DNA of 64,000 bases from Mytilus californianus (lineage: Eukaryota). The translations under genes and the position numbers were made by a program. Of this stretch, positions 1 to 64,000 are shown one piece after another. The notes under the pieces are model-generated. The model made no database searches and was not told the DNA's origin. It was given only the letters and a program-made list of their open reading frames with translations. The DNA is taken from the NCBI RefSeq assembly GCF_021869535.1, contig NW_026262582.1, forward strand, positions 53,568,001 through 53,632,000, written 5' to 3'. Within the stretch, counting starts at the first letter, position 1. The number at the start of each line of letters is the position of its first letter.

Positions 1-132
1 CTGTTACTTTCTTCATCTGTGATTGTTTAGTCTTGATGAGAGTTATGTCCCCTTCCACATAACAGTCATACTGTACATTCATGCCTTCCATCACGTCCAT
101 GGCAGTCGGCAGATGTTTGATGAAGAATGGTG
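1..132 (-). CDS. Exon (cut by window edge): start of a further, possibly degenerate Ig
   Basis: TTTACAG acceptor; APFFIKHLPTAMDVMEGMNVQYDCYVEG... Confidence 0.7.
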
Positions 133-1241
133 CTGTAAAGTAAATATTTCATTCAGATCATGTTCATGGAATGCATGAATCTCTAAATATATCATTCAAC
201 ATCCAAACAGAAAAAATATGGGTTTCTGATTTAAAAAAAGTTTATAAAACTTGATAGAAATCTTAAATGGTTTTGTCTAGTGACAATCACAGATAACAAA
301 AAGGAAAAGCAACATGTATGGTAAATTTTGAAACAGTGAACAAGTTGATAAAGTGACTAAGAGTTGTTCCAATATTGTTTAACAATCATCCAAATGTACA
401 GGACACAGAGCAACAAAAAAGGTGAAAAAATATGAATATCAAACAACTAATCTTATTTCTATTTTCAAAATATTTTAAGTCAATATTAATATACTATTTG
501 TTCAGACAACTAACTGATTTATATGTAACTATTTACTACAGTATCTGTATAATTTTTAAAATCCTACCTAAGGAAGCTTAGTACAAAATGTATTTCAATA
601 TTTAAAAAAAAACTTTTAAGTAAAAAAAAAAAAACTATCTGTACTGCTGTCACTACTGTGCATAGTTTACCCTGTGTGCAGTGTTTCTACAGTTACTGAC
701 TGTCATATGTTTACATACTATATACTTGTCAGCAATGGTTTATTTTCTTTGACTAATACATATTATCTATTGTTCACAGTTTTTCTACTCTATTATTTTT
801 TCAATTTTACAATAAACTGAAAGTATTTCAACTTTTTGAATAGCACATTGTTTTGTGACACTGCTGACAAATATGTGAAGTTTTGTTCTACATTGATAAG
901 TGATAATTTTTAAACTATTGCTACTAAATTTATAGTTAATCTATTAAAACATGCAGAGAAAAGATATGTACCAAATCCTTTATTTTCATGGTATTCTCCT
1001 GAAAATGAATTGAAGGACTTATAAAAACACACAAAATAATTTTAAAATCTTACAAAAAAGGTACTTTAATATAAATATAATGGATATGAATTTGTTAAAT
1101 AATGTTATATTTCAGAATAAATATTAATATAAATAAAAATGGAAACAATGGTGTAAGGGAGATAACACACAATTTTTTAAACAATTTAATTTTGTAAATG
1201 GCACACAAAATTAACACAAGAGAAAAATTGCCAGAACTCAC

Positions 1242-1279
1242 CTGCAGCTTTCAAAGCTTCATCTGTAGGTACTTCTTCT
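1242..1279 (-). CDS. Small linker exon (EEVPTDEALKAA)
   Basis: 38 nt, phase 2-1, bridges the flanking exons; GTGAGT donor. Confidence 0.78.
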
Positions 1280-1587
1280 CTGTAAGAACAAATACAAAAC
1301 TCATGTATAATATTATCTTATTTCTTCACAAGTTATTGTATAGTGGTACAAAAACTGTAATATCAAAATTCCCTTCTCCTCTCCCAAAAAATAAAAAAAA
1401 TAAAAATAAATTAATCACTGGTTCCATAATGTAAATGCTTGTACCTTATGTTTTTAGTTCAGTTAAAATGATTTTGTAAACAAGTATATAGGAACTTGTC
1501 CTGTATTAAGATTTTCCTGATTTTAAATGCATCGTTTTTCAATTTCCCCCCTACAGCACAAATTAGAAACAGACACATTAAGTTTAC

Positions 1588-1783
1588 CTGTATTTAGATT
1601 TTCTGTTGATCTTTACTATACATTTAGCCTCAGTAACCCCGAGGGCATTAGAGGCTCTAGCTGTGTACTCTCCAGCATCAGACATCATCACCTCCTGTAG
1701 TTCTATAGTATAGGTTCCATGGAAAGAAGTAGATTTGTGTCGATAGTCATATTTCAGATCTCTTACTCCTTTATGCCAGGTTA
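1588..1783 (-). CDS. Exon: end of post-kinase Ig 6
   Basis: 196 nt, phase 1-2; TWHKGVRDLK...DAGEYTARASN. Confidence 0.88.
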
Positions 1784-2146
1784 CTGAAATAGATTAAAAT
1801 GAAGATAAAAATGAAGTCTGTTTTGTAACATAATCATCAATGAAACAATCATTCTTAACTGTTTTTAATTTGACAAATTTTACTATTTTCAAAAATACTT
1901 TAGAATGACACAGTCTTACTGACAGTAAATACGATATAATATTCTAGAGGTTTAACATGATATTGAAATAAGACGCAATGACAGAAAAATAAAAAAGTTG
2001 TAGTTCTGAAAATATCTCTGACAACTAACAAAATGGATAGATGAAATTATTTCTTTCCAGTGCACTGAGTTCTTCTTATACTTAATTGTTTCAATGAAAC
2101 TTGCTACAGAGCAAGTCCAGTTTTAACAATCTATATTACTACTTAC

Positions 2147-2371
2147 AGAATGGTTTAGGATAGCCCTCTACAGAGCAGTCCAGATGTAACCTGTCACCTT
2201 CATCTAATTCAATGACCTTGGGAAGGGCCAAGGTGAAATGTGGTGGGCGTCCACCCGGAATATCCACAGGTTTTTTCCTGTCATATGTACGCTCAAGTCT
2301 TGTTGCCATAGAGAATTCTTCCTCCTCAGAATAGCTTGGTGTTGATGGTGGTGACTTGGAACTGGATCGGG
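2147..2371 (-). CDS. Exon: Ser/Pro-rich linker and start of post-kinase Ig 6
   Basis: 225 nt; RSSSKSPPSTPSYSEEEEF...PPHFTLALP...CSVEGYPKPF. Confidence 0.88.
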
Positions 2372-2611
2372 CTGAAATAATTATACGGTTTTAATTTGGT
2401 ACTGGCCTTTTAATATAAATAATTTCAATTTTGTCAATCTAACAATGTTATACTCTTAATAGATATTAAGGTTAAAAAAGCAAATTAAGATTTCACCTGT
2501 ATCATTTCTAATAGTAAAATCTATTGTAAACAAAATCAATAAGATTTTGAATAGTGACACAAAAAACTCTTACAACATGAAAGCTTATACATGAATATGA
2601 ATGTTACTGAC

Positions 2612-2787
2612 CTTTGACCTTGAGACTAGCAGAACACCTAGTATGTCCATATGAGTTCTGAGCTACAATGCCATATAGTCCTGAGTCACTGACTCGTGAA
2701 CTTCTGATGACCAACTCAGCAACACCATCACGGTCTGAGCCAATGTAAATACGTCGAGAGTCAGTTATGTTTGTACCATCTCTCTGC
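2612..2787 (-). CDS. Exon: end of post-kinase Ig 5
   Basis: 176 nt, phase 2-1; QRDGTNITDSRRIY...DSGLYGIVAQN. Confidence 0.88.
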
Positions 2788-3327
2788 CTGTAAAGTAATA
2801 GATAATAGTCTGTTAGAGAAGCAAATCATTTACGAGAATTGAAAAACATATATTTGGCAATATAGCACATTTGCCTCCATATTTTGTCATTGGGGACTAT
2901 AGTCCAGACCTCGTCATAAAGGCTATCATCACCACTATCAGAATTTCATTGCAATTGAGGTAAAAAACATTGAAATGAAACACATAAAAATCAAGTTATA
3001 TATCTAAAACATTTAACTTGTTCATCTGCCTGCTTAAATGTAAAGCTTTCCCGCTATACAAAATGGAGTGCAATATGAGTGTTTAGCCAATCAGAAAGAT
3101 TGAGGCAATGATATACAAATATGTTACTGTCTTTAAGGGCACATAGTTATGTCACTGAATAAACATCAGCCACTATGCTGGAGAGTCTGACAAATAGGAC
3201 AAATAGGTAAACCAATTGGCAGATTTAGAACAAGCAAAACAGACCAACTTGTTAAACTTTTATAAATCATTTGTTACATATCCATTCTAGTAAACTTCAG
3301 CCAAACTTTCTATTAGGTAAAACTTAC

Positions 3328-3469
3328 CATTTAAATGTTGGGCTTGGTTGGCCTGTTGCTTTACAACTAAATGTCACTTCCTCTCCAGCCATAACAATAA
3401 TGTCATGTAATGGTTCAATAAACTGGGGTCTTTTACTGACTGGTTCTCTTACTGGTTCCTTTTCAGCAG
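3328..3469 (-). CDS. Exon: start of post-kinase Ig 5
   Basis: 142 nt, phase 1-2; AEKEPVREPVSKRPQFIEPLHD...GQPSPTFKW. Confidence 0.88.
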
Positions 3470-3741
3470 CTGAAAGACAAACTTTTTCTGTTCACAAAAT
3501 TGAGCATTTATTTGTTTACAAAATCAATTTAAAAAACCAAATTGTATTGTGATTCATTGTTTTACCCTATCCTCTTCCATAAAATAGTAAAATAATAAAA
3601 TATTTTATTTTAATAAGTAGATAAAAATGATGCTCTTATATAAAGCATTTCTTTGTATACATCTTTTAATAGTTTTATTTAAAAAATCACTGAAAATTAA
3701 TCTGGCAAAAGATGTTGTTAATTTTGCTTTTAACTACTCAC

Positions 3742-3865
3742 CAACTACTTCAAGAGAAGCAGTGCAGGTTGCCTCCCCTTCACTGTTTACGGCTTTACAC
3801 GTGAATTGTCCCATATCTCTCTCAGTAACATCCATGATCTCTAGTGATAACAGACCATATTTGTT
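3742..3865 (-). CDS. Exon: end of post-kinase Ig 4
   Basis: 124 nt, phase 0-1; NKYGLLSLEIMDVTERDMGQFTCKAVN. Confidence 0.88.
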
Positions 3866-4114
3866 CTGTAAATAAATGGAAAACAATTCATTTAAAAACA
3901 ATAAAGTTTATCCTCAAGAGATTAACAATTGAATAAGTCTTATTCTTACTAACTATTCTTTATCATTTAAAAAATGCAAGGATAACAAATGTTGTTTCTT
4001 AGCTGTAAAAATAATAATAAATGTAATTTAAGGAAAAAATGGATTATGGCAAATATAAATGGTTCTAATATCATTACAAATACTTCCATAACATATGATT
4101 TGTGCATAACCTAC

Positions 4115-4383
4115 CCTGACGAGATATCGAGACTCCTTGGTGACATCACGATCGTCTCTGTACCATGTGACTTTAGGATTAGGTATTCCTGTAACTGTAC
4201 AGGTGAATGTCACACTATTTCCTACAGAGACTGTCTTGTCCTTCAGTTTGGCTGTGAAGTTTGGTGGTGTTTCTATTTTGAACCTTCTCATTGGTGTTTC
4301 TGTGGTTTCTGCTGTGACAGGTTTGATTGGCTGGAAGGTTGATGGTGATTGGAAGGAATCTAGTTCATCTTCCTTTGGTGCTT
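4115..4383 (-). CDS. Exon: linker and start of post-kinase Ig 4
   Basis: 269 nt, phase 1-0; APKEDELDSFQSPSTFQPIKP...ETPPNFTAKL...VTWYRDD. Confidence 0.88.
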
Positions 4384-4842
4384 CTGGAATAAGAAAATTT
4401 ATGTTAAATGTAAAACTATGTAATGTGTCACTACAATAAGATTATAATTTATTTTATGAATTTAAATCAATGTATAAAGCCGTTAAAATTATTGATATTG
4501 GTTTCAATTCATCATACTGACATGAAACAAAAAATCGTTATAATATGTATGACTTGGACAGCATCTCCTGAGCGAAACCACATGTAAACTGAAACCAGAT
4601 TGTTTGAACCAAGGGAGAATAACTTCAGTACATGTCATTATCAATTAGGTACAATGAGAGTTGCCAGCAATTGTACACCATAGATAACATAAACATATAC
4701 TGTAAGTTTTTCTTAGAAAAAAAGCCAGTGAAAACTGTGCCTAATACATAAATCTATTTATTGGTCCTAGGTTAAATCAAAATAAAATACTATATCATTA
4801 CAGAAGTAAACTCATTCTAAAAAGTTACAATAAAAGTCTTAC

Positions 4843-5142
4843 TCTGTACACGGAGAATGGCCTCCGTTGTAGTAGCTCCTACAACATTGACAGCTCTGCA
4901 CATGTATCTGCCTGTGTCTTGGTGGTACGTATCACTGATAGTCAGTACGTGGAGATCACCTTCAGTTGAGACTGTGAAATGACGTCCAGAGAACAGAAGT
5001 CGTCTTTCTTTGTACCACTCTATTTCTGGTTCTGGGAATCCCTTGACCTTGATCTCTAGTCTTACAGAGCTGCCCTCTACAATTGTAGTATCCTCTAATC
5101 CTTTGGTGAATTTAGGTGGAACAGCTCCCTCTGGGATGGTTT
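4843..5142 (-). CDS. Exon: post-kinase Ig 3
   Basis: 300 nt; TIPEGAVPPKFTKGL...DTGRYMCRAVN. Confidence 0.9.
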
Positions 5143-5372
5143 CTGAAATAATCAAGTTATAAATACAGTTCTGTATGTAATAAAAAAGACAAAAAATTTC
5201 AGCTCATCAGATTTTACCTTAATTAAATAATCTTGTTTATTTTAAATCTGACCAGTAAAAATTGAACAAAAAAAAAAAAACCCAATTTACTTGCTAATTT
5301 TAGTGCAGTGACTTGTTGTCTTGATTAAAGAAATAATTTGTTTATTTGTTTGTTTATAGATGTCAATCTTAC

Positions 5373-5576
5373 CTATGACTTTAACATCACAAGCACACAT
5401 TGAGCTTCCATACTGATTGACTGCCTCACATTGCCATTGTCCTGCATCTTCAGGAGCAATTTCATGTATAATCAGACGATATACACCCTTCATGTGCTCT
5501 AAGTCATATCTCTCGGATGATTTGATAACTTTACCATTGTGGTACCAGGTCACATCAGGTTCTGGACGACAGGTCA
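5373..5576 (-). CDS. Exon: remainder of post-kinase Ig 2
   Basis: 204 nt; TCRPEPDVTWYH...DAGQWQCEAVN. Confidence 0.9.
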
Positions 5577-5807
5577 CTGAAAAGTAATTATGATATCAAT
5601 AAAAAAAACAATCAAACTACATTGTGGATAATATAGGTACAAAAAATTAATAATGATCTACAACATGTGACATTATTTTTTGTAAAGTATTTAAAAAAAA
5701 AAAAAAACTATGTCCTGAAATTCAAGCTAAACTGATAAATTGCAATGAAATAACTATCTGGCTTATACAGAATTTTAATTTGTATTTCTATCAATATTTA
5801 CACTGAC

Positions 5808-5926
5808 CTGTAACAGTGAGTTCTAGAGCCTCTCCCACACGTTTGACTTGGTCAATCAGTGGCAGTGTGAATGATGGTGGTACACTATTGTCTAACAAAC
5901 TTGTATCATAGTCATGTCGGGGATAT
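5808..5926 (-). CDS. Exon: linker and start of post-kinase Ig 2
   Basis: 119 nt, phase 2-1; YPRHDYDTSLLDNSVPPSFTLPLIDQVKRVGEALELTVT. Confidence 0.85.
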
Positions 5927-6187
5927 CTATAACAATACATACATTCTTATAATATTATATAGTCTATAAATCAACCAATATCAACTAGTTGTTGTTTGTT
6001 TGTCTCAAATGATTATCAATTTCAAATTCTTGAGAATAGTAGAATTTCTGCAGAGTTTAACCAACAAATATAGTTCAATAAAAGATTTTCATTCACTAAT
6101 TTCAGGTTAGGCATATCTAAATGATCCTAAATAATAATAAAATTTGTGTCAAGAATTGAGATGGTAATTCCTTGATAATCAACTTAC

Positions 6188-6245
6188 TGCATCTTGGCAA
6201 TGGCTTCGTCTGCTGGTTTCTTCCTTCTTCTTCTGTGTTTCTTTT
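6188..6245 (-). CDS. Small linker exon, polybasic (KKHRRRRKKPADEAIAKMQ)
   Basis: 58 nt, phase 1-2; required to bridge the phases of the flanking exons; TAG acceptor, GTAAGT donor. Confidence 0.8.
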
Positions 6246-6566
6246 CTACAATAAGACAATATTAACATGTATATACTGATTATGATTCTTTCATGAAAGA
6301 AAGAGAGCCAAAGCCAAATTTCTAATCAAGGGTGGTACATCTGCAAAGATTTTTTTCATCTTGTATATACAAATGAATACATATTATGAAAAATATATGC
6401 TCTGATCACATTTTTCCTTCAAAGGGGAGTGCCATTGTGACCTACTAGTTACTGCCCTGAAATATATACTATATTTTTGACATTCAATTTTTAAAAATAT
6501 TTGTATGAATTTTCTGCTCACCCATTCAGAACCAAAACTACCAAAATATATCAAGCTTGAACATAC

Positions 6567-6857
6567 CATCAACACTGAGTTTTCCTGTTGTTGACACATC
6601 TCCAAATTCATTGACAGCCTTACAGCGGTATTTTCCAGCATCTTCTACTTCAAGATCATTTATCAATAATGAAGCATAATTGTCTTTGTACAACATGTGA
6701 TATTTCTTGTCCTCCAAAATCTCATCTCCGTTAAGGAACCATGTGATCTTTGGAGACGGTTTACCACTAATCTTACAGGTTAATTCTACACGTGATCCTT
6801 CGTATCCATCTGTATCTGTCAAAGGCTCCATAACAACAGGAGCATGGGGTGGCATTT
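6567..6857 (-). CDS. Exon: post-kinase Ig 1
   Basis: 291 nt; MPPHAPVVMEPL...DAGKYRCKAVN. Confidence 0.9.
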
Positions 6858-7340
6858 CTGAAAAACATAAGTACAATTTGTTTACACAAATAAGTTCATT
6901 TCTTGTATATTCTGTTTACATTGAAAACTGAATTTATTTATGAAAAGATAAAAATTAATTCTGCAGGCCAAAAAAAAGCTTCAAAACATATTTCTTTTAA
7001 AAGATGAGTAAACCTTCAAGATTTAGGAACTACAACTTGCATGCTGGCATCATTTACATTTGTACTGATGGAAACAACAACAACGCACAAATGTTGAGAA
7101 GAAAAATTGTGTTTTAAATGATAAAGTAAAGATTTTGTCATCAACGTGTAAAAATACATACAATTTGGTAAAGTTATTTTTTGCTTTTGTTTGTGTGTTG
7201 TTGGTACAGAAATTTTGATCGACAACAACAAAACATTCCTGGGAATCTGTCGAGCAAATTTAGGCAAGAATAATATCTATTATCAATATTTGACTAACAG
7301 TTTTAGGCTGTGAATTTGAAATTTTGGCCATATAACTTAC

Positions 7341-7524
7341 CCATCACCAGGTTCCTGGCAAATACACCGTCATCTCCTTCTTTCCTGAAGATGGCGCTAT
7401 TTCTGGACAGTTTACCGATGGGTAGAAGGTCAAGGTCATCTTCCTTGTGTCTATGTTTGTCATGGTAGTCTTTGTGATGGAGTGTTGACAATTTCTTGCC
7501 TGTGAGTTTCTTCTCAGCAGCACC
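7341..7524 (-). CDS. Exon: kinase C-terminal regulatory tail
   Basis: 184 nt, phase 0-1; GAAEKKLTGKKLSTLHHKDY...DLLPIGKLSRNSAIFRKEGDDGVFARNLVM. Confidence 0.85.
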
Positions 7525-8512
7525 CTGAATAATTATTTTATAAGAATTGTCAAGAAACAGCTAAAGTGAAATATAACTATACTGTCTTTGTCTGGTAACT
7601 AATGTTTCCACAGAACATTACTTCAAATACCTTTTTCATGGTTTTAATTGCTACTCTAATTAAAATATAAATAAAGGAACAGGGGCATGAAGGCATGTTT
7701 TGGTCTCCAAAGTTTTCACATTGTTTTTTGTATGTTCCACCAATAAAGTAAACAGTAAAATATCTATAACTGAACGGAAACCATACAACAAAAAATAGCA
7801 TACTTTATTGTGTAATGACATACATATGATTATAATCTAGGATTCAGTAAAGAAAATAAAAAATTTTAGTTTGTGCATTGTTTTCATGATATTTGTATTC
7901 AGAATGCATAACCCATAGTCATGAGTCAACAAATACTTTAAACAAAAAAAAAAGATAATGTCTCACATCTAGTGTAAAATAGATTCATGCACTCAGGATT
8001 GGGGGTGGGATTTAAAACTTTATAATTTTCTTTCTAGTTCATTGAATTTTGGGTTCAAAAAGGCTTGTAACAACTATTGTAAAAAATCCAAAATTTTTAA
8101 CCAAAATAATTCATATAATTCATACTTTAACCAAATATTTTTTGTGTTTCATGTTATGTGATCTTACTTTGCATGACGATGTATAACAAAATGTATTTTT
8201 CTATCTTTTGTAAACATGCACTTTTACAACATGAACAGGCCATCTGAAAATAAGTACTCAATTTTACTGTTGCTCAAATAACCAAAAATTTTACTCCCTA
8301 CAAAATATTCTCAAAAACAAGAAACATTTAATAGTATTGAGAAACTGATGTGTTTTATTTAAAAATTATTGTTTAAAAATATTTGTATCGATATAAAAAG
8401 AGAGAAAAAAATGTTTTTTAAAAACTAAGTTTAAAGGGAGATAACCCTAAATACTTTTTCAAATTGGTTGTTTGAACAGTTTATTAAATGCGCAATAAGA
8501 GCATATACTCAC

Positions 8513-8551
8513 ATGCTTCAGAGTCTTGGCATCAACTTTAGGTTCTCTTGG
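8513..8551 (-). CDS. 39-nt symmetric micro-exon after the kinase core (PREPKVDAKTLKH)
   Basis: CTTTTTTAG acceptor, GTGAGT donor, phase 0-0, no stop. Confidence 0.7.
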
Positions 8552-9063
8552 CTAAAAAAGCAGCAGGATATTAATGCTAGCGTTTAATCTACTTTATAAT
8601 TTACTGCTTTAATGGTAAATGTATTAATGTCTATGACTATTTCTATGTATGTGTAAATAAATTATGATTAAAGCATATGCAGCAAATGTGTGTATGTTTT
8701 TTTTTCAAATTGATACAAACATGTTTCATTTATCTATTGCATTTAAAATAAAACAGTGAAAATTTAAGCTTTTCTAAAATTAAACGATTATAACTTTAAT
8801 AGAATACTAAATTACAAGTAAATGGAGATTAGTAAAAATATAAGTATAAAAAAAAAGTTTTGAAAATAAAACCAAAACAAATAAAAAAATAATAGTAACA
8901 AATATAACAGATTTAAGAAAAATAAAAAAATAAAGGTGAAATAATTAAAAAATTGTAAGAGAATAAAAAAAAGAAAAGTAAGAAAAAGAATGTACAATTA
9001 TAACTAAATGAATGAGATAATTGGCAATGATAGGATGGAAACTAAGACAAAGCAAAAGCACAC

Positions 9064-9078
9064 CAAAAGTTGAGATTC
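9064..9078 (-). CDS. Candidate 15-nt micro-exon (ESQLL)
   Basis: TTTGTTTCCTGTTCAG|GAATCTCAACTTTTG|GTGTGC; phase 0-0; strong acceptor, weak donor. Confidence 0.3.
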
Positions 9079-9349
9079 CTGAACAGGAAACAAATGTACA
9101 GATAAATTATATATATATCCATCAATTCCCTGAATATTGTTTGAAATAATCTGTTAAAAAAAATACTGATTTGAATCTAACATTCATACCACTATTTATA
9201 TAGCAGCTTTGAATGTTAGCGCTATAATAATTCAGAATATATATTTTCTAAAATTGTTAAGAATCAGGAACCTCACTAATTACATGGATGGGAATTAATG
9301 ACAACAACTAAACAGAAATAAAAAGAAGAAAATGCACATAAGATCTTAC

Positions 9350-9548
9350 ATTGAGCCAAGGATGACCGAGAGCATCATCAATTGTCAATCTATCGCTCTT
9401 GTCTTTTAACATCAGTTTCTGGATAAAATCTTTGGCATCATCAGAAATGTCATTCCACACCTCATCTTCAAAGTCAAAATCACCAAGTGTGATGTTAGCA
9501 AATGTGTCTAAATCATTCTCTCCAGCAAAAGGAGAATATCCACTTAGA
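9350..9548 (-). CDS. Kinase exon 5 (end of the C-lobe)
   Basis: 199 nt; LSGYSPFAGENDLDTFANI...DDAKDFIQKLM...DRLTIDDALGHPWLN. Confidence 0.92.
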
Positions 9549-10099
9549 CTGTAACATAAAAAGAAATTGGTTACAGTTTGTTTAAAAAAATCCTTAACAG
9601 AAGCACAGTGATATGAAAGATAAGAAGCAAGGTATATGCAAAATGTTTTGACTATGGACCCTTTAATATGATTACTGTCTTTTATCTATTCAATAACAAC
9701 TATCCTAAATATTTGTAATTCAAGGTTTTCAAGTTATCTTTCGTATCCCTTTACTTATCATGACTGACTGCTTCAATTTTCATTATATATTCCATTTCCA
9801 CATATAAACACAAGGAGAAGAGAAAATAACCAACCAAAGAACAGTACAAAAGAAAGTGTACATCTGAGGATCTCCATATATATACCAGTAATGTACAGTC
9901 TGCCTTCAGTCCAATTCAACGTTTTACTTTTAAACTCTTTTTCCCAAAGTTATGTAACAACAGAGGCTAATTTCATCAGTAATAAATGACAAATTTACAT
10001 GACATATGACATAACATCAAGAACCCACATGTCAGTATGACATACTTAAATGACATGACATAACACAAACTGTCCCACATGCCAGTGTAACAAACTTAC

Positions 10100-10299
10100 A
10101 TTACATATGACATAACACCAAGTGCCCACATGTCAGTAGAGAAAGATACTGGTTCAAAGCTGATGATTTCTGGAGCACAGAATTCTGCTGTTCCAAAAAG
10201 AACTTTGACGGTTTTTCCCTCCTCTAATTTCTGGGCTAATCCAAAGTCAATAATCTTTAGATCATTACTATCCTTGGTAACAAACATCACATTTTCGGG
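10100..10299 (-). CDS. Kinase exon 4 (DFG..APE)
   Basis: 200 nt; PENVMF...IIDFGLAQKL...FGTAEFCAPE...DMWALGVMSYV. Confidence 0.92.
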
Positions 10300-10520
10300 C
10301 TGTAAAATTAAATTTGGAAAATCAGAATACTCCATCTTAATAATAAGACAAGATATATAAAAACATTTTTAGATTTTAAGCTTTTACTTGCTTGTTAATT
10401 AAAATGCATGGACTTGCTATATATGCCCAATTAATTGAAATATGTGCATCAAATTTTACTAATCAATAAGACTTTTTTTATAAATTTTGATAAACATTGT
10501 AGAAATGATACAACATTTAC

Positions 10521-10662
10521 CTTGAGGTCAAGATGTAGGATGTTCTGTCTGTGCATGTGTCTGACACCTTCACAGATCTGTTTCATGTAGGTGATACAAT
10601 CCTTTTCTGTGAAATCAAAGTCTTCCTGGACTAGTCGGTCAAACAATTCGCCACCACTCAAC
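10521..10662 (-). CDS. Kinase exon 3
   Basis: 142 nt; LSGGELFDRL...HMHRQNILHLDLK. Confidence 0.92.
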
Positions 10663-10723
10663 CTGAAAAGTATAAAAAAGCATTATTATTTCCTATTGTT
10701 GAAATTATCATGTTAAATTGGAA

Positions 10724-10862
10724 TAAAATTGAGAATGGAAATGGGGAATGTGTCAAAGAGACAACGACCCGACCATAGCGCAAACAGCAGCCAAAGGCCA
10801 CCAATGGGTCTTCAATGCAGCGAGAAACTCCCGCACCCGGAGGCGTCCTTCAGCTGGCCCCT
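10724..10862. mobile_element. SINE-like interspersed repeat fragment
   Basis: TAAAATTGAGAATGGAAATGGGGAATGTGTCAAAGAGACAAC; reverse-complement copy at 35273-35357 (the ORF track shows shared MRMEMGN.SKRQ.PD peptides). Confidence 0.8.
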
Positions 10863-11152
10863 ACTTTTGCTCTCCTCATATCTGTGGGCCAAACCAAAGT
10901 CAATGATCACATTGTTCTTAGTACAAAATGATCTTACATTTACATTAAAAATACTGTGTTGGTGGAGTGGTCTTTTGTACTGTTTAATATTTTTGGGTAA
11001 TTCCTGTTATTATTAAATGTTTTATTCTACAGAAATATTAGCAAATCAATATTTGTATTTTACCACATCTTTTGTTTCTATTTCCTTTATAAACTTACAA
11101 TTCTAAGATGGTGACCATTTCTCTTGCCTCGTTAAAGGCTTTATAAACTTAC

Positions 11153-11353
11153 AATTCTAAGATGGTGACCATTTCTCCGGTCTGGTCAAAGGCTTCATGT
11201 AACTGTAAGAGTTTGGCATGATGCAGGTCATTCATGATGTCTATTTCATGTCTCACAATCTCCTTTTCATGTGGTTTACAGCGAATAAATTTGGCAGCCC
11301 AGTTCTTATTGGTTGCTCTCTCAATGGCACGATGTACAACACCAAAAGCTCCA
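11153..11353 (-). CDS. Kinase exon 2 (subdomains I-V)
   Basis: 201 nt; GAFGVVHRAIERATNKNWAAKFIRCKPHEKEIVRHEIDIM...EMVTILEL. Confidence 0.9.
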
Positions 11354-11571
11354 CTTAAAATACATAAAGCAAAAAATTAACATCGCTGAAAAGAAAGTTG
11401 TTCTTGAATGATAAGTAAGTCTTGTATTGTTTTTTAAAAGAGTTAAATATGCCAGGAAAATATATTGACAACTGAAATTAAAATAAAAAAATCTCTTTGC
11501 ACAATGAATAATGGGAGTATATATGTTATACAGAATAAAATCAATGCTATGAAACAAGTGTAAATTCTCAC

Positions 11572-11662
11572 CGTCCAATTTCTTCACAAATGATGTATTT
11601 TCCAAGGACGTCACCTTTAATGCGGTCTGGGTTCACATTATTTCCTCTGAAGCTGGCATCAT
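11572..11662 (-). CDS. Kinase exon 1 (linker and start of the Gly-rich loop)
   Basis: 91 nt; YDDASFRGNNVNPDRIKGDVLGKYIICEEIGR. Confidence 0.88.
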
Positions 11663-11919
11663 CTGAAAAACAAAAAATATATATCAAAGAACAAGTAAGA
11701 AATGACAACAAGATAGTTATCTCCCTTGATCATATAAATAAAATGTATTTTACTATTCTAAAACTATACTGAATATCAGTTGTATGAAGAAAGTTTTTCT
11801 TATAGCTGAAAGTTGTTTTACAATGTTTTGAAACAAATTTAAAATGTATTCAGAAAATAGTAAAAGGAATATATCAATTTTTTTTTATAAAATCTTCCTT
11901 TGCGGTCTTTGGAACTTAC

Positions 11920-12243
11920 ACATGCTGTCATAGTCAACATCAGGTACTTGTTCTCTTGTCATGATAACATCTGATTCAGGTCCTGGCTCACTGATTCCAA
12001 TCGTGTTCTCAGCTAAAACACGGAACTTGTATTCTTTAAACTCCTCCAGACAATCAACAGCAGAGAAAGGTGTTTTAGATGTAGCTGCACGTCTCCATGC
12101 TCCAGTTTGTACATCACATTTCTCAACAATGTAACCAGTGATTGGTGCACCACCATTATCTTCTGGTTCCTGCCAGGTCATCTTGATAGCAAATTTGTTG
12201 ATACCAGTAATGACTGGTTTCCCTTCTGGTGGTCCAGGACGTT
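11920..12243 (-). CDS. Exon: pre-kinase Fn3 plus start of the N-terminal linker (DYD motif)
   Basis: 324 nt; ERPGPPEGKP...REQVPDVDYDSM. Confidence 0.9.
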
Positions 12244-12435
12244 CTGTTAATAAGTAAAGCATTATAAATCAATAAAACTTGCAATCTTTAAATTTTGTTC
12301 TATTATCAAACCATTTTACAGATCTAAAAATGACAGTTTCAAAATGTAAAAAGTTGACATTTTTAAGTTTAAAATTAAAGTTTTAATGACTTATAAAATA
12401 TAATATGTATATCTTATTAGTTTTTAAAAACTTAC

Positions 12436-12726
12436 CAATGACCTTGATCGGTATATTAAGAGAGTCACTTCCAAGTTTGTTTTCAACACTGATTTTGTAG
12501 GTTCCACTATCCGGTCTTTCTGAATCATTAATTGTCAGAGTAGAGTGTTTAGGTGTCACTTTAATGTCAACACGACGTTTACGTTCAATAACTTCTCCTT
12601 CCACAGACCATGTAACGTTTGGCTCTGGTTTGCCACGATACTGAATTCTGACCTGGATTGTGTCCCCTTTACAGATGTACAGTCCGTCAAGGTATCTAGG
12701 TGGTACTTCAACAATCTTGGGATGTA
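12436..12726 (-). CDS. Exon: pre-kinase Ig
   Basis: 291 nt; HPKIVEVPPRYLDGL...GKPEPNVTW...DSGTYKISVEN. Confidence 0.9.
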
Positions 12727-12937
12727 CTAAAAACAAAGATATCTTTTTCTAAGTATGAAATTCCTCTTTATTAATCGTGACATTGATTGAAGAAGAGGTT
12801 GAAAGCATTAAAATTTTTTAAGAAATATATATAAAAGTAAATTCTGAGTAAAAAATTCTATACCCTTTAACTAAAATTTAAACATTGCACATAATTTTCT
12901 CTTTGGAATCAGTAAAACAAATTGGTAATATATGTAC

Positions 12938-13110
12938 CTAGAACTTCCATCCTGGCCTTGGTTGTGGCTGATCCCATGCGGTTCTTTGCCACACATTCAA
13001 TGGTAGAATCGCCACCTTCCTCAACATCTTTGATGATAAGTGTGTGGACACCATTCTCACTCTTGATGAGGTAATGTCTACCAGTAAATACCTCTCTGTA
13101 ATTCCTGTAC
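12938..13110 (-). CDS. Exon: pre-kinase Ig, C-terminal half
   Basis: 173 nt, phase 2-1; YRNYREVFTGRHYLIKSENGVHTLIIKDV...ECVAKNRMG. Confidence 0.88.
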
Positions 13111-13490
13111 CTATTTTTAATTAGATAAAAAAGTATATTTCAATAAAAGGAGTCTATGTTCTCAAGATCATTCAGTCAGCAGACCAACAACATAAATTCA
13201 ACAAAAATATGTATATAGATGATTCTTTTTATCAGTGGTAAATACCTAAAAAAAAAACTGTTCAATGACAGACTGTTCTTACAGTGATCAAATTCAAATT
13301 ATCATTTTATCATATACAGCACAGTATTCAAACATCTGTTTATCTTTTCAGATAATTAAATCTAGGAAATTATACCAAAAAAATTTGTTCAAGTAATGAT
13401 TATTCTAATTACTCTGGAATAAGCAAAATCTAAGTTTAACTTGTGTCATCAGGCAAGCATTTTATGAGAGGTAATTTTGAATGTACTAAC

Positions 13491-13602
13491 CAGGAAACAT
13501 TAGGCATAGGTAGACCAGTGACTTCACAGGTAAATTTGGCCTCTTTTCCATCTACTGCTGACAGGTCTTCAATCTTCTTGGAGAATTGAGGAGCTTCCAT
13601 CA
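13491..13602 (-). CDS. Exon: pre-kinase Ig, N-terminal half
   Basis: 112 nt, phase 1-2; MEAPQFSKKIEDLSAVDGKEAKFTCEVTGLPMPNVSW. Confidence 0.88.
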
Positions 13603-14574
13603 CTAAAATTGTAAATGTTAAAACATTATAACACTTAATTCCTGTTCAGTTTGGTAGTAAAATGAACTATAGGGTTCTACAGTCCACACATTCATTTTAC
13701 AGAAATCAGAGACATATAATACAAGAGATTCGCAACTCTAGTAGAGTCTATATAACAGCCAATGAAATGACGTGGCCATCCGGAAAGCCGATTATTCCGA
13801 TGGATTTATGGGTAAAAACTCGCTATTGTTGTGAAAAAGTTTCTACGCCTCGCGATTTTTCTAATGGATAATGCCGATACCTTTCACAGCTAAAGCATGC
13901 AAGTATATTTAAAAGTTACAAAAAACTAATTCTAATAATTTGTTATTGATAAAATGTGTTCTAATGATGAGATTAATCAAATACAAACAAAATTAAAACT
14001 CGGCACATTTTACTTCACCTCCTATTGCCGTAGAAACCATTTGATCTCCCAATTTTTTTCTTAAAACTTGGAAATATGCTAATAAATATATAATTTTATG
14101 GGGCAGTTCAGTTCAGTTCAGTTATATAATATTCCCAAATGTTGTTTCGTGAAAATAAGACTATTTTCGTAAAATTTGATCCAATAGTGTTTTTTTTTCA
14201 AAATTATCAACAAATGTGGCCATTTTTTCTTATTGATACCCGAAGCCAGCTGTGCTGGTACTATCATTTTATCTCGTAAAACTAGGAAATGTGCGAATAA
14301 ATATTCAATTGTATGGGACTATATTACTCTCAGATGTTATGTCGTGAAAATAAGACCAGTTTCGTAATAAAATGCTCCGCAGGGCGCAGCTTGATACGAC
14401 CGCAGAGGTCGAACCCTGAACAGTTGGGGGAAGTATGGACACAACATTCAAGCTTGATACAGCTTTGGATTTGGATTGTGATTAAATATTTGACACAGCA
14501 TAGGTTTCTAACACAGATTGAATGTGGTCTAAGAACTTAAAAATTTTAAATTGGACATTCACCTATTATGGTCC

Positions 14575-15555
14575 AATATCCAAAATCTAAATACATGGTT
14601 AGATTCAGCATATCAAAGAACCCCAAGAATTCAATTTTTGATGAAATCAAACAAAGTTTAATTTTGGACCCTTTTGACCTCAATGTGGACAAAGTTGATA
14701 ACGGGGCCCAAAAATCAAAAATCTAAATACATGGTTAGATTCAGCATAACAAAGAACCCCATATATTCAATTTTTGTTGAAATCAAACAAAGTTTAATTT
14801 TGGACCCCGATTTGGACCAACTTGAAAACTGGGCCCATAATCAAAAATCTTAATACATGTTTAGATTCAGCATATTAAAGAACCCTAAGAATTCAATTTT
14901 TGTTAAAATCAAACTAAGTTTAATTTTGGACCCTTTGGACCTTAATGTAGACCAATTTGAAAACGGAACCAAAAATTAAGAATCTAAATACACGGTTAGA
15001 TTCGGCATATCAAAGAACCCCAATAATTCAATTTTTGATGAAATCAAACAAAGTTTAATTTTGGACCCTTTTGACCTCAATGTGGACAAAGTTGATAACG
15101 GGGCCCAAAAATCAAAAATCTAAATACATGGTTAGATTCAGCATATCAAAGAACCCCATATATTCAATTTTTGTTGAAATCAAACAAAGTTTTATTTTGG
15201 ACCCCGATTTGGACCAACTTGAAAACTGGGCCCATAATCAAAAATCTAAATACATGTTTAGATTCAGCATATCAAAGAACCCTAAGAATTCAATTTTTGT
15301 TAAAATCAAACTAAGTTTAATTTTGGACCCTTTGGACCTTAATGTAGACCAATTTGAAAACGGAACCAAAATTTAAGAATCTAAATACACAGTTAGATTC
15401 GGCATATCAAAGAACCCCAATAATTCAATTTTTGATGAAATCAAACAAAGTTTAATTTTGGACCCTTTGGACCTCAATGTGGACCAATTTAAAAACGGGG
15501 CCCAAAATCCAAAAACTAAATACACGGTTAGATTCAGCATATTAAAGAACCCCAT
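14575..15555. repeat. Tandem array: 8 monomers of 126-136 bp in a 397-bp trimeric higher-order repeat
   Basis: TTAGATTC anchors at 14599, 14735, 14861, 14996, 15132, 15258, 15393, 15528. Confidence 0.9.
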
Positions 15556-15644
15556 GAAATCAAGAATAAAACCCCATTGAAATTGGTCAAGAAATAAGCA
15601 ATTTATAGGAAGTATCTTCTTTTGCACAATCCTGTGCTATTAAA

Positions 15645-15843
15645 TATTTCTTGCTATTGTGCAATACTGTACAATTGACAATTTCTTGCTATTGCGCAAT
15701 ATTGTGCTATTGGATATTTCTTGCTATTGCGCAATACTGTGCAATTGAAGATTTCTTGCTATTGCGCAATACTGTGCAATTGAAGATTTCTTGCTATTGT
15801 GCAATACTGTGCAATTGAAAATTTCTTGCTATTGCACAATACT
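15645..15843. repeat. 35-bp minisatellite x6
   Basis: ATTTCTTGCTATTGCGCAATACTGTGCAATTGAAG; TTTC anchors every 35 bp from 15647 to 15822. Confidence 0.92.
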
Positions 15844-16014
15844 TTTTATATAATAATTTACACATCCTGTTTGGTGTGTATCTCCTACCATATCATTATT
15901 ATTTGATTTTAAATATAAATCAGAAATAACCAACTTAAAATGGAAAATTTTAAAAGAAACAAAAAAGGAAAAAAAGAAAAAAAGGGAAAAAAAATAAATC
16001 CCCCCCCAAAATTT

Positions 16015-16600
16015 TTTGAACCCCCATTATGATTCATCACCCCCAAACTCAATCCCAGCCTTCCCTTTGTGGTATGGTACCTTGCAGTACAATTTCAGAG
16101 AGATCCATACACTTGAACACAAGTTATTGTCTGGAAACTAAAAAAAAATGTGTTTTTTGGCCCCTTTTTGGCCCCAAATTCCTAAACGTTTAGGGCAATT
16201 ACCCCCAAACTCAAACCCAGCTTTCCCTTTGTGATATGGAACCTTGTAGTACAATTTCAGAAAGATCCATACACTTACACACAAGTTATTGTCATGAAAC
16301 TAGAAAAATGCTTGTTTTTTGCCCCTTTTTTGGCCCCTAATTCCTAAAATTTGGAGGCAATTACCCCCAAAATCAATCCCAGCATTCCTTTAGTGATATG
16401 GAACCTTGTGGTACAATGTCAGAGAGATCCATACACTAACACACAAGTTATGTCTGGAAGTTACAAAAATGCTTATTTTTGGCCCCTTTTTGGCCCCTAA
16501 TTCCTTTACTGTTATTACCATAACCCCCAAAATCAATCCCAACCTTCCTTTTGTGGTATTGAACCTTGTGGTAAAACTTCATAAAGATCCATTCACTTAA
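16015..16600. repeat. ~161-bp tandem array x~3.5
   Basis: CCCCCAAA anchors at 16040, 16202, 16364, 16524. Confidence 0.88.
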
Positions 16601-16869
16601 ACTAAAGTTAGAGTGAGAAAACCAATGTGTCTTCGGACGACGACGACGACGACGACGCCAACGTCATACCAATATACGACCACAAAAATTTTTTTGCGGT
16701 CGTATAAAAATTGATCCAACAGTTATTTCTAAAAATATCAACAAAGGTGACTATTATTTTGTTATTTATACACAAAGCCTGCTATGCTAATTTTATCAAT
16801 CTGTATCGTCAAAACTAGAAATTTACAAATAAATATGTCATATGGGGATATATATTACTCCCAATTATT

Positions 16870-16901
<32 letters not shown>

Positions 16902-17667
16902 TATTAAACTGGCTAAATATTGAAACTGTTCATGGACAAATTTCCTTAAATCAGTTCTTCATTTTTGTGCACTATGAAATTTATAGCCTGCATTTTGTTA
17001 GGCAATTTATTCATTTTTCATTCTGTTTATGGCAAAGTTGTTTATTTTCTGCTATTCTGAAGTCATTGTTTTTTTCTTCTTTTTAGGGTGCCAAAGATGA
17101 ACGAATGCAGTAAATTTACAAAAGGAGTAAAATTTTCCTAGTAAAGGAAACCTTCTGCTGGTCGTAATTTTATGAATGAGCTTCGTGCATCTGTTGTCGT
17201 TTCAGACTACGCTTCTCATTCAAAACATGAACCTAATTCATTTTTAAATTAAAATCGTATTGAGGACATTTCAATGGTGACTGCAAAAGATATATATATA
17301 TATATATTTGATAATAAAAGATTTTATTTACACCAAGGATTTGTATATGTATACATATAAACAATCTAACTTTTAAACTGCCATCTCTTTACCCCAGAAT
17401 AAAAAAGACAAAAACCACTACAAATGATTGTCTCGTGGAATTAAGGTTATAAAATACTTTTTAAATAGTGTCTTCCATGTTTCTTTGATGTATGACCTCG
17501 ACTCCCACTTCAATATTGTGGTTTTTTTTATAGATTTTTTGTTGCTTCAAGGACACACATATCCATCTATGTATGCAGTATTGTCAATTGTTTTTGTTGG
17601 TGGGTCTCTCGCTTATGTCTTCGTCACTTTCACTATCAACAAAGAGTTCGTTATCAGTTTATTCAAC

Positions 17668-17716
17668 CAGAGACATATATACACATATGTGTATATATGT
17701 CGTATATATGTCTCTG
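17668..17716. mobile_element. Minimal P-type remnant or excision footprint
   Basis: 15-bp inverted ends CAGAGACATATATAC / GTATATATGTCTCTG, 19-bp fold-back filler, 7-bp TSD ATTCAAC. Confidence 0.75.
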
Positions 17717-18987
17717 ATTCAACTAGGAATATATCTAACTCGTTACTATTCAGTGTCATCCTACGAAATAAAATCGGAATTTTCCATATTGCGTGCACAT
17801 GAATGAAGCTTTATTCAAATGAGAAATTAATTGTAATTTTCTTAAATATTATTTCTCAATGCACACTTCGAAAATGAAGAAACCATAAATTTACCGACAA
17901 TCATTTAAAAAACAACTCAATGCAAGCCTATGATGAAACTGTCAAACAACACTTAGAAATCAAACATTTACCGACAATCCTACAGAACAACTCAATGCAA
18001 GCCCAATTAATGATAAATATAAAAATAAATAAAATTTTAATAATTTATAAATATCAAGAATAAAAAACAAAGCCTATCATGATTAACAATTAATTAACAA
18101 ATAAATTAAGTTTTTTTTCACATTAATTAATCTTACATTTTGTGAATTGTATTTTTGGAAAGAGAGTTGACACCTGTGGTGTAACAACTTCATGTTTACA
18201 AGATGTCAATTAAAACTCATTTTTTGTAACATGTTCGTGATTTACCTGGTCATCGAATAATTCAAACCTAATATACATGTCACACTGTGAAATTATGTCT
18301 CCGAGAAAGGTGTATATTCAATAGAAACCCATTATGAAACTATCAAACAAAATTAACTCTGATACAATTTATCAAGTGTTAATTATTCAATATAATTTTT
18401 TTTTAATACAATATCAAATTATGTCTCTTTTTCAATAATACAAATCTAAAATCAAAATTCCATTAAGATAAATAATTATATATGAACTCAAATTATTTAA
18501 CTAATTATGATAAATTTAACACTGAAACAGTTTATGTTATGCTTAAACATTGGTCCTTACTTCGAGTACTTTTAATACTTTTATTAATGACTTTATTACC
18601 TAAGGAGATCTCGCGAGGTTTAACTAGTGGCCGCGTGTTTTTACGGGATTTCGCCGAGTTGCGAATCTCTTGTATTATATGTCTCTGCAGAAATGTTATC
18701 AAGATGCAACATTTGATTTAACTATTTCAGCCAATCCTCTACTCATGCTCAACACATAAGAATATGAAATTTCAATATAAAACTAAAAATCTTTTCCAAA
18801 CCAAATTTAGACTTTCAAAGGTAATTAAACCTGAAACGCAAAATTGATTTTTTTATTTTGGTTATAACTTTTGACTAAAAAAGACCTGCTAAGAAATAAT
18901 ACCACATAAAATGAGAGAAGAGAAAGTTGATTCAAGCATCACATATTAGGAGTTTTGGTAATATAACATGACACCTGTAAACAGTAC

Positions 18988-19293
18988 CTTTCTGTTCCCG
19001 GCAGTAAAACTGTTCCGTCTCAGGAGATGGTTCGCTGGCTCCTTCGTCATTGACAGCTCTCACTCTGATACGATATGGAATATCTTCAAACAAGTTATTA
19101 ATTCTGTACTTTGTGTCTGCTATTGGTACTTTGTTAATTGGCATCCATGTTCTACCGGCAACATCTTGACGTTCTAACATGTAACCAATGATTGGTGAAC
19201 CTCCATCATGTTCTGGTGGTTGCCATGACAACTCAACAAATTTGGGTCCAAGTGCTGTGATTTCTGGTGCACTAGGTGGTGCTCCTGGACAAT
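18988..19293 (-). CDS. Exon: Fn3-array domain 46
   Basis: 306 nt; CPGAPPSAPEIT...CREQK. Confidence 0.9.
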
Positions 19294-19595
19294 CTAAGAA
19301 GACAAACAAATTGTATCACAAAAACTTTTAAAACATTTCATAAACATATTTTAATTCCCAGTAAATTCTACATTATTCTTTTTTTCCTACATGTATACAA
19401 ACTTTTAAACAGATTTCATAACTTCACACATTATTAATCTACAGTTCATTTCAATATTACCAAGGTTCTGTTTTAGTCAGAATCTTCATTTAAATACTTA
19501 TGTGAGAGGGGGGATTAACTTGGGATTCACTTGGAGAATTACAATGCTACTGTCTCACTCAAAATTGTGAATGTAATAGTTTATTTTAACATTAC

Positions 19596-19895
19596 CTTTT
19601 CTTCCTTTGAGTTCTACTGGTTTCTTTAATTCAGCTGGACTACTGACACCAGTTGAATTTTCTGCAAACACACGGAAAAAGAATGTGCCTCCTTCTGGTA
19701 AATCACTAATATGATGGCTCTTGATAAGAGGAGGTACGCGAGTAACACGTTCCCAGTGTTCACTGTCAGGTGTACGTTTCTCTATCGTGTAACCAGTAAG
19801 TCCTTTCTTTCCAGAATCTGGGGCTTCCCAGGTTAAAGTCAAAGAGTCCTTAGTTACATCTTTCACTCTTAATGATGTTGGAGGTGATGGTAGCT
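19596..19895 (-). CDS. Exon: Fn3-array domain 45
   Basis: 300 nt; LPSPPTSLRV...LKGRK. Confidence 0.9.
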
Positions 19896-20180
19896 CTATA
19901 AAATAAAATTTTCAGTCAATTTATTGAGTAATAAAATTAGTCACAATAATTAAAATCAAATATTGGTTTTACAACTAACAATCTTAATTAAGAAATTCAT
20001 GAGTTTAATGAAAATGTATTTACTTGAAAATATTTCTAGTAATTAACCTACCATCAATAGAAAAAGATTCTAAAATTTAACATCTTAAATCAGAAAATAT
20101 GAATCCAGCTGTTTACACCATTTAGTTGATAGAAACCAAAGAGTCGACGTTAGGGTTAAATCAATTGTTTGAATACATAC

Positions 20181-20486
20181 CCATAACTTTCTTGGGAGCA
20201 ACCATTAGGTCCGACTCTAATGGTTGACTTCTTCCATAACGGTTTTCAGCATACACTCTGAAAGCATAGTCTTTATTCTCTGTTAAACCAGTCACTGTGT
20301 AGTCTGTAGCAGTTCCTCTGGTGTTTGCAACATGGAACCAGGTGTGTCTGGTACCTTCACGTTTCTCTATAGAATATGATGTGACAGGTGATCCACCATC
20401 AGTTGTAGGAGGCTTCCAGTCCAAGGTCACACTGTCCTTGGTAAGGGGTTTAACCTTCAATGGACCTTTGGGTTGACCTGGTGGTC
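20181..20486 (-). CDS. Exon: Fn3-array domain 44
   Basis: 306 nt; GPPGQPKGP...PKKVM. Confidence 0.9.
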
Positions 20487-20641
20487 CTGAAAATCAAAAG
20501 TAAATGTAAAGCATCAAGGTGGTGAAGTCTTGGACATTATTTCTGATCTCCATATTTTGTTTTTGTAATAAATAACATTACTGATACTCAAAATTTAAAT
20601 GCAAAAAGTAAAATGAAAACAATTGAAATGTGATAACATAC

Positions 20642-20947
20642 CATATTTACTCTTTGGAGCAATTGCTTGGTCATTTTCCAAAGCAGGTCCAATTCCAGCC
20701 TCATTTTCAGCCATGACACGGAAATAGTAATCTTTCTTTTCTATCAGGTTGTCAACATCTGCAGACAGTGTATCTGGTGGAAGTCTGGCAACTCTAAGCC
20801 ATCTTGGAAGTTGAGCTTCACTTTTTTCAACAATGTAAGCTGTTAAATTTGATCCACCATCTTTTTCTGGTGGTTGCCATGATAACTTAACATGATCTTC
20901 TGTTATATCTGATACTCCAAGTGGTCCTTTTGGTTTAGATGGTTTTG
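20642..20947 (-). CDS. Exon: Fn3-array domain 43 (A); absent from the ORF track
   Basis: 306 nt; KPSKPKGPLGVSDITEDHVKLSWQPPEKDGGSNLTAY...PKSKY. Confidence 0.88.
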
Positions 20948-21379
20948 CTACAAAAGATGAAAATGGAAATGTGTTTTCATAAAGACTTCAGTAAAACAAT
21001 TTGCTTTTTGGAAAAAAGGTGTTTCTCTTTATGTTCAATTTTTTCATTGATTTTTTTAATACTAGATTAATTGTAAATAGCATAATTTTTTTAGCATCTT
21101 TAACTGAAATACTTTACCCTTAAACATGGTACTTGTATGATAGAGGAACGTGGAGGCTTCTATAGCTCATAATTTAAGATACTCCAGCAAGCATCTAGAT
21201 GTAGAACAACAATAAAAGCAAAGATCCTTTAATAATTGGTTAGTTCAAAGTATTGAATTATTGGATAACATGATTATTTCATGCACAGAAAACCCTGTAT
21301 ACTTTTTCTATAATTTTGTTACATTTCAACCTTGATTATTTTTTTATTACAGTTTTAAGCATATACTAATAATACTGAC

Positions 21380-21682
21380 CAATGACTTTCTTTGGTTGTA
21401 TAATAGCCTTTATTTCAGCAGGTTCTCCTACACCCACTGAGTTCTTTGCCTTGACTCTGAACATGTATTCATTATCTGTTAACAGATGTTTGGCTTTGTA
21501 TATATGTACTGTACTTCCAACATCCTTGACCTTAGTAAAGTCGCCAAATTTGTCATCTTTCTGTTCAATGATGTAACCATTGACCATAGCACCACCGTCA
21601 GATTTTGGTTTCTTCCAGCGGATTGTGATGGAGTCTTTTTCAATAGCCATGGTTTCTAATTTCTCAGGTGGTGATGGACGTT
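21380..21682 (-). CDS. Exon: Fn3-array domain 42 (D-like)
   Basis: 303 nt; ERPSPPEKL...PKKVI. Confidence 0.9.
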
Positions 21683-21888
21683 CTATAAAATATGAAATAG
21701 GGTCATATTATTTATAACTGAGAGCAAAGTATGGATATTTAATACCATCTCATTCAACCTGTGTCATTTACAAAAGTTCTGACCATGGTAAAAAATATTA
21801 TAAGTAATATGTTACTATGAGTCATATCATTCCTTTATTTTATCTGCTAAATTAAAAACGAAATTATTTTGAAAAAAAGACTACATAC

Positions 21889-22191
21889 CCAGTGGTCTTT
21901 CTGGAACAGCTGGTTTGTCAATGACAGCAGGTTCACTCAATCCTTCAGCATTTTCTGCATAAACACGGAAGATATATCCTCGTCCCTCCAGTAGATTTTT
22001 GATAGTATGCCATGTGACATCAGGTTCTACCCTGGTTACTCTGATCCACTGAGATCTGCCTGGTTCCTTCCTTTCTATTGGATAACCAATGATTGGAGCG
22101 CCACCATTAGATTCAGGTGGAGACCATTCTAAGGTCACACTGTCTTCAGTGACCTCTGTTACCTCAAGGTCTTTTGGTACTGATGGTACAT
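21889..22191 (-). CDS. Exon: Fn3-array domain 41 (B)
   Basis: 303 nt; DVPSVPKDL...AENAEG...PERPL. Confidence 0.9.
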
Positions 22192-22598
22192 CTTAAAAGT
22201 GAAAACATAAGTAGTTACTACTTAAAACAAATTTATAGACTGAATGTGTATATGTATAATTTTAAATTTAACAACATAATTCATATATTGCATTTCTACC
22301 TAATATGAAGAAGAATTCAGACCTAAATTTATTTTGGATTTTTTTTTCATTTGTTTGGATCAAGTGTCAGTTTTCACTTTTTATATCAATCATATTGTAG
22401 TCAGTCTTATTGCTCAGGAAAACCAAAGTATGTGGGGAAAATCTCAGCACACTCACACTACTACACAAGTGGGTGATCTAGTTCACCTTACCATAATTAC
22501 AAATGGCTAGAACTTACTCAGCTTGGGTTACTATGTTGCTTAATTGTACAAATAACTAGTAAAATCTGAATTAAAAGTTATCTAGCATTCTCCCTTAC

Positions 22599-22904
22599 CT
22601 ATATCACTCTTAGCAATTACTGGTTCTGGTAGTTCTATTGGTTCACTAGCTCCAAGTTTGTTTTCAGCGTAAACTCTAAAGTTATATTCCCGTCCTCGGG
22701 TGAGTCCAGTCACTGTGTAATCAGTGACATCTGGTGTCAGTCGTGTAGCTCTCGTCCAACCTCCTACTTTGTTGTCAAACTTTTCTATGATGTATCCTGT
22801 TAATGGACTACCACCATCATATTCAGGTGGTTGCCATGACAATGAAATTGAATCTTTCTTGATATCATAGGCTTTAAGAGGTCCTTTGGGAGCATCTGGT
22901 GTTT
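22599..22904 (-). CDS. Exon: Fn3-array domain 40 (A)
   Basis: 306 nt; ETPDAPKGP...AKSDI. Confidence 0.9.
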
Positions 22905-23361
22905 CTAAAATATAAATAAGCTATGTCTTATGGTTAACCATTGAATTTGAATAACAATATGAGGATGTTATTTTTTTTTTCAGATTTTGAAATAATATAA
23001 TTTTTGTGTTTATGAAGACATGATCTTGTCATTTATTATATTTTATGTTTTTTTTTGTCATTTTAGGGACTTTTGTATTGATGGCAGATCTTCATTTATT
23101 CCTTACTCCTCTAAACTTAAAAGCTTAACATATTATATATAGACAATTGTCTTTTGCCCCCAAAGACCCTATGGTTTTTTGTGTCTTTGGGTTGCTATCT
23201 TATTGATTCAAACCCAACTCTTCCTTTTATTCATATAAAGCACTTATACAGCTTTTCTAATTTCAGCATATCTGATGTTCTACAAATGAAAATTCTATTC
23301 TTAAAACAAGAAAACAGTGAAACATATAAATGCAGCCTAACAATTTAATATAATTACAAAC

Positions 23362-23664
23362 CTAAAGGTCTCATTGGTCTTATTGATTTGTCCAAGTTGG
23401 TAGGACGACCTTGACCAATGTCATTTACAGCACTGATACGGAACATGTAATCAACACCTTCTTCTAGATCTTGTATTGTTTTCTGACTGACTTTGGATGG
23501 TACATCAGCTACTACTGCCCATTTTCCAGTTCTTCCATCCTTGGCCTCTATGATGTATTTCTTGACAGGGGAGCCACCGTCATCATTGGGCGCACTCCAA
23601 GTCAAAGTGACAGAGTCTGGAGTAACATTACTAGCCTTGATTTTGCCTGGACTGCCTGGTTTCA
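23362..23664 (-). CDS. Exon: Fn3-array domain 39 (D-like)
   Basis: 303 nt; VKPGSPGKI...PMRPL. Confidence 0.9.
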
Positions 23665-24140
23665 CTGAAAATAAAATATTATGTGTCATTTCATTTTGCA
23701 GGTTCAAATGTAAATAAATAAATGACTGTTAGGTGACCTTCAATCATTCATATGTTATAAAAAGGATTTTTTTTAGCCAAGTATTGATTCAAAGTCTCTT
23801 ATTAAAGATCATGATTAATGGAGGAAATTAATTTGACACAATTATAAACCTTAATCCAACTAAAAAGGTCAGAACATGTCTTCTCAGTGATTTTATCATT
23901 CATAGACATGTATTCATATTGAGAACCACAAAAATAGAATTGAAAGTAATTTGTACTCAATTTTTCACGATTTTTACTCATAAAATTTTTATGCCTAGAG
24001 TTGCAGATCTATTTGAGAAGAATGGCAACCATTAGAGTAGAGCTCCTTTGATATTTACCAGTATAATTTTTTTTAAGTTTATACAACAAAAACTTTAACC
24101 CATATCTATTTTTCTACAATCCAAGGGAGATTATCATTAC

Positions 24141-24446
24141 CTGGAGCTCTTCTTGGTGTTACAGGTTCTGTAGTCTCCAATGGCTGACTTCTTCCTTCAT
24201 CGTTTTCCGCTACAACTCTGAACATGTAATCATTGCCCTCATTCAACTTATCAAGGGTCAATGTATGTATTGTTGGACGTACTGTGTCCACTTGGTACCA
24301 ATTGTTTCTCTTCAAGTCACGTTGTTCTACCACATAACGTTTGATAGGTTTACCGCCGTCACTTTTTGGTTGTTTCCAACTGAGTTCAGCAGACCTGGCA
24401 GTGACATTAGATACTTTAAGTGGTCCTTCAGGCACATCTGGTGGAT
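24141..24446 (-). CDS. Exon: Fn3-array domain 38 (B)
   Basis: 306 nt; DPPDVPEGP...AENDEG...PRRAP. Confidence 0.9.
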
Positions 24447-24765
24447 CTGCAAGAAAAAAAATTGTAAAATGAACATCTTGCTTTTTCATGGCTTACTAAC
24501 ATTACTGTTCACATCCCTTATTAGAAATCTGGTTGATAATTGTCTCATTGGCCCCATCTTCCTATTTTTGTATTGGTTTATCCTGAAACAATGGGAAACC
24601 ACTTGCATTTTCAATCATAAACTGACCTTGGATCATTTTGACTTTTTCGGCTACAAAAACAGTTTACCCCTACTGCTTTCTTTATTTGAAGTAAATCTAA
24701 GAACTTGACGATTAATTGCTTTGTTTTGACATGATATTACCTTAGTGTTGAAAGTGATAACTTAC

Positions 24766-25071
24766 TGAATGGATTCTTTGGAATCACTGGTTCTTGTCCT
24801 TCCAATGGTTCAGATAAACCAGCTTTGTTCTCTGATTTCACACGGACAAAGTATTCTGTCTTCTCTATTAAGTGTGTCATGGTGTATCTAGTTGTAGTAG
24901 ATTTAATCTTTTCAAGGTAGCTCCAGGTGGTCTTGGTTTTCTCTCTCTTCTCCACAACATAGTGTGTGACAGGGGAACCACCATCATCTTCACTTGGTTT
25001 CCAAGATACTGTAACAGATGACCTTTGGATGTCCTTGAACTCTAATGGTCCAACAGGAGGTGAAGGTGGTT
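24766..25071 (-). CDS. Exon: Fn3-array domain 37 (A)
   Basis: 306 nt; EPPSPPVGP...PKNPF. Confidence 0.9.
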
Positions 25072-25364
25072 CTAAAAATAGTTTCATAAAATTTTTCATC
25101 ATTATGAACACTAAAAATTCCTGATATCAAATTTCAACATGATACAGGATGGAAAAATGGATGGACAGGCACACAGACTGGAAAATTTAATAGCTCCCGA
25201 TATAGTAGGCAGGGCATAAAAATGTGACTGAAAATTTCTACCATATCATCATACATACAACAGATCAACTCATTTATGCTAAAATTGGAATGCAAAACTT
25301 ATTATTATTTAGAAGATTTCTGTCATTTTACAGTAAAAAGTCATCTGATGATAAACAAACTTAC

Positions 25365-25670
25365 TGATTGGTTGTTTTGGTGAGTAAGTTTTGTCAGTCT
25401 CAGCCATATCACCTTTACCAACTTCATTTTCAGCAGCCACACCAATGTAATATTTATTCTTAGGTTCCAGCTTAAGAATGGTGAAGTAATTTTTGAATGT
25501 ATCAACAGTTGCTACATTTATCCATTTGTTGTCTGTAGATTCTGATTTGATGTAAATTTGATATTTCTTAACTCTGGATCCACCATCTTTACTAGGTGGT
25601 CGCCATTCAATGGTGATTTCATTTTCATCAATTTTGGTGACTTTGAGGTCTTTGGGTGGACCAGGACGAT
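25365..25670 (-). CDS. Exon: Fn3-array domain 36 (D)
   Basis: 306 nt; DRPGPPKDL...IGVAAENEVG...PKQPI. Confidence 0.9.
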
Positions 25671-25914
25671 CTATAAAACAGTTTTGACAGATCAATATTC
25701 TAATGTATCTGAAATCTTGTTTCTATTTACTTTTATAATAAATTTGCTTTAATAAAGACCGTTAAATGTTTTTCTTGTTTCATTAGAATATTGCACATAA
25801 TTGTCAAGAACTTGATTTAAGATTACTCATCAATATATGTATTATAAATAATAAATTTCAGTTAATTTTAATACACTAAAAGTTTCACATATTACAACAT
25901 GTAATGATTCTTAC

Positions 25915-26220
25915 CAAGTTTCTGTTTTGGAGTAACTGTGTCATCTCCATTTAATGGTGGACTTTCTCCCTCAGCATTGATTGCCTTGATTCTAAAGATA
26001 TATTCATTATCCACCACTAATTTTTTGGCAGTGAATTTGGTAGTTGTTGCATCTACAGTTCCATGCTTTCCCCACATTGAACGTCTGGATTCTCTGATCT
26101 CTATGGTGTAGTTAGTTATCGGAGTTCCTCCATCAGATTTTGAAGGTTTCCATGTCAATTCTACAGAATTTTCTGTTAGGTTGGAGAACTTCAAAGGTCC
26201 TTCAGGAGCTAATGGCTTAT
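25915..26220 (-). CDS. Exon: Fn3-array domain 35 (B)
   Basis: 306 nt; DKPLAPEGP...AINAEG...PKQKL. Confidence 0.9.
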
Positions 26221-26593
26221 CTGTTGTTTAAATTAGTTCATTGTTTAAGATTTTCAGGCATGCAAGATTTGGAGGGATTTCATGCCACACTTATCCTTCA
26301 TCGAAGACTGTAACTTGATATATATCAAATGCATATTTTCTGTGATTTTTTCTTGTTGTTGGGTTTGTTTTCATTCATATTTATAACTGATTTATGTATG
26401 CAAAGAAAAATTATTCAAACTGAATAAACCTTAAAAGCTAAAAAAAAGAAGTATTTTTTTAATTCATTGTTTATATATTGTGTTCCCATATTTATTTCAG
26501 TTAACAAAAGTAAATCCTAAAAAAACAAAATGAAGTGTTTATCATACAAAAGTCGTTATCTGAAAGTTGCTGTATATAAAATTTGCTTCTTAC

Positions 26594-26899
26594 CAAATGG
26601 ACTCTTCATCAAAATTGGTTTAGGCATTTCTAGAGCATCACTTTGTCCATGTTTGTTAATAGCAAACACTCGGAAGAAAAATTCTTTTCCTTCATCCAGA
26701 TTTTTCACAAGAAGTTTCAAAGTGCTGCCATCTGTTTTTTCAACTCTAGACCACATAGATCTCTGAACATCTCTCTTCTCAATAAGATATTCTGTGATTG
26801 GTGAACCACCATCTTCTTGTGGGGGTTGCCATGACAACTCCACAGAGTCACGTGACAATATTTTTCCAATCAAAGGATGTGTTGGTGGGCCAGGAGGAC
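26594..26899 (-). CDS. Exon: Fn3-array domain 34 (A)
   Basis: 306 nt; GPPGPPTHP...MKSPF. Confidence 0.9.
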
Positions 26900-27332
26900 C
26901 TGAAACAAATTTAAAACTTATGAGGTCTAAAAAGGAAAAAAAATATAAAAAGAATTTAACAAGAAAATAGCAGAATGGTCCTTCCCTAATGAAGTTGATC
27001 AAGACGGTCGTAACTAATTGCATGATAATTAAAAAAAAAATATTTTTATTGGTAAATATTTCAAAAGATAAAGGATTATTTCATCTTTTCTGCTTGATTA
27101 TGGAAATTTTTATGGAAACATGTTTGATATAAATGGAAATTTAGATCTGTTACAGAAACTTCATGATATATTAAAGATTTATCAAAAGTCATATATACTG
27201 AGAAAACTTTTGCAGTTCCTTGATTTGAAGAGGCAGGTAACAGGTTAAAGTTTTGTCAAGAAAAATCTTAAATATCTATGTCTGATCATAATTTATAACA
27301 TGAATACCAAAGAAAAAAAGAAAGCTACCAAC

Positions 27333-27632
27333 CTTTTGGTTTAGTTGGAGTTACTTCCCCTGATTCAAGTGGTTTACTATCTCCAACCTTGTTTATGGCT
27401 ATAACTCTGAATCTATAAGTTTGTTCAGCTGTCAAATTACTGACTTTTGTCTTAGTAGTTTGACCATCACATATAGTGACCTCTGTCCAGATCTTGCTGT
27501 CAATGGTCAGTTCAAGTCTGTATCCAGTGATTGGAGCTCCTCCATTGTTTCTTGGTGGTGACCACTCTAATGTGACACCAGTTTCAACAATGTGAGTGAA
27601 TTTGATTGGTCCAACTGGCATATCTGGCACAA
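27333..27632 (-). CDS. Exon: Fn3-array domain 33 (C)
   Basis: 300 nt; VPDMPVGPIKF...PTKPK. Confidence 0.88.
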
Positions 27633-28143
27633 CTGTTTCAAAAAAGAGCCAAATGATAACCATTTAATATATAATCATGCTAACAATTACAAGATGTGTA
27701 GGATGTCAACATTAAATCTAACAAAAATTCATAACTACATATCTTAAAATCTAAAAGAATTTCCATAATATTTAAAAGACTTTACAGATAACTCTATTCA
27801 TATACTAGTAACTATAAATCTGCCAATCTCACTACTTTCCAAGATGGTGTAACAGGCACATGCTCCGCTTTATATATCACTGTCACAGGTCTCTTATTTT
27901 GACCCCTTTATAGTGAGTATAATATTTTATACCCTGCTGGACTATACAGAAATATGTATTATAAAAACTCTGAGAAGCTGAAGGGTAATGAATACATATT
28001 CATTATTTACTGCCTTTATTATTCTTACTCTGATTTATACAATGCATTTTCACAGAATCATTTTTTCCCCTGCCAAATATTTAATTTCCATAAAATTTAA
28101 AAAGAATTGTATTTTATTCAAAATAATTAAACTGACAACTTAC

Positions 28144-28446
28144 TTGGTTGTTTTTTAAGTTGTATAACTTGTGAAAGTTCAACAGGTTTGCTGGAGCCCT
28201 CGTCATTTTCTGCTGACAATCTGAAATAGTAGTCCACACCCTCACGTAGTCCTTCAACAGTAAACTCTGTTGTTTGGGCCTTGATTTTTCTCTCTTTGAC
28301 CCATGGTCCAAATTTCTTTTCCTTCCTCTCAAGGAAGTAGATCTTGATTGGTAATCCACCATCTGATTCAGGTGCTTTCCATGTCAAAGTAACTGTTGTT
28401 GCTGTAGAATCTTTGACACTGAAATCTCTTGGTGCTGATGGTACAG
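28144..28446 (-). CDS. Exon: Fn3-array domain 32 (B)
   Basis: 303 nt; AVPSAPRDF...AENDEG...LKKQP. Confidence 0.9.
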
Positions 28447-28897
28447 CTAGAAATACAAAATGTCACAATTTATATTTATTTTTCAATGTTCTGCCAGTTG
28501 TTTATTTTCCACATATGATTTGTTCGAAAAATCTTATATTTAATTCTTGACTTTAGAATTGTTATCTAAAAGTTTGTAAGAAGGTATTATCTAATTTTCT
28601 CTGTTCACACAAACTTTGGAAACTTAAAATTACAAAATTAAAGCAACAACCACTCCCAATTCCATGCCACTCACTGTCTATTATGTAAATGGAAAATCAA
28701 ATGATACAGTAAATTCATTTTACGGTTTACAGGTAAAAATGGGAGATTAATGCAATTGCAAAAATTTTGTGAAGGATATTCGCAACTGAAATTATAAATA
28801 AAAGTTTTTATTATTGCAAACCTGATACTGTAGCTTTTTTGCATTAAAAAAAATATTGCAATAATTTCTGAATTTACAGTATATGAATGAAATTAGA

Positions 28898-29172
28898 GTG
28901 TATGTGTTTCAGTATCAAGAGAACAGGTGTATGTGTTTCAGTATCAAGAGAACAGGTGTATGTGTTTCAGTATCAAGAGAACAGGTGTATGTGTTTCAGT
29001 ATCAAGAGAACAGGTGTATGTGTTTCAGTATCGAGAGAACAGGTGTATGTGTTTCAGTATCAAGAGAACAGGTGTATGTGTTTCAGTATCAAGAGTACAG
29101 GTGTATGTGTTTCAGTATCAAGAGAACAGGTGTATTTGTTTCAGTGTTTCATTATCAAGAGAACAGGTGTAT
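28898..29172. repeat. 29-bp minisatellite x~9
   Basis: GTGTATGTGTTTCAGTATCAAGAGAACAG repeated; explains the spurious plus-strand ORFs at 28883-29226. Confidence 0.95.
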
Positions 29173-29259
29173 GATAAAAATTATTACGAACCAATTAATC
29201 AAAGATTTAAAATAAGACCCAGATAAAATAAGGAGGAAATACAAAAAAACTCCACTTAC

Positions 29260-29565
29260 AGTATGGACTCTTGGCAGTGAAGGAGGTCTCAGCATCTAAA
29301 GGTTTAGATGGTCCAACTTCATTGACGGCCTTGACCTGTACAAAGTAATCCTGTCCCTCTTTAAGTCCAGTCAATTCAAAGTTTGTTACATTAGGTTTAG
29401 TTTTTCCTGCCTCAGTGTAGGTGGATTTTAATCCCTCACGTTTTTCTATGATGTAGCCAGTAATCGGGGAGCCACCATCTTTCTCACTGGGTTGCCATGA
29501 TAACTTGGCTTTTGTTTTGTCAATGTCTGATATTTCTAGTGGACCAACTGGTAGTGATGGTGCCT
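29260..29565 (-). CDS. Exon: Fn3-array domain 31 (A)
   Basis: 306 nt; EAPSLPVGP...AKSPY. Confidence 0.9.
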
Positions 29566-29900
29566 CTGTAATGTTCACAATATCATCATGTAATGACATG
29601 CTATAATTCCTTACAAAAAACTTATGTCAAAATTCAATTCAATTTTTTGCTCGAAATTTGACTGACTATAAAATGTTTAAGGTCTAAGATTCAAGTCATG
29701 TTTTTATACTTAAATGTCATGTACAATTTCAATAAGAATTATTGTGTTAATATAATGAACTTTAATTGGTTTTGATTACTGTTTGTGATTTCTATATTTA
29801 ATCACTTTTTTTCTTGTTACTGAATAGATAAAATTTGAAAATGATGATGTTGTTTTGACAATATATCCCTTATCTATTTCTCTCAGCCATTTGAGCTTAC

Positions 29901-30203
29901 CTAATGGTTTCTGTATTTTGACAGAAGTGTCAGTATCACATCTCTCACTCACTCCTACGTCATTCTCAGCTGTGACACCAAAAACATAGGTCACTTCATA
30001 TTCAAGGTCAGTGATTACATGGTTGGTCTTGTACTGTTCAAGTTTTGTGACCTTGACCCACTCTTCAGTCATCTCTACTCTCTTCCAGACTTGGTAACGA
30101 CGGATCTTAGAGCCGCCATCACTAACAGGAGGAGACCACTCAAGGTGGGCAGTATTCTTGCTGACTTTTGTGACCTTGACATTTTGTGGTGGTGAGGGTG
30201 GAC
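29901..30203 (-). CDS. Exon: Fn3-array domain 30 (D)
   Basis: 303 nt; GPPSPPQNVKV...FGVTAENDVG...IQKPL. Confidence 0.9.
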
Positions 30204-30535
30204 CTGTATACATAAAGTGTGCATTATTACCAACACTTATGTCTTGCCTTTTTTGAACAAATAATGTCAGAAAGAAAGCACAAGCAAAATATGTGAATTT
30301 ATCGAGAAAAAAAACTTAGTTCTTATTGAATTATCCTGTAGATAATAGTAAAATAACAAATAAATATCAAATAGAAAAACACTATTTCTAGATTTTGAAG
30401 AATGAACTCATGTAGATAGTGTAATGTTCATATGCAAAAACTACCAATATATTTTATAAATTACCAATAATTTTGATAAATAACTCAACAAAGATTCAGT
30501 ACAAATGTAATAATTTCAATCATAAAAAGACTTAC

Positions 30536-30841
30536 TGAGTTTCTTTGTAGGTTTAGCAGTTTTATCTGAGGTCAATGGTGGACTTTGACCTTCTGCATTT
30601 ACAGCAGACACTTGGAACATATATTCATTGTTTAGCAGAAGTTTTCCAACAGTATACGTTGTGACCTCTGGTTTGACTTCACCAGCCTTTGTCCAGTGTG
30701 CTCTACGAGTGTCTCTGACCTCTATGATGTATTTTGTTAGAGGGGATCCACCATCACTCTTTGGTGGTTTCCATGACAATGATGCAGAATCCAGAGTGAC
30801 ATTGGAGATTTCAAGTGGTCCCACAGGTGCTGATGGTTTTT
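30536..30841 (-). CDS. Exon: Fn3-array domain 29 (B)
   Basis: 306 nt; EKPSAPVGP...AVNAEG...PTKKL. Confidence 0.9.
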
Positions 30842-31142
30842 CTAAAATTTATGATAAATGTTTCAATAGTAACCAAATCTATTAGATTCTTATGCAGAGG
30901 TGTTTTTTCCTATTGTTTACAAAATGTATTCATAATTTCATATATTGTGTATAAATAATATACTTTCTTCTGTTTTTAGAAAAAAATATTCATTTTTTAC
31001 ACAATGTTAATGTAAAAAAGTGTACTGAGAATGTGTGTTTTAGCATGTCAGATTCTTGATTTAAGTTATGTGTATAACTTGTTGTTTTATATGCATCAAT
31101 CTACCTATCTACTTTTCTACTGGCCAACAAATAAAATCTTAC

Positions 31143-31448
31143 CATAAGGACTCTTGATTGTGATTGGTTGGTCCATTTCCAATGGTTCACTGATACCCAC
31201 TTTGTTCTCAGCAAACACTCTGAAGAAATAGTCCACATTTTCTGACAATTTCTGAAGACAGTAACTTGTAATGTTTGGTTCAATTGTAGTAACTTTCTTC
31301 CAAGTGGCACGTTTGGCCTCTCTCATCTCAATGATGTAATGTTTCAGAGGAGAACCGCCATCAGTTTCTGGTGCTTGCCATTCAATGGTGGCTGAGTCTC
31401 GCTTGATATCAAGTACTTTGATAGGTCCAACTGGTTTAGATGGTTTAC
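31143..31448 (-). CDS. Exon: Fn3-array domain 28 (A)
   Basis: 306 nt; GKPSKPVGP...IKSPY. Confidence 0.9.
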
Positions 31449-31559
31449 CTATAATTTATATAAAATGAAATAATGAAACATTACATTTTTGTATAGGGCT
31501 GCACTTTGTTTTGTTCACACATTGTTGTCAATATAATGGTATTTTATGTGACTGTCATA

Positions 31560-31690
31560 CAACAGAGAGGTTTAGCTATCTTTAAAACCAGGTTTAATCC
31601 ACCATTTTCTACATAATAAAATGCCTGTACCAAGTCAGGAATATGACAGTTGTTTTCCATGCGTTTGATGTGTTTGAGCTTTTGATTTTT
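31560..31690. mobile_element. Related SINE-like repeat fragment
   Basis: AAAACCAGGTTTAATCCACC...CCTGTACCAAGTCAGGAATATGACAGTTGT shares its core with the 46590 copy. Confidence 0.55.
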
Positions 31691-31993
31691 CCGTGGAGTT
31701 CAGTATTTTTGTTGTTTTACTTTTTTAAGATTAACTATGTCAATGTCATTATTTCAGGTTAAAAAATTCTTTATGTTAATGTTGACCACCATTCAAAAAT
31801 GAAAACAATGTGATTCAACCAAAAAGGAGCATCATGAATATCATAAACAGTTGGTACATGTAACAAAATTATAAGGTTATCAACAGAAATGTTTGAAAAT
31901 ATTGTCTCACTGCCGTTTAGTATAAGAGAGCAAATTGTTAATTATAGACAATAAGGATAATTTATATCTAATAAAATGATTTGAAGCACCAAC

Positions 31994-32293
31994 CTGCTTG
32001 TTTCTTTGGAGTTACAGATTCAGATTCCAGAGGTTTACTCTCTCCAACTTTGTTGACAGCAATGATACGGAACACATAACTGTGTCCTTCCTCAAGTTTT
32101 GTGGCTGTGTATTCTTTGACATGTTTATCCACTTTGGTAACTTCTGACCAATCAGAGTCATCCATAGATAACAAGATTCTGTAAGCTGTAACAGGACTGC
32201 CTCCATCTTCTCTTGGTGGTGACCAATTGAATGTAGCAGAATCAGCTGTTACCACGGTGAAGTGGACTGGTCCTACCGGTGCAGAGGGTGGAC
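31994..32293 (-). CDS. Exon: Fn3-array domain 27 (C)
   Basis: 300 nt; GPPSAPVGPVHF...PKKQA. Confidence 0.9.
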
Positions 32294-32608
32294 CTAAATG
32301 CACATTTCAAATGGTTACAATAATCCATATAAATATATTGTTTCTTTTTTGATTTGAGCTCATATTTATTGACTTAAAACTAATTAATTTGATAATCTTC
32401 AAACAATTACACTTTCATTATATGCATTCCTTGTAAATGATCTTAAATTTTTTAGCTTCAATGTATTGTATAAAACAATATAACAAATCTCCATGGTGAG
32501 CGTTAATAAAAATAAATTAAGTAAATATTAAAATCAACTTTGTTAACAATTGAATGCTTTAAAAAGAAAATATCACACAAAAGTTAAAAGCAAACAAAAG
32601 CCAAACAC

Positions 32609-32914
32609 CTGCATCATGGCAAATCAAAACAGCTTCAGCTGATTGTAACGGTTCACTCAAACCCTTCTTGTTTTCAGCAAACACTCGGAAATAATACTCA
32701 TTTCCTTCAGCCAGCTTTTGTACACAGTAGGTCCTAATTTTAGGCTTTATTTGATCTACTTTAACCCAGGATGTCTTTTTGACATCTCGTCTTTCTATGA
32801 TGTAAGCAGTTAGTTCAAGACCTCCATTACTCTTAGGTGGTCGCCATGAGATCACAACGCTCTTATGTGTGACATCACTGATAACAAGTGGTCCTTCAGG
32901 AGCAGATGGCACAG
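32609..32914 (-). CDS. Exon: Fn3-array domain 26
   Basis: 306 nt; AVPSAPEGP...AENKKG...LICHDA. Confidence 0.88.
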
Positions 32915-33637
32915 CTAAATGGCAAGCAGCAAAAATAGCAACAATGTTAGCAGAATTAAACAACACACTCAAAATATAGCAACAAGAATGATACATTCAA
33001 ATGTTTTATAAAAACTAACATACAGATTTAAGGATTGAAATTTAACTATTTTTCACCAAATTTAAAATTCTTTAATAAAGAATTGGAATTAAAAGGAAAT
33101 AAAAATATAAAACCCACAAACTGAAATATCTTTTATGCTTGTGCTAATAGTTTTGGTATAATCAACAGTCAAAATTAATTTTTTTTCAATTGCCTGAAAT
33201 TTTAAGGCAATCAAATGTAAAGAATCCCATTTTAGCAGAGAAACATACCATAATTTCAGATAAGATATGTTAGTTTTTATTGCATTATGTCATTTAAATG
33301 AACTTTTATAGAAGAAAACTTTTGTACTGCTGGTATCAAACAAATCAATCATTACATAATCAAACTGAAGATTTCTTGTTTAATACTACATCAAACTCAC
33401 ACAGTTCAGTAAAAAGGTTACAGTATAAAACACACTTCAACAAATAAACATTAGCTAGTTACTACAACAGTTTGTCAAATCAACTTCTCTTTTCTATGTA
33501 ATTCTTGTAGCTGATAGGCTTATTTTTGTTGCCATTACCGCTAGCACAATTTTTTTATTATTCATTATTCATTTCACCATTAACACAATCTCTTCACACA
33601 GCAAGGCATCACATAACTCAACAGAACAATATCTTAC

Positions 33638-33943
33638 CTTCTGGGGTCTTTGGTGTAATGGCTTTTGGTGTTTCAAGGTAGTCAGATTTTCCGACAACAT
33701 TTTCAGCACAGACCCTAAAGTAATATTCCTGTTTTTCCTTCAATTTATCCACAGTAAAGGTACAAGTGTCATCTTCACATTTTCCTACTGGGATCCATTT
33801 TGCTCTTCTACCATCACGGCTCTCTATGTTATAGGCAGTGATTGGTGATCCACCATCTTTGGGGCTTGGTTTCCATGACAATGTTACTTTGTCCTTTGAA
33901 ATGTCACTAGCCTCTAGTGGGCCTTTCGGTGCTGCTGGTTTTT
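33638..33943 (-). CDS. Exon: Fn3-array domain 25 (A)
   Basis: 306 nt; KPAAPKGPLEA...PKTPE. Confidence 0.9.
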
Positions 33944-34757
33944 CTACAAAATAAAAAGCAGTTTACAGAAACAGTTTAATAGCTGGAAGTTGTTAATTTA
34001 AGCAAAATATAGATTAAAGAAAAGCATCATATATAAGTTCTATCAGATATTATCGCAATCAGTTATATAACACTTAAATCAAAGGTGGTACGGTATTTTC
34101 AAACTCGCAATACAAGATCTTGTTGTCATAGCTTCAACAGAGAAATGACCTCTTTGCATTTCTATTAAATAATTAAAAGACATATATGATGAAAACCATC
34201 ACTGGGCATGTACTGATGTATTTCTCATTAAAAGCTGTGCTGATCATATAGAAAAAAATGCAGATAAATCTGGACCAATGAATAGCATGACATTTTGAAT
34301 TTATAGCTAGGAATATTTGACAATGAATGTACATATACAAATGATTCATTAGTGACTGAACCAACTTTATATAAATATAGCAATACATGAGATAAATTGT
34401 ATCTAATTAACATTTTTAAAAATGAAATCTATGCATATTGACAGGTAAGTATATACTCTATATTGAGGTATTTTTTTATTAGCACACAACCTTATTCAAA
34501 CCGTCTGAAAAAGCTAGAAATTAATAAAAGAATGTATAGGCAAGATCTACTGAAATAAGATTACTGTTACTTCATATTCTATTCTTCTGTTAGAGAAACT
34601 ATTTGCATATATATTCATCACTAAAACAAAGAAGAGATTCCCAATAAAAACATAAATGTTCTAAATGCATTTACTTGACAGATAACATGTCAAAGGATTT
34701 ATGATTTTAAGAACCATTATTTTTTGGGCATGACAAACATTTCATTCAAGACAGCGT

Positions 34758-34813
34758 AGTTCTATCTAATTATCTACAGATAGGAGTTCTATCTAATTAT
34801 CTACAGATAGGAG
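34758..34813. repeat. 27-bp tandem duplication
   Basis: AGTTCTATCTAATTATCTACAGATAGG x2. Confidence 0.85.
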
Positions 34814-34997
34814 CATCAAACAATTTTCAACATATTTAATTTTAATACTTGCTGCAGCTTTAAGACTAGCTTGTATATATTTTTTTCTTTAAAGCTACAT
34901 TTCTATAAATATTTTATGCTTTAAAGCAACAGATCTAAAAAATAATCTATTCCTTAAAGCTATAATCTATCTAAACTTAATCTATACTAGTTCATAC

Positions 34998-35021
34998 CTT
35001 TATCTGGAACTTGAGTTTCTT
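34998..35021 (-). CDS. Candidate 24-nt symmetric micro-exon (ETQVPDK linker)
   Basis: TATTTTTAG|AAGAAACTCAAGTTCCAGATAAAG|GTATGA; phase 1-1, no stop, in frame between domains 24 and 25. Confidence 0.55.
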
Positions 35022-35272
35022 CTAAAAATATTGAATAATCTTTAAATTCTAGTACAACAATAGATACGGAGTGCTCCAGAGATTTTGTACCTCAACCAAC
35101 AGGTTCTCTCTTCCTATTTAGGTTTTTGACATGGTGAAATAGTATTTTACTAGTATAGGTTTTTTTTTTAATAAATCCAAATTTCACAAAGAATTTAAAC
35201 ATAAATTATCTGTATTGTGATGAATCACAGAGAAAAGATTTGAAATTAATTTTCAGAATCTGAAAACAAATT

Positions 35273-35357
35273 CCCATTGGTGGCCTTCGGCTGTTGTCTG
35301 CTGTTTGGTCGGGTTGTTGTCTCTTTGACATATTCCCCATTTCCATTCTCAATTTTA
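35273..35357. mobile_element. SINE-like interspersed repeat fragment (inverted relative to the 10724 copy)
   Basis: CCCATTGGTGGCCTT...GACATATTCCCCATTTCCATTCTCAATTTTA. Confidence 0.8.
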
Positions 35358-35417
35358 TCATAGTAAAAAAACAAAAAATTATATATTGCTTAAATATCAA
35401 TTTAAAAAAAAACCTAC

Positions 35418-35720
35418 GTTTTGGTTTAGATGGTCTAATGGATTCATCTGTTTCAACTTGTTTTCCAATTCCTGCCTCATTTTCAGCTGCCACAGCAAAG
35501 TAGTAATCTACACCTTCCTCAAGATTTTTAACAGTGTAGTGCTCTTCATAATTTTTTACTTTAGCCACATCTGTCCAGTTCTCTGGTTGACCTTTGGCCA
35601 GTCTGATGTGATAGTTGGTAATCTTGGAGTTTCCATCTGATTTAGGTTTACCCCATTCTAGGTCGGCAAAATTAACTCCAGATTTTTTTATTTTCAAGGC
35701 AGTTGGTGCTCCTGGTTTGC
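35418..35720 (-). CDS. Exon: Fn3-array domain 24 (D)
   Basis: 303 nt; KPGAPTALKIKK...FAVAAENEAG...PSKPK. Confidence 0.9.
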
Positions 35721-35787
35721 CTAAAATAATATATGTAAAAATTAGTCAAAAATGTTGGTAAAATGTTTGAATGTAACCTTTTGACAT

Positions 35788-37066
35788 TTAATGAGGGGGG
35801 CTAGGGGGGTTCCAATAACAGCAAAACAGCAAATTGATTTTGCTTATAACTGATAACAAGGAATTGAAAAGGGATAAAAACAGATAACAGTAAATGAATA
35901 ATTAAAATCAGTCGGGTCCAGGACAAATCCAGTATATATCTTATTGTAATCCTTTGTAATGAATTCCATTTTCTATGAACATGTTTTTAGAGTTATATAT
36001 CTAGAATTGGTTTACTCAATGTATGATAATATTTTTTTGTTATGGAATACTTTTTTCAGCATTTATTTTTGTACTTTTAAAGAAGCCCACACATGCTTGT
36101 AATTTAAATAGTGAGTGTATTCTTAGAATAGAATCACAGAGCTGAGTCTGTGTTCCTTATTATATAAAAGGTGTTTAGGTTAACTGGTCGTATGGATCTA
36201 GGACTTTGCCATCCTCATCAGGTATCCCTGGCCATATGTTTTCCTTTTTGTCAAAGCGAGACAGTGATCACACATTCCGTCAGTGATGTCGTCGTCAGGG
36301 GCATCCACAAATATTCACTCTGTGGTTAATGTTTTTAAAAGTTGAATAACTTTCTTAAAATATCCTGGATTTCTACCAAACTTGGACAGAAGCTTGTTTG
36401 TGATCATAAAATAGTATCCAGAAGTAAATTTTTTTATCCCTTTACGTAAAAATCAAGACAATTCTAAATACATGTTCATAGAAAAAGGAATTTATTACAA
36501 AGGATAATAATAATATATACTGTAATGGTCCTGGACCCAACTAATATTAAAATGTTTATGTGATGATCTGTGATTAAATATAAGAATATGTGGTATGAGT
36601 GTCAATGAGACAACTCTCCATCCAAGTCACAATTTGTAAAAGTAAACCATTAATATAGGTCAAAGTACGGTCTTCAACACGGAGCCTTGGCTCACACCGA
36701 ACAGCAAGCCATAAAGGGCCCTAAAAATGACTAGTCTACTGTAAACCCATTCAAATGTCTATATGTTAATTGAATCCTTCTCCGAATACGGGACCACCAG
36801 GTTACTAGTGGAAAGATCCCAATTCAATTTCTACTGAAGATTGGCTGTCAAAATGCTAACATTTCAATTTTCAATAACAGTTAACAGCAAATACATTCTC
36901 ACAATAACAGATAACAAAAAAACTAATAGTCCAATAACAGCTAACAAGGAATAAGACAATAACAGCTAACAGCAAATATATTTTCAGAATAACAGATAAC
37001 AAAGAATTAAATTGCCCCAAAACAGCATAACAGTTAAACCCCTTCCCTCCCCCCCCCCTCATTTAA
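35788..37066. mobile_element. Composite MITE-like element with G/C-tract termini and nested insertions
   Basis: ATGAGGGGGGG at ~35791 is inverted to CCCCCCCTCAT at ~37062; AATAACAGATAAC-type subterminal repeats at both ends; TTAA/TTTA flanks. Confidence 0.55.
36578..36735. mobile_element. SINE-like interspersed repeat fragment
   Basis: GTATGAGTGTCAATGAGACAACTCTCCATCCAAGTCACAATTTGTAAAAGTAAACCATT; near-identical to 51947-52245. Confidence 0.85.
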
Positions 37067-37394
37067 GTGTTGTTGCCAAGCAAAACAAGTTTTAAACTTA
37101 TTGACTTCAATTTTTGTCAACTTAAAATTATGAACAAATTGTTTGAACAATGTGTTAATAGCTGAAAGGCAAAATTCATTTAAAATATCCCCCACAAGTA
37201 AGAACTAGAAAATATACAAGTATAAATCAAATAGCAAATAAAGCAAAAATTCTGTAAATACATTAATTACATCTGTTTTTCTACATGCAATTAGACACTG
37301 TTTTTTTTTTTTCATACAGAACAGAAAAAAGGGGAACACATTTTCAATGCATGTAGAATTTTTCTCTCTAACAAGTTCAATCAAATACACATAC

Positions 37395-37700
37395 TTATTT
37401 CTTTCACTGGTTTAACTTTGTCTTTGGTCTGTAATGGTGGACTTTGACCTTCTTTGTTTATGGCGATGATTTGGTAGACATATTCATTTCCCAGGACCAT
37501 ATCACTGACAGTAAATTCTGTGGATGTTGGTGAAACTTCTCCCACTTTTTTAAATGTTGATCGTCTTGTATCACGACCTTCTATGATGTAAGCTGTAAGT
37601 GGTGATCCTCCGTCACTTTTAGGTGGTTTCCATGACAATACAGCAGATTTTTCAGTAATGTCAGTGACCTCTATTGGACCTTCAGGTGCTGATGGTTTGT
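37395..37700 (-). CDS. Exon: Fn3-array domain 23 (B)
   Basis: 306 nt; DKPSAPEGP...AINKEG...PVKEI. Confidence 0.9.
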
Positions 37701-38247
37701 CTTAAATAAAAAAGAATCATTTATTGATACCAGTTAAGATTTAAACTGCTGTAAATGATAGTTCACAAATTAAAATAGTGTTGTATCTTGGGAAGGCTAT
37801 TGTTTTGAATGTTTTTGATGGATAAAGTGTAGATTGCTTAACAAGGACACTGAAAAATATAATTTACAAGGACAGAAGTTACATTTTTTAATGAATCCAT
37901 TTCTATCACTAATTTAACAAAACATATTTGTTCTTTTATTTAAACAAATCCATGTTCTTTCATCATTCTAATAATTTTATTGGAAAATACTAAATGAATT
38001 CTAAAGTAAGTACCTTACAATATGTTTAAGTTAGAACAATTGTTATGTTGTATTGTTTGTTAAAACAATTATTTGCAAATACATTACTTAAATAATAAAT
38101 TAACATACCAATGCCACATCTGAAGCTAATATGATTTATTAACAAATCCATGCCACATTTGAGGTTTATCTTTTAAGTTAAATTCCCTGTTTTTTATATA
38201 CAGATGCAGTTGTCATAATCATCTAAAATAATTATTATAAAATTTAC

Positions 38248-38871
38248 CATAAGGACTCTTGGCTTTGTGAGGTTTGTCAGATTCCAGTGGTTTACTCTGA
38301 CCCACTTTGTTCTCAGCTGTGACTCTGTAGATATATTCCTTTCCTTCCTGGAGTTTGTCAGCAACGCAAGATGTCACATCTCCACTGACACGTTTCACTG
38401 GGGACCATAAGTTTCTGGAGGGTTCACGTTTTTCAATGATGTAACCTGTGATTGGTGAACCTCCATCTGATTTTGGTGGTTGCCATGACAATGTCATGGA
38501 ATCTTTCAGAATGTCCTTGACTTCTAGTGGACCTTCAGGTTTTTCTGGTTTTTCAGGTCTTTCTGAAGTTGGTGCTGCTTTTTCTATTTTAAAAGAATCT
38601 GAGGTCAGAGGTTTACTTGGTCCAACTTTGTTAACAGCATAAACTCTGAAACTATACTGTTTACCATCTTCTAATTCTTTGACAGTGAAGGTGTTGCTAA
38701 ATTTATCTACTTTTCCAACTGGGATCCAGTCCTCACCATTTGTTGAAGATTCAATGACAAACTCAAGAACTGATGCTCCACCATCACTGTCAGGTGACTT
38801 CCATGATAGGTCACATGATTTTGGTTTGATGTTGGAGACTTTGAGTGGTCCTCTTGGTGATTCTGGGACAG
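38248..38871 (-). CDS. Exon: Fn3-array domains 21-22 (C+A double exon, extended linker)
   Basis: 624 nt; AVPESPRGP...KAAPTSERPEKPEKPEGP...AKSPY. Confidence 0.9.
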
Positions 38872-39382
38872 CTGTAAAAATAACCAAAACATTTACCATG
38901 CATTTCATCATGCCCATCTATAATCAAAGACTTTCCATTATTCAATTCAGAACAGGAATTTGGATGTGTGCACCAAAATCTAGTTTCTAAAGTCAATGTT
39001 ATAAAAACCACTGACCAAGTCTTAAAATTACACAAAGCTAAACAATATGTGAAAATCATTGAGATTGGATCACTGAAATTACTGACTGCTATAATTGTCT
39101 TTTCCCTTATTGTTTTAAGCATGAATAAGGCTATTGGATTTCTCTCTTGAATTGTTTCACATTTTGTCATTCTGGGGTCTTCTGTTGCTGCCATATGGTA
39201 TGGGCTTTGTTCAATATGAAATCTGTACAGTGAATTGGGTAGAGTTGTTTACATCCAATTCCATTGGTCATATTTTTATAATCTTTCATGATGTATAACC
39301 TTTAATATTTTGTCTTTGAAAACCTATGTATATTTAGAACATGTGTATTATGTTATTTGTCAATTTAATTGAAAATACATAC

Positions 39383-39688
39383 AGATCTTTTTGGTTGGTT
39401 TAACTTTGTCTTTGGTCTGTAATGGTGGACTTTGACCTTCTTTGTTTACAGCGATGATTTGGTAGACATATTCATTTCCCAGAGCCAAATCTCTGACAGT
39501 AAATTCTGTGGATGTTGGTGAAACTTCTCCCACTTTTTTAAATGTTGAACGTCTGGTTTCACGTCCTTCTATGATGTAGGCTGTAAGTGGTGATCCACCA
39601 TCACTCTTTGGTGGTTTCCATGACAATACAGCAGATTTCTCTGTTACATCAGTGACCTCTATTGGACCTTCAGGTGCTGATGGCTTAT
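39383..39688 (-). CDS. Exon: Fn3-array domain 20 (B)
   Basis: 306 nt; DKPSAPEGPIEV...AVNKEG...PTKKI. Confidence 0.9.
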
Positions 39689-39848
39689 CTGAAAACATAA
39701 ATGTATCAATCATAACTGTTATCCTATGGTCCAAAAAGATAAGGAAACCTTACTTTCAACAAAGGAAATTTTCTTTTTATATACTTTTATAGTAAGTTTA
39801 CTGTTTAGTATATTTCTCTGCAAGTATGATACATGTAGCAATACTTAC

Positions 39849-40454
39849 CATAAGAACTCTTGGCTTTGTGAGGTTTGTCAGATTCCAGTGGTTTACTCTG
39901 ACCCACTTTGTTCTCTGCTGTGACTCTGTAGATATATTCCTTTCCTTCCTGGAGTTTGTCAGCAATGCAAGATGTCACATCTCCACTTACACGTTTCACT
40001 GGGGACCATAAGTTTCTAGAGGGTTCACGTTTTTCAATGATGTAACCTGTGATTGGTGAATTTCCATCTGATGTTGGTGGTTGCCATGACAATGTCATGG
40101 AATCCTTATGAATGTCCTTGACTTCTAGTGGTCCTTCAGGTTTTTCAGGAACTGATGGTGCTTTTTCTATTTTAACAGAATCTGAAGTCAGAGGTTTACT
40201 TGGTCCAACTTTGTTAACAGCACAAACTCTGAAGCTATACTGTTTACCATCTTCTAATTCTTTGACTTTGAAGGTGTTGCTAAATTTATCTACTTTTCCA
40301 ACTGGGATCCAGTCCTCACCATTTGTTGAAGATTCAATGACAAACTCAACAACTGGTGCTCCACCATCGTTGTCAGGTGATTTCCATGTTAGGTCACATG
40401 ATTTTGGTGTGATGTTTGATAATTTTAGTGGTCCTCTTGGTGAATCTGGTACAG
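39849..40454 (-). CDS. Exon: Fn3-array domains 18-19 (C+A double exon)
   Basis: 606 nt; AVPDSPRGP...AKSSY. Confidence 0.9.
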
Positions 40455-40917
40455 CTGTTAAAATAAGATTTGTTTTATATAATAAACTTTTTTTTATAAA
40501 CCTAAAACACTCAGATGCACACATGCAATTTATTTAACAAAAAAACAAGGATTTTTAATGTAAGCATATTCCAGATGAGAATAGAAAATCAAGGTACTGC
40601 GTAATTCTACTGACAACACGAACCATTTCAATTATCAAGATCTGATTAGTATGATTTTTTCTTATAATTTGTTTTCTCAATAAGACTGTTGAGTAAGAGA
40701 AATTTTTTTAAACACCTGTCTTTTAATGAAACAGTATGTTGACCTATAGATGTGTTTTGATATTGTGTCATAGGGTAGCTGTTGCAATGAAATATATGCC
40801 ACATCTTTTTAATAATTTCAAGAAAATATTTATTTTATATAGTTCAACAGTAAAGCCTAATCGAACAAATTCAGGCATAAAAATAAGTACCATTTAAAAA
40901 AATGTACTTATATTTAC

Positions 40918-41223
40918 CTGCTTGTTTTGTGGGTTTTATGGATTCCCTTGTTTCAAGTGCTGGACTGATTCCCTCCTTGTTCTCCGCCAGAACACGGTAT
41001 GTGTATGTGTTTCCTTCAAACATGTTGTTAGCTTTGTAGGTTGTTGTCTCTGGTGATACTTTGTCAACTTTGACCCAATTAGAACGTTTGTTGTCTTTCC
41101 TTTCAATAATGTAACCAGAAAGAGGCAAGCCTCCATCTGACTTTGGTGGTTTCCATGACAACACGGCAGATTTTTCTGTTAAATCTGACACATCTAAAGG
41201 ACCTTCAGGTGCACTTGGTTTGT
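40918..41223 (-). CDS. Exon: Fn3-array domain 17 (B)
   Basis: 306 nt; DKPSAPEGPLDV...AENKEG...PTKQA. Confidence 0.9.
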
Positions 41224-41889
41224 CTGAAACAAAAAAAAACTCTTTATATACCAACAAATAACTTATTTATTTTAAATGAAAATATGATAAGATTTGCATA
41301 AGAATTAGGAAAAATTTTGCATTTTAATCATTGATGAACAGTCATGAAGTTGTACAAAGTATTATTTTTCAATGCGTGAAATTTACGTCTTTGGTTTTGA
41401 AATAATTGAATAATATCTACTTTCAAAGGTTGCGCAAAATGTTTTGAATCAGACTGATATTTACAATACTTTTTCCTAAATTTCCAATACAGTTTCTACT
41501 CATCATAAAAAATGAATAACAGAATTTATTGAATATGTTTTTAATGAAATGTGGCTTATGAGAAAATCATTTCACATTTACATATCACTGTAGATTGTGT
41601 TTATCCTTGAATGATTAAAAGCTTGAAGTTGTGTACTTCCTAATATTAATAATATTGTCTGACATTTGTTCTTTTCCATAGGCTTAATAAAAAAAACCAG
41701 ATCTGGACAGGCAAATATAGAAATGTCAATTTTAACTGTATGATAACTATCTTATCCAAATTTTCATGTTCCAAGCACATGTGGCACATAGCATGATTTT
41801 TTTTTAATTTGCAGTATACAAAAAATGTTTTCTACAATTTCTAAATAAAATTGATGGATAGTAAGCCGCACAAATCCACTTAAACTTAC

Positions 41890-42195
41890 CAAATTTACTC
41901 TTTGGTGTGATGGCTTTTGGTGTTTCAAGGTAGTCAGATTTTCCGACAACATTTTCAGCACAGATCCTAAAGTAATATTCCTGTTTTTCCTTCAATTTAT
42001 CAACAGTAAAGGTACAAGTGTCAGGTTCAGTTTTTCCTGCTGGCATCCATTTTGCTTTCCAACTGTCACGGCTTTCTATGTTATAGGCAGTGATTGGTGA
42101 TCCACCATCTTTGGGGCTTGGTTTCCATGACAATGTTACTTTGTCCTTTGAAATGTCAGTAGCTTCCAATGGAGCTCCTGGTACATCTGGCTTTT
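41890..42195 (-). CDS. Exon: Fn3-array domain 16 (A)
   Basis: 306 nt; EKPDVPGAPLEA...PKSKF. Confidence 0.9.
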
Positions 42196-42590
42196 CTAAA
42201 AAGTCAGCAATGTAACAATATTAATAATAGTTCATTAAAACACATCTATCTTATTTGCTTAGAGATATTAATTGCTTTAGGCAATAATGATGTGTTCTCA
42301 GTCTTGTTATGTCTGAAATTGTTGAATCTTCTATGTGTTTAGTTCCACTGGGTAAACTAATTATCTGTTTAAGTATTTCAATATTAAACAAAAAGATTAA
42401 TACTAAGGTATCTTTATCATGCATAAGGTTTCAATCATCATCAACATTACAAATATAGAACAGTACATAATAAAAGTGAAGTTAATTTGATAAATGGCCA
42501 ATGACTTGTATTTTACATGATAGATTCAGTTACAATTTTCCAAAAACCTTTGAATTAAGAATCATAATTAACTCTAAAACAAATATATAC

Positions 42591-42893
42591 CTTTAGGTTT
42601 ACTTGGTTTTACTGATTGGTCAGTTTCAACTTGTTTTCCAATTCCTGCCTCATTTTCAGCTGCCAAAGCAAAGTAGTAATCTACACCTTCCTCAAGATCT
42701 TTAACAGTAAAGTGTTCATCGTAACTATTGACTTTAGCCACATCTGTCCAGTTGTCTGGTTGACCTTTGGCCAGTCTTATGTGATAGGCAGTAATCTTGG
42801 TGTTTCCATCTGATTTAGGTTTACCCCATTCAAGATCTGCAAAGTCCTTTCCAGTTTTAGTGACTTTGACGAAGCTGGGTGCTCCTGGGGTTG
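42591..42893 (-). CDS. Exon: Fn3-array domain 15 (D)
   Basis: 303 nt; TPGAPSFVKV...FALAAENEAG...PSKPK. Confidence 0.9.
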
Positions 42894-43190
42894 CTGTGTA
42901 GTATAAATTATGAACCTTAGTTTTTATTTCTGTTTTTGTATATATAAAATGACCCATGAGTATAGTAAGTAATTAAGTTGTGTTATTATATATATTTTGG
43001 AATAGAAATAAGGGATTTTTAATTTTTTTTTTTTTAATTTTCAAATAATTTAAATCACTCTGATTTTTTCTCAGAAGAGCTTTTCTATAAAAAAATATCA
43101 GTTACTAAAACTTTGAATTTTCCTCATATTTTTGGGTATCATTTTCACAGTACAAGATTAAATAAATAAAATAAGATCAAATTAACGTAC

Positions 43191-43496
43191 TTATTTCCTT
43201 GGTTGGTTTAACGTTGTGTTTGGTCTGTAGTGGTGGACTTTGTCCTTCTTTGTTTACAGCAATGACTTGGTAGATATATTCATTTCCCAGTGCCAAATCT
43301 CTGACAGTAAATTCTGTGGATGCTGGTGAAACTTCTCCCACTTTTTTGAATGTTGAACGTCTGGTTTCTCGACCTTCTATGATGTAGGCTGTTAGCTGTG
43401 ACCCACCATCACTCTTTGGTGGTTTCCATGACAACACAGCAGATTTCTCTGTTACATCAGTGACCTCTATTGGACCTTCAGGTGCTGATGGTTTGT
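43191..43496 (-). CDS. Exon: Fn3-array domain 14 (B)
   Basis: 306 nt; DKPSAPEGPIEV...AVNKEG...PTKEI. Confidence 0.9.
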
Positions 43497-43774
43497 CTGA
43501 AAAAAAGATTGAAAATGATTACTGAATAGGCACCTTTAATTCCTATGTTTTTTCTCTTCAAACCAATGTTGTAATTTGTATAAATGTTATAACCACTTCA
43601 AAAAGCATATGTTTATTCATTTATCTCATGTTTTGTAAATTTGAGTTATGAGTTCAACTAAACGGACTGTCTTATCAAGTTTCCATTTGAGTAAGCTACT
43701 AGACCAGTAGTTTCTATAATCGAATTTAATGTCCAATTTGTCAGCTGCTAACTGGTCCATTTATTGTAACTTAC

Positions 43775-44380
43775 CATAAGGACTCTTGGCCCTGTGAGGT
43801 TTGTCAGATTCCAGTGGTTTACTCTGACCCACTTTGTTCTCAGCTGTGACTCTGTAGATATATTCCTTTCCTTCCTGGAGTTTGTCAGCAACACAAGATG
43901 TCACATCTCCACTGACACGTTTCACTGGGGACCATAAGTTTCTAGAGGGTTCACGTTTTTCAATGATGTAACCTGTGATTGGTGAATTTCCATCTGATGT
44001 TGGTGGTTGCCATGACAATGTCATGGAATCCTTATGAATGTCCTTGACTTCTAGTGGTCCTTCAGGTTTTTCAGGAACTGATGGTGCTTTTTCTATTTTA
44101 ACAGAATCTGAAGTCAGAGGTTTACTTGGTCCAACTTTGTTAACAGCACAAACTCTGAAGCTGTACTGTTTACCATCTTCTAGTTCTTTGACAGTGAAGG
44201 TGTTGGTAAATTTATCTACTTTTCCAACTGGGATCCAGTCCTCACCATTTGTTGAAGATTCAATGACAAACTCAACAACTGGTGCTCCACCATCGTTGTC
44301 AGGTGACTTCCATGTTAGGTCACATGATTTTGGTTTGATGTTGGAGACCTTGAGTGGTCCTCTTGGTGATTCTGGGACAG
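43775..44380 (-). CDS. Exon: Fn3-array domains 12-13 (C+A double exon)
   Basis: 606 nt; AVPESPRGP...IEKAPSVPEKPEGP...AKSPY. Confidence 0.9.
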
Positions 44381-44578
44381 CTGTAAACATATAAGATGAG
44401 AACAGGTTTAATTTAGGAAAAGCATAGGAAAAAAAATGTTTAATGCTCTACTACTTTTGATATCCAGGTTTATTCCTAGTTGATGATATTTCTATTCAAT
44501 AATCCTCACTAATATCTCACACATATTTTTTTCATAGGTAATGAAAGAGTTATCTGCCTTACAAAATTATCACCATAC

Positions 44579-44884
44579 CTGCTAGTTTTGTTGGTTTGAT
44601 GGATTCTCTTGTTTCCAATGCTGGACCAACTCCTTCTTCATTCTCAGCTAGAACACGGTAAGTGTATGTGTTTCCTTCCAACATGTTGTTTACTTTGTAG
44701 GTTGTTGTCTCAGGTGATACTTTGTCAACTTTGACCCAGTTAGGACGTTTGTTGTCTTTCCTTTCAATAATGTAACCAGAAAGAGGCAAACCTCCATCTG
44801 ATTTTGGTGGTTTCCATGACAACACAGCAGATTTTTCAGTTAGATCTGCAACCTCAAATGGACCTTCAGGTGCACTTGGTTTGT
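44579..44884 (-). CDS. Exon: Fn3-array domain 11 (B)
   Basis: 306 nt; DKPSAPEGPFEV...AENEEG...PTKLA. Confidence 0.9.
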
Positions 44885-45178
44885 CTGAATAAAAACATTT
44901 TTGGTCACAATTTTTGCTAGACAATACAGTGTGGTTATTAAATATTATGCAACAACCAAAGCTGATTTAAACCGTATGCACTTTGCAAAAATGAAAATTA
45001 AAGGAAACTATTTTACAAATATATTTATTTTCTATGCAGAGAAGTTTTAACTCGAATTGTTAATAAGTATTTGATAAATATATATAGATAGATATTATTA
45101 TTCATTTTAATGTTATTACATAAACTTTTGATCAATTTTTCAATTATACATATCAAAATAAAAAAAAAAAGTGTTTAC

Positions 45179-45478
45179 CAAAAGCACTCTTAGGAATAAC
45201 AGTTTCTGAAGTCAGTGGTTCAGAAACTCCTATTTCATTAACTGCCATTACTCTGAACATGTATTCTGCATTGGTCTTTAATCTCTGCACACAGTATGTT
45301 ATATCTGGTTTGATCTTGTCAACCTTTGACCAGGTTCGATCTCTTACTTCTTTCATTTCTAACTGGTATCCTGTGATTGGTGATCCTCCATCATCCTTTG
45401 GTGGTTTCCATGACAATATGACTGATGTCTTGGTTAGATCAGAGAATTCAATAGGTCCTTGTGGTGCTGATGGTTTTT
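45179..45478 (-). CDS. Exon: Fn3-array domain 10 (A)
   Basis: 300 nt; EKPSAPQGP...PKSAF. Confidence 0.9.
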
Positions 45479-45868
45479 CTAAAAATCAAATATTATTTTT
45501 AATATGTAGGCCAAGGATTTAAAAAATAAGCATATTTTGAAGTATAAAAATCATTGAAATCCGGATTAACTTGAACTAGGAACATGTGTTGCAGTTTTTA
45601 ATGACCCCATAATATTACTGAATATTTCTATATTTTTTATAATGTTCATTTTAACAAATGACTGATTGTTTATGTTTAATATGAAAAGATAAAATTCAAA
45701 AGCAACTTTTGATGTGAAAATCATTAGTACTTACAAAAACATATGTAGAGTGCAGATGAATTTGCATGCTTGCAAAGGAACTCAATTTTATTTTCTCATA
45801 TAATTTAACTATTGACAGGAAAACAAATATTGTGTAAATATCGATGAGATAACATTCCAAAGAAATAC

Positions 45869-46171
45869 CTGGCTTCTTGTGTAGAGTCACAGGAGACTCT
45901 AGCTCTGCAAGTTGTCCTGGGCCAATTTTGTTTTCAGCAGAAACTGCAAATTGGTAAGGTTTGTCTGTTCTAAGATTTTTGGCTGTGTAGGATGTGTCAA
46001 ATGATCCAACACTCCCAATCTTTTTCCAGTCTTCAGAATCATCCTCTTTCATGAATATCTGGTATCCAGTGACCTTTGATCCACCAATGTCCTTTGGTGC
46101 TTTCCATTCCAAGGTCACCTTGTCAGTGTTCTTAGTCTTGATCTTCAAATTTTCTGGTGCTTGTGGTGCCT
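45869..46171 (-). CDS. Exon: Fn3-array domain 9 (D)
   Basis: 303 nt; EAPQAPENL...FAVSAENKIG...HKKP. Confidence 0.9.
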
Positions 46172-46589
46172 CTGCAAATAAACCCTAGTTTTTTTATTTC
46201 TTGTTTTCACTTGGCTCCAAATTTCATTCAAAAAATGGAGAAAAAAAGAAATCAAAAGTATTTTACTGCACTCTTAATAGATTGAAAGCAGGCCAATAAT
46301 TAACAATATTGACAAATGTATTTCAAATTTATTTCCATAAACAATTACCAGTACATCAGTATATCTTTTACACTAATGATATTTTCATGGGCAGAGAAAA
46401 TGTTGCATTTTAGAAGGGATTTCTTTTGGGGGAGGAGTTCAATTAAAAGAAATTATTTCATTTATGTACATTGAAAGGAGTTCTTTTTCCTAATGGCAAT
46501 CTAATGTTGACCTCTAGTTGTCTTTTTGTGTTAATGTGTTGACGTCTCATTGATTTATGCCCAAACATCTCCATTAGATTCATACTGAT

Positions 46590-46927
46590 AAGTAGGAGGA
46601 GGGTTGAGCGCTCACAAACATGTTTAACCCCGCCGCATTCTTTATGTGCCTGTCCCAAGTCAGGAGCCTATAGTTCAGTGGTTGTCGTTGGTTTATGTCT
46701 GTCATATTTGTTTTTCGTTAATTGTTTTGTTATAAATTAGGCTGTTAGTTTTCTCAATTGAATTGTTTCATATTTTTCATGTCAGGGCCTTTTATAGCCG
46801 ACTATACGGTATGGGTTTTTGTCATTGTTGAAGGCTGTAGGGTTGCCTATAATTGCTTACATCCACTTTATTTGAACATTGATGGATAGTTGTCTCATCA
46901 TCAATCATACCTCATCTCCTTATTTTT
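46590..46927. mobile_element. Related SINE-like repeat (opposite orientation)
   Basis: CCTGTCCCAAGTCAGGAG ... GATAGTTGTCTCAT...CATACCTCATCTCCTTATTTTT; same family motifs as 51947, reversed. Confidence 0.7.
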
Positions 46928-46995
46928 ATAATGTTACTGTAACATAAATGAGATTGTAAACATGGTAAAATACAATATCATAAAGGATATCTGAC

Positions 46996-47301
46996 CTAGT
47001 TGTTTTTGAGGTCTGACAGATTTGACTGATTCCAATGGAGCTCCAGGTCCTTCTTCATTGACAGCTGAAACCCTGAAGTAATAGTCACCACCTTCCAAAA
47101 GTTTGTCAGCAATAAAGATTGTCTTGTCTGCACTGACATCTCCACATTTGGACCATGTTGTACGTTTAGAGTCTTTGGCCTCTATGATATAATTAGATAT
47201 TGGTAGACCACCATCCTTTGTTGGCGGTCTCCATGAAAGTGTGACTGAATCCTTGGTTATGTCAGAGAATTCTAATGGTCCTACTGGTTTTCCTGGTTTG
47301 T
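46996..47301 (-). CDS. Exon: Fn3-array domain 8 (B); absent from the ORF track
   Basis: 306 nt; DKPGKPVGPLEFSDITKDSVTLSWRPP...AVNEEG...PQKQL. Confidence 0.88.
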
Positions 47302-47786
47302 CTATTGAAAATATTATTAATTTTTCATGTTTATTTGTTTAATTTTGTTATATGATTCTCCAATTTGGAGATAAACATTGGATTTCAGGAAAGCTAACAA
47401 ATCTCCAGCTCAAAGAAAAATATATTGAAACAAATGTTTAATGCATTATTTACACTAAGAATGAATGAAATCATTAGAATCTGTTATTATGATTATTTGT
47501 TCTAATAAAAATTAAAAAATTAAAAAAGATATTAATTGCATACCAAATTTTAAGAAATACTTCTGGATACACCATAAAAATTTACAACCAGACAGATTGT
47601 TGCATATTTTTCAAATTGAGCGTTTTCTTTTACTGGAACAAGTACAAGAATTCTCTACCACCAAAAGACAAAATATACGAGGTAGAAATGTTAAAGACAG
47701 CACAAATTTGATTTAAAAATCTTGAAATGACTTGAACTAAATATCTAAACATATTGGATTCATTACAAATGAATGTTGTAACATAC

Positions 47787-48092
47787 CAAATTCACTCTTA
47801 GGAACAATTATTTTGTCTGTCTCTAGAGCTGGACTTCTTCCAAGTTTGTTTTCTGCTGTCACATGGAACATGTAATCTGTTCCTTCTGTCAAGTTCTTTA
47901 CTGTGTATGTTGTGTCATCAGGACTGATCTTATCACAGAGGGACCAGGTTGTACGTCTACCTTCCTTCTTTTCTATGATGTAGCCAGTCAGTGGAGATCC
48001 ACCATCTTTAGATGGAGGTTTCCATGACAACTTGACTGAAGTTTTAGTGATTTCTGATGTATCTAATGGTCCTACTGGTTTTTCTGGTGGTC
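47787..48092 (-). CDS. Exon: Fn3-array domain 7 (A)
   Basis: 306 nt; GPPEKPVGP...PKSEF. Confidence 0.9.
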
Positions 48093-48367
48093 CTGATAAA
48101 GAAAAAGAATATACAATTGCATGTGCATTCAAAAACTTTATTTTGTTGAGAAAAAGATTATTCACAGCAGTTTGTTTATTGGACTTTTAATTAATAACTT
48201 TCCACATACATTGTACTAAAAAACTCATAATCAAATAAAAAAACAGAAACAAAAAAAGCAAAAGTACTTTCTGAATGTTTCCTTAAATGAGAGGTTGCAC
48301 TGTTGACTGTCAACTAATTTTTGCAATTACAAATATTGCAATAGATTTGGCTTGTTAGATATCATAC

Positions 48368-48670
48368 CTGCAGGTTTCTTGGGAACTACTGTAGATTCAA
48401 GTTGACACATATCACCAAGACCTACAGAGTTCTCAGCTGCAACAGCAAATGTGTACTCAACTCCATCCTTTAGTTTGGCAACCTTGTAGCTATTATCAAA
48501 TGGTTTTAATGTAGCTACAGTGGTCCAGTCATCTGATGGTCCCTCCTTCATCTTGACAACATATCCTTTAATTTTTTCCCCTCCAGTTGTTGTGGGTGGT
48601 GTCCAGTCCAATGTAACATAGTCTGGACCTACTTTGGCAGTTGTCAGCTTTTCTGGTGGGCCTGGTTTTT
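48368..48670 (-). CDS. Exon: Fn3-array domain 6 (D)
   Basis: 303 nt; EKPGPPEKL...FAVAAENSVG...PKKPA. Confidence 0.9.
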
Positions 48671-49050
48671 CTGTAGAACAATTAATACATTGTAAAACAA
48701 AAGTCTGTTCATCTTTTTGTTTTAAAATTTTATTTTTACTGAAGGGAATGTTTTATGAGAAGGAAATTTTACAAGTTTGAGACACCTAGCTGATCAAACC
48801 AACTTTCCAGTGTTTAGTGCCTGTACAAAGTCAGAAATATGACATTCATTACTTCATTTGTTCCAATTTCTCAATATCTCTGGACTTCAACTTCTAATGT
48901 TCTCTTTGAATAAAACAATTTTAAAATACATACATTATTAGTTTTTGAGTCATGGATTACAACATTTGAAACTGATTTAGCAATAGTCTGTGTCTTATAT
49001 TCCTTCCTATTCATATGCTTAAAAGCCAAAGTTTACCTAAAATTACATCA

Positions 49051-49246
49051 TACTGTGGATTCATTTATTTTCATGGATTGAGGAAATCTTGCATCTTCGT
49101 GGATATTTGATTTCGTGGCTTTGTCAAAGTCTACATACAACATAATAGTAAGTTTGTACTTCAATGAACATTTAAATTCGTGGTTCACTTGTACCAACGA
49201 AATCCACGAAAATTGGTATCTCATGAATAATAATGAATCCACAGTA
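49051..49246. mobile_element. Tc1/mariner-type MITE
   Basis: TA|CTGTGGATTCATT ... AATGAATCCACAG|TA: inverted ends with TA TSD. Confidence 0.85.
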
Positions 49247-49272
49247 TACCATTTAATCTAGTTTTAACCTAC

Positions 49273-49578
49273 CAATAACTTTTCTTGGTTTGGCCATATC
49301 AGCTGATTCCAATGGGGATCCAGATCCTTCACTGTTGATGGCTGTGACCCGGAAGTAATAATCTTGACCTTCCTTTAGATCTTTAACATTAAACTTGAAA
49401 GAATTTCCATCTACAGTTCCAGCCTTTGTCCATGTTGACCTATTGGCTGGTCTATATTCAATCTGGTATTTTTCAATTGGAGCACCACCATCTTGTTCAG
49501 GTGCCTGCCATTCAATGTCAGCAGAACTCTCAGTGACATTACTGATTGATATCGGTCCAACTGGTGCTGATGGTTTGG
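49273..49578 (-). CDS. Exon: Fn3-array domain 5 (B)
   Basis: 306 nt; AKPSAPVGP...AINSEG...PRKVI. Confidence 0.9.
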
Positions 49579-49850
49579 CTGTAACAGAAAACATTTCCCA
49601 TGTAAATTTTAAAGAGTTGAGAAATTCATTTACAGGGTAATAACTAACACATGTTTTACATCTTTAACAAATTAATGTTCATTTTTATAACGTCCACAAA
49701 CAAACTGACTATTTCAAATCATTAGATTACATTACAATGAATCCATTACAGTAGAATTTTGATAATGTTATACTGTTATTATATAATATCCACACTTTCA
49801 ATTTCCATATTGAAAAGTATAGGATTTTACAGAACAGTGGATAAACTTAC

Positions 49851-50156
49851 AGAATGGACTCTTTGGCAATACAGATTTTTCAGCTTCTAATGGCTCCCCA
49901 AGTCCAGATTTATTTTCAGCACGTACGCGGAACATATATTCTGTTCCTTCTTGTAATTTGTCTACTTTAAGCTGATTGGTTTCACCATCAACTTTTTGGA
50001 CAGGTGTCCATGTTTTGCGTTTTTTGTCTTGCTTTTCAATGACATAGGAAGTGATTGGACTTCCACCATCTTCCTTTGGAGGTGACCAGTGAAGTGTGAC
50101 TGAATCTTTTCTGACATCAGTCATTTCAAGTGGTCCCATTGGTTGTGATGGTTTGC
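49851..50156 (-). CDS. Exon: Fn3-array domain 4 (A)
   Basis: 306 nt; GKPSQPMGP...PKSPF. Confidence 0.9.
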
Positions 50157-50375
50157 CTAAAATAAAAAAAATATTTATATTTACTAAATATTGTTTTACC
50201 AAAATAATGCAAGCTTCATAATTTTTAGAAAGTAAAGATATCATTACTTTAAAGAAGAAGCGATCCTCAAATTAAATCAAAACTAAAAGCAGGTTAGTCA
50301 AAAACGTTACTTTTCAAACTTGAAATGAAGAGAAAGAAACATGGACAATGCTTATGATTGAAGTATATAAATTAC

Positions 50376-50669
50376 CAATTGGTTTCTTTGGTATAACTAC
50401 ATCAGATACCAAGAGCTCTCCTTCACCGACGGCATTGATTGCTGCTACACGGAAGTAATATTTCTGTCCATCTTTAAGACCCTTGGCTGTATATTTGGTA
50501 GTATCAGAAATATCAAGTGGTGTCCATGTTTTACCATCTTCTGATATCTCAAGTTTGTAAGATGTAACTGGTGAGCCTCCATCTTTCTTTGGAGGAGACC
50601 AGTTTAAGGTCACTTCATCACCAAGTACATTGGTGAATTTGATTGGTCCCACTGGCTTAGCTGGACAAG
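50376..50669 (-). CDS. Exon: Fn3-array domain 3 (class C)
   Basis: 294 nt; CPAKPVGPIKF...EISEDGKTW...PKKPI. Confidence 0.88.
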
Positions 50670-51270
50670 CTATGAAATGTATAAATAAGTATATAAATGT
50701 GTCATGAATTTTTGTCAGTAAATCATTATAGATTTGGGCTTAAAAATGATTTTCTATGTTACATAAAAAGCTGGTATAAAACAAGAAGTGTTTAATATGA
50801 CAGTTGTTCCATCATTTGATATGCCAAATATCATAACACAAGCTGCTAAGTATTCAAAACTATTTGTTCTGTACTAATTATCATGGACTTCTAAGGTAAA
50901 GGTGAATTAACAAACTCAAATAAATGCAGAATTTTTTAAACAATAAAAACAAAGTTTCCACAAAATAGAAATTTTTCTTGATCTATGAAATTGGCACCAA
51001 TACAAATAAATGTATCCACATTATTTTTCACTTTCTATTTTTGCCAATTCCCTGGAGTTCAGTACATTTGTTATTTCACACTCCTTGTACAGGAACCAAT
51101 AAGCAAAGGCTTAGTTTGTTGATTTTAAAACGTTAATTCTCTTTGAATTATCCACAAATGAGAATAATTCAAGCATTTTCATAAATTATAACCTCACTAA
51201 AATTTTGAAAATTTCTATTTATGAATACTCGATAGATTCACAATGTATTAATTACAATTTTTAAACTTAC

Positions 51271-51576
51271 TTGGTGCTTGTTTTGGTTTGATTTCTGTGT
51301 CAGTAACAAGAGGCTCACTTGCTCCTTCAGCATTAACAGCTAAAACTCTAAACTGGTATGGAGTACCTTCTATCAACTTCGGAACAACAAAACTCAAAGT
51401 TTTGTCATCAACACTTCCAACCTTAGTCCAAGATAAACGTCTCTTGTCATATTTCTCAATAATGTATTCTTTGATTGGTGAGCCTCCATCTAATTTTGAT
51501 GGTTGCCATGACAATTTAACACTATCAGCTGTGATGTCAGAAGCAGTCAATGGTCCCTCTGGTTTTGATGGTTTTC
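51271..51576 (-). CDS. Exon: Fn3-array domain 2 (class B)
   Basis: 306 nt; GKPSKPEGP...AVNAEG...PKQAP. Confidence 0.9.
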
Positions 51577-51946
51577 CTAAAGTCATTTTATAGTTTTTTT
51601 ATTGCAGAATAATTTTAAATTGAACCAATAAAATGAAGAGTAAAGGTTCTCAATTTGCATGCTTATTATTCTAATACTGCCTACTATTGTAACCCTATTG
51701 TCAGACTTTTTTTCCTGTATCTGTTTTTGTGTGTTTTGTTTGTAGTTAAAATTAAGGTATGCCACAGTCTATACCCTCTTCTGAAATTACCATGCAAGAC
51801 TGCGCCAAATTAATGTGTTGTGCATTGTATTTCTTTTCAAAAAAACATTGGTACACAAGCCATGTTCTTATTTTCATTATTTTCTATATTTCCAAATAAC
51901 TGATTAGTCACCAAAATAGCTTTTTAATTTTGTCTCTTAATATTAG

Positions 51947-52245
51947 ATATAAGAAGATGTAGTATGAGTGCCAATGAGACAACTCTCCATCCAAGTCACA
52001 ATTTGTAAAAGTAAACCATTATAGGTCAAAGTATGGCCTTCAACACAGAGCCTTGGCTCACACCGAACAGCATGCTGTAAAGGGCCCCAAAAATGACTAG
52101 TGTAAAACCATTCAAACAGGAAAACCAATGGTCTAATTTATATAAAAAACATGAAACGAGAAACACTTATGAACCACATCAACAAAAGACAACCACTGAA
52201 CATCACGTTCCTGACTTAGGACAGGTGCAAACAAATGCAGCATTC
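51947..52245. mobile_element. SINE-like interspersed repeat
   Basis: Shares ~150 bp with the 36578 copy; continues to CCTGACTTAGGACAGG. Confidence 0.85.
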
Positions 52246-53406
52246 TTCGTTGGACAATCGCAATACTCCATTTTTTGAAAATTTTATTGTTTTTAGAAAC
52301 AGTACAAAAATAAAGAATAAATGAGTTGATGTAGTCAAATTATAATTTTTTAATCCAAATTCTAATCAAGACATTTTAATAGCAAGCATCGAATAAATTT
52401 GGTGTGGCCAAATAATAACTAAATACTTTTTTTTAGGGTTTTAATGATCATTTTATACTTACATTGATAACCAAAAATATTAAGACAAATGTTATAGAAG
52501 AACTCTAAACTAAGATTCAAGTACTCATCCAAACCCCAAAAAGTTTATATTAAATCATAAAGATACCAGTCAGTGCTTACAACATCAGTGTCGGGAGTAA
52601 TCTTCATGGGTATGCTCCAGACAAAATGTTTGAGAGGCAAAGTACATGGAAAATATTGGAGCTGTCAAAACCAGAAAGGAAACAAACAAAAAAGTCATAT
52701 TAAACCATCTGAAGTCAATTTTACAACTGGGATTTGCAACCTTCTAGCACAATATGATTTAGAAAGTGAAAATTTACAATGAAATGTTATGGTTTTAGAA
52801 ATGAATTTTTAAGAATAAGAAGGACATTTAAATAAAGGACTGGTGACAAGTGATGGCATTAGTGAACATGGACTATTACACTAAATATAAATATCCTTTG
52901 GATGACATGAGTTTCTTGCAAGCTATAACCAACAAGGTATTATAATTATTTGACTTAGGAGTTATTCTTTCAATCATGGATGTTGATGCAGTGTAAAGCA
53001 ATCACCAATCAATCAATCAATCAATTCAATCATGGATTTTATTTTCACTGTCAACCAAACATATAAAATCCTGTGTTTCATACAAAATTAGGAAAAGAAG
53101 AAAATTTTGTGAAATTTCTGTGTCTAGCACATGATTCCAAGTCATTGACCCCCCCTACCAAATTCTATAATTGGAAATAATCCAAATCTAAATAACATCT
53201 TATTAGCTATAAATTTATAAAGGCATAACTAATAATTGTTTGCTCCCTTATCATTTGGTCTCTGCTGGATAATTGTCTCATTTGCTATAATACCACATCT
53301 CCTTATTTTTATATGCAATGTATAACTTTTTGTTTGTACATCTTTTGTCTGGAGAGTCCAATGTTGGTTGTTGTGTGGTCTGTTATACTTTCAAATATTG
53401 TTTTTA

Positions 53407-53598
53407 AGTTCATGGTATCCTTTTTTATGGTTCATTGTATCTTCTTTTTAGTTCATTGTATCCTTTTTTTAGTTCATGGTATCCTTTTTTTAGTTCATGG
53501 TATCCTTTTTTATGGTTCATTGTATCTTCTTTTTAGTTCATGGTATCCTTTTTTATAGTTCATGGTATCCTCTTTTTAGTTCGTTGTATCATTTTTTT
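53407..53598. repeat. ~21-23-bp minisatellite x~9
   Basis: AGTTCATGGTATCCTTTTTTT variants; explains the ORFs at 53313 and 53497. Confidence 0.9.
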
Positions 53599-55734
53599 AT
53601 ACATTTTATTATAGCCCTTTTTTGTGAAGTCACAGAATTCAAAGCACTCCAATGTTTCATGCAAAATCTTGACAATCAACAAACAGCATGCTTTCAAACT
53701 AACACAAAACAATTAAAATGTTATACTTTATTTTATTTAACATTTTATTGATTAAAATGTATACAATTCAACATTAATATAGTAATTAATCTTAAAAATT
53801 TCACATAACAACTTCATTTAAACCATTCATTTGAATATTCAAAAACCCATGCACAAGATCTCTTGGCCAAGATTATCTTCAAACAATTTATCAGAACAAT
53901 ATACTTAGCACTGGAATGATATGAAAAAACAAATTGAGCACTTAAAACACAATCAAGTTAAGAAAATTAAATATGGTAATGGTATCTTAGTAAAATAAAT
54001 GAAACATGTAAAACAAATTTTGTATGGGGAAAAGATTGTTATTTCTTAAGGCATACAATTTTGTTCTCAAGAATTAATTTTTGAGAAAAAAAACCCACTT
54101 CTTTTACACTAAGAACAATACAAAATTTCTTGTTTCAACCCTTATATGAATGGTTTGAAAAAATGAACAAAACTTTGTCATGCATTTGATCAAGTATACA
54201 ATATATTAGTAACTAGTAACATTCTATTAATTAACAATATCTAACTTCAATTAACTAGTAACTAACTACTATTACTAAAACATATCACATTCAGCATGGA
54301 GATTCACAACCTTATACATTTTGATTACTAAAAATTCATAATATTACTTCTGATTATAAAAAAAATATTTCAACGAAAGGAATGTTCAACAATTTTCAGC
54401 AGTTAATGATAAAAATATAATAAAAATATATAGTATTCATAATTATAATATAACACATGGTTACAAAAAAATTAAAACGTCATTTATGTAAAAATCACAT
54501 TATGATTGATATGTAAATAAATCTATTCATCACATATTTTGCTATGAGTATGATATTCAAAATTAAAAAGAAATTAAAAACTTGAATTGTTGATTAAAAT
54601 GGACCAAATGGATAATGTTGTGGACCATGTTCTTAGATGAGAACATGATTCCGAAAAATGCCCATTTTAAATTCGACATAATGAAAGTTTATCATTTAAT
54701 AATGTAATGTCTAACAGGGATGAATTTTGAAAGGAATGCATTTTATTCCATATGAAATGTAATGTGTTATATCAAATTTATAATGGCAACCTTGTTTGTT
54801 TATTTTCCAGTCATGGACTATAAGTCTATTTTCTTATTATGCACCTTTTTTATACAATTGTAAATGCAATAAATTGTCCTTTAATAGGTTGCTATGAGAT
54901 CCATACCTAAACACCACAGACAGATTAAGGACTTTCTTTAACTTAAGGATCATATATATAAGGTCATACATGTACTACATGAACCAACTCTTCTAACCTT
55001 TACCTTATCTCTTATCCTAAACCTAATTTTAACACTAAGCTAGAGATAAAATGTTCTAATTAAAAACTATCAAAATTAAAAAAAAATGTGGGTCCCTATG
55101 TAAAAGAATGCCCATGGGTGACACAGTGAAACCAATTGTCAAGTTGAAAATAATAGGATAGTTTATACATTTGGACGGGTTATGTTATTGAAAATCATTC
55201 AAATAGGTTTATATTTGATTCACACACATAAGGCACATGCTTCGATACTTATGAATATGTAAACAATTTAATTAAGATAATCATGGTCAAATTTTGGCTC
55301 TGATTTTAAATCATGATATGTCAAATTATGTGGTCTTCTTTCACAGTATTTTTGTTCTCAGATGTAATAGAATTGAGACTTCTATCAATTGTTCACAAAT
55401 CTCAATTAACTCCAAACTCTATAACTAAACTCTTTAGAAGAGTAACTTTTGAGAGCTTAAACAGTGAAAAAAGACCACATTTATCAATGGCATAACAGTA
55501 TGTAATTTAGGTTATAGAAATTGAAAACATTTATTTACATTTTTGCCATTTCTCGTCACCGATAAAAAGGAGCAAGTAATTTGTGACCAAAATGTCAAGC
55601 TCCATAAATTACACACTGATATATGTTTAAAATTAACAATAAAACAAAAAGCATTCACAATTTTTTTCAAGACATCATGCTGTTAATATTCAACATCAAA
55701 CTTTTATCAATTCGGGTTGCATATCCAAACCTAC

Positions 55735-56040
55735 CAAATGGACTCTTTGGAATAACTGGTTCGGATGTCTCCAAAGGTTTGGAAACTCCAATGTCATTTT
55801 CAGCAGTAACTCTAAACATGTATTGTTTTCCATCCATTAATCTACTTGGTGTAATAGTTGTGGTTGGAGCTTTAACAGATCCCACTTTTGTCCATTGTGA
55901 ACGGTTTTGTTCACGCATGTCTACATTGTATTGTTTAATGTCTGATCCACCATCATCTTTTGGTGGTTGCCATGACAGTGTGACACTATCTTTGAGAAGG
56001 TCTGTGACCTCTATTGGTCCTTCAGGGGGACCAGGGATGT
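55735..56040 (-). CDS. Exon: Fn3-array domain 1 (class A)
   Basis: 306 nt, phase 1-1; DIPGPPEGP...PKSPF. Confidence 0.9.
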
Positions 56041-56222
56041 CTACAATGAAAAAAAAAATTATTGTCAGTCCAGAAGCAAATAAGATTTGTTCAGTTACAG
56101 TGTCAACATTTACAAAATGTACCAATTTAATTCCTCAAGTTAAAAAAAAATCTAAAACAGCAATTATTATAACAGTTTCCTTAGCTATATTTCAAATTAG
56201 AATACACACATATTATATGTTA

Positions 56223-56348
56223 TTCAGGTCTCAGACAGGGTATATAATGTGACATTCCAGGCTTAGAGTTTATATTCCCTGAAAAGGCAAAGGGGATATA
56301 AACCCTAAGCCGGGAATGTCACATTATATACCCTGTCTGAAACCTGAA
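56223..56348. repeat. Long near-perfect inverted repeat (~57-bp arms, ~12-nt loop)
   Basis: TTCAGGTCTCAGACAGGGTATATAATGTGACATTCCAGGCTTAG... versus ...CTAAGCCGGGAATGTCACATTATATACCCTGTCTGAAACCTGAA. Confidence 0.9.
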
Positions 56349-57383
56349 TTACACCTATATTACGGATTACTCCTGCCTTAATGTTTTTCCAGTACCAGGT
56401 ATTTATTAAACATTCACCATACAGTATATATATATTTAGTATATGTAGTGTTTCTTATTATTTTGAGTAATTCTTTTAAATGCAAGGTTTCCATCTTGAC
56501 AAATTTTTTTTTTGGTAAAAATATTTTTTCAATAAAGTTTTTAGATTTCATGTATACTGTTTGTATGTTTGTGACTTTTTATGTATTATGACATTTTTTT
56601 ACAACAAAAATACTGAAAAACCCAACCTGATATTTTTCCCATATGTGAAGGATTTTGTAATTTGCTGTGAAAATAATATTATCGTGTATGCAATGATTTG
56701 TAATTACACTTTAAGACATTAATTAAGTATTTGATGTGTAAATCGAGTGATTTTAAATTAAAAACGTATTATTGACGGATACATGTCATTATTTTCCCTC
56801 TGAAAGCCTCTGATATTCTTTAAGTGTTCTGTATGGCTTAAGACTATGTCACATAGTAGTCACATAGTAACGTTCGTTATGATGACATTGTTGGGGATCC
56901 AATTGGGATAAAAAACATCATATATACCACGGCAGTTTCCTGAATATATACTGACATCTCTGTATTGTTATCCAATCACAAAACTCGACACATTTGTAAT
57001 CCATAATATATATATATATTGGCAGTCAGCAAGGTTTAAAGAACATCCGTTGTTCGACCTGTTAGTCAAATGCGTTTTGTTAAAATATACTTTCTCACTT
57101 TTTTGGTCTTTTGGAAAATGTTGTTTGTGCTGTATTTAGACCCCTCTACCAAGAAATTTGATCATGCAGACATATAAAAATTGTGGTTTTTATCCAACGC
57201 AATCATAGGTTTGAACGTTGTTTTCAATTTAGACTTATATATATATATTATGCCTTAAAAATATATATAGATTCTAAAACAGTTTTTGGAAACAGGAAAA
57301 TATGACATTTATAAAAAATAATGATGAATTTTCACTATTATACACTTTAATCTCTATCCAATAATTACACAAGTATCACTGAC

Positions 57384-57671
57384 CTGTGACCTCTACATCG
57401 AATGTTGCCTTGGCATCACCAGCCTCATTTTCAGCCATGATTGCATACATGCCATCATCTTCTCTGGTGGCTTTCTTGACTTGTAAAGTACTTCCTGTGG
57501 GTGTTGTATCAAGGTTGAGACGACTTGATGGTTTGATGGTCTGATCATCTTTACACCAAGTGACAGAAGGTTTAGGAATTCCACTAACTGTTACTGGAAT
57601 TCTCAGTGATGTTCCACTGCGTAGAGTGATCAAGTCTCTGAATTTATTATCATATTCCAGTTTTGGTGCAG
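57384..57671 (-). CDS. Exon: Ig
   Basis: 288 nt, phase 1-1; APKLEYDNKFRDLITLRSGTSLRIPVTVSGIPKPSVTW. Confidence 0.9.
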
Positions 57672-58091
57672 CTGAAATTAAAGGATATTATAAAATTAAT
57701 GTTTCTAATCAATGTTCATTACATTATAAAAAAAATCAAGGTTAAAATTTCAGGAATGATTCATTACTTTTGAAGTAAATAGTTAAACATCTTTGGGGAA
57801 TATTACTTTATCCATAAATCATGATAATTTTGCTCACCACAACTCTTCTGTATACTAATAACTATGTATTGTAAATAACAATAATGGAGAATTGAAGACT
57901 GGCAATAGCTAAACCCTTCTAAAAAGCAAATCAGAATCATATATCTTCAATTTAGATTTTAAATAAATTAATAAATTTATATGCCCTGAAACATGCCTTT
58001 GTTACATCTTACAAATGTATGATGTTTACAGTACAAATATGATGTGGAACTAATGTAAAACATGTGTAAGGAGCCAGATCATTTCTCTTAC

Positions 58092-58264
58092 CCTGAACCT
58101 CCAGTTGTCCTGAGGTTGAAACAGAACCTAAATCATTGGATGCCTCACATTTGTATGTCCCAGCATCCTTTTCTGTGACCTCTCTCAAGGTCAATGAGGC
58201 TACCATGTTGTCATAGCTAGTCTCATATTTCTTAGTTGAAGGAATAGTTTTGTTGTCTTTGGAC
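58092..58264 (-). CDS. Exon: Ig C-terminal half
   Basis: 173 nt, phase 2-1; SKDNKTIPSTKKYETSYDNMVASLTLREVTEKDAGTYKCEASN. Confidence 0.88.
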
Positions 58265-58669
58265 CTGCAACATTTATTTTCTCAGTGAATTAAAGTTAAT
58301 TTGTCATTAAAAGTAGCTTATTTACATGCAGTGAAATATCTTGAAGAATATTATGAATCATGTATACAGTAAATTTAGAAACAAATGCAAGGTTTTTACT
58401 GATGCAAAAGGATAAAAAATATAATAAATATTAAAACTCTTATTTCAATTTTGACTTTAGGACCTATAATGCCCCTAATCATACCTTATCTTTTTGAATT
58501 TTTCAATTCTTTATTTTGTCATCTAGTTTTTTTTTATGAAACATTATCTCTAACTTTTCAAGTGAAGTAAGTAAATAGTGTCTTATAGTGTTTCTATACT
58601 AAAAAAAAGAAGAAATTATTTGAAAAATTTCTTTCTACATAATCAAAATCCTAATTTAAATCTGCTAAC

Positions 58670-58781
58670 CATTCCACAGAAGGTTGTGGCTGTCCATTGA
58701 TTTTACATTCCAATGTTGTGGCTTCTCCAAGTAAGACAGACACATCTGGGATTCCCTCCAATACTGATGGTGCTTCTCCAA
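58670..58781 (-). CDS. Exon: Ig N-terminal half
   Basis: 112 nt, phase 1-2; GEAPSVLEGIPDVSVLLGEATTLECKINGQPQPSVEW. Confidence 0.88.
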
Positions 58782-59051
58782 CTGTAAAATAAGACATAAA
58801 TATACTGTTATGCCATAATGTAAAAACATAATTTCCTAAAAATGTGAATGTATTACTCAATAATTTCTTATTTTATGTCTTCTATTTAATACATATATAG
58901 ATGAAAATTATTGCATGTCTTTGTCCACATCTCAGCACACAAATTTTAAGTCATGCATGCAATCAGAAACTACTGTTGAAGTTCTAAAAATATAACCGAA
59001 ACAATGTGACAATATTTCCCATAAAATTTGATTAAGACATTATAGACTTAC

Positions 59052-59357
59052 TTATTGGTTCCTTGGCTAAGACAGGACCTGTAGATGGTGAAGGTTTACT
59101 TAATCCAGCCTTGTTCTCAGCAAGAACACGGAACTCATACTCAAATCCTTCTGTTAGGTCTTTCACTGTGAAGGCACAATCTGGTACCTGGATGTTATGT
59201 GTGACTGGTACCCATTTATGTGACCTTGGTGGTTTAGATTCAATGACATAATTGAAGATAGGACTTCCTCCATCTTTTTCTGGTGCTACCCATTTCAGAG
59301 AGATGGAATTTTTTGTAACTTCTGTTATCTCTGGCTGTCTTGGTGCATCTGGTTTTT
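59052..59357 (-). CDS. Exon: Fn3
   Basis: 306 nt, phase 1-1; EKPDAPRQPEIT...AKEPI. Confidence 0.9.
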
Positions 59358-59775
59358 CTAAATCAAAGAGAGACAAATTATGAAACAAACTCTGCAGTAT
59401 CAAAAGGTGCTGGTGATTAAAACAAAAGGACTTTAGTGGAACCAATATTCATACATTCATGTAATTGTTCCAGATATTTACAATAAAACAAAGAACACTT
59501 ACTTACTGTAATTAAGAAATTTTTTCAATGATTTTATTATTGCAAAAATTGTGTTGGGATAGGTTTAATCAAAATATTTTGAATTTTGATAGCATGATTT
59601 GAATGCATCATTTCCTCAAACTGTAATAATTTATCTTCCATTTTTGTAAAATTTTCAACAATCGTAATAAGAAATGCACGCAAAAATCTAAAAATTTACA
59701 GTATCTTTTTTTTGTTTTAAGTTTCTGATTTTAAACATATTTTTTGTACATCTAAGCCCTGTTAGCATTGCTTAC

Positions 59776-60078
59776 CAAATTGATTTTTAGCCAAGATTGG
59801 TCCAGTTGGTTGACTTGGCTTGCCAATACCAGCAGCATTTTCTGCTGAAACACGGAACTCATATTTAGATCCTTCAACAAGGTCCATGGCTGTAAACATT
59901 GTATCAGAGACTGATTTCTTGTTGATTTTCGTCCATCTTGTGCTGTCAGCTGGTTTACGTTCTACCATATAACCAATGACAGGAGAACCTCCATCATTTT
60001 CTGGTTGTTCCCAAGTCAAGGTCATAAATGATTTTGTAATTTCTGATGGCTGTAGATTCTGTGGTGCATCTGGGACAT
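59776..60078 (-). CDS. Exon: Fn3
   Basis: 303 nt, phase 1-1; ...TWEQPENDGGSPVIGY...AKNQF. Confidence 0.9.
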
Positions 60079-60437
60079 CTGAAAAATGTGATCAATAGTA
60101 TTTATGTATTAACATTACCTGAAAAGTTTTTTCATCAATGTTAATGAAATATTGTGCGAATGCAATTGGTCTTAATGCTGAAATTTTATTTGTAGCAATA
60201 TGTTGTTAGATTGTTGTATAAATGATTTTTATCTTTTATCTACTTTTTTAATTCCTTGCCATGACAGGATGTTGTTGTCTTTTTATAGTATAGTTTGGGT
60301 TTATATCTACTTTTGTTTAACATTGAACGAATTTTATCATACTTTGATGCAGTTATGCATCTTATAATTCTCCAATAAAAATCAAGACATTTCCCTGCAA
60401 ATTATTTACTCAATTCTGACTAAACTTGTTTACATAC

Positions 60438-60740
60438 CAAATGGACTCTTAGCAACAGTGCCTTTGTCCATTTCTGCTGGTTCACTTGAACCGATTTCAT
60501 TTTTAGCAATGACACGGAAGTAATATTCATTTCCTTCCAACAGTTTCATTACATTGTAAGAAAATGTTGATTTATCAACTTTGTCAACAGGTGTCCATGT
60601 GTTTCTCTTGGCATCACGTTTTTCAATGATATAATCTGTGATGTCACAGCCTCCTGTGTCAGTGGGTTGTTCCCATGACAACAATGCAGAATCTTTCTGG
60701 ACTTCAGGCACAGATAAGTTCATTGGTTTGGATGGTTTGT
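60438..60740 (-). CDS. Exon: Fn3
   Basis: 303 nt, phase 1-1; ...SWEQPTDTGGCDITDY...AKSPF. Confidence 0.9.
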
Positions 60741-61013
60741 CTATAAAACAAAAAACTTTGGTTGAAAAAAATCTTATTTGTTTAGATAATTGACATGCAT
60801 GCTCTATAGGTTTTAATTTATATGTATTTTCTTTTCTCCTGTAAACTTTTTAATATTACAAATTTTGAATATAGAAGGACCAACGCACAAATCAAAATAA
60901 TCATTTAGTTCCTAAAATTGGATTATACAAGATAAACAATTCAACTTGATATGTATTTTAAATATCATTTCCAGTTTTCATTTTTATTATTCAAAATTTC
61001 CTGAAAAACAGAC

Positions 61014-61301
61014 CTTTAACAATTATTTCAAAGTCAGCTTCAGCTTTTCCGACAACATTTTCTGCTGTAATTTTGTACATTCCAGCATCCTCTAGTGTGG
61101 CATTCTTTATTGTCAGGATAGAGAACTCTTCTGTTGTTTCCATTGTCAGACGTGGTGATTTCTCTATTGTTTCTCCATCTAAAAGCCATGCGACTTTAGG
61201 TGATGGGATACCACTGATGTTAACAGTCAATGACAAAGAGCCTCCTGCCTTAATGGCTTGTTTACTCTTGAGTTTGTTGTCATAATCAAGTTGAGGGAGA
61301 G
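61014..61301 (-). CDS. Exon: Ig
   Basis: 288 nt, phase 1-1; LPQLDYDNKLKSKQAIKAGGSLSLTVNISGIPSPKVAW...DAGMYKITAEN. Confidence 0.9.
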
Positions 61302-61551
61302 CTGCAAAGAATCAAAATCTCAATAAACCTTTGTTCTTAGGCATTCATTCATTCATTTGTGAATTCATTTATGAATAAAAACTTGCACAGTTACTCATCT
61401 TGACATTAAAAGTTAAATGATGAGATACACTGTATGTTTCATGTTTTTGGTACTTTCTGGTAGAGCTCCTTAAAAAATTCTATGTAAACAAGAAAAGCAA
61501 AAAAAGTAATTTCAACATCTAATTTGTTACGAGAATCTAAAGTAAACTCAC

Positions 61552-61724
61552 TATGTACAGAGAGTGTTCCTTCTGTTTGAACTTGTCCAATGATATTGGC
61601 TGCCTGGCAACTGTAAACACCAGCATCATCTGGTTTGGTTTCATGGATGACAAGGCCAGCAACTTCATCTTCATAACTCATCTCATATTTAGGACTCTTC
61701 TTTACCTCCCTTTTACCCTTAAAC
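61552..61724 (-). CDS. Exon: Ig C-terminal half
   Basis: 173 nt, phase 2-1; FKGKREVKKSPKYEMSYEDEVAGLVIHETKPDDAGVYSC; acceptor is AAG (weaker). Confidence 0.8.
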
Positions 61725-61987
61725 CTTTTGCATAAAAGATAAATTCATATATAGTTTACAATTGTGGTGCATTACTGATAAAGATGCCACGAGAGAAGAA
61801 ACATTGCAAGGACTATATATAAGTTATCTCATGCTAAGAAATAAATGTTTTATACTTTAAATTAAGTATAAATTTAAAATATAAGAAAAACTGAAAAAAA
61901 AAATCTCAAAAAAAGTAAATATTAGGCCCAATTAAACATCATTCAATATTTTTCTGATAGTAAAGTAACCTTTTATAAACAACTTAC

Positions 61988-62102
61988 CATGTTATTTCTG
62001 CCTCTGGTTCTCCCAGCAGGAGATCACATTCTAGGATGGCATCATTAGGTGATACAATGGTTGTATCTTGTAAGGGTTCCAGGAGTTTTGGTGCTTCTCC
62101 AA
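61988..62102 (-). CDS. Exon: Ig N-terminal half
   Basis: 115 nt, phase 1-2; GEAPKLLEPLQDTTIVSPNDAILECDLLLGEPEAEITW. Confidence 0.85.
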
Positions 62103-62504
62103 CTGTAAAATAAATCATACATCAAATAGAATCTGAAAGATTTCTCATTATATAGCAATGCTAAGATTTTACTGTAATAACTTCAAAAGGAAACTATTTT
62201 TTCTTTCTAATGCATATACATCTCAAAAGGGTGAAGGTTTAAATACAAATAGAATATAGCACAAAATCATTGAGTTCGGATCATGCTCATTTTTTTAATT
62301 TACCTGTAGAAAGAAGTTTAAAAAATAATTATCACATGTCAAATGAAATAACAATTTTGAATTCAAAGTTAATGTATCATTTATATTCCCAAAGCCTATC
62401 AAAATAATCATTTATCAAAATGACATTACAAATATATTATGTATATCACGTTCTACTTTAAGTTAGATCTAACAGTTAGAAAAAAACAAAATCCTAATAC
62501 ATAC

Positions 62505-62810
62505 CCAAAGGAGCCTCCACTTTAACAGGTTTTGTGGGTTCAGAGGCCTCACCAACACCTGCTTTGTTCTGTGCTGCCACACGGAACTCTAACTGGCTTC
62601 CCTCCTTCAGACCAGTCACGCTGAATGTTGTCTCAGTCACGGTTTGGTTCTCATTAGCCTTTATCCAACGGAAGGCATCAACAGGTTTGTATTCAATGAC
62701 ATAATTAGTAATTGGAGCACCTCCATCTTCAGCAGGTGGGGCCCATTTAAGAGCAACTGATGAATTGTCAGTTCCCATAATTTCTGGGGCCTCAGGTTTT
62801 CCAGGTTTAG
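62505..62810 (-). CDS. Exon: Fn3
   Basis: 306 nt, phase 1-1; KPGKPEAPEIMGTDNSSVALKWAPP...KVEAPL. Confidence 0.9.
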
Positions 62811-63064
62811 CTGAAAAAAAGTAAAATTGTTAACCTAAAATGTTTTTTTGTGATATTAGTGTTCTATGTTAATTTAGCCAATCTGTTTCTGTAATTTACC
62901 ATTTTTTTCCCAAAATATGTAAAAAAAAAAACCTCCTAGTTATGTTACTTTAGAGAGGTCATACTGCCTCCTTTGTATTAAGCCACAGCCAACATTAACA
63001 TTTTCTGAAAGTCTATTTTAAGATTAGATAAAAAATACCTAGCAGGGGGTAATAAAACACTTAC

Positions 63065-63367
63065 TCCATGGGTTCTTGGCCTTGTATGTTTCTGATTGGT
63101 CACTAGGACTACTGGGTCCTGCTTTATTGACAGCTTTGACCCTAAATATATAAGTATTGTCTTCAACAAGATCAGAGAGGTCATAGGTTGTTCCTTCTAT
63201 CAGATCTTTGTTGACAGGAGCCCAACGAGGACTGAAGCCAGATTGTCTCTCCAGCTGATAACCAAGGATTGAAGCACCTCCATCATTGGCTGGTGGTTGC
63301 CATGACACTGTACAGGAAGTTGCTGTAACATCAGATGCTTTTGGCGCTTCAGGTGCATCTGGAACAG
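63065..63367 (-). CDS. Exon: Fn3
   Basis: 303 nt, phase 1-1; AVPDAPEAP...SWQPPANDGGASILGY...KAKNPW. Confidence 0.9.
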
Positions 63368-63867
63368 CTGAAAAACAGTTTTAATCAATTATATTTAAAA
63401 ACATTAAATTCATTCAGGAATAAAAAAATAAGCATTTTGTTTTACTTTCCTCTTCTTTGTTTACACACGTCTATTGTTACATTGTAAATGATTACAGTAT
63501 TTCCAAGGAATTTATTCTTAAAGAGTAAAATATTTCTAATGTTGAAAAACACTATTACACTTTGCATCAATCTCGCCATCTTTAGGGCCACAATATTATT
63601 CATTTTGGTTAGTTTATTCATAATTTTATGTGTCTTTAAGATTAGCAAATATTAAAACAGAAGACAGAACTTATTACAAATATTTCTTATATACAAATCA
63701 TTTATGTAAAACTTAGATCTTCTCTAGTTCAAGGAATATATATAAAAAAAATAGAAAATCAGGGTAAATAAGGATCTGAATCTAAAATTCACAAAAGACC
63801 AAGAAGAATTTATCTGTAAATATGAAATTGTCTAAAGTTTAACATTCCACAGCATACTGTCACTTAC

Positions 63868-64000
63868 TGAATGGATTCTTAGCAGTAATTGGTTCTTTAA
63901 ATTCTACTGGTTCACTCATTCCTATTTCATTCTGAGCAAACACACGGAAGTAGTACTGGTTTCCTTCCAACAACTTGCCAACAGTATACTCTAGATCTTT
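63868..64000 (-). CDS. Exon (cut by window edge): Fn3 C-terminal half
   Basis: ...YYFRVFAQNEIGMSEPVEFKEPITAKNPF; GTAAGT donor at 63867. Confidence 0.85.

Follow-up and report, generated by a model that had tools for sequence, protein, structure and literature searches.

A 49-bp insert nested in a transposon of Mytilus californianus is most likely the excision scar of a cut-and-paste transposon. It lies in the 64,000-nt stretch of genomic DNA analysed here (the window). According to the best overall explanation, which we hold with good confidence, an element of a family designated B inserted into an element of its sister family A, was excised through staggered cuts, and left flanks that were closed by end joining. 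The letters of the window at positions 17661–17723 read ATTCAAC, then the insert (17668–17716), then ATTCAAC once more, which bears out the intact 7-bp TSD of the preliminary description. A whole-genome search with window positions 17300–18100 retrieved other copies of the host element, and 16 of them aligned across the scar site. As predicted in that description, a single ATTCAAC with nothing inserted was found in every one of these (16/16).

The insert resolves into a perfect palindrome of 38 bp and a tandem duplication of 11 bp (17691–17701 = 17702–17712). The palindrome itself consists of 18 nt of one transposon end, the dinucleotide TA, and 18 nt of the other end. The perfect 30-bp palindrome noticed earlier at 17672–17701 is indeed present. 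On the other hand, its interpretation as fold-back filler between 15-bp TIR remnants did not hold, since 18 nt are retained on each side and the filler is better read as the recurrent TA plus the 11-bp tandem duplication. Each scar end begins with the same 12 nt as the TIRs of the surrounding element (at 13707 and 18687), again in agreement with the earlier reading; this 12-mer of the TIR tip has 5 copies in the window, as compared to 0.3 expected. A genome search using the insert with short flanks gave no second copy of the 49-bp form and many matches to the 38-bp palindrome. Overall, the window scar is an ordinary and apparently neutral relic nested in a transposon. The coordinates of the features are collected in the table.

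Features of the window and of related genomic loci. Plain ranges refer to the window; the other positions refer to the genome or to sampled loci.
Feature	Position	Strand	Remark
Left TSD copy ATTCAAC, 7 bp	17661–17667	.	Read from the window sequence
Left arm, first 18 nt of the family-B TIR	17668–17685	+	Matches full-length B ends through nt 18
TA dinucleotide between the arms, outside the TIR	17686–17687	.	Shared by 79 identical 38-bp scars
Right arm, 18 nt of the family-B TIR (reverse complement), split by the 11-bp tandem duplication	17688–17716	-	From alignment with plain 38-bp scars
Right TSD copy ATTCAAC, 7 bp	17717–17723	.	Read from the window sequence
Host element, non-autonomous family-A transposon, 4981 bp, perfect 32-bp TIRs	13707–18687	+	Scar nested inside
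Scar C13:18931679 near a full-length B end	G000:C13:18931483–18931716
Scar C13:21528289 beside the B copy 21528859–21533402	C13:21528289–21533402
Scar C24:14862348 near a full-length B end	C24:14861976–14862385		The three scars near B ends are 36- and 38-bp forms
Clustered scar pairs	L003:1504–1618; L035:1689–1817; G000:C1:11970787–11970969
Five P-type domain loci	G000:C35:14211185, C57:23841960, C110:39510728, C121:69837019, C132:103009597		Separate locus C165:50973932

The host element is flanked by the 7-bp TSD CAGAAAT (13700–13706 and 18688–18694). In its family, A, the TIR has 18 nt before GAGATTCG, and the scars of this family behave in the same way as those of its sister, family B. No long ORFs and no Pfam matches were detected in the host element or in 16 other family-A copies, which were examined for a transposase. 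The occupancy of the site was analysed by aligning the contigs of four public runs to window positions 13300–19100, an alignment that is informative for the outer ends of the host element, the scar site itself being swamped by paralogous contigs. A contig from a related species (run X7, record 25) joins position 13700 straight to 18689 and has one CAGAAAT, a clean empty site; in two runs with the same species label contigs run from the unique flank into both host-element TIRs. It follows that the insertion of the host element, together with the insertion and excision nested in it, is lineage-specific or polymorphic. Activity in the germ line, suggested in the preliminary description, is upheld by the presence of the scars in a germ-line assembly and by the absence of the host element from the same site in the sister species. 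Alternatively, the window scar could have been inherited from the donor copy of the host element.

Between window positions 15000 and 16700 the host transposon also contains three blocks of tandem repeats, whose units measure about 135, 35 and 162 bp. In each of the four public runs the word depth of these blocks exceeds that of the remaining element 100- to 1000-fold, indicating that abundant mussel satellites sit inside the transposon. Separately, one family-A copy has a 10-bp duplication within its left TIR (L039:56–90).

The parent family was found by listing sequences whose first 17 nt are those of the scar arm. The TIR of this family B is CAGAGACATATATACACA followed by GAGATTGG, and full-length ends read CAGAGACATATATACACA and then GAGATTGGCAACT, with 31 nt identical. 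Exact ends number about 76 on the left and 105 on the right; they pair at 4.2–4.6 kb and delimit an element of about 4.2 kb, which supplies the full elements with the scar's TIR that had been called for. Examples of full-length copies are G000:C1:33872746–33876954 and C1:45017978–45022157 for family B and C1:78694476–78697967 for family D, described below. The left arm of the window scar matches full-length B ends (e.g., G000:C1:33872746) to nt 18 only: nt 19 is G in the family-B TIR and T in the window scar and in the 38-mer. Judged from this match, the parent of the scar is sister family B and not the surrounding family A, the two families having GAAATCCCGT in common near their right ends. 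A third family, D, whose ends read CTGAGACTACTATAACACA followed by GAGATTGGTCACT and whose copies are about 3.5 kb long, has 19 nt before the GAGATTGG/GAGATT block. Its commonest scar is of the 19+19 type, i.e., a 38-bp palindrome; family-D arms of at least 16 nt number about 1450, with few full-length ends among those listed. In all three families the retained piece stops precisely where the conserved GAGATT block begins; a conserved GAGATT(C/G)G block was noted at nt 19–26.

In three cases a scar lies within 196–535 bp of a full-length family-B end. By our own estimate, about 0.01 such proximities would be expected by chance, and the arrangement looks as if excision had been followed by local re-insertion. 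At another copy of the host element (L048:1912–1963; G000:C112, about 1602240) we observed the family-D 38-bp perfect palindrome flanked by the TSD GTTTATT. The ends of this family begin CTGAGAC, and the TSD is offset by 4 bp from the ATTCAAC site of the window, which implies that the same 11-bp stretch of host sequence was struck independently by two families. A further locus considered as a paralogue of the window site (L002) was rejected, as its surroundings are a satellite of about 80 bp with no relation to the window site. It holds a 42-bp family-B scar at a unit boundary of this satellite (L002:1430–1640), and its TSD is also ATTCAAC.

The genome-wide search for similar sites proposed in the preliminary description was productive: the pattern formed by 12 nt of TIR, 0–40 nt and 12 nt of TIR occurs at 1769 sites, as compared to 0 for the reversed control, and the sites listed display dozens of different junctions and at least three TIR sub-families. 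In the first 60 Mb of C1 (C1:1–60 Mb), 66 sites were counted in which one or both arms reach 18 nt or more. These include 22 exact 18+18 palindromes (10 of family A and 12 of family B); both arms reach at least 18 nt in 34 of the sites and an arm truly exceeds 18 nt in 1. Genome-wide, 1526 arms reach nt 18 and only 62 of them have the G of the TIR at nt 19, most of these being recurrent 18+16 or 18+17 joints in which the G is supplied by the other arm. Arms truly extending to nt 21 or beyond number about 20. Thus, the retained length of the TIR drops sharply after nt 18 in families A and B and after nt 19 in family D, instead of peaking at 15–17 bp as had been anticipated. Limits of 18, 18 and 19 nt are compatible with a cut placed by a motif inside the TIR and not at one set distance.

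This drop bears on the possibility that the scar is an extreme internal deletion, produced when gap repair from a sister copy is aborted and the ends are joined prematurely. Rare forms that keep 21–32 nt of one TIR could be products of such a process, and internally deleted copies are common in family A, whose members range from 1.6 to 5.2 kb. Abortive gap repair predicts a broad spread of retained lengths, however, and not 1526 arms at 18 nt or more falling to about 20 beyond, so that we consider this origin highly improbable.

The commonest short forms are themselves repeated. The 38-mer (18 nt + TA + 18 nt) is present at 79 exact sites in the genome, each with its own 7-bp TSD, and the 36-mer (18+18 with nothing in between) at 100; a series with 0, 1, 2 or 3 TA units between the arms was seen, and 18 of 20 sampled 38-mer sites are independent. 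The preliminary description had named many identical copies as an outcome that would speak against excision. No second copy of the 49-bp form was found; its 38-bp core, with 79 exact sites, formally touches on that clause. Indeed, one could suppose that the 36- and 38-bp palindromes are mini-MITEs capable of transposing themselves, and that the window copy gained its 11-bp duplication later. The numbers of exact copies, each at its own site and with its own 7-bp TSD, and the unrelated flanks of most sampled sites are what such elements would give, and many near-identical copies with TIRs and TSDs are expected of a mobile MITE. A mobile MITE should, however, also accumulate scattered point mutations and retain the transposase-binding ends. 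Here, the variation among the short forms is concentrated at the centre, in junctions and fillers, rather than consisting of scattered point mutations away from a few masters, and the arms stop at nt 18 or 19. The variety of junctions goes far beyond what one or two masters and point mutation would generate, and in the common variants one arm measures exactly 18 nt and the other is shortened. Furthermore, the same limit applies in three families with different TIRs (18, 18 and 19 nt), always just before GAGATT. The short forms have nothing internal to nt 18, including the GAGATT block, whereas P transposase binds internal sites (PMC7776569). Finally, cuts placed 18 nt inside each end would leave a 36-bp element no duplex to move. 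Mini-MITEs are accordingly an unlikely source of the palindromes, and the multi-copy 38-bp core is better explained by recurrent repair outcomes.

The copy numbers require one correction. The same family-D scar with its flank is found ten times at G000:C1:75609567–75655387 with a spacing of about 4.85 kb, as a passenger of a tandem array, and 38-mer derivatives ride in a repeat with the TSD CCCTATT. Since such scars are carried by other repeats, copy counts somewhat overstate the number of independent events. The mean spacing of scars is roughly one per megabase; pairs in which each scar has a 7-bp TSD of its own, separated by 44, about 75 and 152 bp, are far closer than this.

The palindromes keep changing after repair. 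At paralogous loci that are 93% identical over 1.7 kb (L004:1501–1548 and L016:1501–1563), different derivatives of the 38-mer occupy the same site: one has gained a 10-bp insertion, the other a 25-bp tandem duplication. The 38-mer is plain in further copies of this repeat, from which it follows that such duplications can arise after repair. A family-A 18+18 scar with an 11-bp duplication was also found, at C1:4812554.

The staggered cut, the repair pathway and the involvement of a P-superfamily enzyme are inferred from the scar products; the observed base is the insertion with its 7-bp TSD, the identity of the arms up to nt 18, the abrupt end of the retained sequence and the diversity of the junctions. 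In the sequence of events that we propose, a family-B element would have inserted into the older family-A element, duplicating ATTCAAC, and would later have been excised. The transposase would cut the transferred strand at the tip of the element and the other strand 18 nt inside (18–19 nt across the families), such that each donor flank would keep an 18-nt 3′ overhang of TIR sequence. These two overhangs would be identical and not complementary, and polymerase-dependent end joining would therefore be needed to bridge them. The TA was probably copied during joining from the TATATA tract of the partner overhang, and the 11-bp local duplication could be due to synthesis in the same repair or to later slippage in the palindrome.

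The asymmetric products support this scheme. Recurrent forms are 18+13 and 18+8 in family A and 18+12 and 18+8 in family B, as predicted if the terminal A anneals to a T within the partner overhang before being extended; the last retained base is A in families A, B and D. The inserts TA, TATA and TATATA of family B and T and TTA of family A may be short stretches copied from the partner overhang. As for the exact position of the cut, the same products may also result from a cut leaving n-1 nt followed by an added AT. No site was found with the full-length element in one copy or individual and the scar in another, the read alignment at the scar site being swamped by repeats. The cleavage of the P type proposed in the preliminary description is thus favoured by the sharp length limit and the varied junctions, which fit a long stagger followed by end joining, while the transposase side of that proposal was not matched, as no P-type transposase was tied to these TIRs.

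Which superfamily the elements belong to was approached through their targets and through protein domains. In the window and the sampled loci, an exact 7-bp TSD flanks 40 of 43 short and full-length elements, scars and full-length elements alike. The symmetrised target consensus of both classes is GTWNWAC, with frequencies G(0.48) T(0.77) W N W A(0.77) C(0.48). A TSD of 7–8 bp and a palindromic target preference are among the marks of the P superfamily, and long staggered cleavage, a third mark, is suggested by the drop in retained length at nt 18/19. P-superfamily elements also have transposase-binding sites in their interior, subterminal repeats, and a gene for a transposase that combines THAP with an RNase H-like domain carrying a GTP-binding insertion. 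It is conceivable that the elements are hAT-like and that the palindromes formed by some other route. The TIR begins with CAGAG, a tip that presumably resembles the hobo/Hermes ends, and the second and second-last bases of the target consensus are T and A, as in hAT targets, so that this feature is not exclusive. The TSD is 7 bp and not 8 in 40 of 43 elements, though. Moreover, when a hAT element is excised the flanks form hairpins and the TIR is lost entirely, so that footprints made of flank palindromes would be expected, whereas the scars hold TIR tips. No match to the hAT dimerisation domain was found inside B or D copies of known coordinates among the best 150 of 912 candidates scored. 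We therefore regard a hAT-like origin as very improbable.

As for P-type proteins, the genome has 51 matches to PF21787 and 17 to PF21789, in open frames of up to 893 aa. None of the PF21787 or PF21789 matches lies inside B or D copies of known coordinates, nor does any THAP match in the part of the THAP candidates that was scored. There is no TIR of the GAGATTGG type near the P-like ORFs of C1, C2, C24 and C35, and the open segments scanned at a locus beside a PF21789 match (L030) gave nothing. A search with the PF12017 profile for P transposase gave no match, and its control likewise gave none. One degenerate PF21787 match is located 5.5 kb from a solitary B right end (C1:91652227), which is suggestive at best of a link to family B. 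Five P-type domain loci have near-identical scores and open frames of 393–462 aa, separate loci reaching 893 aa; these near-identical loci look like a young P-like family. Intact P-like ORFs lie at C165:50973932, C121:88886076 and C35:14211185. Taken together, the 7-bp TSD, the GTWNWAC target, the 32-bp TIR and the long stagger lean towards elements that work like the P element, and membership in the P superfamily is likely but unproven. Some weight, well short of even, should be given to the alternative that the enzyme moving families A, B and D is not recognisably of the P type. Cleavage with a long stagger (18–19 nt) would then occur in another, undescribed transposase lineage, whose cut would be placed by the conserved GAGATT block within the TIR and not by distance from the tip.

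For Drosophila P transposase, a stagger of 17 nt between the two strand cuts and a requirement for binding sites inside the TIR are established (PMC7776569, PMC10983969). The mussel scars are similar to the P footprints of Drosophila melanogaster in that the donor keeps both TSD copies and short TIR tips, the retained length has a hard upper limit, and the fillers are templated or guided by microhomology; the length of the mussel TIR, about 31–32 bp, is also like that of the Drosophila P element. They differ from these footprints in the limit, which is 18 nt (A and B) or 19 nt (D) as compared to 17, in the TSD, 7 bp as compared to 8, and in being fixed in a wild genome by the thousand, whereas fly footprints were recovered in crosses. 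Within the P superfamily, Galileo has a 7-bp TSD and the target GTANTAC or GTAGTAC (PMC4168063), and 1360 also has a 7-bp TSD (PMC3698922). The mussel elements share the 7-bp TSD with both, and their GTWNWAC target is close to that of Galileo; on the other hand, their TIRs are 32 bp long, while those of Galileo are very long and of the fold-back type. In the literature searched, we found no report on the cleavage stagger or scars of Galileo and 1360, or on such scars in molluscs. Like MITEs and the BuT5-type partners of P elements, families A, B and D are multi-copy and have conserved ends and no recognised transposase domain, as assessed from ORFs against Pfam for family A and from match coordinates only for families B and D. 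Unlike those elements, the 30–50-bp forms have no subterminal sequence, and to our knowledge they are far below the size of any known mobile unit.

Nothing in the chemistry of the P element is odder than its 17-nt staggered cut, and we know of no enzyme other than that of the fly for which it has been mapped. In the scars described here, several thousand excisions in a mollusc have been recorded by nature. For three related families the position of the cut can be read from them to the nucleotide (18, 18 and 19 nt), as can a spectrum of germ-line end joining, which comprises blunt-like joins, 1-nt microhomology, templated TA and local duplications. Whether the long stagger is conserved beyond flies, and what positions the cut, thereby become questions that can be tested without genetics.

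What the first reader, a model, noticed from the sequence alone, without database searches (positions are those of the whole stretch)
18988..56040. 46 consecutive Fn3 domains with no intervening Ig (~4,670 aa) in a titin-family kinase
Forty-three exons (40 single, 3 double; 14,013 nt) encode only Fn3 domains. I found no Ig-like exon in any intervening intron. In vertebrate titin A-band super-repeats Fn3 runs do not exceed three, and twitchin/projectin use Fn3-Fn3-Ig (established). A pure Fn3 filament of this length, roughly 180-200 nm at ~4 nm per domain, is an architecture I do not recognise. It could be a scaffold or ruler for the very large paramyosin-core thick filaments of molluscan muscle (inference).
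Basis: partly seen in the sequence, partly recalled or inferred. Interest (0 to 1): 0.88.

Follow-up and report, generated by a model that had tools for sequence, protein, structure and literature searches.

The report
All-Fn3 rod in mollusc titin-like kinase
A giant muscle-type kinase gene of a mollusc really does encode 46 fibronectin-type-III domains in a row with no immunoglobulin domain between them, a conserved but so far undescribed rod built from three-domain units that grows by whole triplets.

Summary
On the minus strand, 43 phase 1-1 exons (18988-56040, 14,013 nt, no stop) encode 46 back-to-back Fn3 domains. All 43 exons match Pfam fn3. No Ig exon is hidden in the introns, while the same scans find the flanking Ig exons.

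The window reads FF-II-FFF-II-[F x46]-II-F-kinase-Ig(n). The gene is not classical twitchin. Its kinase forms a 100/99-supported clade with unnamed or auto-named gastropod models: Batillaria KAK7507540.1 (49 Fn3), Elysia GFS00827.1 (45) and RUS90387.1. Aplysia twitchin kinase is only 58% identical over the one exon compared, against 77-79% for those models.

New here:
- The tract has a three-domain super-repeat: two titin-A-band-like Fn3, then a divergent, shorter one.
- Its last 22 domains are positional orthologues of the gastropod ones.
- A close relative lacks F17-F25, so this lineage gained nine domains. Another species repeats one triplet four or more times.
- Exons evolve under purifying selection (dN/dS about 0.15).

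So the architecture is real and old, and it is already in databases. I found no description of it in the literature I could search. A thick-filament ruler role and the extent of exon skipping remain untested. The scan also noted this same stretch as s1-328186, not on other DNA.

The parts
18988..56040 (-). The whole all-Fn3 tract: 43 phase 1-1 exons, 46 Fn3 domains (F01-F46), 14,013 coding nt, about 512 kDa
55735..56040 (-). Exon for F01. It is an 'after-Ig' type Fn3 and is set apart from the rest by the 4.2-kb intron 51577-55734. The orthologous locus L003 has a roughly 10-kb intron at the same place.
45179..51576 (-). Exons for F02-F10, collinear with the gastropod and other related arrays
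33638..44884 (-). F11-F25. This is an ancestral six-domain unit (F11-F16) plus nine lineage-specific extra domains (F17-F25). Copies are 79-97% identical. The block includes the three double exons 43775-44380, 39849-40454 and 38248-38871.
18988..32914 (-). F26-F46. Together with F25, these are positional orthologues of Batillaria domains 28-49 and Elysia marginata domains 24-45.
57384..58872 (-). Ig pair directly upstream of the tract. One Ig is split over two exons (open stretches 58654-58872 and 58012-58281). The other is a single phase 1-1 exon, 57384-57671.
59052..60740 (-). Three Fn3 exons (FFF) upstream of that Ig pair: 60438-60740, 59776-60078, 59052-59357
60994..63367 (-). Further upstream: an Ig pair (60994-61311, and a split Ig at 61442-61744 plus 61987-62121) and two Fn3 exons (62505-62810, 63065-63367). 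The gene runs off the window.
12386..13645 (-). Ig pair directly downstream of the tract. It follows a 5.4-kb intron (13603-18987) that carries a transposon, according to earlier notes.
11920..12243 (-). Pre-kinase Fn3 exon; classifies as the 'pre-kinase' Fn3 type of twitchins
7306..11729 (-). Kinase domain and regulatory tail. The exons lie in open stretches 11571-11729, 11155-11355, 10452-10682, 10099-10368, 9311-9685 and 7306-7560.
2..6915 (-). At least seven Ig domains after the kinase, several split over two exons. The gene runs off the window.

Best explanation
What it is. The region encodes the central rod of a giant titin-family kinase of a mollusc. The gene is a paralogue of classical twitchin. 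Its orthologues are the uncharacterised gastropod models KAK7507540.1, GFS00827.1 and RUS90387.1.

Where the tract sits. Twitchins end ...FFF-II-FF-II-F-kinase. This protein has 46 Fn3 domains in place of the 'FF' pair, with no Ig and no linker between them.

How it is built. The tract is a three-domain super-repeat. Positions 1 and 2 are well-conserved Fn3 of the type that follows an Ig in twitchins. Position 3 is a divergent Fn3, 1-2 residues shorter, of the type that precedes an Ig.

How old it is and how it changes. The tract is ancient: its last 22 domains are one-to-one orthologues between this animal and gastropods. It is under purifying selection. It changes length by duplications that add multiples of three domains, so the register is kept.

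Inferred function. The domains are closest to the thick-filament-bound Fn3 of titin's A-band. The rod, about 180-200 nm long if fully included, most likely lies along the myosin/paramyosin thick filament as a periodic scaffold or spacer that sets the position of the kinase end.

Shown and inferred. Shown: exon structure, domain identity, absence of Ig, orthology, periodicity, triplet-wise growth, selection. Inferred: thick-filament binding, a ruler role, and inclusion of all 46 domains in one protein.
For: - Exon model and open frame.
- Domain identity: Pfam fn3 on 43 of 43 exons; 46 contiguous domains.
- No Ig in the introns, with positive controls.
- In-frame flanks.
- Architecture against 116 family members.
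- Gastropod orthologues have 49 and 45 Pfam fn3 stretches and no I-set.
- Kinase plus tail is 70% and 66% identical to those models and 56% or less to all others.
- Kinase clade has 100/99 support and is separate from twitchins.
- Aplysia twitchin kinase 1KOB is 58% identical, against 77-79% for the gastropod models.
- Periodicity: lags 3 to 24 give 0.40-0.48 identity against 0.36-0.37. Permutation test 0 of 5000, also without the recent copies. The same periodicity is in Batillaria and Elysia, and the same register shows more weakly in the annelid Owenia.
- Fn3 class by position in the triplet.
- Positional orthology of F25-F46.
- Growth in multiples of three: L006 and L001 lack F17-F25, and L004 repeats one triplet at least four times.
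- dN/dS 0.13-0.15.
- Nearest solved structures are titin C-zone chains of cardiac thick filaments (8G4L at E 8e-138, 8Q6T), titin A77-A78 and MyBP-C.
Against: - There is no transcript, protein or localisation evidence for this gene in this animal. All exons are phase 1-1, so any subset could be skipped.
- The gastropod models are automatic predictions and could include every possible exon.
- Three domains at about 3.9 nm each, as in titin's C-zone, give about 12 nm, not the 14.5 nm myosin repeat. A simple one-triplet-per-crown model is therefore not supported by arithmetic.
- The backbone of the kinase tree is unresolved, so relations to TTN-1 and to chordate titin are open.
- Domain numbers differ between species (45, 46, 49; about 37 inferred for a close relative), which argues against one strict length.
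Confidence: 0.62

Rival explanations
1. Splice-selectable cassette store. The 43 symmetric exons are a reservoir from which each muscle type includes only a subset, as with titin's I-band Ig and PEVK exons. The full 46-domain rod would then exist rarely or never, and rod length would be tuned by splicing. This rival is compatible with the structural findings. It concerns only how much of the tract is used.
For: Every exon is phase 1-1. Length changes keep the three-domain register. F01 is isolated by a large intron here and in L003. Scallop muscles are reported to express several 'titin' and twitchin isoforms that differ between fibre types (PMC5963113).
Against: Each domain is individually conserved: positional orthology over 22 domains and dN/dS about 0.15. 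Three independent gastropod models include 37 to 49 domains. This window shows no sign of mutually exclusive exon logic.
Confidence: 0.3
2. Elastic spring rather than thick-filament scaffold. A linker-free poly-Fn3 chain could act as an extensible tether that unfolds and refolds under load, as in fibronectin or tenascin. It might connect thick filaments to dense bodies in obliquely striated or smooth mollusc muscle.
For: The tract is a uniform chain of one fold with no Ig. [quoted passage not shown]
Against: Known sarcomeric springs use Ig and PEVK, not Fn3. The domains are closest to thick-filament-bound titin A-band Fn3 and MyBP-C. A conserved super-repeat register is typical of filament-binding regions rather than of entropic springs.
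Confidence: 0.12
3. It is the classical mollusc twitchin gene. Under this reading, the published 24 Ig + 15 Fn3 Mytilus catch-muscle protein would be a short isoform that skips most of the tract.
For: The ends match a twitchin layout (FFF-II-...-II-F-kinase-Ig n). Elysia chlorotica RUS90387.1 has six Ig, a linker, then three Ig after the kinase. From my memory of the Mytilus work, that resembles the placing of its D2 site.
Against: The Aplysia twitchin kinase (PDB 1KOB) is only 55-58% identical to the Elysia and Batillaria models and 58% to the window. It is closer to leech, nematode and insect twitchins (62-65%). The window is 77-79% identical to the gastropod models. The kinase clade lies outside the protostome twitchin clade. 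This comparison covers 67-68 residues only.
Confidence: 0.05
4. Assembly or annotation artefact. The count could be inflated by mis-assembled repeats or by pseudo-exons.
For: Fifteen of the 46 domains (F11-F25) belong to copies that are 79-97% identical.
Against: The window has no N and no exon carries a stop. The other 31 domains are only 35-55% identical to each other. The order is collinear with four other species' loci and two gastropod proteins. The duplicated copies have different introns and one has a 7-residue insert.
Confidence: 0.03

Closest known systems
Uncharacterised gastropod gene models: Batillaria attramentaria KAK7507540.1 (hypothetical protein, partial), Elysia marginata GFS00827.1 ('titin'), Elysia chlorotica RUS90387.1 (hypothetical, partial)
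   Same: All have the layout I(n)-FFF-II-FFF-II-F(45-49)-II-F-kinase-Ig(n). Kinase plus tail is 66-70% identical and the kinase clade has 100/99 support. They share the three-domain periodicity and are positional orthologues of F25-F46.
   Different: Domain counts differ (49, 45, at least 37) because each lineage made its own duplications in the middle of the tract. These are automatic predictions with no published description that I could find.
Twitchin / UNC-22 / projectin, including Aplysia twitchin (PDB 1KOB) and Mytilus twitchin (24 Ig + 15 Fn3, PMC12040844)
   Same: Titin-family giant kinases with the same C-terminal module FFF-II-..-II-Fn3-kinase-Ig(n). Sarcomeric Fn3 and I-set Ig domains. 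A three-domain periodicity.
   Different: Twitchins repeat Fn3-Fn3-Ig, and the longest Fn3 run is 3 in 107 of 116 proteins scanned. Here the third member of each triplet is a divergent Fn3 and no Ig occurs for 46 domains. The kinase is a paralogue.
Vertebrate titin A-band (7- and 11-domain Ig/Fn3 super-repeats; cardiac thick-filament structures 8G4L and 8Q6T)
   Same: These are the closest solved relatives of the Fn3 domains. Both have a super-repeat organisation and an Ig-Ig-Fn3-kinase module.
   Different: Titin interleaves an Ig after every 2-3 Fn3, and its super-repeats are 7 and 11 domains long. Here the repeat is three domains, all Fn3.
Nematode TTN-1-type kinases (Trichinella OUC40207.1, Teladorsagia PIO69851.1, Mesorhabditis CAJ0566744.1)
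   Same: Nearest rows to the window clade by path length in the kinase tree. The partial Trichinella model reads FFFF-II-F-kinase-IIIII.
   Different: The relationship is unresolved because the backbone is a polytomy. These models show only short Fn3 runs.
Patiria miniata 'titin-like' XP_038047568.1 and its neighbouring models; Owenia fusiformis 'Titin' CAH1802732.1
   Same: Both have long uninterrupted Fn3 runs in titin-family loci. The starfish locus has at least 54 in a row. Owenia reads (FFF-II)x10 followed by 14 Fn3, in the same three-domain register as the window's tract.
   Different: In the starfish the run precedes ordinary I-F-F repeats. Its domains are about 51-56% identical at all lags, which suggests recent homogenisation, so it may have arisen independently. 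The Owenia model is cut before any kinase.

Membership tests
Fibronectin type III domain (Pfam PF00041) | Each unit matches the fn3 profile above the curated cut-off | tested here: met
   43 of 43 exons match, best E 4e-31. 46 domains by local HMM.
Titin-family giant sarcomeric kinases (titin, twitchin, projectin, TTN-1) | CaMK-like kinase with a C-terminal regulatory tail, embedded as Ig-Ig-Fn3-kinase-Ig | tested here: met
   Exon order. For the one kinase exon searched, the best solved matches are twitchin and titin kinases. Kinase plus tail is 48-56% identical to family members.
Titin-family giant sarcomeric kinases (titin, twitchin, projectin, TTN-1) | Rod built of mixed Ig/Fn3 super-repeats (Fn-Fn-Ig, or 7- and 11-domain repeats) | tested here: not met
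   46 Fn3 with no Ig. A super-repeat exists, but it is Fn3-Fn3-Fn3.
Titin-family giant sarcomeric kinases (titin, twitchin, projectin, TTN-1) | Location in the sarcomere, bound to thick filaments | not testable with these tools
   Only homology bears on this: the nearest solved relatives are thick-filament-bound titin Fn3.
Classical twitchin / UNC-22 orthogroup | Kinase orthologous to twitchin kinases (Aplysia 1KOB, C. elegans 1KOA) | tested here: not met
   58% identity to 1KOB against 77-79% to the gastropod poly-Fn3 models over one 67-residue exon. 1KOB is closer to leech, nematode and insect twitchins. The clade is separate in the tree.
Classical twitchin / UNC-22 orthogroup | Repeated Fn3-Fn3-Ig pattern upstream of the kinase | tested here: not met
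   for twitchins; for the window.
Mollusc poly-Fn3 titin-like kinases (KAK7507540.1, GFS00827.1, RUS90387.1) | Kinase in the same well-supported clade | tested here: met
   Support 100/99 and 74% maximum identity in the tree alignment. 70% and 66% identity over 336 aa.
Mollusc poly-Fn3 titin-like kinases (KAK7507540.1, GFS00827.1, RUS90387.1) | FFF-II-FFF-II-F(about 45-49)-II-F-kinase layout, with collinear domain orthology | tested here: met
   Layout. Unique best diagonal for F25-F46: 0.50 against 0.44 or less in Batillaria, and 0.48 against 0.41 or less in Elysia.
C. elegans TTN-1 orthogroup | Kinase orthology | tested here: inconclusive
   Nematode TTN-1-like kinases are nearest by path, but the backbone is unresolved. 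C. elegans TTN-1 itself was not in the set.

The most novel reading that the evidence does not exclude
The tract defines a third class of A-band titin-family proteins, beside twitchin/projectin and chordate titin. It would be an all-Fn3 thick-filament ruler, ancient in Lophotrochozoa, whose three-domain unit is the binding module for the myosin/paramyosin surface lattice. Gain, loss or splicing of whole triplets would then tune thick-filament length or kinase position between species and muscle types, including the very long paramyosin filaments of mollusc catch muscle.
Probability: 0.22. Interest if true: 0.8.

Novelty: new variant of a known kind. Interest (0 to 1): 0.55.

Why it matters
Titin's Ig/Fn3 super-repeats are the textbook example of a protein ruler matched to the thick filament. 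Invertebrates with much longer, paramyosin-cored thick filaments lack a known equivalent.

This gene shows a different solution within the same family: a roughly 0.5-MDa rod of one fold, with a strict three-domain register that evolution preserves while changing its length. That makes several things testable:
- whether Fn3 triplets bind myosin or paramyosin periodically;
- whether rod length tracks filament length;
- whether the kinase is positioned by the rod.

The gene is also easily mistaken for twitchin in mollusc annotation and in proteomic or transcriptomic studies. One gastropod orthologue is auto-named 'titin'.

Tried and rejected
The orthologues came only from length-matched searches seeded with a crinoid twitchin and then with the Batillaria model. 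Those lists are ranked by summed score. Shorter proteins such as Mytilus twitchin, and any bivalve model outside the searched length range of about 4,200-13,500 aa, could not be seen.
- Best-hit mapping of each array domain to positions in reference twitchins gave no clean positional orthology. Class HMMs (after-Ig, before-Ig, middle, pre-kinase) were informative instead.
- I considered that the gene is Mytilus-type twitchin with most of the tract skipped, because the Ig count can be made to fit 24. I rejected this on the Aplysia kinase comparison. The Funabara 2003 paper is not held, so the Mytilus sequence itself was not compared.
- A Logan protein of 406 aa (P0366) that might have been spliced-transcript evidence turned out to be an unrelated Ig protein.
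- Net charge and pI do not differ between triplet positions.
- I found no transcript evidence for or against exon skipping.
- I did not run structure prediction. Domain identity was already settled, and predicted inter-domain geometry would not be reliable.
- Two Pfam calls failed on size limits and were resent within limits.

Full report
**Observation**

The window is AT-rich (68% A+T) and has no N. Stop-free stretches on the minus strand show a long series of Fn3-like peptides flanked by Ig-like and kinase peptides.

I modelled the splicing with phase-1 AG acceptors and GT donors. The model gives 43 exons between 18988 and 56040:
- 40 exons of 294-306 nt;
- three double exons: 43775-44380, 39849-40454 and 38248-38871.

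The exons total 14,013 nt. Spliced together they give 4,670 codons without a stop.

Exon coordinates, F01 to F46:
- 55735-56040, 51271-51576, 50376-50669, 49851-50156, 49273-49578, 48368-48670, 47787-48092, 46996-47301, 45869-46171, 45179-45478
- 44579-44884, 43775-44380 (two domains), 43191-43496, 42591-42893, 41890-42195, 40918-41223, 39849-40454 (two), 39383-39688, 38248-38871 (two), 37395-37700
- 35418-35720, 33638-33943, 32609-32914, 31994-32293, 31143-31448, 30536-30841, 29901-30203, 29260-29565, 28144-28446, 27333-27632
- 26594-26899, 25915-26220, 25365-25670, 24766-25071, 24141-24446, 23362-23664, 22599-22904, 21889-22191, 21380-21682, 20642-20947
- 20181-20486, 19596-19895, 18988-19293

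A local HMM finds 46 domains that abut one another. Pfam fn3 matches all 43 exons, and no Ig family matches any of them.

**No hidden Ig**

I built an Ig HMM from the gene's own Ig domains and ran it over all open stretches of 20 aa or more on both strands.
- It recovers every flanking Ig exon, including half-domain exons that were not in the training set.
- Inside the array it gives only weak cross-hits to the Fn3 exons.

As a control, Pfam detects I-set in 8 of 9 flanking Ig exons or half-exons. The array is in frame with the Ig exons on both sides.

**Gene context**

From 5' to 3' the window reads FF-II-FFF-II-[F x46]-II-F-kinase-I(at least 7). The gene runs off both ends of the window.

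Reference twitchins scanned with the same HMMs end ...FFF-II-FF-II-F-kinase-IIIII. The tract therefore sits where twitchins have two Fn3. Class HMMs agree with this. F01 is an 'after-Ig' type Fn3 and F46 is a 'before-Ig/middle' type. The flanking domains classify as expected, which validates the method.

**What gene it is**

The exhaustive search with one kinase exon gave only fragments and distant twitchins. Length-matched searches then found annotated proteins with the same architecture:

| Protein | Layout |
|---|---|
| Batillaria attramentaria KAK7507540.1 (7,716 aa) | I x11-FFF-II-FFF-II-F x49-II-F-kinase-I |
| Elysia marginata GFS00827.1 ('titin', 7,507 aa) | 45 Fn3 in the tract |
| Elysia chlorotica RUS90387.1 (partial) | 32 Fn3, a 96-residue gap the HMM did not assign, then 4 Fn3; nine Ig after the kinase |

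Pfam independently counts 49 and 45 fn3 stretches, and no I-set, in the two complete tracts.

The window's kinase plus tail is 70% and 66% identical to the Batillaria and Elysia marginata models, and 56% or less to everything else. In a maximum-likelihood tree the window and the three gastropod models form a clade with 100/99 support. That clade is separate from five others:
- protostome twitchins;
- a nematode TTN-1-like clade;
- a 'titin homolog/MLCK-like' clade, which has its own mollusc member from Patella;
- ambulacrarian twitchin-like proteins;
- chordate titins.

The backbone of the tree is unresolved.

The experimentally defined mollusc twitchin kinase (Aplysia, PDB 1KOB) was compared over one 67-68-residue exon:
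- 58% identical to the window;
- 55-58% identical to the Elysia and Batillaria models;
- 62-65% identical to leech, nematode and insect twitchins.

Over the same exon the window is 77-79% identical to the gastropod models. The gene is therefore a paralogue of classical twitchin. The tree is compatible with that but does not prove it.

**Internal organisation**

Pairwise identities between the 46 domains are raised at every lag that is a multiple of three: 0.40-0.48 against 0.36-0.37. The signal survives a permutation test (0 of 5000). It also survives when the recently duplicated middle is left out.

By position in the triplet:
- Positions 1 and 2 resemble each other (0.40-0.43 identity). They score as the Fn3 type that follows an Ig in twitchins.
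- Position 3 is divergent even from other position-3 domains (0.34). It is 1-2 residues shorter and tends to the type that precedes an Ig, or lies mid-run, in twitchins.

The same periodicity is present in Batillaria and Elysia. The 14-Fn3 tail of the annelid Owenia model shares the register more weakly. That model reads (FFF-II)x10 followed by F x14.

**Age and dynamics**

A domain-level alignment is collinear with both gastropod tracts. F25-F46 have a single best diagonal:
- Batillaria: 0.50 against 0.44 or less for other in-phase offsets.
- Elysia: 0.48 against 0.41 or less.

At least this half of the tract therefore predates the split from gastropods.

F11-F25 consist of an older six-domain unit plus nine extra domains whose copies are 79-97% identical. 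Other species' loci show what happened:
- A close relative's locus (L006, 63-90% amino-acid identity) runs F06...F16 and then directly F26-F28.
- A more distant locus (L001) does the same.
- The nine extra domains, three triplets' worth, are therefore specific to this lineage.
- Another species (L004) repeats an F08-F09-F10-like triplet at least four times.

Length thus changes by multiples of three domains, and the register is kept.

Locus L003 is the orthologous 5' boundary (II-FFF-II-F), with a 10-kb intron after F01. Orthologous exons show dN/dS of 0.13-0.15 at dS of about 1.

**Function (inference)**

The nearest solved relatives of a double exon are:
- the titin C-zone chains in cardiac thick-filament structures (8G4L at E 8e-138, and 8Q6T);
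- titin A-band tandems (8BNQ, and 3LPW A77-A78);
- cardiac MyBP-C.

Extracellular Fn3 proteins come far behind. Together with the conserved register, this favours a thick-filament-bound periodic rod of about 180-200 nm and about 512 kDa that positions the kinase end.

Several cautions apply:
- Three domains at titin's spacing give about 12 nm, not 14.5 nm.
- All exons are symmetric, so splicing may shorten the rod.
- Nothing here shows expression or localisation.

**Comparison and novelty**

Of 116 long family members scanned, 107 have a longest Fn3 run of 3 and four have a run of 4. Leech-type twitchins reach 6-7.

Long runs occur in three groups:
- the mollusc orthologues;
- Owenia;
- a starfish locus, where three adjacent NCBI models carry at least 54 Fn3 in a row ahead of ordinary I-F-F repeats.

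In the library I could search:
- Mollusc twitchin is described as 24 Ig + 15 Fn3 (PMC12040844).
- One paper states that lophotrochozoans have two titins with 'more mixed' features and draws the C. gigas and M. yessoensis models (PMC12063666).
- No text describes an all-Fn3 tract.

The architecture is therefore real, conserved and present in databases, but apparently unanalysed. The three-domain register, the growth in multiples of three and the paralogy to twitchin are the new points.

Noticed in passing
window 10815-11006 (-): An open stretch in the intron between the first two kinase-core exons reads ...NNVIIDFGLAHRYEESK.... It resembles the DFG segment, which is really encoded further downstream at 10099-10368. 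It is out of order for an alternative exon, so it may be a relic of an exon duplication.
   Followed up: no
L003:114-912 (+), orthologous to window 61610-61742: In another species' orthologous locus, the second half of an Ig exon is present as five tandem partial copies about 158 bp apart. The window has a single copy.
   Followed up: partly
L005:1-58834 (Patiria miniata JADOBP010000004.1, 8740971-8799804): Three adjacent NCBI gene models (1,287 aa, XP_038047568.1 of 4,098 aa, and one of 5,079 aa) lie head to tail; the gap between the second and third is 11 bp. Together they carry at least 54 Fn3 in a row followed by I-F-F repeats. They are probably one split gene.
   Followed up: partly
protein cluster of P0157 (member P0341, JGI/IMG): A metagenome copy of the double-Fn3 exon ORF is annotated 'predicted phage tail protein'. 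This is a eukaryotic exon misnamed in an environmental data set.
   Followed up: no
L004:11055-20381 (+) (ENA ERZ25069866 ctg5112): A three-exon Fn3 unit (F08-, F09- and F10-like) is repeated at least four times in tandem. The array continues beyond the fetched 20 kb.
   Followed up: partly
window 13603-18987: The 5.4-kb intron between F46 and the next Ig exon is the largest in this part of the gene. Earlier notes (s1-328210, s1-328170) place a P-element-like transposon and an excision footprint there. I did not examine them.
   Followed up: no
L006:1-439 (+): A hAT-type transposase fragment (weak Dimer_Tnp_hAT match) lies inside the related species' array region.
   Followed up: no

Follow-up and report, generated by a model that had tools for sequence, protein, structure and literature searches.

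A 46-domain, Ig-free Fn3 array with a three-domain period in a titin/twitchin-family gene of the mussel Mytilus californianus

A gene on the minus strand of Mytilus californianus encodes 46 consecutive Fn3 domains ordered in units of three, A-B-C, with no Ig domain among them. We think it likely that this array is a rod lying along the thick filament, and that its unit derives from the Fn3-Fn3-(Ig) module of the titin/twitchin family. The window, i.e. the whole stretch of DNA analysed, is 64,000 nucleotides long. Domain boundaries derived from splice sites place the array at 18988-56040, in exact agreement with the coordinates claimed in the first-pass annotation. Its 43 exons, three of which hold two domains each, encode 4671 residues (∼517 kDa) in domains of 98-106 aa. 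Introns are in phase 1 throughout, and the open frame is kept in 43/43 exons. All 46 consecutive domains align as Fn3, and no extra Fn3 or coding exon was found in the array introns by tblastn. Pfam fn3 matches for the six array exons tested gave E values of 1e-13 to 1e-30; P2, P5, W23, G30, N81 and G84 are invariant in 46/46 domains, and the array carries the motifs of titin-type Fn3 domains: PxxP at the start, DGG in the B-C loop and AxNxxG in the F-G hairpin. The features are given below, with domains numbered d1 to d46, the first two positions of each unit termed A and B, and third-position domains assigned where possible to kinds C1 and D.

57379-63380, minus strand: upstream part of the gene; Fn3 (tail KNPW), Fn3, Ig exons, Fn3 (KSPF), Fn3 (KNQF), Fn3 (KEPI), Ig exons, then the array
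50376-56040, minus strand: trimer 1; A 55735-56040, B 51271-51576, C1 50376-50669; 4158-bp intron after d1
48368-50156, minus strand: trimer 2; A 49851-50156, B 49273-49578, D 48368-48670
45869-48092, minus strand: trimer 3; A 47787-48092, B 46996-47301, D 45869-46171
44082-45478, minus strand: trimer 4; A 45179-45478, B 44579-44884, C1-like 44082-44380 (one exon with the next A)
42591-44081, minus strand: trimer 5; A 43775-44081, B 43191-43496, D 42591-42893
40156-42195, minus strand: trimer 6; A 41890-42195, B 40918-41223, C1-like 40156-40454; B and C1-like are recent copies of d11 and d12
38555-40155, minus strand: trimer 7; A 39849-40155, B 39383-39688, C1-like 38555-38871 (d21, tail longer by 6 residues); each of the three is a recent copy
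35418-38554, minus strand: trimer 8; A 38248-38554, B 37395-37700, D 35418-35720; recent copies of d13-d15
31994-33943, minus strand: trimer 9; A 33638-33943 (recently copied from d16, ending in KTPE), B 32609-32914 (its donor, GTGTTT, is weak), C1 31994-32293
29901-31448, minus strand: trimer 10; A 31143-31448, B 30536-30841, D 29901-30203
27333-29565, minus strand: trimer 11; A 29260-29565, B 28144-28446, C1 27333-27632; exon joints seen in RNA
25365-26899, minus strand: trimer 12; A 26594-26899, B 25915-26220, D 25365-25670; joints seen in RNA; collinear with Lingula domains 2-4
23362-25071, minus strand: trimer 13; A 24766-25071, B 24141-24446, third domain 23362-23664; collinear with Lingula 5-7 and Lottia 6-8
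21380-22904, minus strand: trimer 14; A 22599-22904 (tail KSDI), B 21889-22191, third domain 21380-21682 (class ambiguous); collinear with Lingula 8-10
19596-20947, minus strand: trimer 15; A 20642-20947, B 20181-20486 (without N-x-E-G), third domain 19596-19895 (class ambiguous); collinear with Lingula 11-13
18988-19293, minus strand: domain 46; odd domain in an A slot that lacks the class-A tail; counterpart of Lingula domain 14
9311-13139, minus strand: downstream part of the gene; Ig exons, one Fn3 (11888-12268), kinase exons

Pfam identifies I-set Ig domains on both sides of the array, and Fn3 exons in the window number 46 + 6, plus one cut by the window edge, for a total of 53. Long arrays of Fn3 and I-set Ig domains, as in the titin/twitchin family, are thus present. 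Near the C-terminus lies an Fn3-kinase-Ig module whose kinase, on the one exon tested (10099-10368), is twitchin/titin/MLCK-related: it is nearest to the twitchin kinases 1koa, 3uto and 1kob (E = 1e-22 to 5e-21), with a weaker match to titin kinase (3e-14). The locus represents the central portion of a giant muscle kinase gene of the titin/twitchin family in the mussel.

Mean identity between domains is highest at lags that are multiples of 3 (0.40-0.48 vs 0.35-0.37), out to lag 30. After removal of the recent copies d17-d25, period 3 gives z = 11.6, a value reached in 0/5000 shuffles, while periods 2, 4, 5, 7, 8, 10 and 11 all lie at or below zero (z = -0.3 and -2.0 for periods 7 and 11). On the ML tree, position labels require 7 changes, compared to 22.2 when shuffled. 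In a leave-one-out test, class profiles assigned 30 of 37 domains to the right class, and of 102 alignment columns 15 distinguish the classes at p ≤ 0.01. Towards the end of the array, in d42-d46, the pattern weakens. The first-pass annotation had proposed a three-domain super-repeat of 15 trimers plus one domain, with a modulo-3 signal expected from domain comparison and tree; domain anatomy, identity by lag and tree labels all bear this out. The super-repeat is less hidden than was claimed, however, as its period is that of twitchin's Fn3-Fn3-Ig and the class-A tail is the usual linker of the family.

The classes differ in short motifs. A K-[S/T/N]-x-x tail ends 15/16 class-A domains and 0/30 others, with an aromatic last residue in 13/16 and 0/30, respectively; the tails listed earlier for domains 1, 4, 7 ... 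43 were reproduced letter for letter. N-x-E-G is found in 13/15 class-B domains, 1/16 class-A domains and 0/15 third-position domains (13/15 vs 1/31 others), as had been noted for the F-G turn of the 3n+2 domains. Wherever mussel pairs could be scored, a K-x-P-aromatic tail was followed by N-x-E-G in the next domain (7/7). The third domain is the most divergent of the unit and comes in the two kinds anticipated, mostly alternating: C1, with VGP(I/V)xF (d3, d27, d33; clade support 98/98), and D, with a short start and FAVAAEN (d6, d9, d15, d24, d30, d36; 99/95).

The evidence that this alternation makes a larger unit is only suggestive. Of 9 steps from one third-position domain to the next, 8 switch between C1 and D (p ∼0.04, computed by hand), and the B subtype is linked to the subtype of the C that follows (Fisher p = 0.048), but overall identity shows no excess at lag 6 over lag 3, and the six-domain phase is broken twice (d6-d9 and d20-d21). 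The proposed order A-B-C-A-B-D describes at most a loose six-domain unit.

All recent copies lie within d11-d25, where they form blocks of 6 and 3 domains and their exon DNA is 87-96% identical. Recent growth in this region moved whole multiples of three domains. Collapsed or mis-joined repeats could also imitate a regular array; misassembly is frequent in repeat-rich giant genes, and copies as similar as these are present here. We regard an artefact of assembly or annotation as extremely improbable. In raw, stranded RNA reads, Fn3 exons are joined directly to each other at eight consecutive joints (d30-d38), exactly as predicted; in the part of the array that was tested, transcription takes in every exon in turn. 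The same joints occur in independent contigs of 10.7 and 11.7 kb from two further runs, and a third yielded shorter contigs, the RNA origin of all three runs being only guessed. Also against an artefact are the uninterrupted phase and frame of all 43 exons, a period-three signal that is strongest once near-copies are removed, and the collinearity of d33-d46 with a protein of the brachiopod Lingula.

This Lingula protein ("twitchin-like", XP_013419362.1) aligns best at offset 32, with a mean score of 224 vs ≤199 at every other offset, and 6 of the 14 orthologous pairs rank first of 46. Its class-A positions end in KSPY in 3/5 cases, the other tails being VESPF and ANQAP, and its domain 14 is followed by a 103-residue stretch without an Fn3 match. 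In Lottia, domains 6-10 match mussel d37-d41. When 84 domains of four proteins are placed on one tree, position labels need 9 changes, compared to 39.9 after shuffling, and the cross-species pairs d43/Lin11 (98), d46/Lin14 (92) and d44/Lin12 (83) are recovered. Collinearity of the last 14 domains with the brachiopod protein indicates that at least the C-terminal third of the array, which is the part compared, is older, along with its three classes, than the mollusc-brachiopod split.

Does the period reflect more than history? It may be a relic only, recording tandem copying of a three-domain block without periodic function, with domains kept for fold and solubility and class features as inherited leftovers. 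Consistent with this, the authors of a study of the titin A/B/C Fn3 types saw no structural difference among them and considered their features possible evolutionary remnants (PMC10665226). Moreover, the recent mussel copies show blocks still being duplicated, unequal crossing-over among similar domains would preserve phase without selection, the 6-residue insertion in the d21 linker has been tolerated, and no charge periodicity was detected along the array. However, class-specific residues (tail K-S-P-[FY], class-B N-x-E-G) are kept at orthologous mussel and Lingula positions while the rest of the domain has fallen to 35-55% identity. The 15 class-specific columns, the grouping of classes across species and the 7/7 tail/N-x-E-G pairs, whose two signatures would, by analogy with titin, meet at a single joint, likewise argue against a relic, and we consider that account unlikely.

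The reading we favour is that of a rod along the thick filament, a position suggested by family membership, as for the titin A-band and twitchin. The same three kinds of surface and junction would recur about every 12 nm. In the titin A84-A86 structure, the F-G hairpin adjoins the incoming linker (PMC10665226). By analogy, the class-A tail may pack on the class-B F-G hairpin, which would make the A-to-B joint stiff and hydrophobic; the other two joints would be lysine/proline-rich.

To estimate the length of a unit, we used a predicted trimer from Lingula rather than mussel (mean pLDDT 94.4; moderate confidence in domain arrangement, pTM 0.58). It superposes on an A-B-C Fn3 triple of titin in the human cardiac thick filament (Z 20.0, rmsd 4.2 Å, 300 residues), with the best three-domain fit at titin chain residues 779-1081. 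On that filament, 11 titin domains span ∼43 nm (PMC10665226). Together these data give ∼11.7 nm per trimer, so the earlier estimate of 12-13 nm was about right.

The accompanying idea, that each trimer is in register with one 14.3-14.5-nm level of myosin heads, fares less well. It draws on the similar order of the two lengths, on the three-domain unit of twitchin and projectin, which also coat thick filaments, and on the 14.5-nm repeat of paramyosin filaments (PMC12040844). One trimer per 14.5-nm crown requires an axial rise of 4.8 nm per domain, which is out of reach given that typical array domains have 100-102 aa and no spare linker; any path not straight along the filament would reduce the rise further. 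At the in-situ pitch of titin (PMC10665226), whose triple the predicted trimer fits, the mismatch sums to ∼42 nm over 15 trimers, and the C-to-A joint tolerates the insertion in d21, which speaks against a strict ruler. These data make a trimer-per-crown ruler very unlikely. Any register with the 14.5-nm myosin repeat would be of higher order, the array coming into step with the filament lattice only after several units. Three six-domain units, or 18 domains, could cover the 72.5-nm paramyosin repeat if each domain took up 4.03 nm; with 3.87 nm for each, 15 domains could instead cover the 58 nm of four 14.5-nm levels. Titin offers a precedent in its non-integer ratio of 11 domains per three crowns (PMC10665226), paramyosin filaments have both 72.5-nm and 14.5-nm periods (PMC12040844), and the array has its loose six-domain order. 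Against this, the matches are pure arithmetic, lag 6 has no excess over lag 3, and the six-domain phase is twice broken; we judge such register quite improbable.

How does the array compare with known members of the family? In twitchin/projectin (C. elegans UNC-22, insect projectin/bent, Mytilus catch twitchin), [Fn3-Fn3-Ig]n also has a period of three domains, the first Fn3 has a K-x-P-aromatic linker like that of class A, and a kinase lies near the C-terminus, as in the mussel gene, where the tested exon is nearest to twitchin kinases. Twitchin-like mixed units, with Fn3 pairs and triples split by Ig exons, occur upstream of the array in the same gene. First-Fn3 tails read AK[ND]P[YFW] in Anopheles, Gordionus, Anneissia and Ptychodera and AKxP[FY] in amphioxus titin-like proteins, and human titin AKNPF aligns with mussel KSPF. 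As judged by sequence, the class-A tail is the family-wide linker that follows the first Fn3 of the twitchin Fn3-Fn3-Ig and of the titin Fn3 triple. Differences lie at the other two positions. Twitchin/projectin has Ig at every third position, where the mussel array has Fn3 for 15 units running, and the second Fn3 has N-x-E-G in the array vs mostly N-x-A-G in twitchins. As N-x-E-G is absent from the second Fn3 of twitchins and titin, its pairing with the tail is specific to the lineage of the mussel array. We infer that the unit arose from the Fn3-Fn3-(Ig) module: class A would be the "first Fn3" type, whose K-x-P-aromatic tail is shared by twitchin/projectin, by the twitchin-like proteins of crinoids and hemichordates, and by the titins of amphioxus and vertebrates; instead of Ig, the third position would have received an Fn3 nearer to class B; and blocks of three and six domains would then have been duplicated in tandem.

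Mytilus catch twitchin itself is described (Funabara et al. 2003, cited in PMC12040844) as having 24 Ig domains, only 15 Fn3 domains and a mass of about 530 kDa. With 46 Fn3 domains and ∼517 kDa in the array alone, and 53 Fn3 exons in the window, the array gene is different from and larger than catch twitchin, given the size and domain counts in that description. Oyster and scallop homologues with published domain maps probably belong to the same gene family as the array; in the available part of that paper's text their features are "more mixed", with neither an Ig-free array nor a three-domain order described. We found no description of an Ig-free three-domain Fn3 super-repeat in the literature searched. 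Ig-free Fn3 runs do occur in titin-family proteins of the hemichordates Saccoglossus (XP_006823012.1, 18 domains) and Ptychodera (XP_070534198.1, 15 domains). These carry one tail on most domains (mostly AK[PA]PY and AVTAC, respectively) without A-B-C order, which points to a period of one; the Ptychodera run probably consists of young copies.

Titin A-band chains are the closest solved structures for all three class profiles. The A-band has three positional Fn3 types, as does the mussel array, and its A-to-B linker [N/Y]PF (PMC10665226) matches mussel K-S-P-[FY]. Correspondence of classes and types is not one-to-one: A, B and C1 score best on type A and D weakly on type C. The class-A profile gives 84-94 bits on titin type A vs 65-77 on other types, the class-B profile likewise prefers type A, and with amphioxus type profiles A, B and C1 all do so. 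Both arrays have grown by block duplication with the youngest copies mid-array. The titin A-band unit, however, has 7 or 11 domains with fixed Ig places (D-zone -AC-ABC, C-zone -AC-ABC-ABC; Fleming et al. 2023, PMC10665226), whereas that of the mussel has three, or loosely six, and is free of Ig.

The window is AT-rich eukaryotic DNA with one very large minus-strand gene, a giant muscle kinase gene of the titin/twitchin family. Reading stop-free stretches together with splice sites, we found 43 exons that encode exactly 46 consecutive Fn3 domains (d1 to d46) of 98-106 residues each, with 40 exons carrying one domain and 3 carrying two. The outer coordinates of these exons match exactly the span given in the first-pass annotation. 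All introns of the array are phase 1, with clear polypyrimidine/AG acceptors and GT donors, and the array amounts to 4671 residues, or ∼517 kDa. Six array exons were compared with the Pfam fn3 family and gave E values of 1e-13 to 1e-30; for the single kinase exon tested, the nearest solved relatives are twitchin kinases. No hidden or decayed further Fn3 exon was found in the array introns, including the 4.2-kb first intron. In what follows, domains at positions 3n+1 are termed class A and those at 3n+2 class B, while the third position is of kind C1 or D. The main features are as follows.

18988-56040, minus strand: array of 46 Fn3 domains
Upstream of the array, in order: Fn3 (tail KNPW), Fn3, Ig exons, Fn3 (KSPF), Fn3 (KNQF), Fn3 (KEPI), Ig exons
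Downstream of the array: Ig exons, one Fn3, kinase exons
13140-18987: 5.8 kb without a coding exon, separating the array from the Ig exons that precede the kinase
32609-32914, minus strand: exon of d26, with an apparent weak donor (GTGTTT) and a predicted end (...LICHDA) that differs from all other class-B tails
36573-36735 and 51942-52101: 160-bp element, 91% identical, in two array introns; probably a dispersed repeat

To quantify the order within the array, we calculated pairwise identity between domains as a function of their separation. Mean identity is 0.40-0.48 at lags that are multiples of 3, out to lag 30, and 0.35-0.37 at all other lags, with medians behaving in the same way. For the period test, the recent copies d17-d25 were dropped, leaving a top identity of 62%. 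Period 3 then had a z-score of 11.6, and 0 of 5000 shuffles of domain order scored as high. Periods 2, 4, 5, 7, 8, 10 and 11 scored at or below zero, and periods 6, 9 and 12 merely echo period 3. A maximum-likelihood tree required 7 changes of position label, compared to 22.2 with shuffled labels. Class profiles assigned 30 of 37 domains correctly in a leave-one-out analysis, with nearly all misplacements falling in the C1 subclass (d3, d12, d33) or in d42-d46. Class-specific residues (P ≤ 0.01) occupy 15 of 102 alignment columns, where ∼1 would be expected by chance. These data confirm the three-domain super-repeat, claimed as 15 trimers plus one domain, at a strength far beyond chance.

Each class has its own signature. 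The 15 K-[S/T/N]-x-x tails listed earlier for class A were all reproduced (KSPF, KSPF, KSEF, KSAF, KSPY, KSKF, KSSY, KSPY, KTPE, KSPY, KSPY, KSPF, KNPF, KSDI, KSKY); the last class-A position, d46, ends in REQK, and no class-B or class-C domain has a tail of the class-A type. The motif N-x-E-G, said to mark almost all 3n+2 domains, is present in 13/15 class-B domains and 1/31 others. Two kinds of third domain had also been proposed, and both emerge as supported clades. Kind D (domains 6, 9, 15, 24, 30 and 36; support 99/95) starts one residue shorter, with F(A/G)V(A/S/T)AEN, and kind C1 comprises domains 3, 27 and 33 (support 98/98), adjoined on the tree by the recent copies 12, 18 and 21. Within classes A and B, identity is 0.43 each, compared to 0.40 within C1 and 0.35 within D. 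Between classes, it is 0.40 for A versus B and 0.34 for A or B versus the third position, making the third domain the odd one of each unit. Net charge and pI showed no class periodicity across the array.

A longer, six-domain unit is suggested at most. With duplicates removed, 8 of 9 steps between successive third domains switch between C1 and D (runs count, P about 0.04), and the kind of third domain is linked to the subtype of the class-B domain before it (AEN versus A[VI]N; Fisher P = 0.048). The A-B-C-A-B-D order that the first-pass annotation described as frequent slips in phase twice, at d6-d9 and d20-d21, and overall identity at lag 6 does not exceed that at lag 3. We rejected period 6 as a global signal, as lags of 6k and 6k+3 are equal in identity within each class. 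The order of C1 and D and the class-B link are only suggestive of a six-domain unit, and a loose one.

Part of the array is of recent origin. Domains d11-d16 recur as d17-d20 and d21-d25, corresponding to one six-domain plus one three-domain duplication. Among these copies (33638-44895), exon DNA is 87-96% identical and introns are no longer alignable; similarity among the d11-d25 copies drops off no more than about 10 bp from the exon ends. Such a pattern would fit old duplicates whose homogenisation was confined to exons, or else rapid turnover of introns. Every recent duplication preserved the three-domain phase, which could have been kept by selection or simply by recombination between like domains. 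In d21 (38555-38871), the tail has six extra residues (AAPTSERPEKPEKPEGP versus APSVPEKPEGP in two sister copies), a short tandem duplication in the joint from C to A.

We compared 6 kb of the array (24001-30000) with one stranded raw RNA run and with contigs of three further runs, each of the four from a different study; that the three contig runs derive from RNA is only a guess. All eight joints predicted for d30-d38 were recovered to the base, with minus-strand GT..AG, and the raw reads have the orientation expected for a gene on that strand. The exons follow one another in order in contigs of 10.7 and 11.7 kb. No exon-skipping joint reached 10% of reads in this interval. Hence, for the part tested (d30-d38), the array is transcribed as read, and the joints and contigs rule out an assembly artefact there. 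At about a dozen exonic sites (24163-29275), 25-70% of raw RNA reads differ from the window, and at 26114 and 26207 all four runs differ; these differences are most simply explained as alleles or strain differences rather than editing. A tandem repeat (28865-29223; ∼29 and 87 bp) in the d31-d32 intron is open in three frames of the plus strand. It has its own RNA signal, from the strand opposite to the gene (first mates on the minus strand at a read depth of 26.7; contig depth of 288 in one run).

To look for relatives, we searched a 46-domain profile against 1.84 billion representative proteins and inspected the best 150 matches. The domain-order listing of these 150 includes P0002, P0003 (vertebrate-titin domain order), P0010 and P0015, which were left out of the comparisons. 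Five of the 150 have Ig-free Fn3 runs of the same order: a 'twitchin-like' protein of the brachiopod Lingula anatina (XP_013419362.1), a Lottia gigantea model and three proteins from public read assemblies. The oyster and scallop proteins named in PMC12063666 are not among the best 150. In the Lingula fragment, 14 Fn3 domains precede 103 residues without an Fn3 match, about the size of one Ig domain. Its 14 domains are collinear with mussel d33-d46, with a mean alignment score of 224 at offset 32 and ≤199 at all other offsets. In-phase offsets, save offset 29, beat out-of-phase offsets, save offset 0, and in 6 of the 14 mussel-Lingula pairs the two domains are mutual best matches among 46. Tails at the Lingula class-A positions are VESPF, PKSPY, TKSPY and PKSPY, with ANQAP in the fifth, the last domain (compare REQK in mussel d46). 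Lottia domains 6-10 match mussel d37-d41. On a joint tree of 84 domains, we counted 9 label changes versus 39.9 with shuffled labels, and cross-species pairs were recovered for d43/Lin11 (support 98), d46/Lin14 (92) and d44/Lin12 (83), where Lin denotes Lingula Fn3 domains. Whole mussel and Lingula domains are down to 35-55% identity, with class-specific residues kept. Collinearity and the joint tree together place the origin of the three classes, and of the array's last third at least, before the mollusc-brachiopod split. An intronless relative comes from an AT-rich organism with 31% GC (L001:1-16840; Logan SRR8185553). In its ORF, I-set Ig domains amounting to >3700 residues precede Fn3-Fn3, an Ig-sized gap, a triple of Fn3, a second such gap and 14 Fn3 with the same period of three; unrelated genes lie beyond the stop. 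P0110 and P0143, both shorter proteins, are collinear with this ORF.

How might the classes work together? By analogy with titin, the two strongest signatures, the class-A K-S-P-[FY] tail and the class-B N-x-E-G hairpin, would come together in space and form one specific joint. Mussel K-x-P-aromatic tails are followed by a domain with N-x-E-G in 7/7 pairs where both could be scored. This pairing is lineage-specific, since twitchins and titins mostly have N-x-A-G in the second Fn3 where mussel class B has N-x-E-G. Each unit would then consist of a stiff A-B pair and a third domain that is more divergent and has joints rich in lysine and proline; one of these joints (d21) accommodates the six extra residues. 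Homology with the titin A-band and twitchin suggests that the array most likely forms a rod on the thick filament, with surfaces recurring about every 12 nm.

The first-pass annotation had guessed that each trimer registers with one crown, the 14.3-14.5-nm level of myosin heads. To estimate trimer length, we folded a Lingula orthologue of d37-d39 (P0020:380-685) with an alignment of eleven units (mean pLDDT 94.4, pTM 0.58). The best three-domain fit of the predicted trimer was to the human cardiac thick filament (Z 20.0, rmsd 4.2 Å over 300 residues), covering titin chain residues 779-1081, an A-B-C triple. Fits to the mouse thick filament and to a crystal of human titin A-band domains A84-A86 gave rmsd values of 4.7 and 11 Å, respectively. 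On the filament, titin has 11 domains over about 43 nm (PMC10665226). Placed on titin in situ, the model predicts a trimer of about 11.7 nm, or 3.9 nm per domain, short of 14.5 nm. One trimer per crown can be rejected on geometry, as 14.5 nm needs 4.8 nm per domain, which is out of reach for linker-free domains of 100-102 residues. Higher-order matches, of 15 domains per 58 nm or 18 per 72.5 nm, are arithmetically possible; PMC12040844 gives 72.5 nm as the paramyosin period. We consider it improbable that the array is a lophotrochozoan, Ig-free, all-Fn3 thick-filament template whose three- or six-domain units are tuned to the paramyosin lattice (e.g. 18 domains per 72.5 nm) and not to single crowns.

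Super-repeats are the feature that lets titin serve as template of the vertebrate thick filament. The mussel array bears on the patterning of invertebrate filaments, especially the long, paramyosin-rich ones of molluscs, and it is a clean case, with 15 near-perfect units, a single fold and three conserved identities. Our results support the structural reading and add to it expression, collinearity of the last third with a brachiopod protein, and a loose six-domain unit; they do not support the crown-register reading. If true, a paramyosin-tuned template would be a second, independently built counterpart to the 11-domain repeat of vertebrate titin. If the array is merely a record of duplication, it is still a well-dated example of arrays growing in phase. 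Being clean, expressed and partly conserved in a brachiopod, the array offers defined reagents (single classes, trimers, six-domain units) for studies of binding and spacing. It is a good, testable system of moderate interest for muscle biologists.

Several elements of the array recur in the family. In twitchin-type Fn3-Fn3-Ig units, the first Fn3 ends in AK[ND]P[YFW] (Anopheles twitchin/projectin, a Gordionus protein, crinoid and hemichordate twitchin-like proteins), comparable to the class-A tail. Amphioxus titin triples have AKxP[FY] at the end of their first Fn3, like mussel class A, and AKNPF of human titin A84 aligns with mussel KSPF. The class-A tail is common to the titin/twitchin family and not peculiar to the array. 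Titin Fn3 domains of types A, B and C follow the order -AC-ABC(-ABC), with a rather stiff [N/Y]PF linker from type A to type B and a more flexible [D]PI linker from type B to type C; the F-G hairpin (AxNxxG) lies at the N-terminal pole, against the incoming linker (Fleming et al., PMC10665226). A one-to-one mapping onto these types was rejected: by per-domain scores, mussel A, B and C1 score best on type A, and D weakly on type C (best-stretch hits in solved chains were non-discriminating, all three profiles placing A84 on top). On the joint tree, third-position domains group with class B, not class A. The simplest reading of the array's origin is that, in the family Fn3-Fn3 module, the second Fn3 was copied into the third place, which an Ig would otherwise occupy, and that tandem copying of three- and six-domain blocks would have followed. 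The recent copies among d11-d25 are consistent with this reading. The array also shows that an Fn3 can stand in for the Ig at the third place of a twitchin unit, and likewise for the Ig domains of titin units.

According to PMC12040844, Mytilus catch twitchin is a 530-kDa protein with 24 Ig and 15 Fn3 domains, compared to 46 Fn3 and ∼517 kDa for the mussel array alone; on these figures, the array gene is a second, larger member of the family in mussel. Two hemichordate proteins also have long all-Fn3 runs, 18 consecutive domains with tails mostly AK[PA]PY in Saccoglossus (XP_006823012.1, P0006) and 15 with mostly one tail, AVTAC, in Ptychodera (XP_070534198.1, P0028), and both resume Fn3-Fn3-Ig units past the run. 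The predominance of one tail points to a period of one in these runs, with no A-B-C order. The literature searched, with few subscription journals in it, yielded no account of an Ig-free Fn3 array or of the three-domain order, which argues only weakly for novelty. The array is not discussed in a 2025 paper on connectin evolution. Super-repeats of titin-family proteins are well known, and the mussel array is a variant of that kind.
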